Part shown: piece by piece, positions 1-64,000 of the stretch
Position numbering within the stretch: position 1 is the first letter of the stretch
Layout: each line of letters starts with the position of its first letter
From: Nitrospirales bacterium
GTDB lineage: Bacteria; Nitrospirota; Nitrospiria; Nitrospirales; UBA8639
Assembly: GCA_963555755.3 (NCBI GenBank)
Contig: OY820905.2
Coordinates: 1,984,001-2,048,000 of the forward strand
Direction: 5' to 3'
Length of the DNA: 64,000 nucleotides
Notes under the pieces: generated by a model
What the model was told of the DNA's origin: nothing
Databases searched by the model: none
The model's input: only the letters and a program-made list of their open reading frames with translations
Program-made: the position numbers and the translations under genes

Positions 1-125
1 CAGGCATTTTTTGTGAGGGCAAGGAAGCCGCGCGCGGAAAACCGGAGTGTATGGGCGAATACATGAGGATGTGAGCACGCGGCTGACGCCGCCATCACGG
101 AAAAGGACGGTTTTTAGAGGTGCCC
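1..125. mobile_element. MITE-like family A, partial (left end outside window)
   Basis: Near-identical to the internal part and right TIR (GTTTTTAGAGGTGCCC) of 54061-54201. Confidence 0.85.
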
Positions 126-439
126 TTATTTTATAATATATAAATCACCCATCACCCTACCAAACTCGGCTTGAAGGTCTCCTGCCTCCAAATCGTGATT
201 TCCGGGCTTGTACCGACGGGGAGATACTGCCTTCATGGGTTAGCCCAAACACGCGCGCAATTTCTTTTAACTAGACATCCCCTAATTGCCGCCCAGTTAA
301 CGAGGAGACCGTCACATGGAATCGGGTTGCCACTGCATGTTCGATATCCCGGACAACAGGACGATTAATCAATAAGATTGATCATTGTTGTCCCGGCAGG
401 CGTAGCGAGGACGGGGCGCTCGCCGCAGAGCGGTGTCCG

Positions 440-519
440 CTCCAACGAGGTGATAACCGGTGCCTCGCAAGCGAGCGAAGCCCACTTGCGAAGGGTCCGT
501 ATTCACGCACGGGTTAGGG
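440..519 (-). other. Degenerate integron attC-like site downstream of higA
   Basis: Minus strand reads CCCTAAC-ccgtg-CGTGAATA...central palindrome cttcgcaagtggg/cgcttgcgagg...GGTTATC-acctc-GTTGGAG; 80 bp; overlaps the higA stop. Confidence 0.55.
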
Positions 520-835
520 CACGACTTGCATAGGCCCCAACACCCGCCCAGGGTTTAATCTTCGCCAGCTTACCGTGCAAAATCCGTTCCGCGACTTCCG
601 TGTCATGTGCTACCTGGGCACGCAGCCAGTAGCCGTTAGAAAGACCGAAGAACCGGCACAGGCGCAAGTCAGTGTCAGCCGTGATAGCACGTTTGCCCGC
701 CACAATATCCCCAATACGTTGCGCCGGGACTCCGATTTCCTTCGCTAGCCGGTACTGGCTGATCACCATCGGCTTGAGAAATTCTTCCAGCAACAGTTCG
801 CCTGGCGTGACGGGCTTGTGTTTACGCATAATCAT
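503..835 (-). CDS. higA: HigA family antitoxin (XRE HTH)
   Basis: PVTPGELLLEEFLKPM..SQYRLAKEIGVPAQRI...RAITADTDLRLCRFFG signature; downstream of toxin. Confidence 0.92.
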   Translation of the reverse strand: MIMRKHKPVTPGELLLEEFLKPMVISQYRLAKEIGVPAQRIGDIVAGKRAITADTDLRLCRFFGLSNGYWLRAQVAHDTEVAERILHGKLAKIKPWAGVGAYASRALTRA

Positions 836-841
836 CCTCCG

Positions 842-1120
842 TCAGTGATAATCCACAATTTCGACATCTTCAGGGCCTGCGTCCGTCCACCGGAAGCACA
901 CGCGACATTGATCGTTCACCCGAATACTATGCTGTCCCGCACGATCACCTTTCAGCGATTCCAACCGATTGCCGGGTGGCACCCGAAGATCATCCAATCG
1001 GTCTGCGATCTCCAACTGCCGCAGCTTGCGACGTGCGACGGACGCAATGTTCACAAACTGTTTAACCCGCTCGCCCTTCGAAAGAGATTGCGTGTCGGCA
1101 CACTTGAACGTCTTAATCAC
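842..1120 (-). CDS. higB: HigB/RelE-ParE family toxin (probable GTG start at 1120)
   Basis: LDDLRVPPGNRLESLKGDRAGQHSIRVNDQ.RVCFRW...VEIVDYH motif. Confidence 0.92.
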   Translation of the reverse strand: MIKTFKCADTQSLSKGERVKQFVNIASVARRKLRQLEIADRLDDLRVPPGNRLESLKGDRAGQHSIRVNDQCRVCFRWTDAGPEDVEIVDYH

Positions 1121-1348
1121 GAGTCTGATAGTAACACATGACGTTATTAACGGCAAGAATGATTATGACTAGGCACAGAGCTTGCCCCCCCCCTGACGAG
1201 AAGGAGAAAAGGTCAAGTCCATTGTTGAGAGTGTATTTCACCACCCCAGGGGGAAGAAGGGGGCAATGAGGGAGTCATCAATGAGGGGGTCAAGCTTATC
1301 TTATAATATATAAATCCCCCCTATTCTCGTGCAGATCCTCAGATCGAT

Positions 1349-2113
1349 TTACGAGGTCCCCTCTCTCACCCCACACCAAGAACAAGGCTTTGGGGAGTTG
1401 TCCTGTTGAGTAGAAGACGCCACCATTTCTGATGGTGCAGGCGCTTCTCCTTGAATCAGACGGACCCACCATGTGGATCGATTATTAAGGAGCAACTTCG
1501 GCAAGAAAAGAAATAACCCGGCCAAGAGCAACCCCGACACGATGATAGGCCACTGCATTGTTGGCACGCTGCCCCCCAAATAGGTTAACGCGAACGTCGG
1601 CGGGATCATTCCCAACAGCGTGGCAATGGCAAAGACTCTCAAGGACATTCTCGTCAGGCCCGCGCCGTAGCTGATGATATCAAATGAAAAGATCGGAAGA
1701 AGACGCGCGACGAAGATCAACCCCATGAGATGATGATCGGAGCACTTCTCACAAAATGTCACTTTCGTTTTCAGAAGACGCCCCAGCACTTCCTTCCCCA
1801 AGGCGCGGGCAATGAGAAAACTCACAATCGCGCCAATCTCCGCACCAATCACCGCGTACACCATCCCCCAGAACGGTCCAAACACGATCCCCGCCGCAAT
1901 GTCCAACGGGAGACTTGGAATGGGACTGACCACCACAGCCAGCGTCATCAACCCCACAAACACCAATGGCCCCATGGCCCCCAAGGACTCAAGGTCACTG
2001 ACAAGCCGATCAGGGTCAAGCAATGTTTCGATATCAAAAAATTGAAAGACCCCATAGGCGCCAAACATCAGTAACACTAACAGGCCTAATTTCACGATTT
2101 GAGAAAAACGCAT
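1349..2113 (-). CDS. TVP38/TMEM64 (DedA/VTT) membrane protein
   Basis: SPIPSLPLDIAAG..FG..WG and ARLLPIFSFDIISYGAG motifs; start placed at MRFSQ after GGAAGGA RBS. Confidence 0.85.
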   Translation of the reverse strand: MRFSQIVKLGLLVLLMFGAYGVFQFFDIETLLDPDRLVSDLESLGAMGPLVFVGLMTLAVVVSPIPSLPLDIAAGIVFGPFWGMVYAVIGAEIGAIVSFLIARALGKEVLGRLLKTKVTFCEKCSDHHLMGLIFVARLLPIFSFDIISYGAGLTRMSLRVFAIATLLGMIPPTFALTYLGGSVPTMQWPIIVSGLLLAGLFLFLPKLLLNNRSTWWVRLIQGEAPAPSEMVASSTQQDNSPKPCSWCGVREGTS

Positions 2114-2382
2114 CAATCCTTCCTTTTCACGTACCGCCGGTAATCCAAGTCTCAATCCACCTTTGTTAATATAATGGACATTGGCATAATGCGAAAGAGA
2201 TTGCTCGATCTTTTGCTCTTGAAGGAACCGAAGAGACAGTCTAGGCTCTCCCCAAGGTCTCATCCCCAGTTTTTCTGGGAAATACCCCTGTAACGACCAC
2301 ACCGCTCATAAGACTGTAGTGTTGAAGCAGCCAAGTTGTTTTATCTTCAACCACTGTGTTCCACAAATAGGGGTTCTCAACC

Positions 2383-3123
2383 ATGAAGACCGAAACCATG
2401 GAGTCTACGATGGCCGACTCAACAGCCGCTAAATCTTCCTCTACTCCCATAGGAAAAATTGTTATTCTGTTGATACTTGGACTTGGGATTGGGGCGTTCT
2501 TGTATTTCGACCTTGGCCAACATTTTTCCCTTGATGCCTTGAAAGCCAACCGCGACAGCTTACTGGCCTATTCCGACGCGAACTTTGCCACTGCCGTTGT
2601 CCTCTTTATTGCCCTCTACATCGTTCAAACAGGATTCTCATTACCTGGCGGGGCCATCATGACCCTGGCTGGTGGTTTTTTATTCGGCAGTGTCCTGGGC
2701 ACGATCTTTGTGAATATAGGCGCCACCATAGGTGCAACCCTTGCTTTTTTGGTGGCACGGTATTTATTACGGGACTGGGTCGAAGGAAAATTTGGCGATC
2801 GGATTGAGCCCATTCAAGCCGGGTTTGCCAAGAACGCCTTCAGCTATCTCATGACACTCCGGCTTATTCCAGCTTTCCCATTTTTTCTGGTGAATCTCGT
2901 GTCCGGTTTAACTCGAGTGAACCTGGGAACCTATATTATAGCAACCTCCATCGGCATTATCCCGGGCAGCTTTGTATTCGCGTTTGCCGGCAAACAACTT
3001 GGATCCATTAACTCCTTAGGAGAGATTGCGTCGCCACCGGTATTAATGGCTTTTAGCCTCCTTGGATTGCTAGCCCTCATGCCCATTGCCTATCGCAAAT
3101 TCATAGAAAAGAAAAATTCGTGA
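2383..3123 (+). CDS. TVP38/TMEM64 (DedA/VTT) membrane protein
   Basis: SLPGGAIMTLAGGFLFG and LRLIPAFPFFLVN motifs. Confidence 0.9.
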   Translation: MKTETMESTMADSTAAKSSSTPIGKIVILLILGLGIGAFLYFDLGQHFSLDALKANRDSLLAYSDANFATAVVLFIALYIVQTGFSLPGGAIMTLAGGFLFGSVLGTIFVNIGATIGATLAFLVARYLLRDWVEGKFGDRIEPIQAGFAKNAFSYLMTLRLIPAFPFFLVNLVSGLTRVNLGTYIIATSIGIIPGSFVFAFAGKQLGSINSLGEIASPPVLMAFSLLGLLALMPIAYRKFIEKKNS

Positions 3124-3211
3124 TTGAGGCAACCATTTTCACCAAACCCACGACCCACCGACAGGGAAAAAAGTGAACGCTCTGTATTGATTCCCTGAGA
3201 AAAGACCAATC

Positions 3212-4765
3212 ATGACGACAGTAGCACGCAAAGACGGACCAGTCGAAATCGCCCCCATGGACGAGTTTAACCAACAATTGGTCAACAACGTTCATCCTCC
3301 GGCATGGATCAACCCTGAACCCACAGGACGATACAATCTGGTCATCATTGGAGCCGGCACCGCAGGATTAGTAACTGCTGCCGTGGCTGCCGCCGTGGGA
3401 GCCAAAGTCGCGCTGATTGAACGCCACTTGATGGGCGGGGATTGCCTCAACGTCGGATGTGTTCCCTCGAAAGGCGTCATTCGGGCGTCCCGTGTTTGGG
3501 CAGAAGTGAAAAATGCCGCCGAATTTGGCATACACATTCCTGGTGGAATCAAGACGGACTTTGGCGCGGCGATGGCCCGAATGCGAAAATTGCGTGCCCG
3601 GATCAGTCATGTGGATTCTGCTCATCGGTTTAAAGACCTGGGCGTGGATATCTTCATCGGAGACGGGCGATTTACCGGGCCAGGAACCGTAGAAGTCGTG
3701 GGCAAGTCCCTCACATTCGCCAAAGCCGTTATCTGTACCGGGGCTCGTGCTGCTGCACCACCAATTTCCGGTTTGGAAGATACCGGCTATCTCACCAACG
3801 AAACCATTTTCTCATTGACCGAACTCCCACCACGTCTCGCCGTCATTGGGGCAGGCCCCATTGGCTGCGAAATGGCCCAGTCCTTCACTCGCTTTGGAAG
3901 CAAAGTATGCTTGTTCGAGCAAATCGATCATATCCTGCCGCGTGAAGATGCCGACGCCGCAGAGATCGTTCAACGTCAAATGGCAAAGGACGGCCAATGC
4001 TTCGTGTTTAATTCAAACATCACTCACGTGGAATCCCGTGGCCATGAGAAGGTCGTACATTATGATCAAGAAGGCGAACACAAAGAACTTGTGGTCGATG
4101 AGATACTTGTTGGAATTGGACGAGCCCCAAATGTCGAAGGACTCGGAATGGAAACCGTTGAGGTCGAGTACGACAAACGATCCGGCGTGAAGGTCAACGG
4201 CAAACTCCAAACCACGAACCCCAAAATTTATGCGGCCGGGGATATCTGCTTCCCCTTCAAGTTTACCCACACCGCCGATGCCATGGCCCAAATCGTTATT
4301 CAAAACGCCCTATTCCCGCATCCGTTAGGGCTAGGGTATGCCAGCACGGATTCGCTCATTATTCCCTGGGCCACCTATACCGCACCCGAGATTGCTCATG
4401 TTGGTATGTATGCAACGGAAGCCAAAGACAAAGGCATCGAGGTTGACACCTTCACCTTTAAACTCAACGAAGTAGATCGGGCGATTTTAGATGGGGAAGA
4501 TGAAGGATTTGCTCGCGTTCATGTGAAGAAAGGGACGGATACAATTCTGGGCGCCACCATTGTCGCAGCCCATGCCGGCGACATGATTAGCGAATTTACC
4601 TTAGCGATGAAAGGTGGCTTAGGACTCAGTACGATCACCGGGACGATTCATCCGTATCCCACACAAGCCGAGGTCATCAAAAAGGTAGCCAATGCCTGGC
4701 GTAAGACGACATTCACTGAAGGCAAGAAAAAGCTTCTGAGTAAACTGTTTACCTTCATGCGATAA
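3212..4765 (+). CDS. FAD-dependent pyridine nucleotide-disulfide oxidoreductase (mercuric reductase/Lpd-like)
   Basis: GAGTAG, GGDCLNVGCVPSK, GAGPIG and HPYPT motifs; no C-terminal Cys-Cys pair. Confidence 0.88.
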   Translation: MTTVARKDGPVEIAPMDEFNQQLVNNVHPPAWINPEPTGRYNLVIIGAGTAGLVTAAVAAAVGAKVALIERHLMGGDCLNVGCVPSKGVIRASRVWAEVKNAAEFGIHIPGGIKTDFGAAMARMRKLRARISHVDSAHRFKDLGVDIFIGDGRFTGPGTVEVVGKSLTFAKAVICTGARAAAPPISGLEDTGYLTNETIFSLTELPPRLAVIGAGPIGCEMAQSFTRFGSKVCLFEQIDHILPREDADAAEIVQRQMAKDGQCFVFNSNITHVESRGHEKVVHYDQEGEHKELVVDEILVGIGRAPNVEGLGMETVEVEYDKRSGVKVNGKLQTTNPKIYAAGDICFPFKFTHTADAMAQIVIQNALFPHPLGLGYASTDSLIIPWATYTAPEIAHVGMYATEAKDKGIEVDTFTFKLNEVDRAILDGEDEGFARVHVKKGTDTILGATIVAAHAGDMISEFTLAMKGGLGLSTITGTIHPYPTQAEVIKKVANAWRKTTFTEGKKKLLSKLFTFMR

Positions 4766-4796
4766 GAGACGAGATGACATTTTACTAGGAACGATC

Positions 4797-5567
4797 ATGC
4801 CACACCCACCTCAAACCACTTATAGATTGATCATATTTTTTGGGTGTCTGTTGGGACTCAGCACCGTCCCGTGGTCAGTAGGTGCGGGCACAGATTCCAT
4901 TTTGAAAGTGGGCACGTTTTCCACAGCCAGTCCAGGGGGGCCTTTCCCCGAGGGCTGGGAACCGCTTACCTTCGAAAAAATTCCGCAACACACCAAGTAT
5001 GAATTGGTGCAAGACCGTGACACTGTGGTGGTCAGAGCCACCAGCAAGCAATCGTCCTCCGGGCTGACCAGAAAGATGACCATTAACCCTAAAGCATTCC
5101 CGATCGTTCAATGGCGCTGGAAAATCGACAACATCATTCAATCAGGTGACGTCACGAAAAAAGAGAGCGACGATTATTCAGCCCGGATCTACATTACTTT
5201 TGAATATGACAGCAGCAAAGTTGGATTTTTTGAAAGGGCCAAATTCGAAATTATTAATCTGGCCTATGGCGAGTATCCACCAAGCGCGATCAACTATATT
5301 TGGGAGAGTAAAACACCTATCGGAACGATCGTGCCCAACCCCTATACGGATTACGTTCAAATGATCGTGACGCAAAGCGGCTCCCAACGGGTGGGGGAAT
5401 GGGTCACGGAGGAACGCAATGTATACGAAGACTACAAAGAAGCCTTTGGTGAAGAGCCACCAAACATTTCTGGCATCGCTATCATGACGGACACAGACAA
5501 CACCAAAGAATCCGCAACGGCGTATTTTGGCGACATCGTATTCAAGAAAGGGTTCGCGCAAGAATAA
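4797..5567 (+). CDS. DUF3047 family exported protein
   Basis: Signal peptide, WRWK..DDYSARIY, INYIW, EERNVYEDYKEAFGEEPP..GIAIMTDTDNT; last codons come from MITE B. Confidence 0.85.
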   Translation: MPHPPQTTYRLIIFFGCLLGLSTVPWSVGAGTDSILKVGTFSTASPGGPFPEGWEPLTFEKIPQHTKYELVQDRDTVVVRATSKQSSSGLTRKMTINPKAFPIVQWRWKIDNIIQSGDVTKKESDDYSARIYITFEYDSSKVGFFERAKFEIINLAYGEYPPSAINYIWESKTPIGTIVPNPYTDYVQMIVTQSGSQRVGEWVTEERNVYEDYKEAFGEEPPNISGIAIMTDTDNTKESATAYFGDIVFKKGFAQE

Positions 5568-5706
5568 CTTCCCATGTTTGGGTTCTGAGACGCCTGTCTG
5601 GCAAGGCGCGAGGACTGCGCATACTCCTCGTATGGAAAGGAGGAGCAACGCCGCCAGACGGGATGGATCGACGCCCAAACATAGGAAGTTATTCTTGCGC
5701 GAACCC
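5550..5706. mobile_element. MITE-like family B (157 bp)
   Basis: 23-bp perfect TIR GGGTTCGCGCAAGAATAACTTCC; AAA on both flanks; four copies in window. Confidence 0.88.
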
Positions 5707-5927
5707 AAAGCCCCTGCCCCTTGAATAACCACTCCATGTCCCGGACAGAGTACTGTTTTTCTAATGTGTACGCCTCTTCACAGAAATATTTTTCCGGAAG
5801 GTGTAACATTTCACCCCTACAGCTGACTCTCAAATAACATCGGAAGGAAAGGGCGAGGTGGATCAGGCTTCGTCCTTGTCACCGCACTCATCTTGAGAGG
5901 CATTTTAACCACAAGGAGGAGTTCTTT

Positions 5928-6209
5928 ATGATTTCCACAAAATCTATTCTTGTCAGCACGGCACTTACAGGTCTTCTCATGGCTTCCAGCGCCTATGCTG
6001 GCGCCGGTCACGAGGGCGGCCACGGCGACAAAGCTGCCGGACAATGCCATGGAGTCAACGCCTGCAAAGGACATGGAGCATGCAAAGGCGTAGGGCATTC
6101 TTGTGAAGGCAAAAACTCCTGCGAAGGCAAGGGTTGGCTGAAAATGACGAAAGACATGTGCGAGAAATTACAAGATGGAAAATGGAACGCCATGCCAAAG
6201 AAAAGCTAA
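5928..6209 (+). CDS. Small secreted Cys-rich protein, BufA2 bufferin-precursor-like
   Basis: Signal peptide, then CHGVNACKGHGACKG..SCEGKNSCEGKGW..C. Confidence 0.7.
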   Translation: MISTKSILVSTALTGLLMASSAYAGAGHEGGHGDKAAGQCHGVNACKGHGACKGVGHSCEGKNSCEGKGWLKMTKDMCEKLQDGKWNAMPKKS

Positions 6210-6247
6210 TTGAGCATTTTCACTTTCAGATGGCATTTCTCAAACAG

Positions 6248-6282
6248 CCCTCGCCCCTGAGGGGAGAGGGTAGGGTGAGGGG
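6248..6282. repeat. REP-like palindrome (CCCTCGCCCC...GGGGAGAGGG..AGGGTGAGGGG)
   Basis: Second copy at 54213-54255. Confidence 0.65.
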
Positions 6283-6360
6283 TTCCTCATCAGGACAATG
6301 AACATACTGAAGTAATCGAATATGATCACACAATTTGGTTCAAGCAAGGAGGTTGGTAAC

Positions 6361-6678
6361 ATGATTTCAAAAAAAAGTTTACTCACCAGCGCTGCACTCA
6401 CAGGGCTGTTACTCGCTGCGGGATGCGCTCATCAAGGTGGAGGTGGAGGGTACGATGGGTACGGGGGATACGGTAGTGGCGCCCAGGCCGCCCTTGGACA
6501 ATGTCATGGCGTCAATGCCTGTAAAGGCAAGGGAGAGTGCTCCACTGCGATACACGACTGTGCAGGAGAGAATTCTTGTGAAGGCAAGGGTTGGTTGAAA
6601 ATGTCAAAATCCATGTGCGGCGACATTAAAAGCAGCGCCTGGAACCCCATGCCGGAAAACATGAAACACAAAGGCTAA
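6361..6678 (+). CDS. Small Cys-rich putative lipoprotein, BufA2-like paralog
   Basis: LAAGC lipobox-like motif, Gly/Tyr linker, CHGVNACKGKGEC..DCAGENSCEGKGW; AAGGAGG RBS before ATG 6361. Confidence 0.7.
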   Translation: MISKKSLLTSAALTGLLLAAGCAHQGGGGGYDGYGGYGSGAQAALGQCHGVNACKGKGECSTAIHDCAGENSCEGKGWLKMSKSMCGDIKSSAWNPMPENMKHKG

Positions 6679-6698
6679 GACACTCAGCCATGAAATGA

Positions 6699-6738
6699 CA
6701 AAAGGCTGTGCGTCAACCAATACAACGCACAGCCTTTT
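6699..6738. terminator. Bidirectional intrinsic terminator between convergent genes
   Basis: AAAAGGCTGTGCGT...ACGCACAGCCTTTT. Confidence 0.75.
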
Positions 6739-6753
6739 GAACAAAAGCTTTCG

Positions 6754-7332
6754 CTACATGTAGTTTGGGATTCCTCCGGGTTTCCATTTAATGTTACACC
6801 CCGCACTGGGACGTTGATCCTGGTCCACAGGTTGTCCCGCCAACACGGCATCAATCGCCTCGCGTACATCCTTGCCCGTAACCGGCTTGCCATTTCCAGG
6901 ACGGCTCTCATCCAATTGCCCTCGATACACCAATTGTTGATTGGCATCGAAAAGGAAAAAATCCGGCGTGCATGCGGCGGTGAAGGCCTTGGCCACCTCC
7001 TGTCCCTCGTCATAACAGTAGGGAAAAGTAAATCCAAGCTCCTGCGCCATGGCCTTCAATTGCTCCGGACGGTCATCCGGATAGTTGTCCGCATCGTTGC
7101 TACTGATCCCCACAAGCCCAAGACCGTTCTCAATATAATCCTTTCCTAACCGAGCGAGCTCATTTTGCACGTGAACCACATAGGGGCAATGCCGACAAAT
7201 GAACATCACCAAGATTCCCTGTTTCCCAGAAAACTTGGTTGACGAAAACCTGGTGCCCGATACCACATCAGGTAACTCAAAAGTGGGAAGTGGTGTTCCT
7301 AGCGGCAACATCGTCGAGTTCTTTAAGGACAT
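6754..7332 (-). CDS. Thioredoxin-fold AhpC/TSA (PRX-like) protein
   Basis: MFICRHCPYV, ISSNDA..YPDD, AFTAACTPDFFLFD, PSAGCNIKW; start at MSLKNS. Confidence 0.9.
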   Translation of the reverse strand: MSLKNSTMLPLGTPLPTFELPDVVSGTRFSSTKFSGKQGILVMFICRHCPYVVHVQNELARLGKDYIENGLGLVGISSNDADNYPDDRPEQLKAMAQELGFTFPYCYDEGQEVAKAFTAACTPDFFLFDANQQLVYRGQLDESRPGNGKPVTGKDVREAIDAVLAGQPVDQDQRPSAGCNIKWKPGGIPNYM

Positions 7333-7453
7333 ATCAATGATTCCTCTTGCTTGAAAACGAAAGGGAGATTCGGGCCTACGGAGAAAGAGGTTCCAATCCA
7401 CCCATCCCCGCCACGGTACTTGGAAGGACCAGGCATGCCCCCTCGGAAACAGT

Positions 7454-7732
7454 TTATCCCTTTTTCCATGTACGAAAACGCTTGAGCAATTCCTCTCGTA
7501 CTTCCGTCGGCATGGGTTCGGGTGAGAGTTGTCCAAGGGTACGAATGGTAGCCTTCATTTGATTCAAATAGTTCCGACACCCCACACAAAAACCCAAATG
7601 GATTTGAAACCGAATTCGATCGGTAAAGGTCAACGTTCCCTCAAGGTACTCAGTCATTAAGTCAACAAGTTCCTGACAGGATATATTGCCGGCCATCAAG
7701 TGCATGACCTGGCCTTTAAGATCATTTGCCAT
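7454..7732 (-). CDS. Zinc-binding (zf-HC2) anti-sigma factor
   Basis: C..(x)..HLGFCVGC ZAS motif; directly after ECF sigma. Confidence 0.88.
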   Translation of the reverse strand: MANDLKGQVMHLMAGNISCQELVDLMTEYLEGTLTFTDRIRFQIHLGFCVGCRNYLNQMKATIRTLGQLSPEPMPTEVREELLKRFRTWKKG

Positions 7733-8421
7733 CAGCGTTTTGCCTTTGTGTTATTTAGTTGAGGTTCAATCATCTTCCTTACTCGGCTTCTGGCTCGATG
7801 CAGGAGGACCCGTTGATTGGTCTCGGTGACCTCTAAAATATTACAGACTTCTTTGGAGTCAACTCCATCAAGGTCCCTCAAGGTAATCACCTGCCGTTGA
7901 ACTGGCGGCAGGGCATCAATGGCTTGTTCAATGAGCATCCGGCTTTCTTTGGACAGTAACAGCCTCTCCGGGGTCTCCTCATCCCACATACTGGGCAAGG
8001 TGATCCAATGGCCCACTAATGCGCTCGAGGACTGAAATCGCTCAGGCTCTCTCCAGCCTTCATCATCACCGTCACTGTGCCCATCTCCGGTATCCAGAGA
8101 TTCATAACGACTTTCCCGCTTTCCACGGGTTTTGGCTCGATTCGTCAAAATTCGAAACATCCAGGTCTTGAGCGACGACCGGCCTTCAAACCGAGGGAGA
8201 CTCTCCAAGACTCCCATCCAGGTTTCTTGGACCACCTCTTCGGCCACAGCACGTGAGGGAACATAGGCCATCGCCAACCGCAAGAGTGAGCCATAATAGG
8301 TATCGATGAGAAATCCAAAGGCGGCTTCATCTCCCTGCCGTAAGGCCTCGACCAATACCTGCTCATCGTTCCATTTCGATTCAGGCGAGGCGGTCGGCTG
8401 CTGTTGTCCCTCTTCCTTCAT
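7732..8421 (-). CDS. ECF RNA polymerase sigma factor
   Basis: AEEVVQETW, FEGRSSLKTWMFRIL, VSE/TETNQRVLLHRAR-type regions 2 and 4; start MKEEG after GAGGTGG. Confidence 0.9.
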   Translation of the reverse strand: MKEEGQQQPTASPESKWNDEQVLVEALRQGDEAAFGFLIDTYYGSLLRLAMAYVPSRAVAEEVVQETWMGVLESLPRFEGRSSLKTWMFRILTNRAKTRGKRESRYESLDTGDGHSDGDDEGWREPERFQSSSALVGHWITLPSMWDEETPERLLLSKESRMLIEQAIDALPPVQRQVITLRDLDGVDSKEVCNILEVTETNQRVLLHRARSRVRKMIEPQLNNTKAKR

Positions 8422-8519
8422 GACCACCTCATTTAAACCTAGAAACGGCATTGGGGCGCAAAAAAGACGTGTAAGATATTGGCGGGCATGGTGCAATACA
8501 AAAAGTCGTGGTCACCCAA

Positions 8520-8676
8520 GGGCTCGCGCAAGAATAACTTCCCCCGTTTGGGCGTCGATCCATCCCGTCTGGCAGCGTTGCTCGTCCTTTCCATACGAGG
8601 AGTATGCGCAGTCCTCGCGCCTTGCCAGACAGGTGTCTCAGCACCCAAACAGGGGATGTTATTCCTGCGAGAGCCC
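8520..8676. mobile_element. MITE-like family B (nested in D)
   Basis: 157 bp; reverse complement of the 5550 and 53806 copies. Confidence 0.85.
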
Positions 8677-8719
8677 TTAGTGGTGATGAGACATTTTTTT
8701 ATTGTGCCAGGTGCGCTCA

Positions 8720-8982
8720 GGGTCCGTCACGAAATAACCGGGACAATTGGGAGGCCCAGATTTGTGATCGGGGCAAGGCGCGACGAGGGAGCCTAGCGGG
8801 GCTATGTGACTGAGGAGCAACGCCGCCCCGGGCCAAAGATGGGCCTCCCCGGAGGGCCGGACACTTTTGGGCTCCGCCGGCGTCGCTCATCGCTTCCATA
8901 CTCCCGGTATGCGCGCTCATCGCTCCTTGGCTCGCTCCAAAATTGTCTCGGCCAATTGTCCCGGTTATTTCGTGACGGACCC
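8720..8982. mobile_element. MITE-like family C (263 bp, nested in D)
   Basis: 30-bp TIR GGGTCCGTCACGAAATAACCGGGACAATTG; second copy at 53206-53468. Confidence 0.85.
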
Positions 8983-9234
8983 TAAGAGCTTGCGCGGACT
9001 TTTGTGATCCAACTGCTGTTTCTAGGTTAAACCTTGACTCACCGAAAGAAGCGACGAGAACCCCTTCCTTGCACACCCTTTTGCAACCCTTTCCTCAACC
9101 CATGCATTATGGTCAGGGGGAAGGCTTGAATCAAGTTCAGGAGAAGAGAACGATTTTACTCAAACGACTGTGACTCAGAGGAAAGGAAGAAACGGCAGAC
9201 AATGGAGAAGGAACACAGCACCCTGGGAAATGAA

Positions 9235-9873
9235 TCAAGCGAATCGAAATATTTGAGCTAAAATTCCGGTCCTTGTGGAACTCCCTGTTTTCTTGAAGAT
9301 GTGCTTGATATGTTCTTTGACCGTATGTTCGCTAATATCGAGGAGTTCGGCAATTTCTCTGTTTGTCTTTCCGTCGGCGACGTGCATGACAATTTCAAGT
9401 TCACGATCCGTGAGATGGAAGTGCTTTTTGGCCGTATCGGATGGCGGTTGGATGCGCCGACCAAGCTTCTCCATGAGAATCAAATAGCGAGGCTCGTTTT
9501 CATCATTCCCGGGAATAAAAAACCCTCGAAGCAGGATAGGATTTGCCTCCTCACCAATGAATCGGCGCAATTGGATCTCCTCGCCATTCGGTGAACCGGT
9601 GGCAGCTTCCATTTCCTGTTGAAGAGCGGCGCACAATTCATGAATTTCTTGTGGAAGCACCCCATTGCCAAAGTCAACATTGCCGGGCATTCCTTGCCCA
9701 TGCACCACCTGATGGCACAACGCTTCTGCCTCTGCATTCATAAACAACAGACACTTCGCTCCCGTTAACGATACCACGCCGGGAACCGACCGGTTGTTCG
9801 CAATATTTTCAAGAACCATCGAAGACTGTTGGCCCGATTCTTTGTTAGACACGTTCGCCACCCATTCACCCAT
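9235..9873 (-). CDS. LuxR-type HTH transcriptional regulator with N-terminal PAS-like region
   Basis: LTDRELEIV..VADGKTNREIAELLDISEHTVKEHIKHIFKK. Confidence 0.88.
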   Translation of the reverse strand: MGEWVANVSNKESGQQSSMVLENIANNRSVPGVVSLTGAKCLLFMNAEAEALCHQVVHGQGMPGNVDFGNGVLPQEIHELCAALQQEMEAATGSPNGEEIQLRRFIGEEANPILLRGFFIPGNDENEPRYLILMEKLGRRIQPPSDTAKKHFHLTDRELEIVMHVADGKTNREIAELLDISEHTVKEHIKHIFKKTGSSTRTGILAQIFRFA

Positions 9874-10188
9874 TCTTGGTCATCGAAATATCATCTATCG
9901 AGATTTTCCTGTGGTAAGCCATCGGCAGCAATGCACCCCTTGCCTAGACAACGACTTCGTCGAAATTTGCACTTCGGGCACACGACAATCTTGTCATCGA
10001 CCCGTGGCACTGATATTAGGGTTTAATCGGTTAACTTGGTGGGTTTCTTTAAAGTCCTTACGCCAAGTTATTCCATAAATCTGAGAGATTCCGCATTCCC
10101 ACGACCTATTCAAAATTCTTTAACAAGACCATCGAGAAGGAATAGAGACCAATGAGCAATGGGGCACACCAGACTCACCTGGGAAGAA

Positions 10189-10345
10189 GGGTTCGCGCAA
10201 GAATAACTTCCCCTGTTTGGGTGCTGAAACACCTGTCTGGCAAGGCGCGAGGGCTGCGCATACTCCTCGTATGGAAAGGACGAGCAACGCCGCCAGACCG
10301 GATGGATCGACGCCCAAACAGGGGAAGTTATTCTTGCGCGAGCCC
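10189..10345. mobile_element. MITE-like family B
   Basis: 157 bp, same TIR; flanks GAA/AAA. Confidence 0.85.
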
Positions 10346-10352
10346 AAAAGGC

Positions 10353-10394
10353 AAAAAAAGCCCTGACACTCACGGGAAAACGAGTATCAGGGCC
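10353..10394 (-). terminator. Intrinsic terminator of bfr
   Basis: GC-rich hairpin followed by T7 on the minus strand. Confidence 0.65.
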
Positions 10395-10417
10395 TTATCA
10401 AGATAATTGGATCTAGA

Positions 10418-10894
10418 CTACTCTTCTTTTTTAATCTGCTCGCTCAGATAATTTTGCAGACCAACCTGCTTAATTATTTCTAATTGTGTTTCGATCCAAT
10501 CGATATGCTCTTCCTCATCTTTGACCATCTCTTCGAGCATATGCCGGGTGGTATAGTCACCGACTTTCACACAATGCACAATGCCTTCGGTCATCAATTT
10601 GACCATGGCTTTTTCTTTGTCGAGGTCGGCCTTTAATTGTTCAGGCACGTTTTCCCCGATCTTGACGGTTCCCAACTTTTGCATATTCGGTAGACCATCA
10701 AGATACAAGATATGATCGATCACCACCTGTGCATCTTTCATTTCTCCAAAACTGCGATCGAGCACATAATGATGGAGTCGATCATAGCCCCAATTTTTGC
10801 ACATCTTGGCATGGAGAAAATACTGATTAATGACGGTCAATTCCTCCGTCAAAATCTTATTGAGTAAATTGATCACTCCTTCTTTGGCTTTCAT
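10418..10894 (-). CDS. bfr: Bacterioferritin
   Basis: ELTVINQYFLH, EMK, ILYLDGLPNMQ, DEEEHIDWIETQL. Confidence 0.93.
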   Translation of the reverse strand: MKAKEGVINLLNKILTEELTVINQYFLHAKMCKNWGYDRLHHYVLDRSFGEMKDAQVVIDHILYLDGLPNMQKLGTVKIGENVPEQLKADLDKEKAMVKLMTEGIVHCVKVGDYTTRHMLEEMVKDEEEHIDWIETQLEIIKQVGLQNYLSEQIKKEE

Positions 10895-11128
10895 AGCGAT
10901 CTCCTTTCTATTGTCTTCACGAAAACATGATTAATATTTTTGACATGACTTCCAAGTATTTTTCGTCCATTTCTTTTGACCATCTTGTGTTCATGCTACC
11001 CCTCATTTTCGGACTCTGTCAATAGAAAACTTTAGGTATTTCTTCTTAGTCATGATTCTCTTTCTCAACTTCGCTGATTTGGATTCTCAACCTCGCTGAT
11101 TCGAATTTTCAACCTCAGAGAAAAGCCG

Positions 11129-11239
11129 TAATGCGTGACGCGTAAAGCGTGATGAGTAAAGAGCAGATCAACGGTCCTATTGCCTCACTCCTTCCGTTTT
11201 GCGCATTACGCATTACGCATAACACATCACACTTTACGT
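11129..11239. repeat. Heptamer tandem repeat arms in inverted arrangement
   Basis: TAATGCG/TGACGCG/TAAAGCG ... CATTACG/CATTACG/CATAACA; similar arrays at 16041-16152, 40043-40170, 59490-59565. Confidence 0.6.
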
Positions 11240-11287
11240 CCTCGACTGAGTTGACCAATATTCTTAGCCAGTGCTACCGTCCCTTCC

Positions 11288-14200
11288 ATGTCTAATGCAA
11301 AACCGAATCAACCGGCCAACCGGCTCATTCACGAAACCAGTCCCTATTTAATTCAGCACGCCTACAACCCCGTGGATTGGTATCCCTGGGGCAAGGCCGC
11401 TCTCGCGCGGGCCAAAACCGAAGACAAACCCATTCTGCTTTCCATCGGCTATTCCGCCTGTCATTGGTGTCACGTCATGGAACGGGAATCTTTTGAAAAC
11501 GACGAGATCGCCCGACTCATGAACCAAGAATACGTCTGCGTGAAGGTGGACCGGGAAGAACGCCCTGACCTCGACGAAATATACATGCAAGCCACTTTGG
11601 CGATGAATCAGGGAAACGGCGGTTGGCCCATGACCGTGTTTCTCACTCCTGATCAACAACCCATTTTTGCAGGCACATACTTTCCCCCGACTGATAAATG
11701 GGGACGCCCGGGCTTTGCCACGGTTCTGAAAAAAATCGCCGAGGGTTGGCACAAAGATCGTGCCGAAATTGTCGAGTCGGCCACCCGTTTTACCACACGA
11801 CTTCAAAAATCCATTCAAGTTCCATCACCCACCACAGTGGGACAAGCGGAACTCGATGCCGGGACGGAACAGTTCGCCAAGAACTTTGATCCGGTCTTTG
11901 GCGGGTTTGGGCAAGCGCCGAAATTTCCACCAGCTATTGGGCTCTCCTTTCTGCTTCGCCATTTCCATCAGACAGGGCATGAACCAACCTTACGCATGGT
12001 GCGGAAAACTCTCGATGCCATGGCTGCCGGTGGCATGTATGATCACATCGGTGGAGGATTTGCTCGTTACTCCACCGATGAACGATGGTTGGTCCCGCAC
12101 TTTGAAAAAATGTTGTATGACAATTCGTTGTTGGCAAAAACCTATATTGAAGCGTATCTAGTCACCCATGATGCCAATTACCAACGCATTGCGACGGAAA
12201 TCCTCGACTACATCATCCAAGAGATGACCTCCCCGGAAGGTGGATTCTACTCCGCAACCGATGCCGACTCGGAAGGGGTTGAGGGAAAGTTCTTTGTGTG
12301 GGATCCCGATCAAATTGAGACAATCGTTTCATCTGAAGAAGACATCAAACGCTTTTGTGCGTTTTACGACATCACAGCCGATGGCAATTGGGAACACCAC
12401 AGTATCCCTAATACGCCTCGCGATCTTGAAGATGTGGCTCAAGAACTGGGCTGCTCTCCAGAAGCACTCCAAGAAACCATCGACCGCGTTCGACCACTCG
12501 TTTACCAAGCTCGGTTGAAACGCGTGGCACCAGGACTTGACGACAAAGTCATCACCGCCTGGAACGGCATGATGATTAGCGCCATGGCTGAAGCCGCTCG
12601 CGTGTTAGGACAAACCCGATACTTGGAAGCTGCCACCAAGGCAGCCGACTTTCTCCTGACTACGCTCTCACGACCTGACGGTGGATTGTATCGGACGTCT
12701 CGGGCAGACAAAGCACATCTAGACGCCTACCTCGAAGATTATGCCTTCCTCATCGAAGCCTTGATCGATGTGTATGAAGCCGGTGGGAAGGAACACTATT
12801 TGAAGGAAGCCGTTCGACTCGCCGACCGACTCATCAAAGATTTCTCCGATGAACAACATGGCGGATTTTTCACAACCGCGAAAGACCATGAGACCTTGAT
12901 ACTTCGCAGTCGGGAAGGCCCCGATGGAGCCACACCCAGCGGCAATGCGGTCGCGGCTATGGCCTTGGCTCGGCTTTCGTTTCATTTTGGTAGGGAAGAT
13001 TTTCGTGACGCCGCCACGGCAGCGATTCGGGCCTATGGCCGACAGATCGCGCAAATTCCTCGTGGCTTTGCCAAATCGTTGATCGCCTCTGACCTCCTTC
13101 TCAGAGGGCCGGTCGAATTGGCACTTGTCGGCACCCCAGGGGAAACAAAATTTGAAGCCCTTTCCAAAGAACTCCGTCGCCATTACGTGCCCAATCGGGT
13201 CATCGCTCATATAGATCCCCAGCACCCCGAGACGGTGCATCCTCTTCTTCAAGGCAAAACATTAATCAATGGACAGCCAGCCCTATATATCTGCCGAAAC
13301 TTTGCATGCGAAGCACCCATCACCGACCCGGGATTCATCGAGCAGGCTGTAAGAAGCCAATCGAATCCAACTCCCGTTTCGGCCTCAGGCAAAGCCACCA
13401 CGCTGACAACTTCGGGACTCCCAGGCAAAGCCACTGCAGGAGGCACGGGTACCTATGTCTCACGCGCCTTGGCCAGCCCATTGCCTTCCCGACCATCGGC
13501 CACAGGCTATACACCGTTCGGCTCCACGGGTCTCACCACATCTCGCATCGGATTTGGCGGCTACCGCATTGCTGAAGGCCAAGATGAACATCGTGAGGCC
13601 CTTTGCAAAGCCATCCGGGAGGGATGCAATCTCATCGACACCTCAACAAACTATACAGATGGAGCCAGCGAACAATTGATCGGGAGTGTGTTGAAGGAAT
13701 TAATTGGCAAACAGGAAATCACGCGAGAAAATATCATCGTCGTTTCAAAGATTGGCTATGTGCAGGCCAAAAACCTCGCCCGTGCCGAAGCCAAGGAACA
13801 AGCGGGCCAGGCTTACCCGGACATGGTCAAATATGGTGAGGGCTTGTGGCATTGCCTCCACCCCGAGTTTCTCGAAGATCAGCTCACGCTTTCACTTGAC
13901 CGACTCGGATTAGACACGCTTGACGTATGCCTACTCCACAACCCGGAATATTTCCTTTCCGATGCCAAGAATCGAAAGCTTTCGGTTGATGACGCGAAGC
14001 TCCTGGAATTGCGAAATGAATTTTATCGTCGCCTTCAACAGGCATTCACCTATTTTGAAGAACAAGTCACGGCCGGACGGCTCCAATTCTACGGCGCGTC
14101 GTCCAACACCTGCACGGCTTCTCCGGATGATCCCGAAGCCACCTCCTTGTCACGAATGCGTGAATGCGCGCAAGCCGCAGCCCAAGCACTTGGAAAGTCA

Positions 14201-14986
14201 TCACATGCCTTTCGAGTCCTGCAACTTCCCATGAACCTGTTCGAGTCTGGAGCATTACTCACTCCCAACACTGGAAGTGACGGAACGCAAACCGTCCTGG
14301 AATTCGCGCAACGGGAGCAGATTGCCGTATTAGTAAACCGTCCACTCAATGCCATTCCGGCTAAGCATCAAGGCATGATTCGGTTAGCCGATCCACAAAC
14401 CGAACCGGTTGAATTCACATTTGAATCTCAGCATGAAAAACTGGCCACGTTGGAAGAAGAATTTCTGAAAGACTTTGTCCCGCATATCCCTTATTCAGGG
14501 AAGGGGCTCGAGCCCAAAGACTTTTTTTCCTTTACCGAAGAGCTCACCAGCCTTCGGCCTCAACTCCAAAGTCTCGAACATTGGGATCAAATCGAATCGC
14601 AAATGATTGCCCCCCACATCAACCAAGCCCTCCAAGTCGTCACCAAGCAACTCGGTGAAGACAAAGCCACCGCCTGGAAAAGTTGGCAAAACCGTTACAT
14701 TCCCACACTCGTGACTCTGTTTCTTATTCTACGAAAAGAGGCGGCTGCAAAAAATCGTGACACCCTCAAAGGGATCACAGCTACGATCGATCCCCTTCTG
14801 CCTGAAGAAAAGCGCCCAGAACCCATTTCCCGAAAAACCCTCTGGATTCTCACCAGCACGCCCGGCATCACCTGTGTCCTTAACGGCATGCGAACAACAC
14901 ACTATGTCGACGACGCACTCACCATCTTAAGCTGGGACCCACTTGCCACTCCACGAAACGTGTTTGAATCACTCATCCGGCCTTAG
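11288..14986 (+). CDS. YyaL/SSP411 thioredoxin plus (alpha/alpha)6 protein fused to a C-terminal aldo/keto reductase-like domain
   Basis: [39 protein letters not shown]; then [26 protein letters not shown]. Confidence 0.9.
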
Positions 14987-15165
14987 GACCTGCGAGAAAA
15001 TAACTTGATCAATATCGCGCCAAGATTTGGGTCGGATTTGGACGGAACGATTGAGAAACACCCGAGGCATAGCACAGCTATGGTGAGGGTGTTCCGATTG
15101 AGGCCCGTTCAAAGGTGGCCCGAAGATTGGATGCGAGATTGATTAAGTTATTTTCTCGCAGGTCC
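14986..15165. mobile_element. MITE-like family F (180 bp) at the gene stop codon
   Basis: TIR GGACCTGCGAGAAAATAACTT; TTA duplicated; absent from the duplicate gene end at 17090. Confidence 0.82.
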
Positions 15166-15210
15166 TTAGGGTTCTACAGCAACATTCCCAGAAACACTAC
15201 CAAATCTGTC

Positions 15211-15639
15211 TCAGCTCAGAGGGTGTCTCCAGCGAAGTCCGGGGAACCGGCTGTAGTCTCGGTCGGTCGTGATCCATTCGCTTCCTGACTCAATGGCCAT
15301 AGCCGCAAGATAGGCGTCAGGCACCAAATTGCCTTTGATGCCAGCCTCCCGGCACAGTCGAGCAAAGATTTCCCAATGCCGTGTCCCTGGAGAGAGGAGT
15401 ACACAGTTGGGTCGCGAGCGAATGGCATTCACAAATGAAAACGCTATGGAGGTTGGGGTTGGCCTGTTGAAGACTTTTGTATGGGTCACCACCCGAAGAA
15501 ATCCACTGAGAACAAGATCGCAGATGCCAAATGCTGTCTCTGCCTCGACCCAGCGTTCTAGCCAAGACCGGTATAGCGCATGATCGAGAGCGTCTTCTCG
15601 GTGGGCGTAAACAAGAATGTTTACGTCAACGAGTTCCAT
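15211..15639 (-). CDS. vapC: VapC PIN-domain toxin
   Basis: LVDVNILVYA, GFLRVVTH, GNLVPDAYLAA, TTDRDYSRF. Confidence 0.92.
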   Translation of the reverse strand: MELVDVNILVYAHREDALDHALYRSWLERWVEAETAFGICDLVLSGFLRVVTHTKVFNRPTPTSIAFSFVNAIRSRPNCVLLSPGTRHWEIFARLCREAGIKGNLVPDAYLAAMAIESGSEWITTDRDYSRFPGLRWRHPLS

Positions 15640-15877
15640 CTACCCGTTCCATGACGTCTAACAAGTCGGCACTGTTGTCAAGATCGATTCCAGGCTGAAG
15701 GCCGCCCCCATGATAGGTGGGAAGCTTCAACCGTCGTTTGACTGGGGCATGGCGTTTCATCGCCAGAAACGTTCGCAAGGCATCTTCAAGCAGTGCTGTG
15801 AAAGTACGGCCCGTTTTGGCGGCATGTTGTTTCGCCTCATTAAGGAGCTGGTCGTCAAGCCGAACCGTCGTTCTCAT
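15626..15877 (-). CDS. vapB: VapB antitoxin (RHH)
   Basis: MRTTVRLDDQLL.EAK; overlaps vapC. Confidence 0.88.
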   Translation of the reverse strand: MRTTVRLDDQLLNEAKQHAAKTGRTFTALLEDALRTFLAMKRHAPVKRRLKLPTYHGGGLQPGIDLDNSADLLDVMERVDGTR

Positions 15878-15935
15878 ACACCAAAGCATATGACTAATGC
15901 ATCAATATGTCAATAATGGCTTTTTTGCGGAATTC

Positions 15936-16030
15936 CTCAGGTTCGCCGACTCCTGCGAAGGGCTCGCGTTGTGTCTCACATATTATAGCTATTTCAATTA
16001 ACTTCCGTTCTTTTTGCTGATGGCGGAAGA
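15936..16030 (-). pseudogene. YoeB toxin fragment
   Basis: Encodes ...ETQREPFAGVGEPE; about 35 nt identical to yoeB at 17398-17432. Confidence 0.65.
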
Positions 16031-16040
16031 ACAATACCGT

Positions 16041-16152
16041 AAATCCGAAACTTGAAAATCGAAATCCGAAACAAATGAGAATAACCAAATTGAAAAATTC
16101 GAATTTAGCATTTCGGATTTGTTTCGAAATTTGATATTGGCATTTCGAGTTT
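16041..16152. repeat. AT-rich heptamer/inverted repeat element
   Basis: AAATCCG-AAACTTG-AAAATCG-AAATCCG-AAACAAA arm and complementary arm; same type at 40043-40170. Confidence 0.6.
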
Positions 16153-16215
16153 ATGGACTTTATTTGGAGTGTAATTCTATTACATTTTTAAATAGGTTTG
16201 ACCCCTTACTGTCCT

Positions 16216-17090
16216 TGCACGGCTTCTCCCAATGACCCCAAGGCCACCTCATTTTCTCGAATGCTTAAATGTGCGCAAGCCGCAGCCCAAGCACTAGGGA
16301 AAACGTCGCATGCCTTTCGAGTCGTACAACTTCCAATGAACCTGTTCGAGTCCGAGACATTACTCACTCCCAACACTGGAAGTGACGGGACCCAAACCGT
16401 TCTGGAATTCGCGCAACAAGAGCAAATTGCCATATTGGTGAATCGGCCCCTCAACGCCATCCCGGCTAAGCATCGGGGCATGATTCGGTTGGCCGATCCC
16501 AAAACCGAACCGGTTGAATCCACATTTGAATCCCAGCATGAAAAACTGGTCACGTTGGAAGAAGAGTTTCTGAAGGACTTTGCCCCGCATATCCCTTATT
16601 CTGGGAAGGGACTCGAGCCCAAAGACTTTTTCTCGCTAACCGAAGAGCTCACCAGCCTTCGGCCTCAACTCCAAAGTCTCGAACATTGGGATCAAATTGA
16701 ATCGCAAATGATTGCCCCCACATCAATCAAGCCCTCCAGGTCGTCACCAAGCAACTCGGTGAAGACAAAGCCACCGCCTGGAAAAGTTGGCAAAACCGCT
16801 ACATTCCCAAACTCGTGACCCTGTTTCTTATTCTCCGAAAAGAAGCCGCTGCAAAAAATCGTGACACCCTCAAAGGGATCACGGACACCATCGCTCCTCT
16901 CCTCCCAGAGGAAAAACGCACCGAACCAATTTCCCGAAAAGCCCCCTGGATACTCACCAGCACTCCCGGTGTCACCTGCGTGCTCAACGGCATGAGAACC
17001 CCAAACTATGTGGACGACGCCCTCACCATCCTGGGCTGGGACCAACTTACCACTCCACGAAACATATTTGAATCGCTTATTCGGCCTTAA
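16216..17090 (+). pseudogene. Diverged, frameshifted duplicate of the 3' ~875 bp of the YyaL-AKR gene
   Basis: Colinear with 14111-14985; one C lost in the C-run near 16715 splits the frame. Confidence 0.92.
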
Positions 17091-17271
17091 CCTCCTGTCC
17101 ACTTCACCCGCAACCGGTGTTCTTCGCCACGGGGTGTGCCCACGCGGGCTTCATCGCGTCCCTTCTTACAGCATCTTCACCGGCGTAGGGTATGAAGACA
17201 GAGGGAAGGGGGTAGTGGATACTCGACGGGTTGTTGAGAGAGTGGAGTGGAGCATTCCGCTGAACCAAGGC

Positions 17272-17526
17272 TCAGTAATGAAACCGTAACTGGGCGATCA
17301 TGAGGGTCTTACCCTCAACACGATATACCATGCGATGCTCATCGGTTATTCGGCGTGACCAGAAACCTGCAAGGGCATGCTTCAAAGGTTCGGGTTTGCC
17401 GACTCCTGCGAAGGGCTCGCGTTGTGTCTCACGTATCAACTTGTTGATGCGCTCGACCATGCGTTTGTCTTGTTTTTGCCAATACAGATAGTCTGCCCAT
17501 GCTTCGTCAGCAAAGAGCAGTTTCAC
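17272..17526 (-). CDS. yoeB: YoeB/Txe toxin
   Basis: AWADYLYWQKQDK, GVGKPEPLKH.LAGFWSRRITDEHR, C-terminal RFHY. Confidence 0.95.
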   Translation of the reverse strand: MKLLFADEAWADYLYWQKQDKRMVERINKLIRETQREPFAGVGKPEPLKHALAGFWSRRITDEHRMVYRVEGKTLMIAQLRFHY

Positions 17527-17774
17527 TTGGCGAGCTTCCGCCCAACGCCTTTGCCGGCGTTCAATTGAGCGACGGCGGCAAGAAGACGCTTAGCGTTGGC
17601 AGGTGTGCGTAAGAGATATGCGGTTTCCTCCAATGCCTTGAAATCTTCGAGGGAAAGCATCACGACGGACTGTCGTCCATTGCGGGTAATAATCAAGGGT
17701 TCGTGGTCGTTGCACACACGATCCATTGCACTGGCGAGATTTGCACGAACGGTGGTGTACGTGTTGGCATCCAT
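17523..17774 (-). CDS. yefM: YefM/Phd antitoxin
   Basis: YT.VRANLA..MDRVCNDHEP.IITR, LEETAYLLRTPANA. Confidence 0.95.
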   Translation of the reverse strand: MDANTYTTVRANLASAMDRVCNDHEPLIITRNGRQSVVMLSLEDFKALEETAYLLRTPANAKRLLAAVAQLNAGKGVGRKLAK

Positions 17775-17792
17775 AATCGATCTCCTAATATA

Positions 17793-17810
17793 TGTACAGG
17801 ATACTGTACG
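17793..17810. promoter_or_regulatory. YefM-type operator palindrome
   Basis: TGTACAGgataCTGTACG just upstream of yefM; TGTACA is the known YefM core. Confidence 0.65.
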
Positions 17811-18015
17811 TTATAAGTGGAAGTTTGTCCAGTTCAACGGCACTGCTTGTCTTCTGAACATCCTTACCTTCTTTCGCATTTAAAGGTCTGCCATTTTGTC
17901 CAATGAGTCCTGTCCATGACGCTCCCAAACTCGTCACCTTGTTTCTTATTCTATGAAAAGAGGCCGCTGCACAAAGGTACGTTTGAGGAAGGTTTTTATG
18001 GGGGAATTATTAGAG

Positions 18016-18230
18016 GCAGGGTTTCGCCCCTGCACGACGAGGCCCTTTTGTTTCGGCAAAAGGACCCAAAACCATGTTCGCCCGTGCGTGTCCCTACGGG
18101 TGAACTCCGCCACCTTACCGAATCAAAATGGTTCAGAAACTCGCTGCGCTCAAACAGTCTTCGCCAAAGAGTCGGATTCGGTAAGGCGGCTCCGCCGCGC
18201 CCAAGGCGGAAAGAAACTCAAGAAACAAAT
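18016..18230 (+). repeat. Structured repeat family G, copy 1 (no TIR)
   Basis: Homologous to the reverse complement of 23651-23866, with compensatory stem changes. Confidence 0.75.
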
Positions 18231-18377
18231 CAGGAATACAAACTGCGGGCAAACCCTACTAAAACTGGCTCCTCCGAAGAATTTGTGGGTACTTCTCAGG
18301 TAACTCCTAAGTAACTTCATGCTATCCTCCGTCGTCCGGGTGCGCCGCGCGCCATAAGGGCGCTAGGTACCTCCCCG

Positions 18378-18456
18378 CGTCATTCCCGACGTCTGTTATC
18401 GGGAATCCAGGTTCGTTCTTAAGATAGATCCCCGATAACCAACGTCGGGGATGACG
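18378..18456. repeat. REP-like doublet (CGTCATTCCCG...CGGGAATCC / GATCCCCG...CGGGGATGACG)
   Basis: Inverted pair of short palindromes. Confidence 0.7.
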
Positions 18457-18634
18457 GATTCAGGTTCACCAGACCTCGGCCTTTCTTCTCTCCTGTGCCT
18501 CCTCAGTTGCCTCACAAGTTACTTTCCGTCGTCTGGGTGGGCCGCGCCCCATAAGGGCGCTACTCAGGAGGTTTCCCACAAGGCCACATGCCATAGCCCC
18601 TGCACCGTAGGCTTAATCGGCTTGTGGACCCTGA

Positions 18635-18887
18635 GGGAAACTTCGGATCAATCGCAATTTTGGTGGAGTGAGACTCGCGTCTTGAGTCAGACCTTGACAG
18701 AATCCGTTCGCCCTGAGCTTGTCGAAGGGTCAGAAACTTCAATGTGTACCATTCATGGTTCGACAAGCTCACCACGAACGGAACGGGATTGGACGCCTAA
18801 ATCAGAACAGGAGCCCCTCGCATAGTATGTCCGTCATCGCCATAGGCCTCGACTCCACCAAAATTGCAACTGATCCGAAACTTCCCC
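18635..18887. repeat. ~35-bp inverted-repeat element enclosing a REP doublet (CCCTGAGCTTGTCGAAGGG type, 18703-18782)
   Basis: GGGAAACTTCGGATCAATCGCAATTTTGGTGGAGT vs ACTCCACCAAAATTGCAACTGATCCGAAACTTCCCC. Confidence 0.65.
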
Positions 18888-19133
18888 ATGAGTCAATTGA
18901 ATATGAGCATCGAAATAAAACCGGTCCCCGGTGGGAAAATTCGTTGGTTTTTCAGTGCCTTGGAAAGGATTCGTTAGGTGCTCGACCCACAAATTTTCCT
19001 GAAGAGCCCTAAAACTCAATACTCATATCTGACCCCACATCCAAGAAATGCCGTAAACTGAAATTGAAATTTTCCTAGGGGTGGCGTAAATTGTTTCAAT
19101 GGAATCAAAATGATTTCGGTATGGGGTGTGTAA

Positions 19134-22076
19134 ATGAAAAAGTATCCTAAATCCATTTTAATACTGGCTTTTATCCTGCCTCTTATTCCCCTTGTATTTT
19201 CTTCTTGTGTTTCGCCAGCAGCTCACTTAACCGGAAAAGTCGATCCTCATTTTACCTTTGATAAATCCCAATCAATACATATTGCGCTGCTAGAGTCAGC
19301 AAACATAGAAGACAAGCAATTTCATCATCAACTCGTAAAGGAAATGAAGCAGGCAGGATTCCAAATTGCAAACGAATGGACGAGGGATACCTTGGCACTA
19401 TTTTTTAACTTAAATGCAGACAGATCACTTGTTCATTCTATTCTTGTGTTGCCAGATAGTACCACCACTACTGGGCATATTGGCATGAAATCATTCAGGG
19501 CAACCACTGAAGGCACACAAGTGGTTCCTTACAGTAAATACATTACAATAAAACGAATCCAACTGGCTCTTTTCAGAATCACCAAAAAAGAAAAACTTGA
19601 TTTAGTGTGGGAAGGACACCTGGGAACACGACAAGAGAACTTACGCTACGGGGCTTCGTCGGCCATAAGGCAGCTCATTAAGGTTATTGGAGAAAACTTT
19701 GAAGGCCCTGTGGAAATGCCAGTGCAAAGTGCTCAACGTTCCCAAGACTCAAACGATGTTAAGCAATTAGAGCACCAAGTAAAAACGCTTCAAGCACAGA
19801 TTCAAGAGTTGCAAGGAAAGGATGGCAAGTTAACTGGCTCCAAAGCCGTACACAATGAACCGGAACCTTTGAAGCAAGAGAATGCTAAGCTAGCCCAAGA
19901 CTGCCAGCAAGAAAGGTTAGATGCCTGTGTTGAACTTGCTGCTCGCTACCAGGTAGGCGAGGGGGTTCCGAAGAATCTGAAAACTGCAGTTTCTCTTTAC
20001 GAAAAGGGATGTGAAGGTAACAATGCAAAAGCTTGTGCGGGTCTTGGAATGCTTTACGCAAAGGGAAGTGGGGTACAAGTGGATAAAGAAATGGCCAAAA
20101 ACCTATTTTCGAAGGCCTGTGACAATGGATTTGCCAAAGCATGTTTTATCCTTGGTGGTTTGTTCAAGTCCGGCGAAGTCAGTAGAAAGGATGAGGTGCA
20201 ATCCGTAAAGCTTTTTCAAAAGGCTTGCGATGGTGGGGATGGTATGGGGTGTACTTCTCTCGCATTCAACTACCTTATGGGTAAAGTAGGTCAAATAGAT
20301 CATAAGCGAGCCATGGCTCTCCTTGAGCAGGGTTGCCAGTATGGGGAGCCTTTCGCCTGTGGTAGCGCAGCAATGAGATACAGAATAGGTCTTTCAGTTC
20401 AAAAGGACACAGAGAAGTCTTTGTCACTTCAAAAGAATGCTTTCCCTCTTTATCAGAAGGGGTGTCAGGAAGGAGACGCTTCCTACTGTGGAGCGGTCGG
20501 GGCATACTACGAGGGACGAATTGTAGTACCTGTGGACAAATCGGTGGTCGGGGCATACTACGAGGAGGGAGGTGTAGTACCTGTGGACATATCGCAAGCT
20601 CTCCTTCATTACGAAAAAGCTTGTAAAGGTGGATCACTCTCTGGGTGTGTGCGCCTTGGTAATCTGTATCTGGAAGGCAATAAAGTTTCCAAAGATCACC
20701 AGAAAGCAATTCAGATTTATAGCAAAGCCTGCGAAACAAAGGAGTTAGCTCCTTGGGAGGGGGGAGAAGCTTTTTGGAAAAGTAGCTGCTACAGAAATCT
20801 CGGATCCCTCTATGAGAATGGTGAAGGTTTACCCACGGACAAAGCGCATGCCGCAACCTTTTATCGGAAAGCTTGTGATCTAGGTGACGAAAGCAGTTGC
20901 ATTAAGCTTGGCCTGCTAACATTCGATGAGGATCGTCTGGGGTCAATAAACAAAACGAATAATCTTCCCCTCCTCCGTAAAGGTTGTCATAAGTACTACG
21001 ACACAGCCAATACCTGCCAGCAATTTGAAGAAACCTTAGTAGGCTTATGCGAAAAGGAGGACCTTAAAGCTTGTCGTGAGCTATCAGATAGTTATTGGGA
21101 AGGAAGACTCAATCCCAAAAAAGCACTTTTCCCCGTGGCTTCTCTCAATCGGATGCTTTGTGATGAAGGAACACTAGAAAGTTGCGATAGATTAGCTTTC
21201 CATTTTACTGTCGGTTCCACTAGAGACATCACCCGCGCGGAAGAGCTCTATGTAAAAAACTGTCAAGATGGTTATTTAGATAGCTGTGAAAGCCTTGCTG
21301 GTCTGGCCTTGGAATATTTAGAGGGACTTGTTAACACACCTGTAGATCCCGTTAAAGCTGGACAACTTCTTAAACTCTCTTGTGACGGAGGGGTGGCTTC
21401 TTCCTGTAGACAACTCGGCGAACTCTATGAAGAGGGGGAGGGCGTGAAACAGGACTACACCTCTGCAGAGAAAGCCTATAAGGTGGCCTGTGACAAAGGT
21501 GATGCCAGGGGTTGTGATTCTCTAGCCCACCTGTATAAGAAGGGGTACTTAGGAAGAAAGGGAAAGGCGGAAATTGCAGCACTATACAGCCGTGCAGTTG
21601 CGCTGTATCGAAAGGGTTGTGAGAAGGGAAAAGACCTCAAGAGAATTGATAGGTATGATAGTGATTGGGATTGCTATTGGTTGGCTTCTCATTACGAGCG
21701 TGGACGAGGGGTTTCCCGAGATGAACTAAAGGCATCAATTTTTTACAAGCAGGCTTGTGGCCGTGGACTTCAGAAGGCCTGTAAGCAAGCTACAAGCTTT
21801 TACGTTAAGGATTGTAAAAAAGGACAGGTTGCGGACTGTACGATTTTAGGGAGAATGTACCTGCATGGCCGCATTCTTGAAAAAAATACCCAACGCGCCA
21901 TGCATTTTTTTCAACAAGCGTGTGACGGGAAAGACGGGAAAGGCTGTTATAACCTTGGCTCCATACACGTGAATGAAAAGGGCGACCTATATAAACCAGA
22001 TAAGGCGCAAACCTATTTTCAGATGGCCTGTGATTTCGGGTATACGTTAGGTTGCCTACATGATAAAGCGAAGTAG
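19134..22076 (+). CDS. Cys-rich Sel1-like repeat (Hcp-like) putative lipoprotein
   Basis: VFSSC lipobox-like motif, coiled coil, many KAC.G...C..LG.LY..G.GV..D repeats; AT-richer than the core genes. Confidence 0.88.
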   Translation: MKKYPKSILILAFILPLIPLVFSSCVSPAAHLTGKVDPHFTFDKSQSIHIALLESANIEDKQFHHQLVKEMKQAGFQIANEWTRDTLALFFNLNADRSLVHSILVLPDSTTTTGHIGMKSFRATTEGTQVVPYSKYITIKRIQLALFRITKKEKLDLVWEGHLGTRQENLRYGASSAIRQLIKVIGENFEGPVEMPVQSAQRSQDSNDVKQLEHQVKTLQAQIQELQGKDGKLTGSKAVHNEPEPLKQENAKLAQDCQQERLDACVELAARYQVGEGVPKNLKTAVSLYEKGCEGNNAKACAGLGMLYAKGSGVQVDKEMAKNLFSKACDNGFAKACFILGGLFKSGEVSRKDEVQSVKLFQKACDGGDGMGCTSLAFNYLMGKVGQIDHKRAMALLEQGCQYGEPFACGSAAMRYRIGLSVQKDTEKSLSLQKNAFPLYQKGCQEGDASYCGAVGAYYEGRIVVPVDKSVVGAYYEEGGVVPVDISQALLHYEKACKGGSLSGCVRLGNLYLEGNKVSKDHQKAIQIYSKACETKELAPWEGGEAFWKSSCYRNLGSLYENGEGLPTDKAHAATFYRKACDLGDESSCIKLGLLTFDEDRLGSINKTNNLPLLRKGCHKYYDTANTCQQFEETLVGLCEKEDLKACRELSDSYWEGRLNPKKALFPVASLNRMLCDEGTLESCDRLAFHFTVGSTRDITRAEELYVKNCQDGYLDSCESLAGLALEYLEGLVNTPVDPVKAGQLLKLSCDGGVASSCRQLGELYEEGEGVKQDYTSAEKAYKVACDKGDARGCDSLAHLYKKGYLGRKGKAEIAALYSRAVALYRKGCEKGKDLKRIDRYDSDWDCYWLASHYERGRGVSRDELKASIFYKQACGRGLQKACKQATSFYVKDCKKGQVADCTILGRMYLHGRILEKNTQRAMHFFQQACDGKDGKGCYNLGSIHVNEKGDLYKPDKAQTYFQMACDFGYTLGCLHDKAK

Positions 22077-22423
22077 GTGCGTTCGTTTCAGCTCCTGCAA
22101 AGAATGCAACGTTTCCTGTCAGTTCTTGTTCTACTTGGGCTCTCGCTTTGGTTTATTGGAATATTTGAAGTGATCGAGTATCAAATTATTGCTTATTGAG
22201 AAAAGTGCTCCAAGAAAAACCCCAAGACCCTCGGGTGTTAGCAGGAGCAATTGAAACAGGAATCGTTATCAGGGATTTTAGGTAGCCTTGCTGTAGATAC
22301 GGCTGGGTGATGAGCTGCAGGCCGAACACCGGGCACCGCAAACCAACATTAACCTAGAGAATGTTGCGGTGACCGCTTTGTTTGCAGCCCGTCTGCTCCT
22401 TTGTTTTGGGCAGAGAGTGCTGC

Positions 22424-22906
22424 TTAACCTACAAGCTCTTCCAACCGTTTTGTGAAATTGTCACAAAACTTCTTCAAATCTGCCGCATTGATTTTTGCGC
22501 GCCAATTGATCGGGGCATTTGCGCTGGAAGCATCTTCAAACTCAATTTCCACCTTGTCCATTTCTCGATGATCAGAAGAGAACATAATTCGCCGGTGAGA
22601 TGCAGCATTTCGCAAATGCCAAATCAATTTTCCCAGGGTGTTGGTGTCACCTTTTTCGTCCAATAGGATATCCCACCGAGGCCAACCTTCCTCCTCAAGT
22701 TCGCTCAGACATAAGTTATCAAGTTGATTCAATGCTCCATCTGCCCAAGGGAAAACAATGAGGCCCAATAGAGATGTCACTAACTGAGTGACTTCATGTA
22801 CGTCTTCGTCCTCAACGCGTTTTTTGATAATAAAGTCCAGGTTTTTGCGAACGCGTCGGGCAAATTCCTTAGTGTTGTTTCGGTCAAGCGAATATTTCTT
22901 AGGCAT
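22424..22906 (-). CDS. HEPN-domain protein (pEK499_p136-like), putative RNase
   Basis: HEVTQLVTSLLGLIVFPW and RNAASH (Rx4H); start MPKKY after GGAGG. Confidence 0.75.
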   Translation of the reverse strand: MPKKYSLDRNNTKEFARRVRKNLDFIIKKRVEDEDVHEVTQLVTSLLGLIVFPWADGALNQLDNLCLSELEEEGWPRWDILLDEKGDTNTLGKLIWHLRNAASHRRIMFSSDHREMDKVEIEFEDASSANAPINWRAKINAADLKKFCDNFTKRLEELVG

Positions 22907-22952
22907 GCCAATATCCTCCGCCTCACACTGCAAGTCAGCTACATTTTCCTAG

Positions 22953-23435
22953 TTAGGAACCGCCGACATATTGATAAACTAGGTAAAACACGGCTACTGA
23001 AAGCATCACAGCCACTAGAACAACTGGCCACTGATTACCCCACTCCCTGGCATCATTTGCAAGGTTCGTGTTGAGGATCTGATAGTGAACAAGCTCTCCA
23101 AAGAAGTACCCGAATAGTAGCACCAACGCGGCAACTTCGCCCGCAGCGCCAATTCCAACACTAAACAGCGTTCGCGAGGCAGGGACAGCCAATGCAACAA
23201 GCGGAAATACAAAACCAAACAAGGCCGCTACAAGCGTTGACAGGAGCAACAATAGAAGTGGACCAGTAAAGTGAGTAAGACCCAGGTAGATATCGCGGGC
23301 CTTTTTTTGATCAAAGTCAACAGCTACTTGTCGGTAGTAGTTTGCTTCTCGCTGAAGCCGGAATGACAAAAAAGTGCCGCAGAACCCTGTTAATATCGCA
23401 CCAGCTGAAAGGGCCGAACCATAAAATTGTTCTAT
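22953..23435 (-). CDS. Hypothetical membrane protein; start codon probably mutated (ATA at 23435)
   Basis: Frame stays open 22 codons upstream of the called TTG, up to an ATA after AAAAGGAAG; several TM segments. Confidence 0.55.
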   Translation of the reverse strand: MEQFYGSALSAGAILTGFCGTFLSFRLQREANYYRQVAVDFDQKKARDIYLGLTHFTGPLLLLLLSTLVAALFGFVFPLVALAVPASRTLFSVGIGAAGEVAALVLLFGYFFGELVHYQILNTNLANDAREWGNQWPVVLVAVMLSVAVFYLVYQYVGGS

Positions 23436-23650
23436 GGTGCTTCCTTTTTGACTAACTATGGATTATCTGCTTCTGTATAAGATCCCACTTCATTGGTTCT
23501 GCAGTATAAGCCCTTTGAAATGGTGAGACAATTAATGGCGTTTGAGGCTGCCTGACAGAGAGCCACGGTAGACGGCTTTGATTTGGTGTCAGGTCTGAGT
23601 ATGGAATTTTGGTAAGATTTGCTCTCCCCACGCTTGAGTTTGAAAACTTA

Positions 23651-23866
23651 ATTTGTTTCTTGAGTGTCTTCACGCCTTCGAGTGCGGCGGAGCTGGAGCC
23701 CCGAAACGGCTTTTTGGCGAAGGCTGTCTGAGCAGAGCGAGTTCCTGAGCCATCTTATTCGGGGCGGAGGCGGAGGAACCCCAGAAGGGGCCGCACACGG
23801 GCGACAGTGGTTTTGGGTACTTTTGCCGAAACAAAAGTGCCTCGTCGCGCGGGGACGAAACCCCGC
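23651..23866 (-). repeat. Structured repeat family G, copy 2
   Basis: See 18016-18230; lies just after the comEC stop. Confidence 0.75.
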
Positions 23867-23917
23867 ATAAAAAATTTCCAGCACCTTTCACCATGACTGA
23901 CAGGACGTCTTTCATGA

Positions 23918-26479
23918 TCAATCACCCCCTGTCCACTTCACCCATAACCGATGTACATTGTCGGCTTCCTGCTGAAGAAGACTTCCTTCTCCGCTGACCA
24001 CAGAAAGAAATTGCTCTTGGGTTGTTTGGATGGTTGTGTCAAATGAGTCTACACGTTGTTTGATGACAATGGCTCCATCTTGATCTGTTCGATACACTTC
24101 AATGCCTTGTTGGTCATAGTGCTGAAGAACGGAGGGAGCAGGATGCCCATAACGATTCCTTTGCCCAGCCGAGACCACAGCCGTCTTTGCCGTTAACCGA
24201 TTGAACCAATCCGCATTGAATGAACTCTTGGCGCCATGATGAGGAATCTTGACCAGCGTGGCGACTTGAACCGAAGGGTCATTGGCCATGCGCTCCAATG
24301 CTTCAACTTCGGCGTCCGCCGTTAACAGAACCGAATGCATCCCACAGGTCACACTCAAGACAACGGAAAGATTATTTAATTCAGTACCACTTTTTTTGTC
24401 AGGCGCAGCTTGGGATATTCCACTCTCTGATCGAGGCGGATTCAGTGAACGCACCTGGCAAGGGCTCCCCTTCACAAGATCTAGGCCGGCCCAGGCAACC
24501 TGCTCGGTCAGATTCTTCTCGCTCATCGCACCATTCAATCGTTGGTAAAACGGTTCATCTCGTTGAACGCCATTGGTCCAAAAGTGACGAATGTTGAAAT
24601 TCTTGATGACCCAAGCAAGTCCCCCGACATGATCGAGTTGTGGATGGGTGGCGATGAGATGATCAATCGTTCGAATGCCTCGATCCCACAGATACGGGCC
24701 GACGACCATCCGCCCCATATCCCACCGCTCATAGGCTGCGCCTCCGTCAATGAGTATTGTTTGACCATCAGGCAATTCAAGCAAAGTCGCATCGCCTTGC
24801 CCAACATCCAGAAATGTCGCGCGTAAGGTCTCGCCTTCAAAGATCTGACGCGGAGACCATGCCCACCAAACAACGAGCACGATAACGACGGCTGTACTGG
24901 TCCACCGAAGAACTGGCTTGGGACACATGAGCGCGAACAGCAGACACATGTAGAAACCAACAATCGCCAACAGCGCTGGTGAAGCAACATGCCATTCCGC
25001 CCCAGGGGTGTTGGCGAGGAATCCAACGAGAGAGCTCACGCTATCCAGGATGGATTGATTCACCCATGCCAGGGGAAGATGGTCCAAACCCAACACCAAA
25101 ACGAGGATCGAGGAAAATAACCCTAACGGCACCACGAACAAGCCAACAAACGGCACAACAGCCATATTGGCAAATACCCCAAGCCAGGCCACTTGGTTAA
25201 AATAATATGCCACCAACGGCAGCGTGGCGAGTGTCGCCGAACCGGAAATGAGGAAATATTGCTTCAGCCATGTCTTGAGTTTGTCCCACAACGACGGGGC
25301 AGATTCCTCCGCCTCTTCCTCATCAGAAGGATCTGTCCAGCGTAGCGCCATGGCAATCGCCAATACCGACAGGTACGACAATTGAAACGACAAGTCATAG
25401 ATCACCATGGGATTGACCAACGTGGTGAGAAAGGCCGATACCCCCAAGGCAACGAGAATGCGCCGCTCGTGTCCAACCCAAACCGCCAGTAAGTACAGCA
25501 CAATCATCATCAAGGATCGAACCGTGGCCACATGCACCCCGGACAACACGGTATAAAACACGACCAGAGGAATGGTCATCACGACGGCAAGTTGTTTCGG
25601 GGTGATCCGGCAAGAGAGCCGTTCCAACCATGGCGCGGGCATCCGACGGGTGAGACCTCTGATCGACAGGAAAGACAGAAACGCCAGAAGCCCCAAATGA
25701 GAACCGGAGATGGAAATAATGTGGACAGTCCCGGTTGTCATAAAATCATCGCGAACCTCCTGGTCAATATACCGTTGTTCACCGACGATCATCCCGAGAA
25801 ACAGAGCCCGTGCTGGATCCGTGAGACTCGATAATACTGCTTGGCGGACTTGGTTTCGCCAGCGATCAATTCGATTCCACAGAAACGTTCCCATTGTCGA
25901 TAGACCTGGAGCACTGATTTGAATGTGATCAGGTCCCCTCACTATGGCCACCGCTTCTATCCCGCGTTGCCGGAGATACGCGCCATAGTCAAATCCTCCA
26001 GGATTGCGCGTACCAAACGGCGCCCGCAGACGGGTCCTGACTGTTATGGCATCTCCTCGATACACTGCTGTGTTGGGGTTGCGCCATGTCAATCGAAGTT
26101 TCCCCTGAACAACACGCTTTTTGGCTTTTTCCCCAATCGATATGACATCGACCAGCATCGTCATTCGTCCTGGCGCATGCTGAACCGGATCCGCAATCAC
26201 CCCCGATAGGAGCACTTCTTGTTCACCAGCTTTTTGGAGAAGGGCACCTGCGGAATTATGCCATTCGCCCACATTCCAATAGCCAACGCCACACAGCAAA
26301 CAGGCATAGAGAATGAGACTTCTTTTCGATGCCAACCGACCTTGACGCTCACACCACGTGAGACCAATGGCACAGAGAACGAGGATGGAGACAATGGAAA
26401 AGGGAATATAACGAACATAGGACCCGAACCAGAGGCCTACAAGGAAGGACACAATACAGGGCAGGAGAACTGAAGGCAC
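23918..26479 (-). CDS. comEC: DNA internalization competence protein ComEC/Rec2
   Basis: NPGGFDY, HIISISGSH, SFQLS, FLDVGQGDA, THPQLDHVGG, NRYGHP. Confidence 0.95.
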   Translation of the reverse strand: MPSVLLPCIVSFLVGLWFGSYVRYIPFSIVSILVLCAIGLTWCERQGRLASKRSLILYACLLCGVGYWNVGEWHNSAGALLQKAGEQEVLLSGVIADPVQHAPGRMTMLVDVISIGEKAKKRVVQGKLRLTWRNPNTAVYRGDAITVRTRLRAPFGTRNPGGFDYGAYLRQRGIEAVAIVRGPDHIQISAPGLSTMGTFLWNRIDRWRNQVRQAVLSSLTDPARALFLGMIVGEQRYIDQEVRDDFMTTGTVHIISISGSHLGLLAFLSFLSIRGLTRRMPAPWLERLSCRITPKQLAVVMTIPLVVFYTVLSGVHVATVRSLMMIVLYLLAVWVGHERRILVALGVSAFLTTLVNPMVIYDLSFQLSYLSVLAIAMALRWTDPSDEEEAEESAPSLWDKLKTWLKQYFLISGSATLATLPLVAYYFNQVAWLGVFANMAVVPFVGLFVVPLGLFSSILVLVLGLDHLPLAWVNQSILDSVSSLVGFLANTPGAEWHVASPALLAIVGFYMCLLFALMCPKPVLRWTSTAVVIVLVVWWAWSPRQIFEGETLRATFLDVGQGDATLLELPDGQTILIDGGAAYERWDMGRMVVGPYLWDRGIRTIDHLIATHPQLDHVGGLAWVIKNFNIRHFWTNGVQRDEPFYQRLNGAMSEKNLTEQVAWAGLDLVKGSPCQVRSLNPPRSESGISQAAPDKKSGTELNNLSVVLSVTCGMHSVLLTADAEVEALERMANDPSVQVATLVKIPHHGAKSSFNADWFNRLTAKTAVVSAGQRNRYGHPAPSVLQHYDQQGIEVYRTDQDGAIVIKQRVDSFDTTIQTTQEQFLSVVSGEGSLLQQEADNVHRLWVKWTGGD

Positions 26480-26499
26480 GCCAATTAGAAAAAACTGAA

Positions 26500-27849
26500 T
26501 TAGCCGATTGTGGCTTTGACCACGCCAACTAACGTATCCGCCACGTGACGGATTTGAGCGTCATTTTGTCCTTCGACCATTACACGAACAAGCGGTTCCG
26601 TTCCCGAGTACCGAACGAGCACTCGGCCCGTTCCATGCAAGGCTTCCTCACTTGAGCGAATCGCCTGTTGCAATTCAGGAAGAGACGACAGATCAGGTTT
26701 ATGGGAGACTTCAACCCCAAGCAATACCTGAGGGACCGCTTCCATGCATCGGGCGACATCCGAAAGTGGACGAGCAGCCCGCTTCATGAGCTTCAACATT
26801 TGCAGGCCGGAGATCACCCCATCCCCGGTTGTATTGTAATCCAGGAATATCAAATGCCCCGATTGTTCGCCTCCGAGGTTGTAGCCATCGGCAAGCATCC
26901 GTTCGAGGATGTACCGATCCCCCACAGGTGTGCGAATGAGTGTAAGACCAGCTTTGCGTAAGGCGGCTTCAAATCCAAAATTACTCATCACGGTTCCGAC
27001 AACCGTCTGTTTGTGTAACCGTCCACGTTGCTGGAGATCAAAGGCAAGCGCGGCTAAAGCCTGATCACCAGTGACGACGTCACCCTGCTCATCGACAAAC
27101 ACCGATCGATCAGCGTCTCCATCCAGGGCAATGCCAATGTCTGCACCCTGGGCTCGCACCACATCTTGGAGGCGTTCAGGACACATGGCTCCGAATCCTG
27201 CATTGATGTTCGTGCCATCAGGATCATCGCCAATCACATGCACTTCGGCGCCCAACTCCCGAATAACCTTGGGAAACACGGAATAGCCTGCGCCATGAGC
27301 ACAATCGAGAACGACCTTGATCCCCTGGAAATCCATATCACGAGGCACGGACCGTTTCACGAATTCAATGTACCGACCTTCCGCATCATCAATACGATGG
27401 GCTTTGCCGATCTCACTAGCTGTCGGCCGAAGATGCTCGATTTCGTTGGAAAGAATGAGTTCCTCCATCCGCAGTTCCATATCATCGGGAAGCTTAAACC
27501 CATCATGGGAGAAAAATTTAATCCCGTTGTCTTGATAGGGATTATGCGAAGCCGAGATCATCACTCCAGCATCGGCACGAAGGCAACGCGTGAGAAAGGC
27601 CACCCCTGGAGTTGGCATCGGCCCCACCAGCAACACATCAACACCCATCGAGCAAATCCCGGAGGTCAACGCTGACTCCAACATGTACCCGGACAACCGG
27701 GTGTCCTTGCCAATGACAATTTGATGACGACCTTCACGCCGCTTAAACAGGTGAGCCACTGCCCGACCTAACTTCATGGCGGTTTCACTAGTTATCGGCT
27801 CTAAATTGGCAACACCTCGCACACCATCTGTCCCGAATAACTTCCGCAT
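26500..27849 (-). CDS. glmM: Phosphoglucosamine mutase
   Basis: [37 protein letters not shown]. Confidence 0.97.
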
Positions 27850-27857
27850 GAACCCTC

Positions 27858-28730
27858 CTAGTTCCAATGAGCTCGTTTAATCGCCGTGGCCATCGTCACC
27901 ACGTCACGCATCTGCTCAACATCATGAACCCGAACGACATGGGCACCGTGCAACACCGCTGTAGCCACCGCCGCCGCCGTTCCCATCATCCGTTCACCAA
28001 CAGGCTTATTCAAAACCGCTCCAATGAACGATTTATTCGACACCCCTACTAATACCGGTTGCCCCAAACTTTCAAGGGAAGACAGCCCATTCATGAGGCT
28101 GAGATTTTGTTCGATCGTCTTGGCAAAACCGATTCCTGGATCAATAAGGATTTGCTCGGGCAGGATACCATACGATTCAGCCACCTCAATTCGATCCCGT
28201 AAAAACCTTTTAACCTCTTCAACCACATTGTCATAGTGACAACAGTCCTGCATGGTCTTCGGATCGCCCTGCATATGCATCAGCACAACCCCAGCCTGAG
28301 CTTCAGCCACCACATAGCCCATATCCGAATCAAACTCCAAAGCACTGATATCGTTAATAATATGGACGCCCCAATCAAGTGCTCTCCTCGCCACTTCCGC
28401 CTTTTTTGTATCCACCGACAGTGTGACCTGACACTGTTTTCCAAGAACCTCCAAGACCGGTCGAAGACGCCGAAGTTCTTCCTCCGCATTAATACCGACT
28501 GAACCCGGTCTGGAAGATTCAGCCCCCACATCAATTATATCCACACCAGCAGCAATCATGTGTTGTGCCTGATCAAGGGCATACTGAGGGTCCAGGAAAC
28601 GGCCTCCGTCAGAAAAGGAATCTGGGGTGACATTTAACACGCCCATCACTAACGGACGAACACCAAAAGGGATGCGTTTGGTTCTGGCACGAATCCATCG
28701 TTCAGTGTCTTCCGTGACTGAACCCGACAT
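27858..28730 (-). CDS. folP: Dihydropteroate synthase
   Basis: [29 protein letters not shown]. Confidence 0.96.
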
Positions 28731-28914
28731 GAAAATGGACTCCTCTGACGGGGAGGTTAACGATTTATTCGGACGTCAGGAAAGCATCCTTGAGCGATGG
28801 AGAGAGTATAAGAAATGATTTGAGACGTGAATGCCTGGATCTTTTCCACCACCAGGCCTTCCTTGAACCTATGGGGACTCAGGGTTAGGATGATCGCGAT
28901 CGCCAGAAACCCTA

Positions 28915-30735
28915 TCAGGAAATTTGTGCAGCCTCCTGAACAATTGTCCCCGAATTGATGATCTGGTCAATTTCTAACGAATCCAATACTTCCTTTTCCA
29001 ACAACGCTTCGGCCAGAGCCCTCAAGGTATGGATATGTTCCGTCAACACACGCTTCGTACGATCATAGGATTCCACAATAAGCCGTTTAATTTCATAGTC
29101 AATCTCTAAAGCCATTTGATCACTGATATCATGGCGTTGACTGAGTTCCCGACCAAGGAAGACTTCCGCCTCTTTTTTCCCAAAGGTGACGGGGCCGAGC
29201 TTGGCACTCATACCCCATTCACACACCATTTTTCTGGCCAAATCGGTGGCCCGTTCAATATCGTTTCCTGCTCCTGTGGTCACATCCTTAAACACCAATT
29301 CCTCAGCCACTCGCCCGCCTAACAAAATCGACAGGGTGTTATATAAAAATTCTTGCGAATAACTGTGCCGATCATCCGTCGGCAACTGCATGGTCATTCC
29401 CATCGCCCGACCACGCGGGATGATCGTCACCTTATGAACAGGGTCAGTGCCCGGCAACAATTTCGCCATGAGGGCATGACCAGCCTCATGATACGCCGTC
29501 GTTCGCTTTTCTTCTTCGCTGAGCACTAAACTCTTGCGTTCCACCCCCATCATGACTTTATCTTTAGCATTTTCGAAATCGACCAATTCCACAACCTTCT
29601 TATTCAGTCGAGCCGCCCACAAGGCAGCCTCGTTGACGAGGTTTTCCAAATCCGCTCCGGAAAAGCCAGGCGTTCCTCTACCAATTTGCTCAAGATTGAC
29701 ATCTGTCGCGATAGGCACCTTCTTGGTGTGGACTTTCAATATTTCAACTCGCCCCTTGATATCGGGACGATTCACGATAACCTGCCGATCAAACCGCCCT
29801 GGACGTAGTAACGCAGGATCCAAAACATCAGGACGGTTTGTCGCTGCGACAAGAATCACACCTTCCGTCGTATCAAAACCATCCATTTCCACAAGCAGTT
29901 GGTTCAGCGTTTGTTCCCGCTCATCGTGCCCACCGCCCAGTCCAGCTCCACGCAAACGGCCAACCGCATCGATTTCATCGATGAAAATGATACAGGGAGC
30001 GTGTTTTCTCCCTTGTTCAAACAAGTCACGAACCCGAGAGGCACCAACACCCACAAACATTTCAACGAAGTCAGATCCGCTGATGAAAAAAAATGGGACC
30101 GCGGCCTCACCTGCAATAGCTTTGGCCAAGAGTGTTTTCCCAGTCCCTGGGGGGCCGATGATAAGAACACCTTTAGGAATGCGTCCCCCAAGTTTCTGAA
30201 ACTTTTGCGGATCCTTTAAAAAATCTATAATTTCAACGACCTCATCTTTCGCCTCGTCTATACCAGCCACATCGGCAAACGTGATTTTCTTTTTATCTTC
30301 CGTCAGCATTCTGGCACGACTTTTCCCAAACGACATTGCGCGATTACCACCCATTTGCATTTGTCGCATCAAAAAGAACCACAGCCCCAGGAATAGAATA
30401 AATGGTCCCCAAGTGACCAGGAACGTGATATACCAGGGGCTATCAACCGGTGGTTTGGCTTCTATTTGCACACCTTTTTCCCTGAGGGCTTTCACCAGAT
30501 CGGGATATTCAACCGTAAAGGTGTTAATCCGTGTCCCATCTTTCAACACAGCACTAATTTGATTATCTTTCATGGTCACCTTGGAAATTTCACCACGTTC
30601 CAGGTGCAACATGAATTCGCTAAAAATAACTGGTTCTTCAGGAGAATTGGATGGGACTGTAAACAAATTGAACAAGAGAATCATAAACAGGCCAACAACC
30701 ACCCAAAACAGTAAATTCTTTACTCGAGAATTCAT
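28915..30735 (-). CDS. ftsH: ATP-dependent zinc metalloprotease FtsH
   Basis: [20 protein letters not shown], two N-terminal TM helices. Confidence 0.98.
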
Positions 30736-31001
30736 TCGAGTTCTCTTCCTCCTAGACTATAATTTCTCTGTAGATGTGGATCGTGAATAATCATTAACAA
30801 CAACGAGATAATCTCACGAATACTACCATGGGTCTTGATTCTATGACAACCAAATCCCCTCTAGTTTTTTTAGAAGCTCGTTCATTATCCAGTTTCCCAT
30901 GACTCAACCCATTGAATTTCCAGTCGATTCCTGGCTGTTTCAAAATTTTTCAGGCGGAGAACTGTGTGGTGGTAGTGAGGAAGGGGGTGCCAAAATAGTG
31001 C

Positions 31002-32447
31002 CTACAATAGAGAGGGGGTAGGGAATTCAGAACCTAACTTCAGCGCAATAAATCTTCTGGTGTCCGTCATCACGCGGAATCGATGATCCGGTCGAAAACC
31101 AGCAACCCATACAATGCCCTCTGGAGCCACGACTAAGGGCACCTCAGAACGCCTCGTTCGGCTCAGTTTGATGTCAGAGAAAAAATCCTGAATTTTTTTC
31201 TTTTGACCATTCATCCCCAAGGGATAAAATGAGTCGCCTGATTTCCACTGACGAATCACAAGATCATGGGTAAAATGATCCGCATCGAGATACACGCAGG
31301 ATGGGTCATTTTTCCAGTTATCGGGGAGACGGTCTACCAGACAAGCCTCAAGAGTTTGACCCGTGAACGGCCAGGATAACAACCCAGGTACGGATAACGG
31401 AAGGATCGGATGAGATGGTGGCAAATGAAACGGTGTCTCGCCTTCCACCGCGCACACATGAACCTCTTTATAATCGCGACGGACTCGGATGCCATGGGAT
31501 TGAATCACGCGACCCGAAGTACTTCGATTCACTACATCCAAAATTGCTTCCACACAATCAAACGGTGGATGAACATTTGTCCGGGTCACCTGCCGGTAGA
31601 GCAATAACACCACTCTTCGCTGAATTGACCGCGGGAGTCCGGACAACGTGACCTGATTCAACACCACCCTATCGACATCAGCCTTGAGCATGACCGATGC
31701 CAGAGCTTGTGACGCTACCCGGTCAAGATATTCGGATTCCTCACGAAGAATGTTGGCCTGACGTGATAACACTTGAACAATTTTGGGATTGAATTGTTTC
31801 AGAACAGGCATCAACTCCTGACGGATACGATTACGCCTGTATTGAGGACTCGCATTACTCGAATCGATACGAAAAGACCATTGGTTCTTTTTGAGGTAGG
31901 CTACAATCTCAACACGCAATACTCCTAACAACGGTCGAATGAAGTAGGGAGCTCGAAAAGCAGGCATGCCTGATAATCCAACCGACCCAGCTCCCCTGAG
32001 CATCCACATCAGCACGGTTTCAGCTTGATCATCGCTCGTATGCCCTAGGGCTACTTTTGTGAGGTCGTGCTCATGGGCCACTTGGGTGAAAGCCGCATAC
32101 CGAAGATCACGAGCCACGGACTGGGTCGATTGGCCTTTTCGTGTTTGGATCTCCAGTTGGAGATTGAGTCGTTGCACATGGCACGGCACATCAAGCTGCT
32201 GACACAAGGTTTGAACAAAGTCCGCATCGGCTTCGCTTTCGTCGCCTCGTAACCCATGATTCATATGGATCACATGGAGAACCAAATTCAACTGTGACTG
32301 CCACGCACACAGGAGGTGCAACAAGGCCACCGAGTCGGGTCCGCCAGATACCGCAACCAAGACCCGGTCGTGTTCGTTGAGTAATTCTTGTTGACGAACC
32401 CTCGCCAAGACCTGTTGTTCAAAACGCAGGATGGGTGACATACGCAC
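31002..32447 (-). CDS. tilS: tRNA(Ile)-lysidine synthase
   Basis: AVSGGPDS, H..DDQAET, RNRIR, C-terminal TilS_C. Confidence 0.96.
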   Translation of the reverse strand: MRMSPILRFEQQVLARVRQQELLNEHDRVLVAVSGGPDSVALLHLLCAWQSQLNLVLHVIHMNHGLRGDESEADADFVQTLCQQLDVPCHVQRLNLQLEIQTRKGQSTQSVARDLRYAAFTQVAHEHDLTKVALGHTSDDQAETVLMWMLRGAGSVGLSGMPAFRAPYFIRPLLGVLRVEIVAYLKKNQWSFRIDSSNASPQYRRNRIRQELMPVLKQFNPKIVQVLSRQANILREESEYLDRVASQALASVMLKADVDRVVLNQVTLSGLPRSIQRRVVLLLYRQVTRTNVHPPFDCVEAILDVVNRSTSGRVIQSHGIRVRRDYKEVHVCAVEGETPFHLPPSHPILPLSVPGLLSWPFTGQTLEACLVDRLPDNWKNDPSCVYLDADHFTHDLVIRQWKSGDSFYPLGMNGQKKKIQDFFSDIKLSRTRRSEVPLVVAPEGIVWVAGFRPDHRFRVMTDTRRFIALKLGSEFPTPSLL

Positions 32448-32476
32448 AGCTCACAGGCGGGAAGAAATTTGCAAGG

Positions 32477-33415
32477 TCAACTCCGGGCTTTCTCTTTCTT
32501 AAACACGTCTTGCGCTACATCGATGTCCAAAGCAATTTGAGCGGCTAATTCATCGGACGACTGAAAAACCTCATCACCGCGCACATACGTGAGAAAATCG
32601 ACTTGCACGTCTTCTCCATACAATGCACAGTCTTCATCCAGTATATGGACTTCCAGTAATCGGTCGCCCTGCCCAAAAGTCGGGCGCGTCCCAATATAAC
32701 TGATCGAATTGAATGACCTCCCTTTCCAATGCAGGTTGGTCACATAGACACCATCAGGCGGAATCACTCGCCCTGCCGGCAAACGAAGATTGGCTGTTCG
32801 GCATCCCAGGGCTTGCCCACGCTGATCACCTTCAACCACCAACCCCTGCAATGAATAGGACCTCCCTAAAAATTCCCGAGCTTCTTCTATTTTACATTGC
32901 TGAATCAATTTTCGAATATGCGTTGAGCTGGCAACTTTGTCTCCGGATCCGAGCGGCTTCAGGAGATGGACTTGAAAATTTGCACGTTTTCCTAATTGGG
33001 TCAAGGTTGAAGTATTGCCAGCCCGCCCCTGTCCAAAGACAAAATGTTCCCCAACAAAGAGATCACGGACCCCCAACCCATCGCGTAAAATCGACCCCAC
33101 AAACTCTTCGGGACTCAGGGCGGAAAAAGATTTCGTAAACTCGAGAATAACCAAATGTTCCACCCCGACGGATTCAAACCACTTCAGCTTGTCTTCCGGG
33201 GTCGTCAGGAATTGAAAATCGATATTGGGATTCAAGACCTGGACAGGATGAGGATCAAAGGTCAACACCATTGGTGTTCCGCCACACTCGCGAGCCCAAT
33301 TGACCACGGTAGACAGCAGGTAGCGATGACCAAGATGTTGACCATCAAAATTGCCAATGGTTAACACGGGATGAGGAGGGAGGGGAGAGTTCGGGAGTCC
33401 TCGTGAAACCTTCAT
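32477..33415 (-). CDS. ribF: Bifunctional riboflavin kinase/FAD synthetase
   Basis: [34 protein letters not shown]. Confidence 0.96.
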
Positions 33416-34395
33416 GTGCGCCAGCTGTCGAGGGCCTGCGCCGCATCCTTGGCAAAATAGGTGAGAATGAGATCCGCCCCGGCTCGCTTAATGGACAACA
33501 GAGTTTCAAGCATCACACTGGATTCATCGATCCACCCTTGCTGAGAAGCCGCTTTGATCATGCTGTACTCCCCGCTAACTTGATAAGCTGCGATAGGAAC
33601 GGAGACATGTAATCGCGACTGTGCAATCACATCCAGGTAGGGAAGCGCCGGCTTGACCATCACAATGTCGGCCCCCTCCTCCACATCAAGTTCAACTTCG
33701 CGAATGGCTTCACGGACGTTGGCCGGATCCATTTGATACGTTCGCCGATCTCCAAACGCTGGGCTGGAGTCCGCTGCTTCACGAAACGGAGCATATAAAC
33801 TCGACGCATACTTCGCAGCATAGGCCATGATGGGAAGGTCGGGAAACCCCGCTTGATCCAATTCATCGCGGATGGCCCCGACGCGACCATCCATCATGTC
33901 AGACGGGGCAACCATGTCGACACCCGCCTCCGCATGCGTTCGCGCCATTGACCGCAAACATTCAAGCGTTTCATCATTGAGAATCCGGCCATCTTTCACA
34001 ATGCCACAATGCCCATGGTCCGTATATTCATCAATGCACACATCCGTGATGACGAGGAGGTCCGGTATTTGACTTTTGAGTGCCCGAACCGCTTGCTGAA
34101 CAATGCCATCAGGATCATATGCGGAGGTTCCCCGAGCATCTTTTCGATCAGGAATGCCGAAGAGCATGATCGCAAGGATACCTAATTGATGAGCCTCAAA
34201 CGCCTCTTTGACTAGCAAATCAATAGACCACCGGAATTGGCCCGGCATGGAACTGATCGGAATCTGTTGATTTTGGCCGACAGTGACAAACAGCGGATAA
34301 ATAAAATCATCCGGCGACAGACTGGTTTCTCGAACCAGACGACGCATGGATTCATGCTGTCGTAGCCTGCGCATACGCTGTCGAGGAAAGGCCAT
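33412..34395 (-). CDS. hemB: Porphobilinogen synthase
   Basis: [35 protein letters not shown]. Confidence 0.97.
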
Positions 34396-34491
34396 AATGG
34401 TGTTGTCCTAAGTACGACCGGGATCCGATTGCTATGCGGTTTTTGTATAGAACCACCTTGTGTGGACAGGAGTCCCGATATTATCTGGAGG

Positions 34492-34887
34492 TTATTTCCG
34501 GGGAAGGTTCGTCAGAAACACCACAAGGTCTCGCACAGAAATCATGCCAACTAATTTTCCACCCTGGCCGGAAACCCCTAAATGCCGAACGTGCTCTTTT
34601 GCCATCACATCATTGGCATCGAGGAGCGTTTTATTTTCATCAATGGTCTTGATGGGGGCCGACATAATTTGCTCTACAGTGGTCTGGTTAGGATCCAACC
34701 CGGCGGCGACCAGACGTCTCAGCAAATCAGTATCAGTAAGAATCCCAATAATTTTCCCATCACGGGTGACAAAAATACTCCCAATCCCACTATCACGCAT
34801 GGTTTCCACAGCCTTGCGGACATTCACATCTCGATCAATTGTGATGAACTTCTCAGCCGGAACCATAAAAGATTTCACGGGAACCAT
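34492..34887 (-). CDS. CBS-domain pair protein
   Basis: IIGILTDTDL and LVGMISVRDL CBS motifs. Confidence 0.9.
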   Translation of the reverse strand: MVPVKSFMVPAEKFITIDRDVNVRKAVETMRDSGIGSIFVTRDGKIIGILTDTDLLRRLVAAGLDPNQTTVEQIMSAPIKTIDENKTLLDANDVMAKEHVRHLGVSGQGGKLVGMISVRDLVVFLTNLPRK

Positions 34888-34975
34888 AGATCTCTCCTTC
34901 GTTTAACCCATAAATGTTTTGCATCCTTCTTTGCCCAGAATGTGACTGCCTACTCCCCACGCGGAAAGCGTGCAA

Positions 34976-36532
34976 TCAAACCGTTGCCTGAACCGACTGT
35001 TGCCGATACGCCACCAGCGCCTCGACCAACGCAGGAATGGTATTTTGCCCGGCAACCACATCAACTTGCAATCCCTGCTCTCGAACGGTTTCGGCGGTAA
35101 TCGGCCCAATACACCCAATCATGGTGTGTTGGAGAATTTTTTTCAATTCCCCGCCTCCTCCAAACAATTCCACAAAATTTCGCACCGTGGATGAACTCGC
35201 AAACGTGACCATCTCGATTCCCTGGGAGAGAAACCGTGCTTTGATGTCATCGATTGCAGAATGAGGAACCACGGTTTGATACACCGGGACAACCTGAACC
35301 TCCGCTCCCACGCAGCGCAACTCTTCAGGCAGAATTTCACGAGCCTGTGCCGCACGAGCAATGAGCACACGTTGGCCAGCCACCCCAGCCTTTTTCATTT
35401 CATCCAGAACCCCCTCGGCTTGATATTGCGAAGGGATCAAGTCGGCTTTCACACCAAATTTTTCCAATTCTTGGGCAGTCCGAGGCCCAATACAACACAC
35501 TCGCACTCCCTGAAGACTTCGGGCATCTCGACCCTTGTACCACAAACGACGCATGAAATGTTGGACTCCATTCACACTCGTCAAGACCAGCCACTGATAG
35601 GTGTCCAGGCATGCAATGGCCTCATCGACATCTTCCCAACTTTCTGGGGGAACAAATTCGATTGTGGGACATTCCACCGGTTCCCCTCCATATGCCAGCA
35701 AGAGCTGAGAAAGCTCAGATGCTTGACTGCGAGCGCGAGTAACCAAAATCCGAGTTCCAAACAAGGGGCGGGATTCAAACCAATTCAGGTTTTTTCGCAA
35801 CGGAACCACGGCCCCAATGACAATAATAGTCGGCGGTTGAATATTCACGGCCTCAGCCCGCTCCACAATATCTGCCAATGTCCCGACCACTGTCCGTTGC
35901 TTGGGATAGGTTCCCCATTGAATAAGCGCCACCGGGGTGTCCGAGGATTTTCCTTCTTCGGTCAACCGGCGAACGATCGTGGGTAAATTCTTCGCCCCCA
36001 TGAGAAACACGAGAGTCCCATCGACAGTGGCTAACCGTGGCCACTCGAGAACACTTCCTCCCTTGCTGGGATCTTCATGACCCGTCACAAAGGTTACCGT
36101 CGAAGCCATGGTGCGATGCGTCACCGGAATCCCTGCATAGGCTGGCACGGCCACCGCTGAGGTAACCCCAGGAACCACTTCAAAGGGCACCGATTGCTCA
36201 GCCATCATCTCAGCTTCTTCCCCCCCTCGTCCGAATATAAATGGGTCTCCGCCCTTCAAGCGAACCACCTGTTTCCCTTCTTGGACTTTCTGAATCAACA
36301 GACGATGAATTTCCTCTTGAGGCCGATACGCCCCACGACCACAGCGTCCCACATAAATTCGCTCCGCATGAGCGGGGGCATAGTCTAAGAGCACAGGATT
36401 GGCTAAATGGTCATAGAGCACGACATCCGCCTGTTCCAGGCAGGTTTTCCCTCTGATAGTCAGTAATCCCGGATCACCAGGCCCTGCCCCAACTAAATAG
36501 ACTTTTCCTTTTTTCATGCCAATCCTGTTCAC
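34976..36532 (-). CDS. cobA: Uroporphyrinogen-III C-methyltransferase/synthase fusion (CobA-HemD)
   Basis: VGAGPGDPGLLT, RLKGGDP.IFGRGGEE; C-terminal LTSVNGV, FASSSTV, CIGP.TA. Confidence 0.95.
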   Translation of the reverse strand: MNRIGMKKGKVYLVGAGPGDPGLLTIRGKTCLEQADVVLYDHLANPVLLDYAPAHAERIYVGRCGRGAYRPQEEIHRLLIQKVQEGKQVVRLKGGDPFIFGRGGEEAEMMAEQSVPFEVVPGVTSAVAVPAYAGIPVTHRTMASTVTFVTGHEDPSKGGSVLEWPRLATVDGTLVFLMGAKNLPTIVRRLTEEGKSSDTPVALIQWGTYPKQRTVVGTLADIVERAEAVNIQPPTIIVIGAVVPLRKNLNWFESRPLFGTRILVTRARSQASELSQLLLAYGGEPVECPTIEFVPPESWEDVDEAIACLDTYQWLVLTSVNGVQHFMRRLWYKGRDARSLQGVRVCCIGPRTAQELEKFGVKADLIPSQYQAEGVLDEMKKAGVAGQRVLIARAAQAREILPEELRCVGAEVQVVPVYQTVVPHSAIDDIKARFLSQGIEMVTFASSSTVRNFVELFGGGGELKKILQHTMIGCIGPITAETVREQGLQVDVVAGQNTIPALVEALVAYRQQSVQATV

Positions 36533-37476
36533 GCACGACCGTAAATTTCGTTTAAAATTTTATCACCGCCTGCCTCCAAAATTCGCTCTGCTAAGGCAAC
36601 ACCCAAGGACTCAGCCTCATCAACGGAGCCATGAATCACATCACGAATGATCTGTTGCCCATCGACACTGGCGACAAGTCCATGAAGTGTCAACATCGAC
36701 CCTTCCAGGATCGCATGGCCAGCAATGGGAACCTGGCATCCACCTTCCAATCGAGCTAAAAAGGCTCGCTCCGCAGTTACGGTTGAACGCGACGGGGAAT
36801 CATTGAGAGGCTGCAACAGGTTCTGAATAAACGTATCCTCGGACCGCCCTTCAATACCCAGCGCTCCCTGGCCTACAGCCGGAAGACTGATATCCGTGGA
36901 AAGACATTCTGTGATCTGGTCAGCCCATCCCAAACGTTTTAACCCTGAGGCCGCGAGCACGATGGCATCAAATTGACCTTCACGAAGTTTTCGCACTCGG
37001 GTGTCCAGATTGCCACGCAACATCTTAATGGATAAGTCTGGTCGTTGAGCCAGAAACTGAGCTTGCCGTCGAAGACTGCTGGTTCCAACATTCGCTGATG
37101 GTGGGAGCTCGTGAAACGACCGGCCATCACGACTCAATAAGGCATCACGCGGATCTTCACGTTGCGGAACACAGTGGATGGCCAACCCCTCAGGCAAAAC
37201 AGACGGCACATCTTTCATGCTATGGACGGCCAGGTCAATATCCTTTCTCAGTAAGGCTTCTTCAATTTCTTTGATAAATAAGGCTTTTCCACCAATCTTG
37301 GCCAAGGGAACATCCAGGATCTTATCTCCACTGGTTTGAATCCGTTCCAGCCGAATCGAAAGATGTGGCGCAATCTCATGAAGACGGGCCTGCACCCATT
37401 CAGCTTGCCAAACGGCCAGTTGACTGGCCCGTGTCCCAATCACCAACGATGTCCGGGTACCGTTTTCCGAACTCAC
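36529..37476 (-). CDS. hemC: Porphobilinogen deaminase
   Basis: IGTRASQLA.WQ, AVHSMKD, GTSSLRR, EGGCQVP. Confidence 0.97.
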   Translation of the reverse strand: MSSENGTRTSLVIGTRASQLAVWQAEWVQARLHEIAPHLSIRLERIQTSGDKILDVPLAKIGGKALFIKEIEEALLRKDIDLAVHSMKDVPSVLPEGLAIHCVPQREDPRDALLSRDGRSFHELPPSANVGTSSLRRQAQFLAQRPDLSIKMLRGNLDTRVRKLREGQFDAIVLAASGLKRLGWADQITECLSTDISLPAVGQGALGIEGRSEDTFIQNLLQPLNDSPSRSTVTAERAFLARLEGGCQVPIAGHAILEGSMLTLHGLVASVDGQQIIRDVIHGSVDEAESLGVALAERILEAGGDKILNEIYGRA

Positions 37477-37528
37477 TCATTCTCCTCAGCCAGAACCTCA
37501 TTAACCATTTCAACAGGAATCCTTTTTA

Positions 37529-37669
37529 GGGCACCTCTAAAAACCGTCCTTTTTCGTGATGGCGGCGTCAGTCGCGTGCTCAAATCCTCATGTATTCGCC
37601 CATACACTCCGGTTTTCCGCGCGCGGCTTCCTTGCCCTCACAAAAAATGCCGGGTTTTTAGAGGTGCCC
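37529..37669. mobile_element. MITE-like family A (141 bp) between hemA and hemC
   Basis: 17-bp TIR GGGCACCTCTAAAAACC; 4-bp duplication TTTA/TTTA. Confidence 0.9.
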
Positions 37670-37675
37670 TTTAAT

Positions 37676-39076
37676 CTATCCCTTGGCCTCATGGGAGAAT
37701 TTGGGCTTATCGACATGCTGCACATTCTTTTGATCACTTGCCGATTTCACCGTTTCAGACGCCACACTAGATGAACTCAGTTGATCGTCTTCTTCCGATG
37801 CTTCTTCGCCAGAATCAAGATCATAAAAACGGCGGGCCGCATCAATATAGATCGCGCCATTGGAGGATTGGGCCACGGACTTCAGCGTCACTACCGACCC
37901 ATGAATCAATTTATTCACGATGCTCGAGGCTAACCCTTCAATCGTTTCACGATCTTGATCTGACAATGTACTCAACCGACCGAGGGCTTTATCGAGTTCA
38001 GCCTGCTTAATATCTTCCGCCCGCTTTCGTAAGGCTACAATAGTGGGAGTTGCGACAAGCGTTTGTAGCCACTTTTGGATGACAGCGACTTCTTCTTGTG
38101 CAATGGCCTCGGCTTTGACGGATTCGGCTCGTCGTTCTTCCCTATTCTGCTCCACGTGCATTTCCAGATCATCAATATCAAAGAGAAAGGCGTTATCCAC
38201 CTCACGCACCGCCGGATCGATGTTTCTCGGAACGGACACATCAATGAGAAAAATGGGTCTATTCATCCGCTCACGTACCGCTCGTTGCACATCTTCCGCA
38301 CTAATTAAATAATGAGAGGCTCCCGTGGAACAGATAACGATGTCAGCCTTAGCCATTTCGCTCCGAAACTCTTCAAAAGGAATCGGGGAACCTTGAAACC
38401 GATCGGCCATGGTACGCGCACGAACCGGATCACGTGTCGTGAGCAGAACCTGCCGGACACCATGATTGATTAAATGCTTGGCCGCCAGCTTGGCCATCTC
38501 GCCGGCTCCAACAAGCATCACGGTCCGAGCCGATAAATTCCCAAACACCTTCTTGGCTAACTCGACTGCCGCATAGCTGACGGACACGGCATTTTCTGCA
38601 ATGCGCGTTTCGCTCCGCACTCGCTTGGCAACAGAAATGGCCTTTTGAACGAGTTTATTGAGGATAACTCCACTGGTGTTGTGGGTTAGGGCGGACCGAA
38701 ACGCATCTTTGACTTGCCCCAAAATTTGCGGCTCCCCCACGACCATAGAGTCCAAACTTGCCGTCACGCGAAACAAATGGGCAATAGTCCGATCACCGGA
38801 ATACCAGTACAAATGTGGCAGCAGTTGTTCAGCAGAAAGCGAAAGGTGCGAATTAACAAGAAACTCCTGAACCGCAGAAAACCCTGATTCAACCTGATCG
38901 ACGACTGCATACACTTCAACGCGATTGCAGGTTTGAAGCAACATGCCTTCCTTCACGCCCGAATATGTCATGAGTCTCTTTAACGCTTCACCCATCCGAC
39001 TATCGGGCACAGCCAATAATTCCCGAAGTTCTACGGGCGCCGTTTTGTGGGATAGTCCGACCGTAATGATATGCAT
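37676..39076 (-). CDS. hemA: Glutamyl-tRNA reductase
   Basis: GLSHKTAPVELRE, TCNRVE, LDSMVVGEPQILGQ, GAGEM; start MHIIT overlaps the ccsA stop. Confidence 0.97.
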   Translation of the reverse strand: MHIITVGLSHKTAPVELRELLAVPDSRMGEALKRLMTYSGVKEGMLLQTCNRVEVYAVVDQVESGFSAVQEFLVNSHLSLSAEQLLPHLYWYSGDRTIAHLFRVTASLDSMVVGEPQILGQVKDAFRSALTHNTSGVILNKLVQKAISVAKRVRSETRIAENAVSVSYAAVELAKKVFGNLSARTVMLVGAGEMAKLAAKHLINHGVRQVLLTTRDPVRARTMADRFQGSPIPFEEFRSEMAKADIVICSTGASHYLISAEDVQRAVRERMNRPIFLIDVSVPRNIDPAVREVDNAFLFDIDDLEMHVEQNREERRAESVKAEAIAQEEVAVIQKWLQTLVATPTIVALRKRAEDIKQAELDKALGRLSTLSDQDRETIEGLASSIVNKLIHGSVVTLKSVAQSSNGAIYIDAARRFYDLDSGEEASEEDDQLSSSSVASETVKSASDQKNVQHVDKPKFSHEAKG

Positions 39077-39882
39077 CAGCTGACCGAGACCCCGCTGCTT
39101 TTCAGAATGACGCCAAGAAAGGTGAGAAGCACCCCGGCAAACCCGACGATGGTTAAATATGCCGCTTTTTTGGCCCTCCATCCAACGGTCACCCGCCCCA
39201 TTAACACGAATAAATAAAACACCCACGTGACTACAGCCCATGTTTGCTCAGGGTTCCAGCTCAAATAGGCGCCCAACGTAATCTGGGCGGAGATCGCACC
39301 CGTCAAAATGCCAAGTGTTAAAAAGGGAAAGCCAAGTAAAATGGACCGCTGGTTGAGCTTGTCTAAAAAGTCCAAGGGAGGCAGCTTGAAGTACAGCACG
39401 TTAAATTGCTTGGACTTGAGCAATCGTTCTTGCATCAAATACATCAGCCCCGCGACAAAAGCCACCGCAAACCCCACCGTTCCCAACATGCTCAGCGTGA
39501 CATGGACCCATACCGCCTGAAACATGGGATGCAGGACCGGAGCTTCCGTAGGAAGAATCGCAGTAGACACTAACGAGAGAAAAGCCAAGGGCAGGATAAA
39601 CGACCCAAGGACATACAGGTGCTGTCGAATTGCCACAACCAGGAACACCAACACAAGAGACCAGGAAAAAAATGACATAGCCTTGTGAAAGGTCACCCAT
39701 TTCAAATCGTCTCCCGACAACAGTTGAAACGCTAATGCAATCGTATGCGTGAAAAACCCGAGTCCAGCCAAACCTAGGGCGATTTTGGAAAGAACTTCGG
39801 AACGTCGATCCAAGCATACCAAAAACATGACCGTCCCGAGGAAATACAACCCCAAAGTCAGTTGGAAAAATACAACCGTCAT
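39076..39882 (-). CDS. ccsA: Cytochrome c assembly family protein (CcsA/HemX-like)
   Basis: Multi-TM, WVHVTLS, GILTGAI.A...W.P.QTW; directly upstream of hemA. Confidence 0.8.
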   Translation of the reverse strand: MTVVFFQLTLGLYFLGTVMFLVCLDRRSEVLSKIALGLAGLGFFTHTIALAFQLLSGDDLKWVTFHKAMSFFSWSLVLVFLVVAIRQHLYVLGSFILPLAFLSLVSTAILPTEAPVLHPMFQAVWVHVTLSMLGTVGFAVAFVAGLMYLMQERLLKSKQFNVLYFKLPPLDFLDKLNQRSILLGFPFLTLGILTGAISAQITLGAYLSWNPEQTWAVVTWVFYLFVLMGRVTVGWRAKKAAYLTIVGFAGVLLTFLGVILKSSGVSVS

Positions 39883-40042
39883 GATTGCGAATACCCTTGA
39901 AAAAGTCCTAAAAACCCAGATTGGAAGTATAGATAGGCCTTATAAAGAGGTCAAGGAAATGGCATGTCCGCTAGAGGGTGATGATCGAGAAAAAGAATGG
40001 GAGTGAGGTGTTGCAACGGACCTTGAAATACACAAAGGGGAG

Positions 40043-40170
40043 AAATCCTAAGCACGAAATCCGAAACAAATTCCAATGCTCAAAATCCCAATGTCCCAAA
40101 TTTGACCGAAAGGTTTGGAATTTTGGGCATTTGAATGTTGAATGTGTTTGAGATTTGGTGCTTCGAATTT
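40043..40170. repeat. AT-rich heptamer/inverted repeat element
   Basis: AAATCCT-AAGCACG-AAATCCG-AAACAAA arm and complementary arm. Confidence 0.6.
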
Positions 40171-40239
40171 TGTGTTTTCCGTCATCTGACCCATTTAAGG
40201 CTTTAGACAGATGGACAACATGACCATTCAATTGAAAAA

Positions 40240-41025
40240 CTATCCTCCTGAACCTGCTGTCGCTCCACCACAGACATTAATGGCTTGGCCTGAAATGGCT
40301 GCAGCCATAGGCGAACAAAGAAACAGGACAGTGGATGCTATCTCATCAACCTTCGCCATACGTTTGATTGGCACAGCCGCAATGGCTTGGGTTCGAAAAT
40401 CCTCTATCGACATGCCCAAGACTGCAGCGGTTTCTTCAATTCCTTGACGAGCCATGGCCGTATCCACCCAAGTCGGGCATACCGCATTGACCGTAATCCC
40501 TCGATGAGCCACTTCAAGGGCAATGGCCTTAGTAAAACCAATGATGCCATGTTTGGCCGTGCAATAGGCTGCATAGCCTGGTACACCGAATCGCCCAAGG
40601 ACCGACGAGAGATTGATGATTCGGCCATAGCCAGGGCCTTTCATATGTGGCAACACAATTTTCGAACAAAGGTAGGACCCCGTGAGATTAACTTGAATAA
40701 TGTTGGACCAGCGAGAATCATCAGGATCGTCAATAGGTGTTCGGCCAGACACCCCTGCATTGTTAACAAGAATATCGATCTGCCCCCATTCTGCGACAAT
40801 GGCCGAAACCACTCGTTCCAGATCCTGACGATTGGTCACATCCGCAGTGACGCCCATGGCGGAAGCTCCTAAGGCCTTCAATTCTCCAACCGTTTCTTCA
40901 AGAGGTTCAGCCCGCCGCCCACAAATACCGATGCGAACCCCCTGCCCGGCTAAGGCTTTAGCGATTCCACATCCAATTCCAACTCCCCCTCCTGTTATCA
41001 AAGCCACACGATCCTGTAACAGCAT
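40240..41025 (-). CDS. SDR family oxidoreductase
   Basis: TGGGVGIG, NNAG, YCTAK, NAVCP. Confidence 0.93.
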   Translation of the reverse strand: MLLQDRVALITGGGVGIGCGIAKALAGQGVRIGICGRRAEPLEETVGELKALGASAMGVTADVTNRQDLERVVSAIVAEWGQIDILVNNAGVSGRTPIDDPDDSRWSNIIQVNLTGSYLCSKIVLPHMKGPGYGRIINLSSVLGRFGVPGYAAYCTAKHGIIGFTKAIALEVAHRGITVNAVCPTWVDTAMARQGIEETAAVLGMSIEDFRTQAIAAVPIKRMAKVDEIASTVLFLCSPMAAAISGQAINVCGGATAGSGG

Positions 41026-41054
41026 TTAGTCTTCCCTTCTGCGTTTCGGCTATT

Positions 41055-41197
41055 GGGGATGTTAAAAAATGGCGTCAGCGGCGTTCTCGGCCCTTTATCG
41101 TGCCCACGTACTCGCGGACCCTCCGCGCGCCAAAGCGCCTGCAGCCTTGCTGATCGCGCCCCCCGCCTCCGCGAGGGCATGCTTTTTGAACATCCCC
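41055..41197. mobile_element. MITE-like family E
   Basis: TIR GGGGATGTT.AAAAA; six copies in window. Confidence 0.8.
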
Positions 41198-41356
41198 AAT
41201 TGTTCGATATGGACGCGCACGGCGATTTTTTCACCCTTCGCTGTCCCTATTCCACTTGATTATTAGGCACCCTCGATAATTATTGGCATCCGTCACATGA
41301 CTTTTTCCTCCAGACCTCAGTAGAATGGGCCAATATCATACAACAAAGGAAAAATA

Positions 41357-42076
41357 ATGAGTGGCACACTGTACATCGTTAGCACCCCAATCGGAAACCT
41401 CGAGGATTTTTCCTATCGGGCACACCGTATTCTCCAAGAAGTCAGCATTATCGCGGCAGAAGACACGAGGCATACTCAAAAACTTTGTGGTCATTATGGA
41501 ATTACGACCACACTGACGAGTTATCACGACTTTAACAAAGAACACAAAACACCGGTGCTTTTGGAAAAACTTCAGGGAGGACAATCAGTCGCGTTAGTTT
41601 CTGATGCAGGAACCCCTTTAATCTCTGATCCGGGATACTACCTCTTGACTCATGCTATTGCCGAAGATATTCCAATTGTGCCAATTCCCGGCCCCTCCGC
41701 TATTCTGGCAGCACTGACCGCATCGGGCTTACCGACAGACGCCTTTCGCTACGAGGGGTTTTTACCCAAAAAATCAGGGGCCCGCTCTCGAATGCTACAA
41801 ACCTTAGCGGAGGAGCCCCGAACCATCATCCTCTTCGAGACACCCCACCGTATTAAAGCGACATTATCTGAAATACAAGAAATTTTTGGAAATCGTCAAT
41901 TAACTATGGCCCGCGAGTTGACCAAAACTTATGAGGAATTTATTCGAGGAAGTGCCGAGGACATTTTGGCAAGGTACGGAACTCAAACGCCTCGAGGGGA
42001 AATAACGCTGGTTATTGCAGGCAGGCCAAAAACGAAAAGGCAATCAAAAAGGAACATGGCCGTTAAGGGCCTGTAA
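41357..42076 (+). CDS. rsmI: 16S rRNA C1402 2'-O-methyltransferase
   Basis: TPIGNLED, AAEDTR, LVSDAGTP.ISDPG, RELTK.YEE. Confidence 0.96.
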   Translation: MSGTLYIVSTPIGNLEDFSYRAHRILQEVSIIAAEDTRHTQKLCGHYGITTTLTSYHDFNKEHKTPVLLEKLQGGQSVALVSDAGTPLISDPGYYLLTHAIAEDIPIVPIPGPSAILAALTASGLPTDAFRYEGFLPKKSGARSRMLQTLAEEPRTIILFETPHRIKATLSEIQEIFGNRQLTMARELTKTYEEFIRGSAEDILARYGTQTPRGEITLVIAGRPKTKRQSKRNMAVKGL

Positions 42077-42243
42077 AAAAATAACTTGGACATCTCGCAT
42101 CCCATCTTCGAGCCATCTTTGAACGCGCCTCAATCGAAAAACCTCAACAGAGGCATACTATGCCTCGACTTTTTCTCAATCGTTACGTCCAAATCCAACC
42201 CAAATCTGGGCACGATTTTGTCCAAGATATTTTTTCACAGGCC

Positions 42244-42489
42244 CTAATCCTCACCTTTCTGAATCACCACTCGATAGCTTGCCCCAAGTTGATCCTGAGT
42301 GAGAATGGTATGTCCTTCATTTTTTACGCTTTGAGGAACATTCCTTATTGGTTCCCCATCATCTAAAATCACCGCTAAAATTTCCCCTGCAGACATCGTA
42401 TCCAATTTCAATTTCGTTTTAACAAAATTGTACGGACAAATTACACCCCGCAAGTCTAACTCAACCTGGGCTTCAATCTTTTGATTCAT
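42244..42489 (-). CDS. tusA: TusA family sulfur carrier
   Basis: LDLRGVICPY. Confidence 0.85.
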   Translation of the reverse strand: MNQKIEAQVELDLRGVICPYNFVKTKLKLDTMSAGEILAVILDDGEPIRNVPQSVKNEGHTILTQDQLGASYRVVIQKGED

Positions 42490-42501
42490 GACTCAGGTTC
42501 C

Positions 42502-42684
42502 GGAACTGTTGAAAAAGACGGTCAGCCTTCGCCGTAGCGGCTTCGCGCAGGCAGGTCGGGGCTTTATCGAGATTCGCGCTCACAAACTTGGCGCTCTTCG
42601 CGCCGTTCGCCCTCACGTACTCCATGTACGCTGCGGGCGCCAAATCCCCTGCGGCCTTGCTGGACAGCCTTTTTCAACAGCCCC
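42502..42684. mobile_element. MITE-like family E variant with internal insertions
   Basis: Ends GGAACTGTTGAAAAAG/CTTTTTCAACAGCCCC; contains the CTCACGTAC..GTACGCT..CTGCGGCCTTGCTGG core. Confidence 0.75.
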
Positions 42685-42819
42685 TTTTTCCTCCTGCCAC
42701 CGGCAGAATGTTGGAAAGGTTGTTAGGAATTGAAAAAATTTTTGGAATTATTCAACGGTCCCGTTCCTCAAAACCCACCAAAGAATTATACGATTATTCC
42801 CGGTACCTGCTTTACAAAG

Positions 42820-42859
42820 AAAAGGAGCGTGTCAACTTTACGCTGACACGCTCCTTTTT
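42820..42859. terminator. Intrinsic terminator downstream of 42887-43642
   Basis: AAAAGGAGCGTGTCA...TGACACGCTCCTTTTT. Confidence 0.75.
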
Positions 42860-42886
42860 ACAAACAACAACAGACTCAACCGCTAA

Positions 42887-43642
42887 TTACTGAACCGTAC
42901 CCTTGTCCATATTGTTCCGATCAGCACCGTAGTCCGTAGCGATGGTTTTACTCGTTCGCTTGTTGACCGTGTCCGGTTGTGGAGCACATTGCCAGCAAGG
43001 ACCGGCACCCGTGATCACGCCGACGGTCGAGGTAATTCCACCCTGGACAACACCTTCTTGCATGCCACCTGCTGGAACACCTGTGTACCCGGCAGTTGCG
43101 GTGCGGATACCACGATATTTATCCGGATCTGGTCTTTGCCCTAACCCACCACCGAAATCTGGATTGTCTGCACCGCCCAACAATTGAGAGCCATCGATGA
43201 CGACCACTCCCTCTACCACTCTACGACCAGTACTAAATTTGTGTGTGGCATCGGTTTCCTGTCTCAGTGTCACCGACACATAGTCCCCTTGTTTGATGGC
43301 CCTTAAATTCTCGTAGTTAGTATTCTCATTAAAATACAGGGTCTGTAAATTGAGACCCCCACGAAGAGTTTGTCGTTCATCGTGAGAACTTCCGCCCATA
43401 TCGATGAACAACCGGCCACTAGATAAATCGACGCCAACAACTTCTCCATGCACAGTTTCTGGTTGTGACAAATATCGTAGCATGTCACCCTGATCCATAA
43501 CCCGAGATCTGTCGCCAACACCTTGTGATTCACCAACACCCGTACCGTAACCAACGTGTTGCGGCGCACGCTCTTGCGCCATTGCCATGCTGACTGAGCC
43601 TGCAAGAATGATAGCTGCTCCAAGATACCCTAACTTCCGCAT
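42887..43642 (-). CDS. Hypothetical secreted protein with C-terminal CWQC
   Basis: AAGGAGG RBS, signal peptide ending AMA, own terminator. Confidence 0.8.
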   Translation of the reverse strand: MRKLGYLGAAIILAGSVSMAMAQERAPQHVGYGTGVGESQGVGDRSRVMDQGDMLRYLSQPETVHGEVVGVDLSSGRLFIDMGGSSHDERQTLRGGLNLQTLYFNENTNYENLRAIKQGDYVSVTLRQETDATHKFSTGRRVVEGVVVIDGSQLLGGADNPDFGGGLGQRPDPDKYRGIRTATAGYTGVPAGGMQEGVVQGGITSTVGVITGAGPCWQCAPQPDTVNKRTSKTIATDYGADRNNMDKGTVQ

Positions 43643-43918
43643 GTGGCTCCTCCTTAGGAAGATGAAGTTAATAATCAAAGATTAATGCCTATGAATGATA
43701 CCCTATTGAACCTTCATGTAAAGCCAAGAGGGGGTAACTATAGTGATGTCTTCAAGCGCTGTCAAGGGTGTTTTTCCTTAAAAATATCTTGAAACACAGT
43801 AAATTGCCTTGAGAAAACGCCCCACTTTCATTTTGAGGTTATAAACCTATTTTTCTCTTGAGTCCAGCCATCATTATTAATTATTGAAAAATCTAAGCCT
43901 CTGAAATGAAACAACAAA

Positions 43919-44005
43919 TGGTGCCCGGACCGAGGGTCGAACTCGGACTCCCTTGCGAGAACCAGATTTTGAGTCTGGCGCGTCTGCCAGTTCCGCCATC
44001 CGGGC
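43919..44005 (-). tRNA. tRNA-Leu(CAA)
   Basis: GCCCGGA acceptor stem, anticodon arm CCAGA-CTCAAAA-TCTGG, long variable arm, GTTCGA T-loop, 3' CCA. Confidence 0.96.
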
Positions 44006-44166
44006 ATAGGCTAATAACCCACAATTTCTAACATGATCCCCTAGTCACGTCAATGAATGACGCATGAGCTTTTCAGAATTTCTTTTCCCGTGATATGATT
44101 CAGTACATTCCAACCACGAGTCATTATCATGAATCGTTTTTATAGAGTAGAAAAAGGAGATAGTCT

Positions 44167-44439
44167 ATGCCAGAGATTCAATGTTTACGCTGCGAAAAAA
44201 CCGCGGAGATGATGACAGAAAACCTGTTTTTAGGAAAATTGGAAAAAGAAATAAAAAAAAGTGTCTGTGAGGCATGTTGGACTGAATGGGTGAAACCAGG
44301 TGGGGCCAAGACCATGGTCATTAATGAATACCAGCTTAACCTTGGAGATGAAAACGGTCGCGCTACGCTCAAAAAACAATTGCGGGCATTTTTTAAACTC
44401 CCGGATGCCGAGGTTGAGTTTAAAGATTACCGAACCTGA
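44167..44439 (+). CDS. YggX-like Fe(II)-trafficking/oxidative damage protection protein
   Basis: C..C, VCEACW.EW, TMVINEYQLNL. Confidence 0.8.
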   Translation: MPEIQCLRCEKTAEMMTENLFLGKLEKEIKKSVCEACWTEWVKPGGAKTMVINEYQLNLGDENGRATLKKQLRAFFKLPDAEVEFKDYRT

Positions 44440-44553
44440 TAACAGGTTTGCCCTGGCTACTTTGAGTCAGGAAAAGACTACTTAGACGCGTTTTCTCAAA
44501 CCGAAGAAGGAAGCAGAATTCGTTTCTGCAACCGGGCTAGAAAGTTTTGGCAC

Positions 44554-45114
44554 ATGGACACACCGCTTGGAAAAGGAATTTTTCTTATTGCAACCCCCAG
44601 CCTTCGGGAGCCAAACTTCCGCCAAACGGTGGTGCTGCTCTGTGAGCATGGAGAGGAAGGGGCGCTGGGCGTGGTGATCAACCGCCAAACCGAGATGAAC
44701 ATCACCGAGGTCCTCCCCCAGGTCCCCATTCTCGAAGGCCAAAACCATATGGTGTTTGAGGGTGGCCCAGTCCAACGCAATCATTTATTAATTTTGTACA
44801 AGACCCCGGAGGGTCCAGAAGATACCCATCATGTATTTGATGGCGTGTATCTTGGCGGCAATATGACCGCCCTGGAAGACATCTTAAAGAATCCGTTCAG
44901 CCAGGCTAACTTTCGCGCCTTCATGGGGTACTCAGGCTGGGCACCCGGCCAATTAGAATCCGAAATGGAAATCGGATCCTGGCTCACGCTGCCTGCCGAC
45001 TCTTCCTTTATGTTTGATCGAGATCATACCCGCCTCTGGGGTGACATCTTACGGTCTCTAGGAGATCAATACGCGATCTATACGGATATGCCTACCGACC
45101 CACAGATGAACTAA
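44554..45114 (+). CDS. YqgE/AlgH (DUF179) family protein
   Basis: FLIATP.L.EPNF.QTVVLLC.H, GGPV, GYSGWAPGQLE.E. Confidence 0.92.
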   Translation: MDTPLGKGIFLIATPSLREPNFRQTVVLLCEHGEEGALGVVINRQTEMNITEVLPQVPILEGQNHMVFEGGPVQRNHLLILYKTPEGPEDTHHVFDGVYLGGNMTALEDILKNPFSQANFRAFMGYSGWAPGQLESEMEIGSWLTLPADSSFMFDRDHTRLWGDILRSLGDQYAIYTDMPTDPQMN

Positions 45115-45122
45115 CCCGCCAA

Positions 45123-48008
45123 TTAGAGCTTTCTCTTACGCTGCAAAACCAATTCCCCAAGGCAAGGCCGCAAAAATTGCCCTGTGTACGAACGCTTGAT
45201 CCCTACTACATCTTCAGGCCGGCCTTCCGCTACAATCGTCCCCCCCTTATCACCGCCTCCAGGCCCAAGATCAATAATCCAATCCGCTGATTTAATCACA
45301 TCAAGCTGATGTTCCACCACAATGACCGAATTGCCGGCCTCGACCAATCGACCCAGCATCTCCAATAATTTCTGAACATCAGCAAGATGGAGCCCTGTTG
45401 TGGGTTCATCCAGGATATATAGAACACCACGATCAAGTGATGCAGGATCAGGAATGTGAGAAGCATTTTTGGCCTTGCGCTTTTCAGACACCGATGCCAG
45501 CTCGGCAGCCATCTTTAACCGTTGAGCTTCCCCTCCGGACAGGCTAGGGGCAGATTGACCCAATCGGAGGTAGCCAAGCCCAATGTCAAGAAGAAGTCCC
45601 AACACGCGCTGCAAACCCACTGCCGCCCCACGAAATACCTGCTGCGCCTCTTGCACCGTGAGACCAAGGATCTCGTCAATGGAATACCCGCGCCATCGCA
45701 CCTGAAGCACCTCAGGGGTAAAACGACGACCCTCACACGTCTCACACGTCACGTATAAATCCTCGAAAAAATACATTTCGAGCTTTTCCAACCCATTCCC
45801 CTGGCACCGCTGGCACCGGCCCAATCCCGAATTAAAGGAAAAATGCGACGGCGTTAGCCCACGTTGTTTCGCGGCAAAGGTTTCAGCAAACAGTTGCCGG
45901 ATGTGCTGAAAGGCTTTCATATACGTGATGGGATTCGACCGCGGCGTTCGGCCAATCGGTGCCTGATTGATCATCCGAATCGTTCGCAACTGACTCAGAC
46001 CCTCGATTTTATCAAATCGCCCCATCGGCAGAAATTGTACCCCAAAGGCTCGGGCGGCAGCCCGATACAATGTCTGTTCAACCAACGTACTTTTCCCTGA
46101 TCCCGAGACCCCCGTCACACACACAAGCATCCCTAGAGGAAACCGAACCGTCAGGTGTTGCAGATTATTCGCCCGCGCGCCATGAAGGGTCACGAACCGT
46201 CCGCTGTCCGGGCGTCGCACCTGGGGAATAGGAATCTGCTTTTCACCTCGGAGATATTGAGCAGTTAACGCATGAGGATGCATCATGAATTGCTCGCGCG
46301 GAGCCGAGCATACGATCGTCCCGCCTTGCTCACCAGCCAACGGACCAAGCTCAATCACATGATCGGCTTGCTCGATGACCTGACGATCATGCTCCACAAC
46401 CACCACCGTATTCCCGCGATGTGCCAGCTCTTGTAAAATTGTGGCCAACGTGGCCGTGTCCCGCGCATGAAGGCCAATCGTGGGCTCATCCAACACATAC
46501 AGCGTGCCAACAAGATGAGAGCCCAGTTGATTGGCCAGAGAAATGCGTTGGGCTTCACCGCCAGAGAGCGAGCGGGTTTCCCGCAGGAGCGTAAGGTAAT
46601 CCAAACCGACTCGCAAAAGAAATTCGAGTTTATGGCACACACGAGGGAGCAGGTCACGGGTAAGATCAGCTTCAAATGCCGTGAGGGGAAAGTCCTTCAA
46701 CCATTCATCCAATTGCCCCACAGTCCATTGAGAAACTTCATGAATATTTCGACCGTGAATTTTGACATTCAAGGCCTCCGGTTTCAGCCGGCTTCCTTCA
46801 CAAGACGGACACGAAACCGGACTGCGATACCGGCTCAACAACACTCGCACATGAAGTTTATAACGCTTGCCTTCGAGCGTCGAAAAAAACTTGTCGATCC
46901 CCTTGAGCCCCTTCGCCCCCTTCCACAGTAACGCACGATGTTCATCACTCAATTTGTGATACGGTGTCGTGATGTCGATCTCGTACTGCTTGGCCCCACG
47001 CAACAACTGATGCTGCCACCAGAGAGCCGAAGGCTTGGTCCAGGGTTCAATCGCACCCGCAGCCAACGAACGCGAGGGATCAGGCACCACCAACGCCTCG
47101 TCATAGCGCAACACATTGCCAAACCCTTTGCATTTCGGACAGGCGCCTAATGGATGATTGTACGAAAAGAAAACCGGACGTTGAGGCGCCGCTTTGTATC
47201 CACAGGTTTTGCAACGCGCTTCGGCGCTATAAAGGAAGGAGCCTTGGTCAATCACATCGACCCGACACTGGCCCTCACCTTCCCGATACGCTCCTTCCAC
47301 CGCTTCCATCACACGAGAGCGATTATCTGGCCGAAGCACCAATCGATCGAGAACCACATAAAAAAGTTTGGGCCAGCGTTTGGGTAAGGGATCCGAACCA
47401 TCCAAGGACAACACTTTCTCTTTTACAAGGACGCGAACAAATCCTCGACGAAGCAACCAGTCCACAACGGACACATCTTTCGAGATCTTCAATCCCGCAA
47501 GCGGAAATAACACCATGGCCCGGCCTTGTGGAAAGTTATCCAACAACCCGTCCACAACCGCTTCCGGCAAATCCGCGCGAACCTCAACTTGACAGGTAGG
47601 ACAAATAGGTCGGCCCATTGTCGCAAACAAGAGACGGAGATGATCGGCGATCTCAGTGGCCGTCCCGACTGTCGAACGAGCCGTTCGAACGGAGTTCTTC
47701 TGTTCAATCGCAATGGCTGGACGAATGTTCTCGATATGGTCAACCTCGGGCCGGTCTAATCGCTCCACAAACATCCGCGTATACGTCGAGAGTGATTCAA
47801 TAAAACGCCACTGCCCTTCCGCAAACAACGTGTCAAACGCCAGCGACGACTTCCCCGACCCCGACACCCCCGTCACCACCGTCACAGCATTGTGCGGAAT
47901 CGAGACAGAAATATTGCGGAGATTGTTCTGCCGCGCGCCACGAATGATAATTGCGTTTTGAGTTTGTCGTTCTGTCACGACCTGGTATTTCTCATCTCGT
48001 TTGGACAT
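45123..48008 (-). CDS. uvrA: Excinuclease ABC subunit A
   Basis: Two TGVSGSGKS Walker A motifs, Zn fingers, LSGGEAQR, LDEPT. Confidence 0.93.
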   Translation of the reverse strand: MSKRDEKYQVVTERQTQNAIIIRGARQNNLRNISVSIPHNAVTVVTGVSGSGKSSLAFDTLFAEGQWRFIESLSTYTRMFVERLDRPEVDHIENIRPAIAIEQKNSVRTARSTVGTATEIADHLRLLFATMGRPICPTCQVEVRADLPEAVVDGLLDNFPQGRAMVLFPLAGLKISKDVSVVDWLLRRGFVRVLVKEKVLSLDGSDPLPKRWPKLFYVVLDRLVLRPDNRSRVMEAVEGAYREGEGQCRVDVIDQGSFLYSAEARCKTCGYKAAPQRPVFFSYNHPLGACPKCKGFGNVLRYDEALVVPDPSRSLAAGAIEPWTKPSALWWQHQLLRGAKQYEIDITTPYHKLSDEHRALLWKGAKGLKGIDKFFSTLEGKRYKLHVRVLLSRYRSPVSCPSCEGSRLKPEALNVKIHGRNIHEVSQWTVGQLDEWLKDFPLTAFEADLTRDLLPRVCHKLEFLLRVGLDYLTLLRETRSLSGGEAQRISLANQLGSHLVGTLYVLDEPTIGLHARDTATLATILQELAHRGNTVVVVEHDRQVIEQADHVIELGPLAGEQGGTIVCSAPREQFMMHPHALTAQYLRGEKQIPIPQVRRPDSGRFVTLHGARANNLQHLTVRFPLGMLVCVTGVSGSGKSTLVEQTLYRAAARAFGVQFLPMGRFDKIEGLSQLRTIRMINQAPIGRTPRSNPITYMKAFQHIRQLFAETFAAKQRGLTPSHFSFNSGLGRCQRCQGNGLEKLEMYFFEDLYVTCETCEGRRFTPEVLQVRWRGYSIDEILGLTVQEAQQVFRGAAVGLQRVLGLLLDIGLGYLRLGQSAPSLSGGEAQRLKMAAELASVSEKRKAKNASHIPDPASLDRGVLYILDEPTTGLHLADVQKLLEMLGRLVEAGNSVIVVEHQLDVIKSADWIIDLGPGGGDKGGTIVAEGRPEDVVGIKRSYTGQFLRPCLGELVLQRKRKL

Positions 48009-48115
48009 ACCACAAGATCTCATACGCTCAGCAGCAATAGATGTAGGAGTTCTTTACAGTTTGAAGGGGGAAATTTCAAAGAGATGGGATTATGGAGGCC
48101 GAGTTTATTATTTCA

Positions 48116-48196
48116 TCCTAGAAACAGCAGTTGGGCGCAAAAAAAGCCGCGTAAGAAATTGGTGTGCATTGTGAAAGAAAAAAGTCGTGGTCACCT
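48116..48196. mobile_element. Family D left end (partial)
   Basis: TCCTAGAAACAGCAGTTGGGCGCAAAAA...GTCGTGGTCACC matches 8437-8517. Confidence 0.75.
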
Positions 48197-48388
48197 CAAT
48201 CTTATCTATGCTCTTAGAAATGCTGGTTTTGAAATCGTGCGGCAAAAGTGTGGTCATGTGAGTCTTCAAAACAGGGCAAACAACTCTGTCGTGCGGCTGC
48301 ACGATGAACTTGCTAAAGGAACGCTTTGGGTATCCTCAACCAATGGGGATTGAGCAAAGAAGATCTTATCGGATTTCTAAAAAAGTGA
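48197..48388 (+). pseudogene. HicA-like toxin remnant (5' truncated, frameshifted)
   Basis: ALRNAGFEIVRQKCGHVSL...VVRLHDELAKGTL then, in another frame, LGILNQWGLSKEDLIGFLKK*. Confidence 0.7.
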
Positions 48389-48414
48389 AGCTCCCTGCAC
48401 TTTGGGCGGAGGCT

Positions 48415-48849
48415 TCACTCGAATGGATTTTGGACATCCAGGAAGTCAAATTTTCTAAAGTCCCTATCGGTTGTATACAGCTTCCTCACATCGTGTTGCC
48501 GCAATAGGCTGACTAGATGCGCATCGGGCACCAAATTGCCCCGGACAGGAAAATTACCGGTGACCTCTCCATAGACATCCAGGAATCCGTCGGCCTCGGA
48601 CAAGGGTCGAACATGCGGAACTTGGAGGAGAGTCCGAATATTGGTTAACGCTTCCTGCGCAGATAAGGGATGGGTGAAGATTTTAGGATGAGTGGAAATA
48701 CGAAGGTAAGCCATCAGGGTTGGCCATGCCACATACCACATTTCAGTATGAATAGAACAGGTACGAAGAAATTCTATGGCGGATTCATGAAAAGGACTGG
48801 TGCGATCAGAGGCGTAGAGGAGGACATTGGCGTCAACGGCATAACTCAC
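48415..48849 (-). CDS. vapC: VapC PIN-domain toxin
   Basis: VDANVLLYA, YLRISTHP, GNLVPDAHL, TTDRDFRKF. Confidence 0.92.
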   Translation of the reverse strand: MSYAVDANVLLYASDRTSPFHESAIEFLRTCSIHTEMWYVAWPTLMAYLRISTHPKIFTHPLSAQEALTNIRTLLQVPHVRPLSEADGFLDVYGEVTGNFPVRGNLVPDAHLVSLLRQHDVRKLYTTDRDFRKFDFLDVQNPFE

Positions 48850-49085
48850 TTTTTGCCCTGGTCGAGGACTGAGTAAACTGTCTCTTTGTCAGTTAGGTCA
48901 ATTGTCGCGTTCATGGCACGAGTGACCCATTGGAGTTTGGCCGGCTTGTGGGCTTTAGTTCTCCGGGATAAGGCTTCAGCCAACAATTGGGACATGATTT
49001 GCCCCAACGAGCGTTTCTCCTTTTTTTGGAGAGACTTGAGTTCCTTTAAAATTGGGGCATCGATATCAACGGTGGTTCTAGCCAT
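48846..49085 (-). CDS. vapB: VapB antitoxin
   Basis: MARTTVDID..IL.EL; ATGA overlap with vapC. Confidence 0.85.
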   Translation of the reverse strand: MARTTVDIDAPILKELKSLQKKEKRSLGQIMSQLLAEALSRRTKAHKPAKLQWVTRAMNATIDLTDKETVYSVLDQGKK

Positions 49086-49309
49086 GATGCAATGATGATA
49101 GGTCTGGGAACATCTGATGTCAAGAAAAAGAGCACCAAAGCACAGACAACGATTTCGTGACACCGAAAAGTACGAGGACCTGCCCTAGAACGACCAGCGC
49201 CCCCGGCAATTAGCAGGGATCCAGGTTATGAAATAGAGCGAGAAACACGCGAGGTTCCCACCCGCACATCCAGAACAATCTCGCCATACCCTACGCCATC
49301 TCAGCTTCT

Positions 49310-49710
49310 TATTGGTGTGCATGGTGAAATATCGATGGTGATGAGACATTTTTGTATTTTGGCTGGTGCGCCAAGAAGCCTGTCCGAGATTAGGGATCGT
49401 CACGAGGATGTGCTGGTTTGAGTCAGATGTTTCGATCGTTTGAGGCGAATATTGGTGACTATTTAACGAAAACGGGGAATGTTCAAAAAGGCCGTCCAGC
49501 AAGGCCGCAGGGCTTTTGGCGCGCGGAGCGTACACGGAGTACGTGAGCACGCCAAAAGCCCGAGAACGCAGCTGGCGGCCTTTTTCAACATTCCCCGAAA
49601 AGGATCGGAAGATCTGGCCATACCCAGCGTACCCGCAGTAGATCCGTCTAATCTTGGACAGGCTCCTACAGCTTGCGCGGACCTTTGTGATCCAACTGCT
49701 GTTTCTAGGT
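49310..49710. mobile_element. Family D right part carrying J (49375-49666), which carries E (49474-49596)
   Basis: Ends GTTTCTAGGT; J TIR GAAGCCTGTCCGAGATTAG/CTAATCTTGGACAGGCTCC; E TIR GGGGAATGTT.AAAAAGGCC. Confidence 0.8.
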
Positions 49711-49723
49711 TGAATGTGGCACC

Positions 49724-49978
49724 CTACCGATAGACATCTTTGCGATCCCCAAATTTTAATACCAGAACAATCAACTGCTTGTCTTGGATTTCATAAATAA
49801 CCCGAAGGTTGCCTGCCCGCCAACGATATAAACCTTTGAATTCCCCGCTCAACGCTTTGCCCTTATAGGGATCTTTGGCTAAATTCCGTTGGATGTTGTC
49901 CAGAACTCGTTTTTGGACAGATTTCGAAAGTTTCTGCAGATCTTTTTTTACAGATTTTTTAAATCGGATCTCAAACAC
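49724..49978 (-). CDS. relE: RelE/ParE family toxin
   Basis: GKALSGEFKGLYRWRAGNLRVIYEI, G.RKDVYR. Confidence 0.9.
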   Translation of the reverse strand: MFEIRFKKSVKKDLQKLSKSVQKRVLDNIQRNLAKDPYKGKALSGEFKGLYRWRAGNLRVIYEIQDKQLIVLVLKFGDRKDVYR

Positions 49979-50186
49979 CGAGCGCTTTCCTCATTTGCGC
50001 CATCGTCCAGATTTCATCATCCTTATCAGCCCGACGAGCCAGGGCAATTTGATAATCTTCATATTCCTGAAGGTAGAGTTCCAATGCTTTTTTAATAAAA
50101 TAGCTTTTAGGACGTTCCGTCTCTTTCGCCAATCGTCGAAGTTTACGATCTAATTGGTCTTCTACTCTCACAGTTAAGGTTGCCAT
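49971..50186 (-). CDS. RHH antitoxin (RelB/CopG-like)
   Basis: LTVRV...L..KL..LAKETERPKSYFIKKAL; overlaps toxin. Confidence 0.88.
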   Translation of the reverse strand: MATLTVRVEDQLDRKLRRLAKETERPKSYFIKKALELYLQEYEDYQIALARRADKDDEIWTMAQMRKALGV

Positions 50187-50311
50187 TATTCCCTCCAGTA
50201 ATATGGACGCATACTTGTAATACTATAGCATACATGACTGTCGGACAAGGGCATTAGAAACATTGGAACACTTCGATGGATGGGACGTGCAGCTTGGTAT
50301 TTTAAAAAAAT

Positions 50312-50460
50312 GGGACAGATTAATTTTCCCAGCGAAAACTAACTGGCGATTATGACCTCATTGGATCACATGATGAGGGAAATTTGGGAGAATGATCCGA
50401 GCGTTACGCAGCCTGGGGGGCAAGGCTAGCAAACCTCTGCCAGAAAATAAATCTGTCCCC
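50312..50460. repeat. REP-like inverted pair (GGGACAGATTAATTTT / AAAATAAATCTGTCCC)
   Basis: 16-bp imperfect inverted repeat. Confidence 0.55.
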
Positions 50461-50503
50461 TTTTCCTAAGCCCACGAAAGAAATCGAAACTGACCCCATT
50501 TAT

Positions 50504-51299
50504 GGTTCTGTCGCAAATAGCGGAGTGTGTTAACCTGAGGCTATTTGAGGGGGAGCCCATCATGGCAGCCATATCCTTCAAAGGCCGGCATTTTCAGCAA
50601 GACATGATCCTGCAAAGCGTTCGTTGGTATCTCGCATATTCCCTCAGTTACCGGGACATCGAAGAATTGATGCAAGAACGTGGCTTCTCTGTTGATCACA
50701 GCACTATTAATCGCTGGGTCCTTCATTACTCCCCACAACTGGAAGCCGCCTTTCGGCTTAAAAAGAAGCGTGCTGGCACTCGGTGGAGAATGGATGAAAC
50801 CTACATTAAGGTAAAGGGCCAATGGAAATATTATTATCGGGCCATTGATAAGCAAGGGAATACCATCGATTTTCTCTTGACCGCAGCACGAGATACACAG
50901 GCTGCCTTACGCTTTTTGAAGAAAGCCATCAATGAAAACGGTAAACCGAGTCTGGTGAATATCGATCAGAGTGGTGCGAACAAAGCTGGCCTGAAACAGT
51001 TGAATCGAGATTATAATAAACGTATTAAAATCCGTCAGTGCAACTATCTGAACAATATTATCGAGCAAGACCACCGACGCATCAAAAGGCTCACACGACC
51101 GATGTTAGGCTTCAAAAACTTTTATGCGGCCCAACAGACGTTAGCGGGCATTGAAGTCATGGCAATGATCAAGAAAGGTCAGATAAAAACGCCGGCGGGA
51201 GACGCGACCTCTCCTGCCGAACGGTTCTATGCCCTCGCCGCGTAGTGCAGGCCATCCATCAAATGCTTTTCGTCTTGATCGAGTATTTGCGACAGAACC
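50504..51299 (+). mobile_element. IS6 family insertion sequence (796 bp)
   Basis: 16-bp perfect TIR GGTTCTGTCGCAAATA; no flanking duplication visible. Confidence 0.93.
50562..51245 (+). CDS. IS6 family DDE transposase
   Basis: FKGRHF, VDHSTINRWV, WRMDETYIKVKG, NNIIEQDHR. Confidence 0.95.
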   Translation: MAAISFKGRHFQQDMILQSVRWYLAYSLSYRDIEELMQERGFSVDHSTINRWVLHYSPQLEAAFRLKKKRAGTRWRMDETYIKVKGQWKYYYRAIDKQGNTIDFLLTAARDTQAALRFLKKAINENGKPSLVNIDQSGANKAGLKQLNRDYNKRIKIRQCNYLNNIIEQDHRRIKRLTRPMLGFKNFYAAQQTLAGIEVMAMIKKGQIKTPAGDATSPAERFYALAA

Positions 51300-51429
51300 A
51301 AATGCCGCGGTGGGTGAAGTAGGAAGGAACGTTCTAAGTGAAACGGTATACGCGGCATAGGATCCGGCTCCAATTCCTTCCCCTCCCAGGGAAGAATTCA
51401 AGTCTGGCCCCAGTTTTTTAAACCAACTG

Positions 51430-51804
51430 CTACGCAGCCGGTTCGTCGGGAGGTGGATCACCAGGAGGCGGCCCGCTTCGATATAAGCGAATTTCGACTT
51501 TTTCTAGCGTGGCGAGGCCATCGGGGATGGCCTCGTCGATAATCGGCAGAAAGGATTCGATCTTGTCTTTGGTATCGACAATTTCGATCAAGATAGGAAG
51601 GTCATCGGTTAAGCGCAGAATTTTGGTGGTATGTAAATGACTGTGGGCGCCAAATCCCTCAATCCCGCGAAACGCAGTGGCTCCCGCCAGCTTTTGTTCT
51701 CTGGCTTGCTGAATGATCCATTGATACAGTGGTAAATGCCCATGCTTATCCCGTTCACCGATAAAAATTCTGAGTAGATATCCATCCCTGGGGAGAAGCA
51801 TCAA
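51430..51804 (-). CDS. DUF190 family (PII-like) protein
   Basis: LRIFIGE.D, LAGATAFRGIEGFG, DLPILIEIVD; follows fluC. Confidence 0.9.
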   Translation of the reverse strand: MMLLPRDGYLLRIFIGERDKHGHLPLYQWIIQQAREQKLAGATAFRGIEGFGAHSHLHTTKILRLTDDLPILIEIVDTKDKIESFLPIIDEAIPDGLATLEKVEIRLYRSGPPPGDPPPDEPAA

Positions 51805-52185
51805 TCACACCACACGGCCAAGCATATCGCCAAGCCATACCGCGAGTAGGCCAAAGAACACGTGCAAGGATACATTGCCCATCGCCCGAAAGACTTCGGC
51901 ATCTCGAATCAGCGCGAGCGTCTCATAGCCAAACGTGGAAAAGGTCGTAAACCCGCCAAGCATCCCGATCATCAAAAAAAGACGAAGTTCCGGACCGATG
52001 ATCTGCCTCGTTTCGGCCACACCATTCAACACGCCAATACACAAACATCCGACCACATTCACGACGAAGGTGCCAAACGGAAATTCCGACAACGGCATCA
52101 GCCGATGCACAAAACCTGATAGGAGAAACCGAAACACGGACCCGATAAACCCGCCAATTCCAACTATAAAAATTTGCGATGCCAT
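51805..52185 (-). CDS. crcB: Fluoride efflux channel
   Basis: GG.IGS..R, PFGTF.VN, GMLGGFTTFSTF. Confidence 0.95.
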   Translation of the reverse strand: MASQIFIVGIGGFIGSVFRFLLSGFVHRLMPLSEFPFGTFVVNVVGCLCIGVLNGVAETRQIIGPELRLFLMIGMLGGFTTFSTFGYETLALIRDAEVFRAMGNVSLHVFFGLLAVWLGDMLGRVV

Positions 52186-52952
52186 CAGCGTGCGTGGGAA
52201 GGCCTTTTTGGCGAACGACTGCCATCAATTTTCCAAAAGGCAATTCCGCCCAACAGACCAGCCATATTGGAAATGAGCGTGACATTCTCAGGCAATTCCA
52301 AGGTAACCTTCCTGGCGTTGCCGCCACCAATATACAACCGATCATAATTAAATAACGCTTCGAGAGATTGGATGGCAAACTCGAGACGTGTGTTCCATTT
52401 CTTTTTGCCGATTTTCTTCAGTACAACATCCCCCAGTTCTTGTTCATAAGTCTTGGTACTTCGAAACGGATGATGCGCAATTTCCAAATTCGGCACGAGT
52501 CGTCCATCCACAAACAACGCCGACCCAAAGCCTGTCCCCAACGTGACCACGAGTTCCACCCCCTCGCCGCGAATCGCGCCAAACCCCTGTACGTCGGCAT
52601 CGTTGGCCGCTCGAACCGGCTTTCCTAACCGCTGTTCGAGGTTATGGACCAGATCAAACCCTTTCCAGGATGGATCAAGATTCGGCGCCGTCGAGGTCAC
52701 GCCTTTACGGATGACCCCTGGGAACCCAACGGACACGCGATCACACGCACCTTGGCCCTTAGCCAATTCGTCAATGGTATCCAAAATGGCCTGAGGGGTC
52801 GCAGGCCTTGGAGTTTTGATCCGCCCACGCTCGGTGATGGGATGACCTGTATCGTCTAACACAATGGCCTTGACTCCGGTCCCACCGATATCAATCGCCA
52901 AAGTTCGCACAGACCGCGTGTGGGGTCCCTCACTTTTCTTTGCCTTCTTCAT
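52185..52952 (-). CDS. ROK family polyphosphate glucokinase-like protein
   Basis: IDIGGTGVK, VGFPG, NDAD, TLGTGFGSALF, PNLEIAH, YIGGGN. Confidence 0.85.
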   Translation of the reverse strand: MKKAKKSEGPHTRSVRTLAIDIGGTGVKAIVLDDTGHPITERGRIKTPRPATPQAILDTIDELAKGQGACDRVSVGFPGVIRKGVTSTAPNLDPSWKGFDLVHNLEQRLGKPVRAANDADVQGFGAIRGEGVELVVTLGTGFGSALFVDGRLVPNLEIAHHPFRSTKTYEQELGDVVLKKIGKKKWNTRLEFAIQSLEALFNYDRLYIGGGNARKVTLELPENVTLISNMAGLLGGIAFWKIDGSRSPKRPSHAR

Positions 52953-53160
52953 ACTGCCTCCTATCCCATATCGAAAGCCAACCCATGAATCGGCAACCAA
53001 CTTCATTGTTCAAGGTTCGATCGGCCCATTACGCCATGAACCAAAGCCTATAGGCCAACACGATCACGAGAATGATCACAGCGTAATCCCAACCATCAAA
53101 AAAGCCAACATCTTTTGAAACGTGCTTTTTTGTGGTCTCTTAATAGTGTTTTAACCTTCA

Positions 53161-54045
53161 ACCTAGAAACAGCAGTTGGATCACAAAAGTCCGCGCAAGC
53201 TCTTAGGGTCCGTCACGAAATAACCGGGACAATTGGCCGAGACGATTTTGGAGCGAGCCAAGGAGCGAAGAGCGCGCATACCGGGAGTATGGAAGCGATG
53301 AGCGACGCCGGCGGAGCCCAAAAGCGTCCGGCCCTCCGGGGAGGCCCATCTTTGGCCCGGGGCAGCGTTGCTCCTCGGTCACAGAGCCCCGCTCTGCTCC
53401 CTCGTCGCGCCTTGCCTCGATCACAAATCTGGGCCTCCCAATTGTCCCGGTTATTTCGTGACGGACCCTGAGCGCACATAGGAGCCTGGCCCAGATTAGA
53501 CAGATCTACTGCGGGTGCGCTGGAGGTGGCCAGATCTTCCGATCCTTTTCGGGGAATGTTGAAAAAGGCCCCCAGCTGCGTTCTCGGGCTTTTGGCGTGC
53601 TCACGTACTCCGTGTACGCTCCGCGCGCCAAAACCCCTGCGGCCTTGCTGGATGGCCTTTTTGAACATTCCCCGTTTTCGTTAAATAGTCACCACTATTC
53701 GCCTCAAACGATCGAAACATCTGGCTCAACCCAGCACCCCCTCGTCACGATCGCTAATCTCGGCCAGGCTCCTCGCAAAATACAAAAATGTCTTATCACC
53801 ACTAAGGGCTCTCGCAGGAATAACATCCCCTGTTTGGGTGCTGAGACACCTGTCTGGCAAGGCGCGAGGACTGCGCATACTCCTCGTATGGAAAGGACGA
53901 GCAACGCTGCCAGACGGGATGGATCGACGCCCAAACAGGGGATGTTATTCTTGCGCGAGCCCTTGGGTGCCCACGACTTTTTGTATTTCACCATGCACCC
54001 CAATGTCTTACACGGCTTTTTTGCGCCCAACTACTGTTTCTAGGT
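53161..54045. mobile_element. Family D composite with C (53206-53468), J (53481-53772, containing E 53551-53673) and B (53806-53962)
   Basis: TIR ACCTAGAAAC/GTTTCTAGGT; TCA duplicated on both flanks; each nested unit has its own TIR. Confidence 0.87.
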
Positions 54046-54060
54046 TCAATTAAGACATCT

Positions 54061-54201
54061 GGGCACTTCTAAAAACCAGGCATTTTTTGTGAGGGCAAGG
54101 AAGCCGCGCGCGGAAAACCGGAGTGTATGGGCGAATACATGAGGATGTGAGCACGTGGCTGACGCCGCCATCACGGAAAAGGACGGTTTTTAGAGGTGCC
54201 C
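54061..54201. mobile_element. MITE-like family A (141 bp)
   Basis: TIR as at 37529; 4-bp duplication ATCT/ATCT. Confidence 0.9.
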
Positions 54202-54332
54202 ATCTTAAAAATCTCTCGCCCCCATGGAATAGGGGAGAGGGCAAGGGTGAGGGGGTCTTAACGAATGGTTAACACACGATAAACCTAGAAACATGGCTAA
54301 GAGTCACTTGTCTTCGTGACGTTTCGTGGCAT

Positions 54333-54367
54333 AAAAAAAGCCGCCTTCCCCGTTGGGAAGGCGGCTT
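54333..54367 (-). terminator. Intrinsic terminator
   Basis: AAGCCGCCTTCCC-loop-GGGAAGGCGGCTT followed by a T-run on the minus strand. Confidence 0.75.
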
Positions 54368-54803
54368 GTCTTTGGCGCCTATAACGCCAGGACCATGATT
54401 GCCTTCTCGTGCATCGACCCGCCGATGATTGGACAGTGGGACCTTTTTGCTGAATGAGGAGCCGGGGTCTGTCTCACGCCACAGAGTGGAAGGGAAATTC
54501 TCCTCTGCGGAGTCGCCTGTTCTTTTATTCGCTCAATGAGCACGTGCTAACGGGCACGACCATAGACAGGCAGCATGAACGCCGACTAGAAGCAAAAAGT
54601 CCGCTGTGAGGAGAAGGCAACCCCAATCACAGGCGAGGCCAACTGGTCAGGTGGAGTATTGTCTTGCATAGCGAGACCCTCCTTATTGTGTGCATCGAGG
54701 GACTGGACTTTCCCTCGGGTGAGACCCCGTTATTCGAGGCAAGGAAAATGCTACGCCTGTTGGATAACGGTGTCAATTAAAAAAGCAATCCCCTCCAAGC
54801 AGA

Positions 54804-55145
54804 TTATTCCAGGAGGTGATGACTCCGCTGCGGGCGCCGTTGGCGCGGCCGTCGAAATGTTTCACCCGTGGACAGTGACGCGATAGATGATCGAGCCTTA
54901 CGGGTAGCTATTGCGCCCACCCAGGCACAGGACAATCCAAGGAAAACCATACACATCGCAAAAAACGCCTCGGAGGACACGAGCGGCATCGCACTAATCT
55001 TTGCAATAAATGGCGAACCGAACGGTTCACCTTGGGTTTGGAAAAAAGGAATCGTGAGGAAGATTCCGATCATGATTCCACCGAAAAAACGTTTGAAGGG
55101 GTTGGTCATGTTATCACTCGTTTCAACACTGACGCTCTTGAACAC
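54804..55145 (-). CDS. Hypothetical membrane protein
   Basis: Two hydrophobic segments; GAGGT RBS upstream. Confidence 0.5.
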   Translation of the reverse strand: MFKSVSVETSDNMTNPFKRFFGGIMIGIFLTIPFFQTQGEPFGSPFIAKISAMPLVSSEAFFAMCMVFLGLSCAWVGAIATRKARSSIASLSTGETFRRPRQRRPQRSHHLLE

Positions 55146-55196
55146 GCCATTGTTACCTCAAGACATGCAAGAGTCTGCGCCACAAATACAATCTGT

Positions 55197-55439
55197 TTAC
55201 ACCCCTTTGTGATTGCTCAGGACAAGCTTCCCCTTTTCAAGCACTGTGCCAACTTTTTGCATCACTCGGCCGCCCATATGGGTCACCTCGTCTTGGGCTT
55301 TGTGCACGTGCACCTGAATTTGCTCGCGCGTCACACGGCCGGAGTGCGGCGCAAATAATATTCCCAAACCGGCACCTACAGCCATTCCGCCAGCAACCGC
55401 AGCCGACATCGTCAAGACCTGTCGAAGCATAGACATCAT
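55197..55439 (-). CDS. YtxH-like protein
   Basis: G.AVGAGLGILFAPHSG..TR motif; AAGGAGG RBS. Confidence 0.85.
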   Translation of the reverse strand: MMSMLRQVLTMSAAVAGGMAVGAGLGILFAPHSGRVTREQIQVHVHKAQDEVTHMGGRVMQKVGTVLEKGKLVLSNHKGV

Positions 55440-55597
55440 GAAACCTCCTTGTGTAAGTAAGAGTGGATGAGTAGGGCTTCCCTCCGCTCGTCAAACGAGA
55501 GGAGATGGATTTGATTCCATATTCTGCCCCCATGACAAGAATTCGGTAAATACGCGGTTTGAAGTATCGGGTTCAATTCACCCCAAAAGTCTGATTA

Positions 55598-55886
55598 GGG
55601 GCCTGTTGAATATTTCATGCCCAGATCCCATAAATGCGCCAGGGAAGACAACCAACATCAGTGAGAGGAAATGTTCAAAAAAGCATGCCCTGAGTCTTTC
55701 CGAAGGGTCTATCCAGCAAGGCCGCAGCCCTTTTGACGCGCGAAGCGTACTCTCAGTACGTGAGGACGGCAAAAGGGCGACCAGCCTGCGCCAAGGCTAC
55801 GGTAGGCAGGGAACGCCGCTGGTGCCGTAGCCTTGGCGAAGGCTGGCGGCGTTTTCAACATTCCCATTAGAGTTTCGACAGGCTTC
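55598..55886. mobile_element. Outer IR element (H) containing a family E copy (55667-55865) with REP-like hairpins inside
   Basis: GCCTGTTGAA/TTCGACAGGC outer ends; E ends GGAAATGTTCAAAA/TTTTCAACATTCCC. Confidence 0.65.
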
Positions 55887-55902
55887 TGCCGATACACAGG
55901 AC

Positions 55903-56148
55903 ATGAGCGTATCGATGTTCACGGTCAAGCCTGATCTCACTCCGCATGACCAGCTACGCTTGCTGGAAGCCTGGGATGCCTGGGACATTCCGCGTGACCA
56001 ACAACGGGACTGGCAAATCCAACTCTTTGGCCCTGATTTCCATTCTCATCTTTCCGACTACTTCACGTATGAAACCGTTTTCGCCAAAGACGACCAACTC
56101 GAACTCCCCTTTGACTCCGAGCTTCCAGACCCACCCATTGTTTCCTAA
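55903..56148 (+). CDS. Hypothetical acidic protein
   Basis: 81 aa ORF with AGGA upstream; protein-like composition. Confidence 0.5.
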   Translation: MSVSMFTVKPDLTPHDQLRLLEAWDAWDIPRDQQRDWQIQLFGPDFHSHLSDYFTYETVFAKDDQLELPFDSELPDPPIVS

Positions 56149-56656
56149 AAGAGACTGTTGAAATAGTCCCCATTGGTCACTCAGCTGGCACCAGCCTCAT
56201 CTCCGTATTTTTAATAATATTGCGTGGCATCGAACCAGTAAACAATACACGGAACGAACGGCAAGTCACCACAACAGCAACCGCCTCCACCTTCGGAAAG
56301 CGATTCAGTCGACATTTTCAAGGATGCCCAAACCCTTTTTGCTAGTTCAGTGTTAGACACGTAACACTCCTCCCCAGAAGTGGTACGTCAAGGGAAGGCC
56401 GTGCCCCTTACTCCCCAAACACCGTTTTTTGGGTGCTTGATACTTAGAAATTCTTGCCCATTGCACATCCGCTTTTGTGATGTTCTCTTCAACAGGCGTC
56501 CTGTAGAAACCAATGCCCCACAAGGATTCCCTTCAATCTTTCCTACCCAACAAGAAATATTCCTTTTGAGGAATTGACACTTAGGCATCAGGTCACGCAT
56601 CATGAGAAAATGTTCCTACGTCTAAACGCGTACTCGCATCAACCATTGAAAATTCA

Positions 56657-58282
56657 GTGAACACAAAAACCAAATGCCAACAGTTTAGGCAACTCCTCCA
56701 ATCACAGGAGTTGGAATTCATTTGTGAAGCCCATAATGGGCTCAGTGCCAAAATTGTGGAGGAAGCTGGGTTCAAGGGGATTTGGGGCAGTGGCTTGACC
56801 ATTTCCGCTCAGTTCGGGGTTCGAGACAATAATGAAGCGAGCTGGACGCAAATTCTGGACAACCTCGAGTTCATGTCTGATGCCACACATATTCCCATCC
56901 TGCTCGACGGCGATACTGGTTATGGCAATTTCAATAACATGCAACGACTCATTCGCAAACTCGAACAGCGCCAGATCGCCGCCGTCTGCATCGAAGACAA
57001 ACTCTTCCCCAAAACGAATAGTTTCTTGAAGGGCGATGCCCAACCCATGGCGGACATCGATGAATTTTCCGGCAAAATCAAAGCCGGCAAAGATGCGCAA
57101 ACCGATGACGATTTTTGCATCATCGCCCGGGTCGAAGCCTTTATTTGCGGGTGGGGGTTGGCCGAGGCCTTACGACGCGCCGACGCGTATCATCAAGCAG
57201 GCGCCGATGGCATTTTAATTCATAGTGCCCTGGCCGTTCCTGATGAAATCCTGTCATTCAAACGCGAATGGGGTGATCGCTGCCCGGTCGTCATCGTTCC
57301 GACGAAATATTATTCCACGCCGACCGACGTCTTTCGGCATTCCGAGTTCGCCATGGTCATTTGGGCCAACCACCTTCTTCGCACGGCTGTCACGACGATG
57401 CAAAAAACCGCCAAGACGTTGAAAGAACAGGAGCACCTGCTGTCCATCGAAGACCGAATCGCACCGGTATCTGAAATCTTTCGTCTTCAAGGTGCGGCAG
57501 AACTTCAAGAGGCGGAAAAACGGTATCTCCCGCAGAACTCCGAAAACATGGCCGCCATTATCCTGGCCGCTTCCCGAGGGGATGAGCTAGGTGAACTCAC
57601 GGAAGACAAACCCAAAACCATGGTGCATATCCAAGGCACGCCTCTCCTGTCCCACATTGTGGATGCCTACAATGCCGTGGGGATCAAAAATATTACGGTC
57701 GTTCGTGGTTACAAAAAAGAAGCCGTGACGCTGCCGAATCTCACCTATGTGGATAATGATAGGTTCGCCGATACAGGAGAATTGGATTCGCTGCTCAAAG
57801 CGCTTCGCGCAAAAAACGGGGCATTTCAAGACACAATTATTTCTTATGGCGATGTCTTGTTCAATCAATACATTCCACAAACGCTTTTCCAGGAACAAGA
57901 AGATCTGGTCATATTCGTGGATAGCTCATGGGAAGGGAAGACCAGTTATACTCGTCTCGGAGGATTCGCGGAATGCACCCTTCCCAATTCACGGAAAACA
58001 TTCCATTCAAAAGTGTATTTACAACAATTAGGCCAAGATGTGCCGGAAGCCTCCATCCACGGCGTCTGGATGGGATTCCTCAAAGTTTCCTCCAAAGCAT
58101 GTGAACAATTACAAGAAATTTTAGAACACATGCTTGCCGATCCTGCCAACCGGAAAGCCGGCATGTCTCAGTTGTTTCAAGAGTTGCTGCGACGGAAATT
58201 TTCCATCCGGGTCCTGTACACTGTTGGCCATTGGCTGGATATTAATAGCCTCGACGATATCGTCCATGCCGGAGAGTTTTAA
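56657..58282 (+). CDS. aepX: Phosphoenolpyruvate mutase fused to a C-terminal NTP-transferase domain
   Basis: PepM signature [24 protein letters not shown]-terminal ILAASRG..LG.LT.DKPK.M; GTG start. Confidence 0.95.
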
Positions 58283-58352
58283 AGTCTGAAGGGCCCCGTG
58301 AGTTCCATAGGGATTCCCGCAACTGATTCATCCTTCCAAACAGAAATCCATT

Positions 58353-59477
58353 ATGCTTGACCCCGAACAGTTTTTTGCATGCCTTCAGCAGCATGAGGTG
58401 TCGTTTTTCACAGGAGTCCCGGATTCACTGCTGAAAGATTTTTGTGCTTGCGTGACGCAAAAGGCTCCAGAGAACCAACATATTATCAGTGCCAATGAAG
58501 GCGGGGCCGTTGCCTTGGCGGTTGGCTACCATCTCGCCACAGGGAACATTCCTTTGGTCTATTTACAGAATTCCGGGTTGGGGAACATCATTAATCCCCT
58601 TCTCTCACTGGCCGATCCGGACGTGTATGCCATTCCCATACTGTTCGTCATCGGATGGCGAGGTGAACCGGACGTGCATGATGAACCCCAACATAAAAAG
58701 CAAGGGCGGGTCATGCTGTCCATGCTGGACTCGATGGAAATACCCTATTCCATTGTCAACCCGGAGATGGATCAGGCCGAGGCAACCATTAAACAGGCAC
58801 TTCACACCGCTCGTGAGACTCATGGCCCCTATGCCCTGATCATTCGAAAAGGCACCTTTAGTCCGTTTCAGCTCCAGCAACCGCCCGCCCCGTCTTTTGA
58901 ATTAACAAGGGAAGCAGCCATTCACCATATCCTTGATGAGCTCGGAGATGAGGATATCGTTATCTCCACGACCGGCATGCCCTCTCGCGAAGTCTTTGAA
59001 TATCGAGCGCACAAGAATCAAGGGCATCAACGAGATTTCTTAACGGTGGGTGGAATGGGACATGCGTCACACATCGCCTTGGGCATTGCTCTTCAAAAAC
59101 CCGACCGAAAGGTATTGTGTTTGGATGGCGATGGGGCGGTACTCATGCATTTGGGTGCCCTGGCCATCAATGGGTCTCTCAAACCACAGAATTTTACACA
59201 TATCCTCCTCAACAACGGGGCCCACGATTCCGTGGGCGGACAACCGACCGTTGGGTTTCAAGTAGACTTTTTGACCATGGCTCAAGCGGTAGGCTATAAA
59301 ACAACAGCCCAGGTTCAGACCGCTGAAGGGATCAAACACGAACTCGTGAGGATTCGAAAATCTCAAGGACCAAGCTTACTGGAAATTCGTATCAACAAAG
59401 GGGCAAGAAAAGATTTAGGAAGACCAACATTGACTCCGGTTCAGAATAAACAGGGGTTTATGAAATTTCTTTCCTAA
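58353..59477 (+). CDS. aepY: Phosphonopyruvate decarboxylase
   Basis: FTGVPDSLL, ANEG, QNSGLGN, DEPQH, VGGMGH, DGDGA.LMH. Confidence 0.95.
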   Translation: MLDPEQFFACLQQHEVSFFTGVPDSLLKDFCACVTQKAPENQHIISANEGGAVALAVGYHLATGNIPLVYLQNSGLGNIINPLLSLADPDVYAIPILFVIGWRGEPDVHDEPQHKKQGRVMLSMLDSMEIPYSIVNPEMDQAEATIKQALHTARETHGPYALIIRKGTFSPFQLQQPPAPSFELTREAAIHHILDELGDEDIVISTTGMPSREVFEYRAHKNQGHQRDFLTVGGMGHASHIALGIALQKPDRKVLCLDGDGAVLMHLGALAINGSLKPQNFTHILLNNGAHDSVGGQPTVGFQVDFLTMAQAVGYKTTAQVQTAEGIKHELVRIRKSQGPSLLEIRINKGARKDLGRPTLTPVQNKQGFMKFLS

Positions 59478-59596
59478 TCTGTTCGGACGTAATGCGTGAA
59501 GCGTAGGGGAAAAAGAGCAACGGTATTTCTTCCACCTATAACGGATCACCCATCACGGATCACGAAACCGGCCAATAATTTTCTGCGCCACCAATC

Positions 59597-60439
59597 ATGA
59601 ACACCCTCACAGCCTATAATGGCATTCACATCCCGGTCTTCATGTATGGCACCGCCTGGAAGAAAGAGGCGACAGACGATCTCGTTCAATTGGCTGTCTC
59701 TTCCGGGTTTACCGCTATCGACACAGCCAATCAACTCATCCATTACAATGAGGCCCTCGTGGGAGAGGCCTTACTCACCCTTGCCAGCCAAGGCACCACG
59801 CGAGAATCCTTATTTCTCCAAACCAAATTCACGTCGGTTTCCGGGCAAGACCATCGCACACCTTACGATCCGATTGCCCCAATTTCCAAACAAGTCGAAC
59901 AATCGTTTGAAAATTCGCTGCAACATCTGCATACCGATTACCTAGACTCCTACGTCTTGCACGGGCCATATTCGCGACATGGTTTAGGAAAGGAAGACCG
60001 GGAAGTCTGGACAGCCTTTGAAGGAATCTATCAGTCAGGCCAGACCAAAATGATTGGCATCAGCAATGTCACGGCAAGCCAACTCCGCCAGCTTTGTGAG
60101 GAAGCCACGGTGAAACCCATGGTCGTCCAGAACCGCTGTTATGCCAGTCATGGGTGGGATCATGAAGTGCGAGAACTCTGCACCGCGCACGACATTATCT
60201 ATCAAGGGTTTTCGCTCTTAACCGCCAACCAAAATGTATTGAGAGACCCGGAAATTGGAAGGATCGCTCATCGTGTGGGGTCAGGGCAGATGCAGGTCAT
60301 CTTTCGGTTTGCCCAGCAAATCGGCATGCTCCCCTTAACCGGCACGACCAACGCACAACATATGAAAGACGATTTACAAATTGAGAACTTCCAACTCACC
60401 TCGGAAGAAATCACGCAGATTGAAAGAATTGGACTATGA
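59597..60439 (+). CDS. Aldo/keto reductase
   Basis: YGTAW, IDTA...HY.E, FLQTK, DYLDSYVLHGP, IGISN. Confidence 0.9.
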   Translation: MNTLTAYNGIHIPVFMYGTAWKKEATDDLVQLAVSSGFTAIDTANQLIHYNEALVGEALLTLASQGTTRESLFLQTKFTSVSGQDHRTPYDPIAPISKQVEQSFENSLQHLHTDYLDSYVLHGPYSRHGLGKEDREVWTAFEGIYQSGQTKMIGISNVTASQLRQLCEEATVKPMVVQNRCYASHGWDHEVRELCTAHDIIYQGFSLLTANQNVLRDPEIGRIAHRVGSGQMQVIFRFAQQIGMLPLTGTTNAQHMKDDLQIENFQLTSEEITQIERIGL

Positions 60440-60979
60440 TGGCGCTGATTCCGTTTGATTGTCCTCTTGATTCTTTGAGCCGCTGACTTCGGAGGTCAAT
60501 GTATCAGATGTCTCCGCCGTTGCCCGGGATAGATCCTTACTCTCAGCCACTGGGCCAAAAGTCTTTTTGGACTTAACCTGGCCTGCTTTACCCTGGCCTA
60601 TTGAGGAGCCCATGGTGATTTTTCCATTAAAAATCACGCCATTGTCCATAGACAGTTTGGGAGTTGTAATCGACGCATCAATGGTCGCCGGCGATTTAAG
60701 CTCGACCCGTTGGACGGCGGTGATTTCTCCCGTGATTCGCCCACTGGCGATCACCGCCCCAGCATGAATCTGAGCTTTCACGTTAGCTTGCTCGCCGATG
60801 AATAAGGTGTCTTCGGTTTCAATTTCGCCTTCGAAAGTTCCATCGATTCGAACATTCCCTTTGTAGGTCAGCACCCCGGAAAATTGTACTTCGTGCCCCA
60901 CAAACGCCACGATGTCTCCCAACTCTGATAACGTTCTCTCCATTGTCCGATTTGAGAATTCGTCTTTTTCCTGGGCCAT
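60434..60979 (-). CDS. Bactofilin (polymer-forming cytoskeletal protein)
   Basis: VRIDG.FEGEI...L.IGE.A.V.A.I, G.I.GEI.A..RVEL. Confidence 0.9.
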   Translation of the reverse strand: MAQEKDEFSNRTMERTLSELGDIVAFVGHEVQFSGVLTYKGNVRIDGTFEGEIETEDTLFIGEQANVKAQIHAGAVIASGRITGEITAVQRVELKSPATIDASITTPKLSMDNGVIFNGKITMGSSIGQGKAGQVKSKKTFGPVAESKDLSRATAETSDTLTSEVSGSKNQEDNQTESAPS

Positions 60980-61236
60980 AGTTTCACTCCTTCATCACCA
61001 AAGACAAACTTACAAGGCCAATGCCAAGACACCCTACAAGAAATATGGCCTCGCTTCAATGCACAGATACAATTTTCCATGCCTCCCTTTTCATATTGTC
61101 TCTTTTTCAGGTATTTTCTCTTGGTTCACCGATTTAACCTAGACATTATGTATTGACCTGCCCAATCTTCAGGCACGTGGGGTAAGCTACGGGGGAATCA
61201 CCCGGAGTTTACAACCACCATGAAGGAGGACAGGGC

Positions 61237-62361
61237 ATGAACCAGTTTCACAAGTTTGTTGGGTTGGACACACACAAGGACACGATTGCGGTGGCGGTGA
61301 GTGAGGCGAATGGGGGGCCCACCCGGTACTATGGTGAAATTTCAAACACGCCCAAGGCGCTGGCCAAGTTGGTCAAGACCCTGACCGCCCAAGGGGACGC
61401 GGTGTCATTTTGTTATGAGGCCGGCCCGTGTGGCTATGGGATCTATCGACAACTCACGGCGTTGGGCCAGGCTTGCGCGGTGGTGGCGCCGTCCCTGATC
61501 CCCACGAAACCGGGCGACCGAGTGAAGACGGATCGGCGCGACAGTGAATCGCTGTCCCGGTTGCATCGGGCAGGCGAGCTCACAGCCGTCTGGGTGCCGG
61601 ATCAGGAGCAGGAAGCGATGCGGGATCTCACGCGAGCGCGGGAAGATATGAAAGGGCTGGAACGGATCACCAAACAACGGCTCAATGCGTTTCTGCTTCG
61701 GCATGGCCGCAACTATGATCGGGGAAAATGTCGTTGGACCCAGGCGCATAGCCGCTGGTTGGCAGGCCTGAAGTTTGAGAACACGGTGCAACAGATTGTC
61801 TTTCAAGAATATATAGAGGCGGTGAAGCAGGCCGCAGGCCGCGTGTCCGGGTTGGAACACGAGATGGCGCAAGCGCTAAAGACCTGGGAGCTGGCCCCAA
61901 TGGTCGAGGCCCTGATGGCCCTGCGCGGGGTGAAGCTGATCACCGCCATGACCGTGCTGGCAGAACTGGGGGACCTCAGTCGTTTTACCTCCCCGTCGCA
62001 ACTGATGGCCTATCTGGGGCTGGTGCCTCGTGAACACTCCAGTGGCCAGACCCGGCGGCGCGGCGGGATCACCAAGACGGGTAACGGCCATGTGCGGCGG
62101 GTGCTGGTCGAAGCCGCCTGGGGATACCGGTTCCCGGCTCGTAAGACTGCGCATCTGCAACGGCGGGCCACACAGACGTCCGCAGCCGTGCAGGCCATCG
62201 CCTGGAAAGCCCAGAAGCGATTGTGCGGGCGCTATCGGCATCTGCTGGCGGCCGGGAAACTCACGGTGCAGGCTTGTACGGCTGTGGCCCGGGAGTTGGC
62301 GGGGTTTATCTGGGCGATTGCGTGTGAAGTCCTGAACCAACCGGCTGTGAACACTCGGTAA
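61237..62361 (+). CDS. IS110 family DEDD recombinase/transposase
   Basis: VGLDTHK, YEAGPCG, KTDRRD, GLVPREHSSG, GGITKTGN. Confidence 0.96.
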   Translation: MNQFHKFVGLDTHKDTIAVAVSEANGGPTRYYGEISNTPKALAKLVKTLTAQGDAVSFCYEAGPCGYGIYRQLTALGQACAVVAPSLIPTKPGDRVKTDRRDSESLSRLHRAGELTAVWVPDQEQEAMRDLTRAREDMKGLERITKQRLNAFLLRHGRNYDRGKCRWTQAHSRWLAGLKFENTVQQIVFQEYIEAVKQAAGRVSGLEHEMAQALKTWELAPMVEALMALRGVKLITAMTVLAELGDLSRFTSPSQLMAYLGLVPREHSSGQTRRRGGITKTGNGHVRRVLVEAAWGYRFPARKTAHLQRRATQTSAAVQAIAWKAQKRLCGRYRHLLAAGKLTVQACTAVARELAGFIWAIACEVLNQPAVNTR

Positions 62362-62406
62362 GACCTGAGCGAACTGACTGGTTAGCACCACCATGCACAC
62401 AAGGAA

Positions 62407-62618
62407 TATCCAGCCAGTCTTTGGGCCAGGGCAGGGGCGGCCGGTGGGAGAATCCTCGGCGTTTCTATGAGGCGCTCAACAGAACTGAGACGACCCTCGA
62501 TCCTAGAGAGAGGCAGCTCCACGACGAAGAGAGGTCAGGCGGTGTCGACCCGCGTATATCAGAGTGATCCACCGTCGTTGATTGCCACCCCTGCCCTGTG
62601 CCAAGGACTGGCTGGATA
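62407..62618 (+). ncRNA. Predicted bridge/seek RNA of the IS110 element
   Basis: Long closing stem TATCCAGCCAGTC..AGGGCAGGGG / CCCCTGCCCT..GACTGGCTGGATA enclosing two internal loops with target- and donor-matching segments. Confidence 0.7.
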
Positions 62619-62680
62619 AAGCCAGAACGGATGCGACATTGAACACTTGATTACCAATAGTTGACAGGTCAATACATATC

Positions 62681-62755
62681 AGAAACGGCAGTTGGGCGCA
62701 AAAAGGCGTGTAAGATATTGGTGTGCATGGTGAAATACAAAAAGTCGTGGTCACC
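62681..62755. mobile_element. Remainder of family D left end (first 4 bp at 61137-61140)
   Basis: AGAAACGGCAGTTGGGCGCAAAAAGGCGTGTAAGATATTGG...GTGGTCACC matches 8441-8516. Confidence 0.85.
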
Positions 62756-62836
62756 ATAGGGGTCGGGCAAAATAGTGACCCAGTTGCCCCCCAGCTTAAC
62801 CATAACGTTGATGTCGCCTACATGTTTGAGTCAATC

Positions 62837-63688
62837 ATGAAATTAAAACATGGGAGCTCTCTTGTCCTCATCCTCACGTTGATCATGCCGTGCTTCCCAG
62901 TATTCGGCAAGGACAAGCCTGATATCATGCTGGCTAAAATTTACGAACGCGGCATCGATGTCACCCAGTATTGGGTGAGTGAAAAACTCGATGGAGTCCG
63001 GGCTCGATGGGACGGCACCCAGCTCATCTCCCGAGGGGGCCACACCTTCGCTGCGCCGGAATGGTTCACCCACGGTTTTCCGTCCATACCCTTGGACGGA
63101 GAATTATGGACCGAGAGAAGTCAGTATGAAAACCTGTCTTCGATTGTCAGAAAGCAACAACCCCATAAGGGATGGCGGTCCGTCCGCTTGATGGTATTTG
63201 ATCTTCCCGCTCATGGCGGTAGTTTTGACGAACGAGTCCAGGCCATGAAGCAGATCGTGCTCCAGACCAAATCACCCTACCTGGGGGTCATTGAACAATG
63301 GCGGGTCGGGAACGAAAACGAATTGAAGCAGCGATTGCAATCCGTGATCGATCGAGGCGGCGAGGGGTTGATGCTGCACCGCAACACGGCACGGTACGCG
63401 AGCGGTCGCAGTCACGATTTACTCAAACTCAAACCCTTTTCCGACGCCGAAGCCACGGTGATCGGCTATCGGCCAGGAAAGGGTAAATATCTCGGGCACG
63501 TCGGGTCGCTTAAAGTACAGACGGACGACGGGAGACAATTCTTTATCGGAACCGGACTCAGCGATGAAGAACGACGCCAACCCCCACCTCTGAATAGCAG
63601 AATAACCTTTCGTTTCCAAGGCCGGACAAAAAACGGCATCCCTCGCTTTCCGGTGTTTTTGCGCATCCGCGATGAAGAACCACAATAG
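62837..63688 (+). CDS. Minimal ATP-dependent DNA ligase with signal peptide (LigE-like)
   Basis: SEKLDGVRA, LDGELW, EGLML, LLKLK, PRFPVF; hydrophobic N-terminus. Confidence 0.9.
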   Translation: MKLKHGSSLVLILTLIMPCFPVFGKDKPDIMLAKIYERGIDVTQYWVSEKLDGVRARWDGTQLISRGGHTFAAPEWFTHGFPSIPLDGELWTERSQYENLSSIVRKQQPHKGWRSVRLMVFDLPAHGGSFDERVQAMKQIVLQTKSPYLGVIEQWRVGNENELKQRLQSVIDRGGEGLMLHRNTARYASGRSHDLLKLKPFSDAEATVIGYRPGKGKYLGHVGSLKVQTDDGRQFFIGTGLSDEERRQPPPLNSRITFRFQGRTKNGIPRFPVFLRIRDEEPQ

Positions 63689-63833
63689 GGAATATTGAAA
63701 AAGAGCGTCAACGGCGTTCTCGGCCCTTTGTCGTGCTCACGTACTCCCGTACGCTCCGCGCGCCAAAGCGCCTGCGGCCTTGCTGAGCGCACCTTCCTTC
63801 GGCGTTGGCTCAGGACAGGTTTTGAACATCCCC
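63688..63833. mobile_element. MITE-like family E at the ligase stop codon
   Basis: GGGAATATTGAAAA/TTTTGAACATCCCC ends; internal part closest to the 41055 copy. Confidence 0.8.
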
Positions 63834-64000
63834 TCTCGCTCTTGGGGGTTTATGAGATAAATCGGCATTATGGAAGTATTTCAATTATTCAACAGTCCCG
63901 CAATAGGCTCTGGAGGTCGGATCTTCTGGCACTTTCGTGATGTATTAAGCCCATCAGGGAAAATGCCGAATGAGGGAAGACCATCTGCCCTCATCCCCGT

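Follow-up and report, generated by a model that had tools for sequence, protein, structure and literature searches.

The repeats closest to those analyzed here are ERIC (also named IRU or RU-1), a 127-bp element of enterobacteria, and Correia (also NEMIS or CREE) of Neisseria; RUP is a similar repeat. REP and REPIN sequences are defined as short REP hairpins, arranged in inverted pairs and tied to a RAYT gene, and integron attC sites by their R and L boxes, arrayed cassettes and linked integrase. Among eukaryotes, the CORE-SINE superfamilies are non-autonomous elements that share a conserved central domain and borrow different mobilising enzymes. ERIC is described as having TA ends and a TA duplication (PMC2229807, Table 1), and about 19-21 ERICs are listed for Escherichia coli K-12 in PMC2267715. 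Correia is described with a TA duplication, 26-bp ends, and a long form in which an insert of roughly 50 nt in the 3' arm includes a reported IHF site (PMC2229807). The movement and multiplication of both repeats have been in question since their discovery, and the account in PMC2229807 presents the transposase model of their movement as lacking experimental support. Type II prokaryotic MITEs are likewise short, non-coding, hairpin-forming and intergenic, with terminal inverted repeats (TIRs) and target duplications, and resemble their partner IS only in the TIRs. Whole MITEs are described as genus-specific in PMC11602168, and a distinction between REPINs and MITEs is drawn in bioRxiv 2021.07.10.451892.

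The window, which is the whole 64-kb stretch of Nitrospirales DNA that we analyzed, contains families of real dispersed repeats, with 120 (A), 160 (B), 37 (C), 149 (E), 43 (Eb), 78 (F) and 15 (F2) full-length copies in the genome. These are short (119-263 nt) non-coding elements bounded by terminal inverted repeats, as is characteristic of prokaryotic MITEs, and only two of 483 single-arm copies lie within predicted genes. Exact target duplications of 4 bp accompany 97 of 120 family A copies, and duplications of 3 bp accompany 90 of 160 copies of B (TAA/TTA), 10 of 37 copies of C and 51 of 78 copies of F. A fifth core-bearing family of the same genome, the IS66-type family M, sits outside the window and has an exact duplication of the 8-bp type in 4 of 11 copies. 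Thus the target site duplication expected of a prokaryotic MITE is found in A, B, C and M and not consistently in E; a long duplication was sought for E and Eb and was absent in 115/149 and 43/43 copies, respectively, with none consistent for E. Families A, B, C, E and M have different ends and target duplications and contain one common core. The first-pass annotation of this window had proposed such a common architecture for A, B, C and E, and the copy counts, the 4-bp and 3-bp duplications of A and B, and the exact basal motifs described below all agree with it.

These features set the families apart from the named systems. In contrast to ERIC, they have other ends and 3-, 4- or 8-bp duplications, and the printed 26-bp terminal repeat of Correia differs from every family end in the window. 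The IS-type ends and 3-8 bp duplications distinguish them from REP and REPIN sequences, and dispersed copies with TIRs and duplications argue against an integron attC identity. CORE-SINEs are retroposons, whereas the core-bearing elements have DNA-transposon ends and duplications. Whereas whole MITEs are described as limited to a genus, the interior of the present elements is kept in different phyla and between different kinds of ends.

Elements occur throughout the range 5550..63833 in which the module had been reported, and one family A copy lies outside it, at 1..125 (+ strand), truncated by the window start (long-class core 11-100; 62.2 bits). Further A elements are found at 37529..37669 (-; core 37554-37643; 60.6 bits) and 54061..54201 (+; core 54087-54176; 61.6 bits). 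The family B element at 5550..5706 (+; 157 nt, 3-bp duplication; short-class core 5591-5664; 69.7 bits for a copy that is in the training set) contributes the stop codon for an ORF that terminates at 5567, and another B element lies at 10189..10345 (+; core 10230-10303; 63.5 bits). At 8437..9027 (+), a family G element, which is without the basal motif, is interrupted by a B element (8520..8676, -; core 8562-8635; 66.5 bits) and by a two-armed C element (8720..8982, +; cores 8763-8836 on the + and 8867-8940 on the - strand; 56.9 and 46.5 bits). A partial G encloses a family K element (49374..49667, +) interrupted by an E element (49476..49594, +; core 49490-49580; 47.8 bits, E being absent from the training set). 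The composite at 53161..54045 (-) consists of a G that contains C (53206..53468, -; cores 53352-53425 on the - and 53248-53321 on the + strand), K, which in turn contains E (53553..53671, -; core 53567-53657; 43.8 bits), and B (53806..53962, +; core 53847-53920; 66.5 bits). The remaining E elements are two variants (41055..41197, -; core 41071-41158; 28.4 bits; and 63688..63833, -; core 63703-63792; 37.0 bits) and a partial copy (42591..42684, -; 17.1 bits). In the Eb element (55667..55865, +), small hairpins are inserted in the 3' arm and the match is limited to the apex (16 bits). The possibility that the IS110 element targets the core was rejected, since its insertion site is a small accessory hairpin in Eb.

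The core comprises an outer stem, a 5x6 basal loop (AAGGC opposite AACGCM), a spacer stem, an apical loop closed by G-A, and a short hairpin. Both basal motifs are exact in 111/120 copies of A, 125/160 of B, 26/37 and 31/37 of C (arms 1 and 2), 136/149 of E and 39/43 of Eb. The two short motifs alone, on which the annotation had partly relied, were dropped as evidence, being non-specific (1019 genome matches versus 547 expected); the fixed spacing and the fold are what is specific. The five apical hairpins that it quoted are present exactly as written, and the GAG/GCG..TGA/GAA bracket holds for the quoted window families but is more varied across phyla. Its inclusion of family F stands for the apical part only: the F element (14986..15165, +) shares the apical G-A loop and hairpin and is without the CAAGG/ACGC basal motif, so that its match to model R1 is limited to the apex (positions 20-55 of the model; 12.4 bits), and model R2 gives no match to this family. 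A degenerate F2 element (42066..42244, -) also has the apex only. A canonical kink-turn consists of a 3-nt bulge followed by tandem G-A/A-G pairs; the core does not fit this definition, having apical loops of 2x2, 3x2 or 3x3 and a bulge of 0-1 nt.

Across phyla the middle of the core alternates between Watson-Crick pairs and tandem G-A at constant length, and only two core lengths occur, about 55 and 75 nt, a difference of one helical turn. Among matches of 52-58 nt, 59 of 74 have the outer stem, versus 2 of 10 for 59-71 nt and 20 of 31 for 72-76 nt; in metagenomes it occurs in 0 of 7 at 70-72 nt, 46 of 77 at 73-79 nt and 1 of 37 at 80-99 nt, with a cross-locus chance level of 6.7%. Two-armed elements with one core per strand were found in three lineages (including locus L061 and genome G167).

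The core covaries strongly and favors one strand. Among 26 unselected 55-nt matches, six column pairs lay above the highest shuffled value, and five of these are in register with the stems; among 11 unselected 75-nt matches no column pair exceeded the null, and the long-class alignment yields only five consensus pairs. In a set of 48 short cores picked by hand, pairing is found in 80.2% of cells versus 53.7% after shuffling, and there are 342 double changes versus 145 (0/500 shuffles reach this value; slid controls give 31-40%). Alignments A2 and A4 were hand-picked for structure, so the unbiased figures are those of the unselected 55- and 75-nt matches, the length-class counts and the pair types of the outer stem. 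Row L155, a wrong one, was left out of alignment A1. Non-Watson-Crick pairs of the outer stem are mostly G-A (110) and G-T (109), as opposed to the mirror types C-T (5) and A-C (18), and the core strand folds lower in 105/125 cases with RNA parameters and 114/125 with DNA parameters. The annotation's view that stems differ while pairing is kept, and that the motif is strand-specific, is thereby upheld. The G-A excess falls mostly at three positions beneath the basal loop (56/69 isolated cases) and hence does not separate DNA from RNA energetics; the mismatch spectrum and loop sizes likewise do not discriminate between them.

Shared ancestry could account for the core if one old hairpin had been passed between end types by nesting and any imperfect palindrome sufficed, stable enough to fold and broken enough to escape palindrome deletion. 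Homology of the cores between families is indeed plain (as in rows L037 and L016), nested insertion is rife, and families F, G and K succeed with other interiors; since their copy numbers are 43-78 although the exact basal motif is missing, this motif is not required for success. However, the stems are nearly fully turned over across phyla (22 of 25 pairs show double changes in short cores) while unpaired loop bases are kept and are more constrained than the TIRs, and a generic tolerance of palindromes gives no reason to expect a pair of length classes separated by 20 nt. We therefore judge ancestry alone to be quite improbable. The cross-phylum loop conservation is partly imposed by the search pattern, from which the within-family constraint test described below is free.

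Pattern scans located the core in many phyla, within elements whose ends are of many types. Its distribution is patchy and bursty: in the phylum of the genome under study 61 of 151 genomes have matches, and a Lewinella genome has 120 matches in a phylum where only 5 of 61 genomes are positive. Two of the carriers are long known. ERIC contains a long-class core with the same basal and apical loops, and the short form of Correia contains a short-class core; the models, built without ERIC and Correia sequences, still score both. The E. coli K-12 aceF-lpd ERIC, which by eye agrees with the printed consensus of RU-1 along 40 nt, has a 77-nt core at 26.4 bits (E 7e-5, model R2, built without E. coli), and another K-12 copy scores 45.4 bits; these are the only two strong K-12 matches of R2. 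For Correia, 10 of 30 loci starting with the published end match R1 at E up to 0.1, the short copies at a modest 20-23.5 bits, in a scan whose pattern required the 5' motif and left only the 3' motif and the fold free; the long form mostly escapes R1. Locus L300 is 98.8% identical to N. gonorrhoeae records in at least 40 places, and BLAST of a Correia core against phages gave chance-level matches only. The statement that no named family exists is thus correct for the core, for which we found no name, and has to be amended for its carriers. No shared core was described in the literature searched, beyond which the first publications on ERIC and Correia, ISfinder and supplementary files could mention one. 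We tentatively entertain, as a possibility short of an even chance, that ERIC, Correia and very many uncatalogued IS630-, IS5- and IS66-ended mini-transposons form one superfamily, characterized by a helically phased single-strand aptamer rather than by its ends; this aptamer would recruit a conserved host factor and, as a universal cis-acting amplifier, enhance copying with any transposase. If true, this reading would supply the long-missing explanation for the hundreds of ERIC- and Correia-like copies.

MITE interiors are usually treated as decayed filler, yet the core is more constrained than transposon ends. The basal loop with its closing pairs has 117 single-copy and 22 shared changes, versus 962 single-copy and 400 shared ones for the TIRs plus the other stems (p 0.0005), the shared:single ratio being 0.19 in the basal loop versus 0.42 in TIRs; this test uses parsimony on short sequences from full-length copies selected by BLAST, and gene conversion could affect it. 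For family B, the single-copy changes per site are 3.27 in the basal loop versus 3.57 in TIRs. In the apical internal loop, shared changes are not significantly depleted (10, versus 29 single ones; p 0.7), and the family E core is low in both classes. Shared variants favor G-T and G-A on the core strand (98:53), while rare variants are balanced (235:226; p 0.0034). We thus newly observe near-neutral decay in single copies and, in copies that left descendants, a depletion of shared change beyond that of the TIRs. Because the core changes least in copies that spread, it likely helps the elements to multiply. Together with the strong covariation, the constrained loop removes two grounds on which the annotation could have been refuted. 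A third, a described RNA family, did not appear either: an Rfam 15 scan of the window gave tRNA only above the gathering threshold, and a scan of two sets of 20 core loci gave no family at that threshold. Sub-threshold matches were seen for sX9 (RF02228), to the antisense of an element 5' half (31.4 of 44 bits), and for CssrA (RF02798), to the 3' half of an ERIC (26.1 of 93 bits), neither of which models the core.

These resemblances to sRNAs have a place in an explanation by host tolerance, according to which a co-transcribed core would steer nucleases or termination, so that neighbors are harmed less and only such insertions are fixed. G-U and tandem G-A pairs are typical of RNA and count in the same direction, as do the several copies that adjoin stop codons and the reports, summarized in PMC2229807, that ERIC and Correia are co-transcribed and that, depending on their orientation, RNase E or RNase III cleaves them. 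In contrast, only a single strand folds into the core, yet the pooled orientation to transcription is 162:160, and resident B copies lose the basal loop about as fast as other parts; the ordinary decay of this loop and the strand symmetry of rare variants imply little selection after insertion. We regard this explanation as unlikely. Pooled orientation to replication is also balanced (230:253), and families E (antisense, 16:53 at 3' ends) and A (sense, 25:12 and 23:7) show opposite biases, giving the new observation that the core has no consistent orientation to genes or replication. In two metatranscriptome contig sets the repeats are covered at low depth, as are a few genes, and the repeat:gene depth ratio is no higher than in the DNA run; as such contigs have no strand, ends or level, nothing follows from them on expression.

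Our best explanation, to which we give an even chance, is that the core is a cis-acting single-strand module that raises its element's own propagation. The tests support the annotation's proposal of a conserved single-strand module in several non-autonomous transposons, that is, MITEs whose unrelated ends enclose one homologous core with a predicted fold on one strand. Each family would be moved by a DDE transposase that reads its ends. The core would fold when its strand is unpaired, through cruciform extrusion or at a replication fork, which we somewhat prefer to folding in a transcript, and could then bring the two element ends together. With its basal and apical loops on the same face of the helix, the folded core may offer them to a host protein that is widely conserved; alternatively, the loops may be docked into a fixed fold. 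Ends were probably exchanged over time through nested insertion, by which the core would outlive any single transposase partner. The simple end-joining argument is weakened by Mos1 mini-elements of 80-120 bp, described in PMC2642840 as transposing in vitro without host factors or full palindromy.

The high copy numbers admit a further reading, in which a separate route of copying uses the core as its substrate, for example as a reverse-transcribed transcript or a peeled and re-primed strand, and the DDE transposase only inserts the product. Copy numbers exceed 100 although the genome has few autonomous elements that match, or none; the fold is strand-specific, the core is indifferent to transposase family, and many reverse-transcriptase ORFs are visible by eye in the genome. 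But neither an intermediate nor a dedicated gene or linked ORF was observed, and the ends and duplications are ordinary for DDE elements; we consider this route very doubtful.

Returning to the cis-acting module, the annotation had suggested looking for autonomous ISs with the same TIRs, and one was obtained for family M. No partner transposase was found in the genome for the ends of A, B, C or F, nor a partner IS in plasmids for those of A or F. Apparent autonomous partners of K and B were rejected, as they are IS5-type and IS630-type ISs nested inside these elements. A similar-ended DUF772/DDE_Tnp_1_2 element (2 copies) is a candidate partner for E. Members of the IS66 family have ends starting with GTAA and an 8-bp duplication. 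Family M shows both traits, in common with a DDE_Tnp_IS66 element (PF03050, 159 bits) present in 12 copies in the same genome, and the similarity between the two is confined to the ends; one copy of this IS66, read over 200-260 nt at either end, shows no core. The core crosses transposase families and phyla while keeping its one-turn length rule, and offers a precise mutation target for the question of how ERIC and Correia move. In this genome, one IS66-type end is found both with the core and with an interior unrelated to it, so that ends and core assort independently, and together with the intact-looking IS66 these elements form a matched test pair.

We examined ten families of gene-less mini-transposons (MITEs) on the 4.6-Mb chromosome that contains the window (C1:1984001-2048000); 11.3% of this chromosome lies under 15-mers occurring at least 8 times. 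Full-length copies in the whole genome number 120 for family A, 160 for B, 37 for the two-armed C, 149 for E, 43 for Eb, 11 for M, 78 for F, 15 for F2, 67 for G and 43 for K. Target duplications are 4 bp for A (97/120 copies), 3 bp for B (90/160), C (10/37), F (51/78) and G (48/67), and 8 bp for M (exact in 4/11); E copies have no consistent duplication. The genes around the elements in the window are ordinary and functionally unrelated (26 ORFs scanned). The first-pass annotation had observed that families with different ends and duplications carry one core, which we confirmed, and every apical hairpin it quoted was found in the window sequence. Its inclusion of F held for the apex but not for the rest of the core, as judged by scores from models of the short-class (R1, ~55 nt) and long-class (R2, ~75 nt) core. 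By eye, the basal loop of F (window 14986-15165) and K (49374-49667) seems to exist in a variant form (GAGGC opposite AACGA), which in F is flipped between the arms; almost no changes shared among copies fall at these positions. The nesting of MITEs also follows one order and uses the same positions each time (window 8437-9027, 49310-49710, 53161-54045), with B at the G apex, C and K in the G 3' arm and E within K; such composites of 600-900 nt, near-identical, recur in the genome and may reflect either insertion at hot spots or movement as a single unit. Eb (window 55598-55865) is often extended on its left by 80 nt up to a second end of E type, which makes a larger composite that has outer ends of its own.

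Searching with a pattern that fixed only the two basal motifs gave matches in an estimated 64,000 stretches from species-representative genomes (with 120 loci listed) and in an estimated 36,000 from metagenomes (with 121 listed). In the model, the core begins with an outer stem and a 5x6 basal loop that has two closing pairs on either side, those next to the outer stem being invariant; a spacer, an apical loop closed by G-A and a hairpin of 5-7 bp, whose loop of 3-7 nt is free, follow. When 26 matches of 55 nt were taken without selection, six column pairs lay above the shuffled maximum: five in stems and one at a non-canonical position of the apical loop (A-A 10, G-G 6, C-A 6). One column pair (17/17 Watson-Crick) did so among 17 unselected 56-nt matches, and none among 11 of 75 nt. 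For 48 hand-picked short cores (44 from species-representative loci, 4 from this genome), paired cells reached 80.2% versus 53.7% when shuffled and 31-40% in slid controls, and double changes 342 versus 145 shuffled. Within the spacer, Watson-Crick pairs and tandem G-A interchange at fixed length. Where outer-stem pairs are non-canonical, they are mostly G-A (110) and G-T (109) as against C-T (5) and A-C (18), an excess that marks one strand as the folding strand. Covariation and mismatch asymmetry together support the earlier proposal of a conserved, strand-specific, covarying module carried by several non-autonomous transposons. The folded matches form two length classes, with 59/74 folding at 52-58 nt, 2/10 at 59-71 and 20/31 at 72-76; in metagenomes the counts were 0/7 at 70-72 nt, 46/77 at 73-79 and 1/37 at 80-99. 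The step of 20 nt equals 10 bp per arm, or about one helical turn, and the absence of a half-turn class suggests that the basal and apical loops need to face the same way. The shared core module offers a testable geometry.

According to record titles, folded matches occur in Proteobacteria (several classes), Desulfobacterota, Actinomycetota, Planctomycetota, Bacteroidota, Acidobacteriota, Elusimicrobia and Spirochaetota, among others, and many sit within inverted repeats that differ in sequence. The 120 listed titles, obtained with a GC-rich pattern, include no Bacillota, Cyanobacteria or archaea. Five genomes, chosen for having a match, contained 21, 3, 21, 120 and 109 matches. Distribution in random samples is patchy: R2 matches at least 61/151 genomes of the same phylum, and R1 at least 8/41 of the same order and at least 5/61 in the phylum of the Lewinella genome. 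Smaller relatives from the same family (2.1-2.6 Mb; L325-L351) have one element of the long class, 145 nt in length, whose ends are of a further type.

Element ends and core assort independently. The ends and 8-bp duplication of M are of the same kind as those of an IS66 element (12 copies in the genome), one inspected copy of which has no core within 200-260 nt at each end, and a second MITE with M-type ends has an interior unrelated to the core. M and A have near-identical apical halves and unrelated ends. Two copies of a DUF772/DDE_Tnp_1_2 element have E-like ends with no core there. The genome yielded no partner element for the ends of A, B, C or F, and a search of plasmids none for those of A and F. 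CORE-SINEs provide an analogy for such core-bearing elements. That the families owe the core to shared ancestry plus a generic tolerance of hairpins appears improbable to us.

Two known repeats carry the same core. R2, built from 42 rows excluding E. coli and family E, scores 28-48 bits on E copies of the window, 26.4 bits on one E. coli K-12 ERIC, and 45.4 and 38.6 bits on two further K-12 loci (10 matches at E<=1). The 26.4-bit copy agrees by eye over 40 nt with the RU-1 consensus in Table 1a of PMC2759123. R1 matches 10/30 loci that begin with the published Correia end, one of them 98.8% identical to N. gonorrhoeae repeats. Since their ends differ, the window families are neither ERIC nor Correia elements, yet they have the same core. 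Rfam, which the first-pass annotation had proposed to search, gave no match at threshold; below it, the sRNAs sX9 and CssrA resemble pieces of core-bearing repeats (L105:125-196, L283:828-928), apparently the antisense 5' half of one and the 3' half of ERIC, respectively. No core common to families is described in the portions covered of PMC2229807, PMC10969869, PMC11602168, PMC3184786, PMC2759123, PMC5039591, PMC2267715, PMC3110155, PMC2642840, PMC3049150 and bioRxiv 2021.07.10.451892. The elements are known, while the shared module is apparently undescribed.

For copies of A, B, E and Eb, we compared single-copy with shared changes on parsimony trees, a test limited by short sequences, parsimony, BLAST-selected copies and possible gene conversion. 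In the basal loop plus closing pairs, 117 changes were confined to single copies and 22 were shared; the corresponding counts for TIRs and other stems were 962 and 400 (p 0.0005). The shared:single ratio was lowest in the apical stem (0.07), followed by the basal loop (0.19), TIRs (0.42) and the terminal loop (0.93). No significant difference emerged for the apical internal loop in these trees. The pattern is clearest in B, where single-copy changes are about even along the element and shared changes avoid the core. In seven families including F, G and K, pair variants present in at least three copies favor G-T/G-A on the core strand (98:53), as opposed to rare variants (235:226; p 0.0034). 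Read together, these ratios indicate that resident copies decay nearly neutrally and that copies leaving descendants keep the core.

Our preferred reading, at about even odds, is that the core works in cis as a single-stranded module and increases propagation. Cutting and joining would fall to the transposase that matches each end type, and the core would act while its strand is unpaired, either binding a putative conserved host protein or adopting a fixed fold. Two-armed elements with one core per strand, seen in three lineages, are expected if either strand can be the exposed one. Two observations speak against such a module: F, G and K thrive in the absence of the exact motif, and Mos1 elements of very small size transpose in vitro unaided (PMC2642840). 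A separate copying route seems to us the least probable explanation. Orientation, counted with rough in-house gene calls (3928 ORFs), showed no bias to transcription (162:160) or replication (230:253) in pooled single-arm core families; E has an antisense lean at gene 3' ends (16:53) and A an opposite, sense lean (25:12, 23:7). Because orientation to transcription is indifferent, we lean slightly to a core acting as DNA rather than RNA; mismatch spectrum and loop sizes did not discriminate between the two. An RNA signal for host tolerance is unlikely.

Several other elements and genes were encountered. An IS110-family element (PF01548, PF02371) at G000:C1:342894-344247 (L005) and about 11 other places sits at one spot, a small accessory hairpin within Eb, and an IS110-family RNA-guided transposase lies at window 61237-62361 (NF033542, 273 bits). 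An IS6-family element (window 50504-51299, DDE_Tnp_IS240) has perfect 16-bp ends. A very abundant IS (about 41 copies; G000:C1:471918-473866, L011) has an ORF fusing a DruA-like domain to DDE_Tnp_1_assoc, and a candidate Y1/RAYT-type transposase ORF, recognized by eye, at G000:C1:1146650-1147658 is flanked by perfect 16-bp inverted repeats. One more repeat family, some 200-270 nt long (window 17972-18244, 23613-23883; up to about 100 BLAST hits), lacks clear TIRs and the core, and some copies contain a large IS. Adjacent genes for phosphoenolpyruvate mutase and phosphonopyruvate decarboxylase (window 56657-59477) represent the start of phosphonate biosynthesis, and a tandem pair of short ORFs in which Cys-rich motifs recur (window 5929-6210, 6322-6678) has a 61-nt repeat in between.
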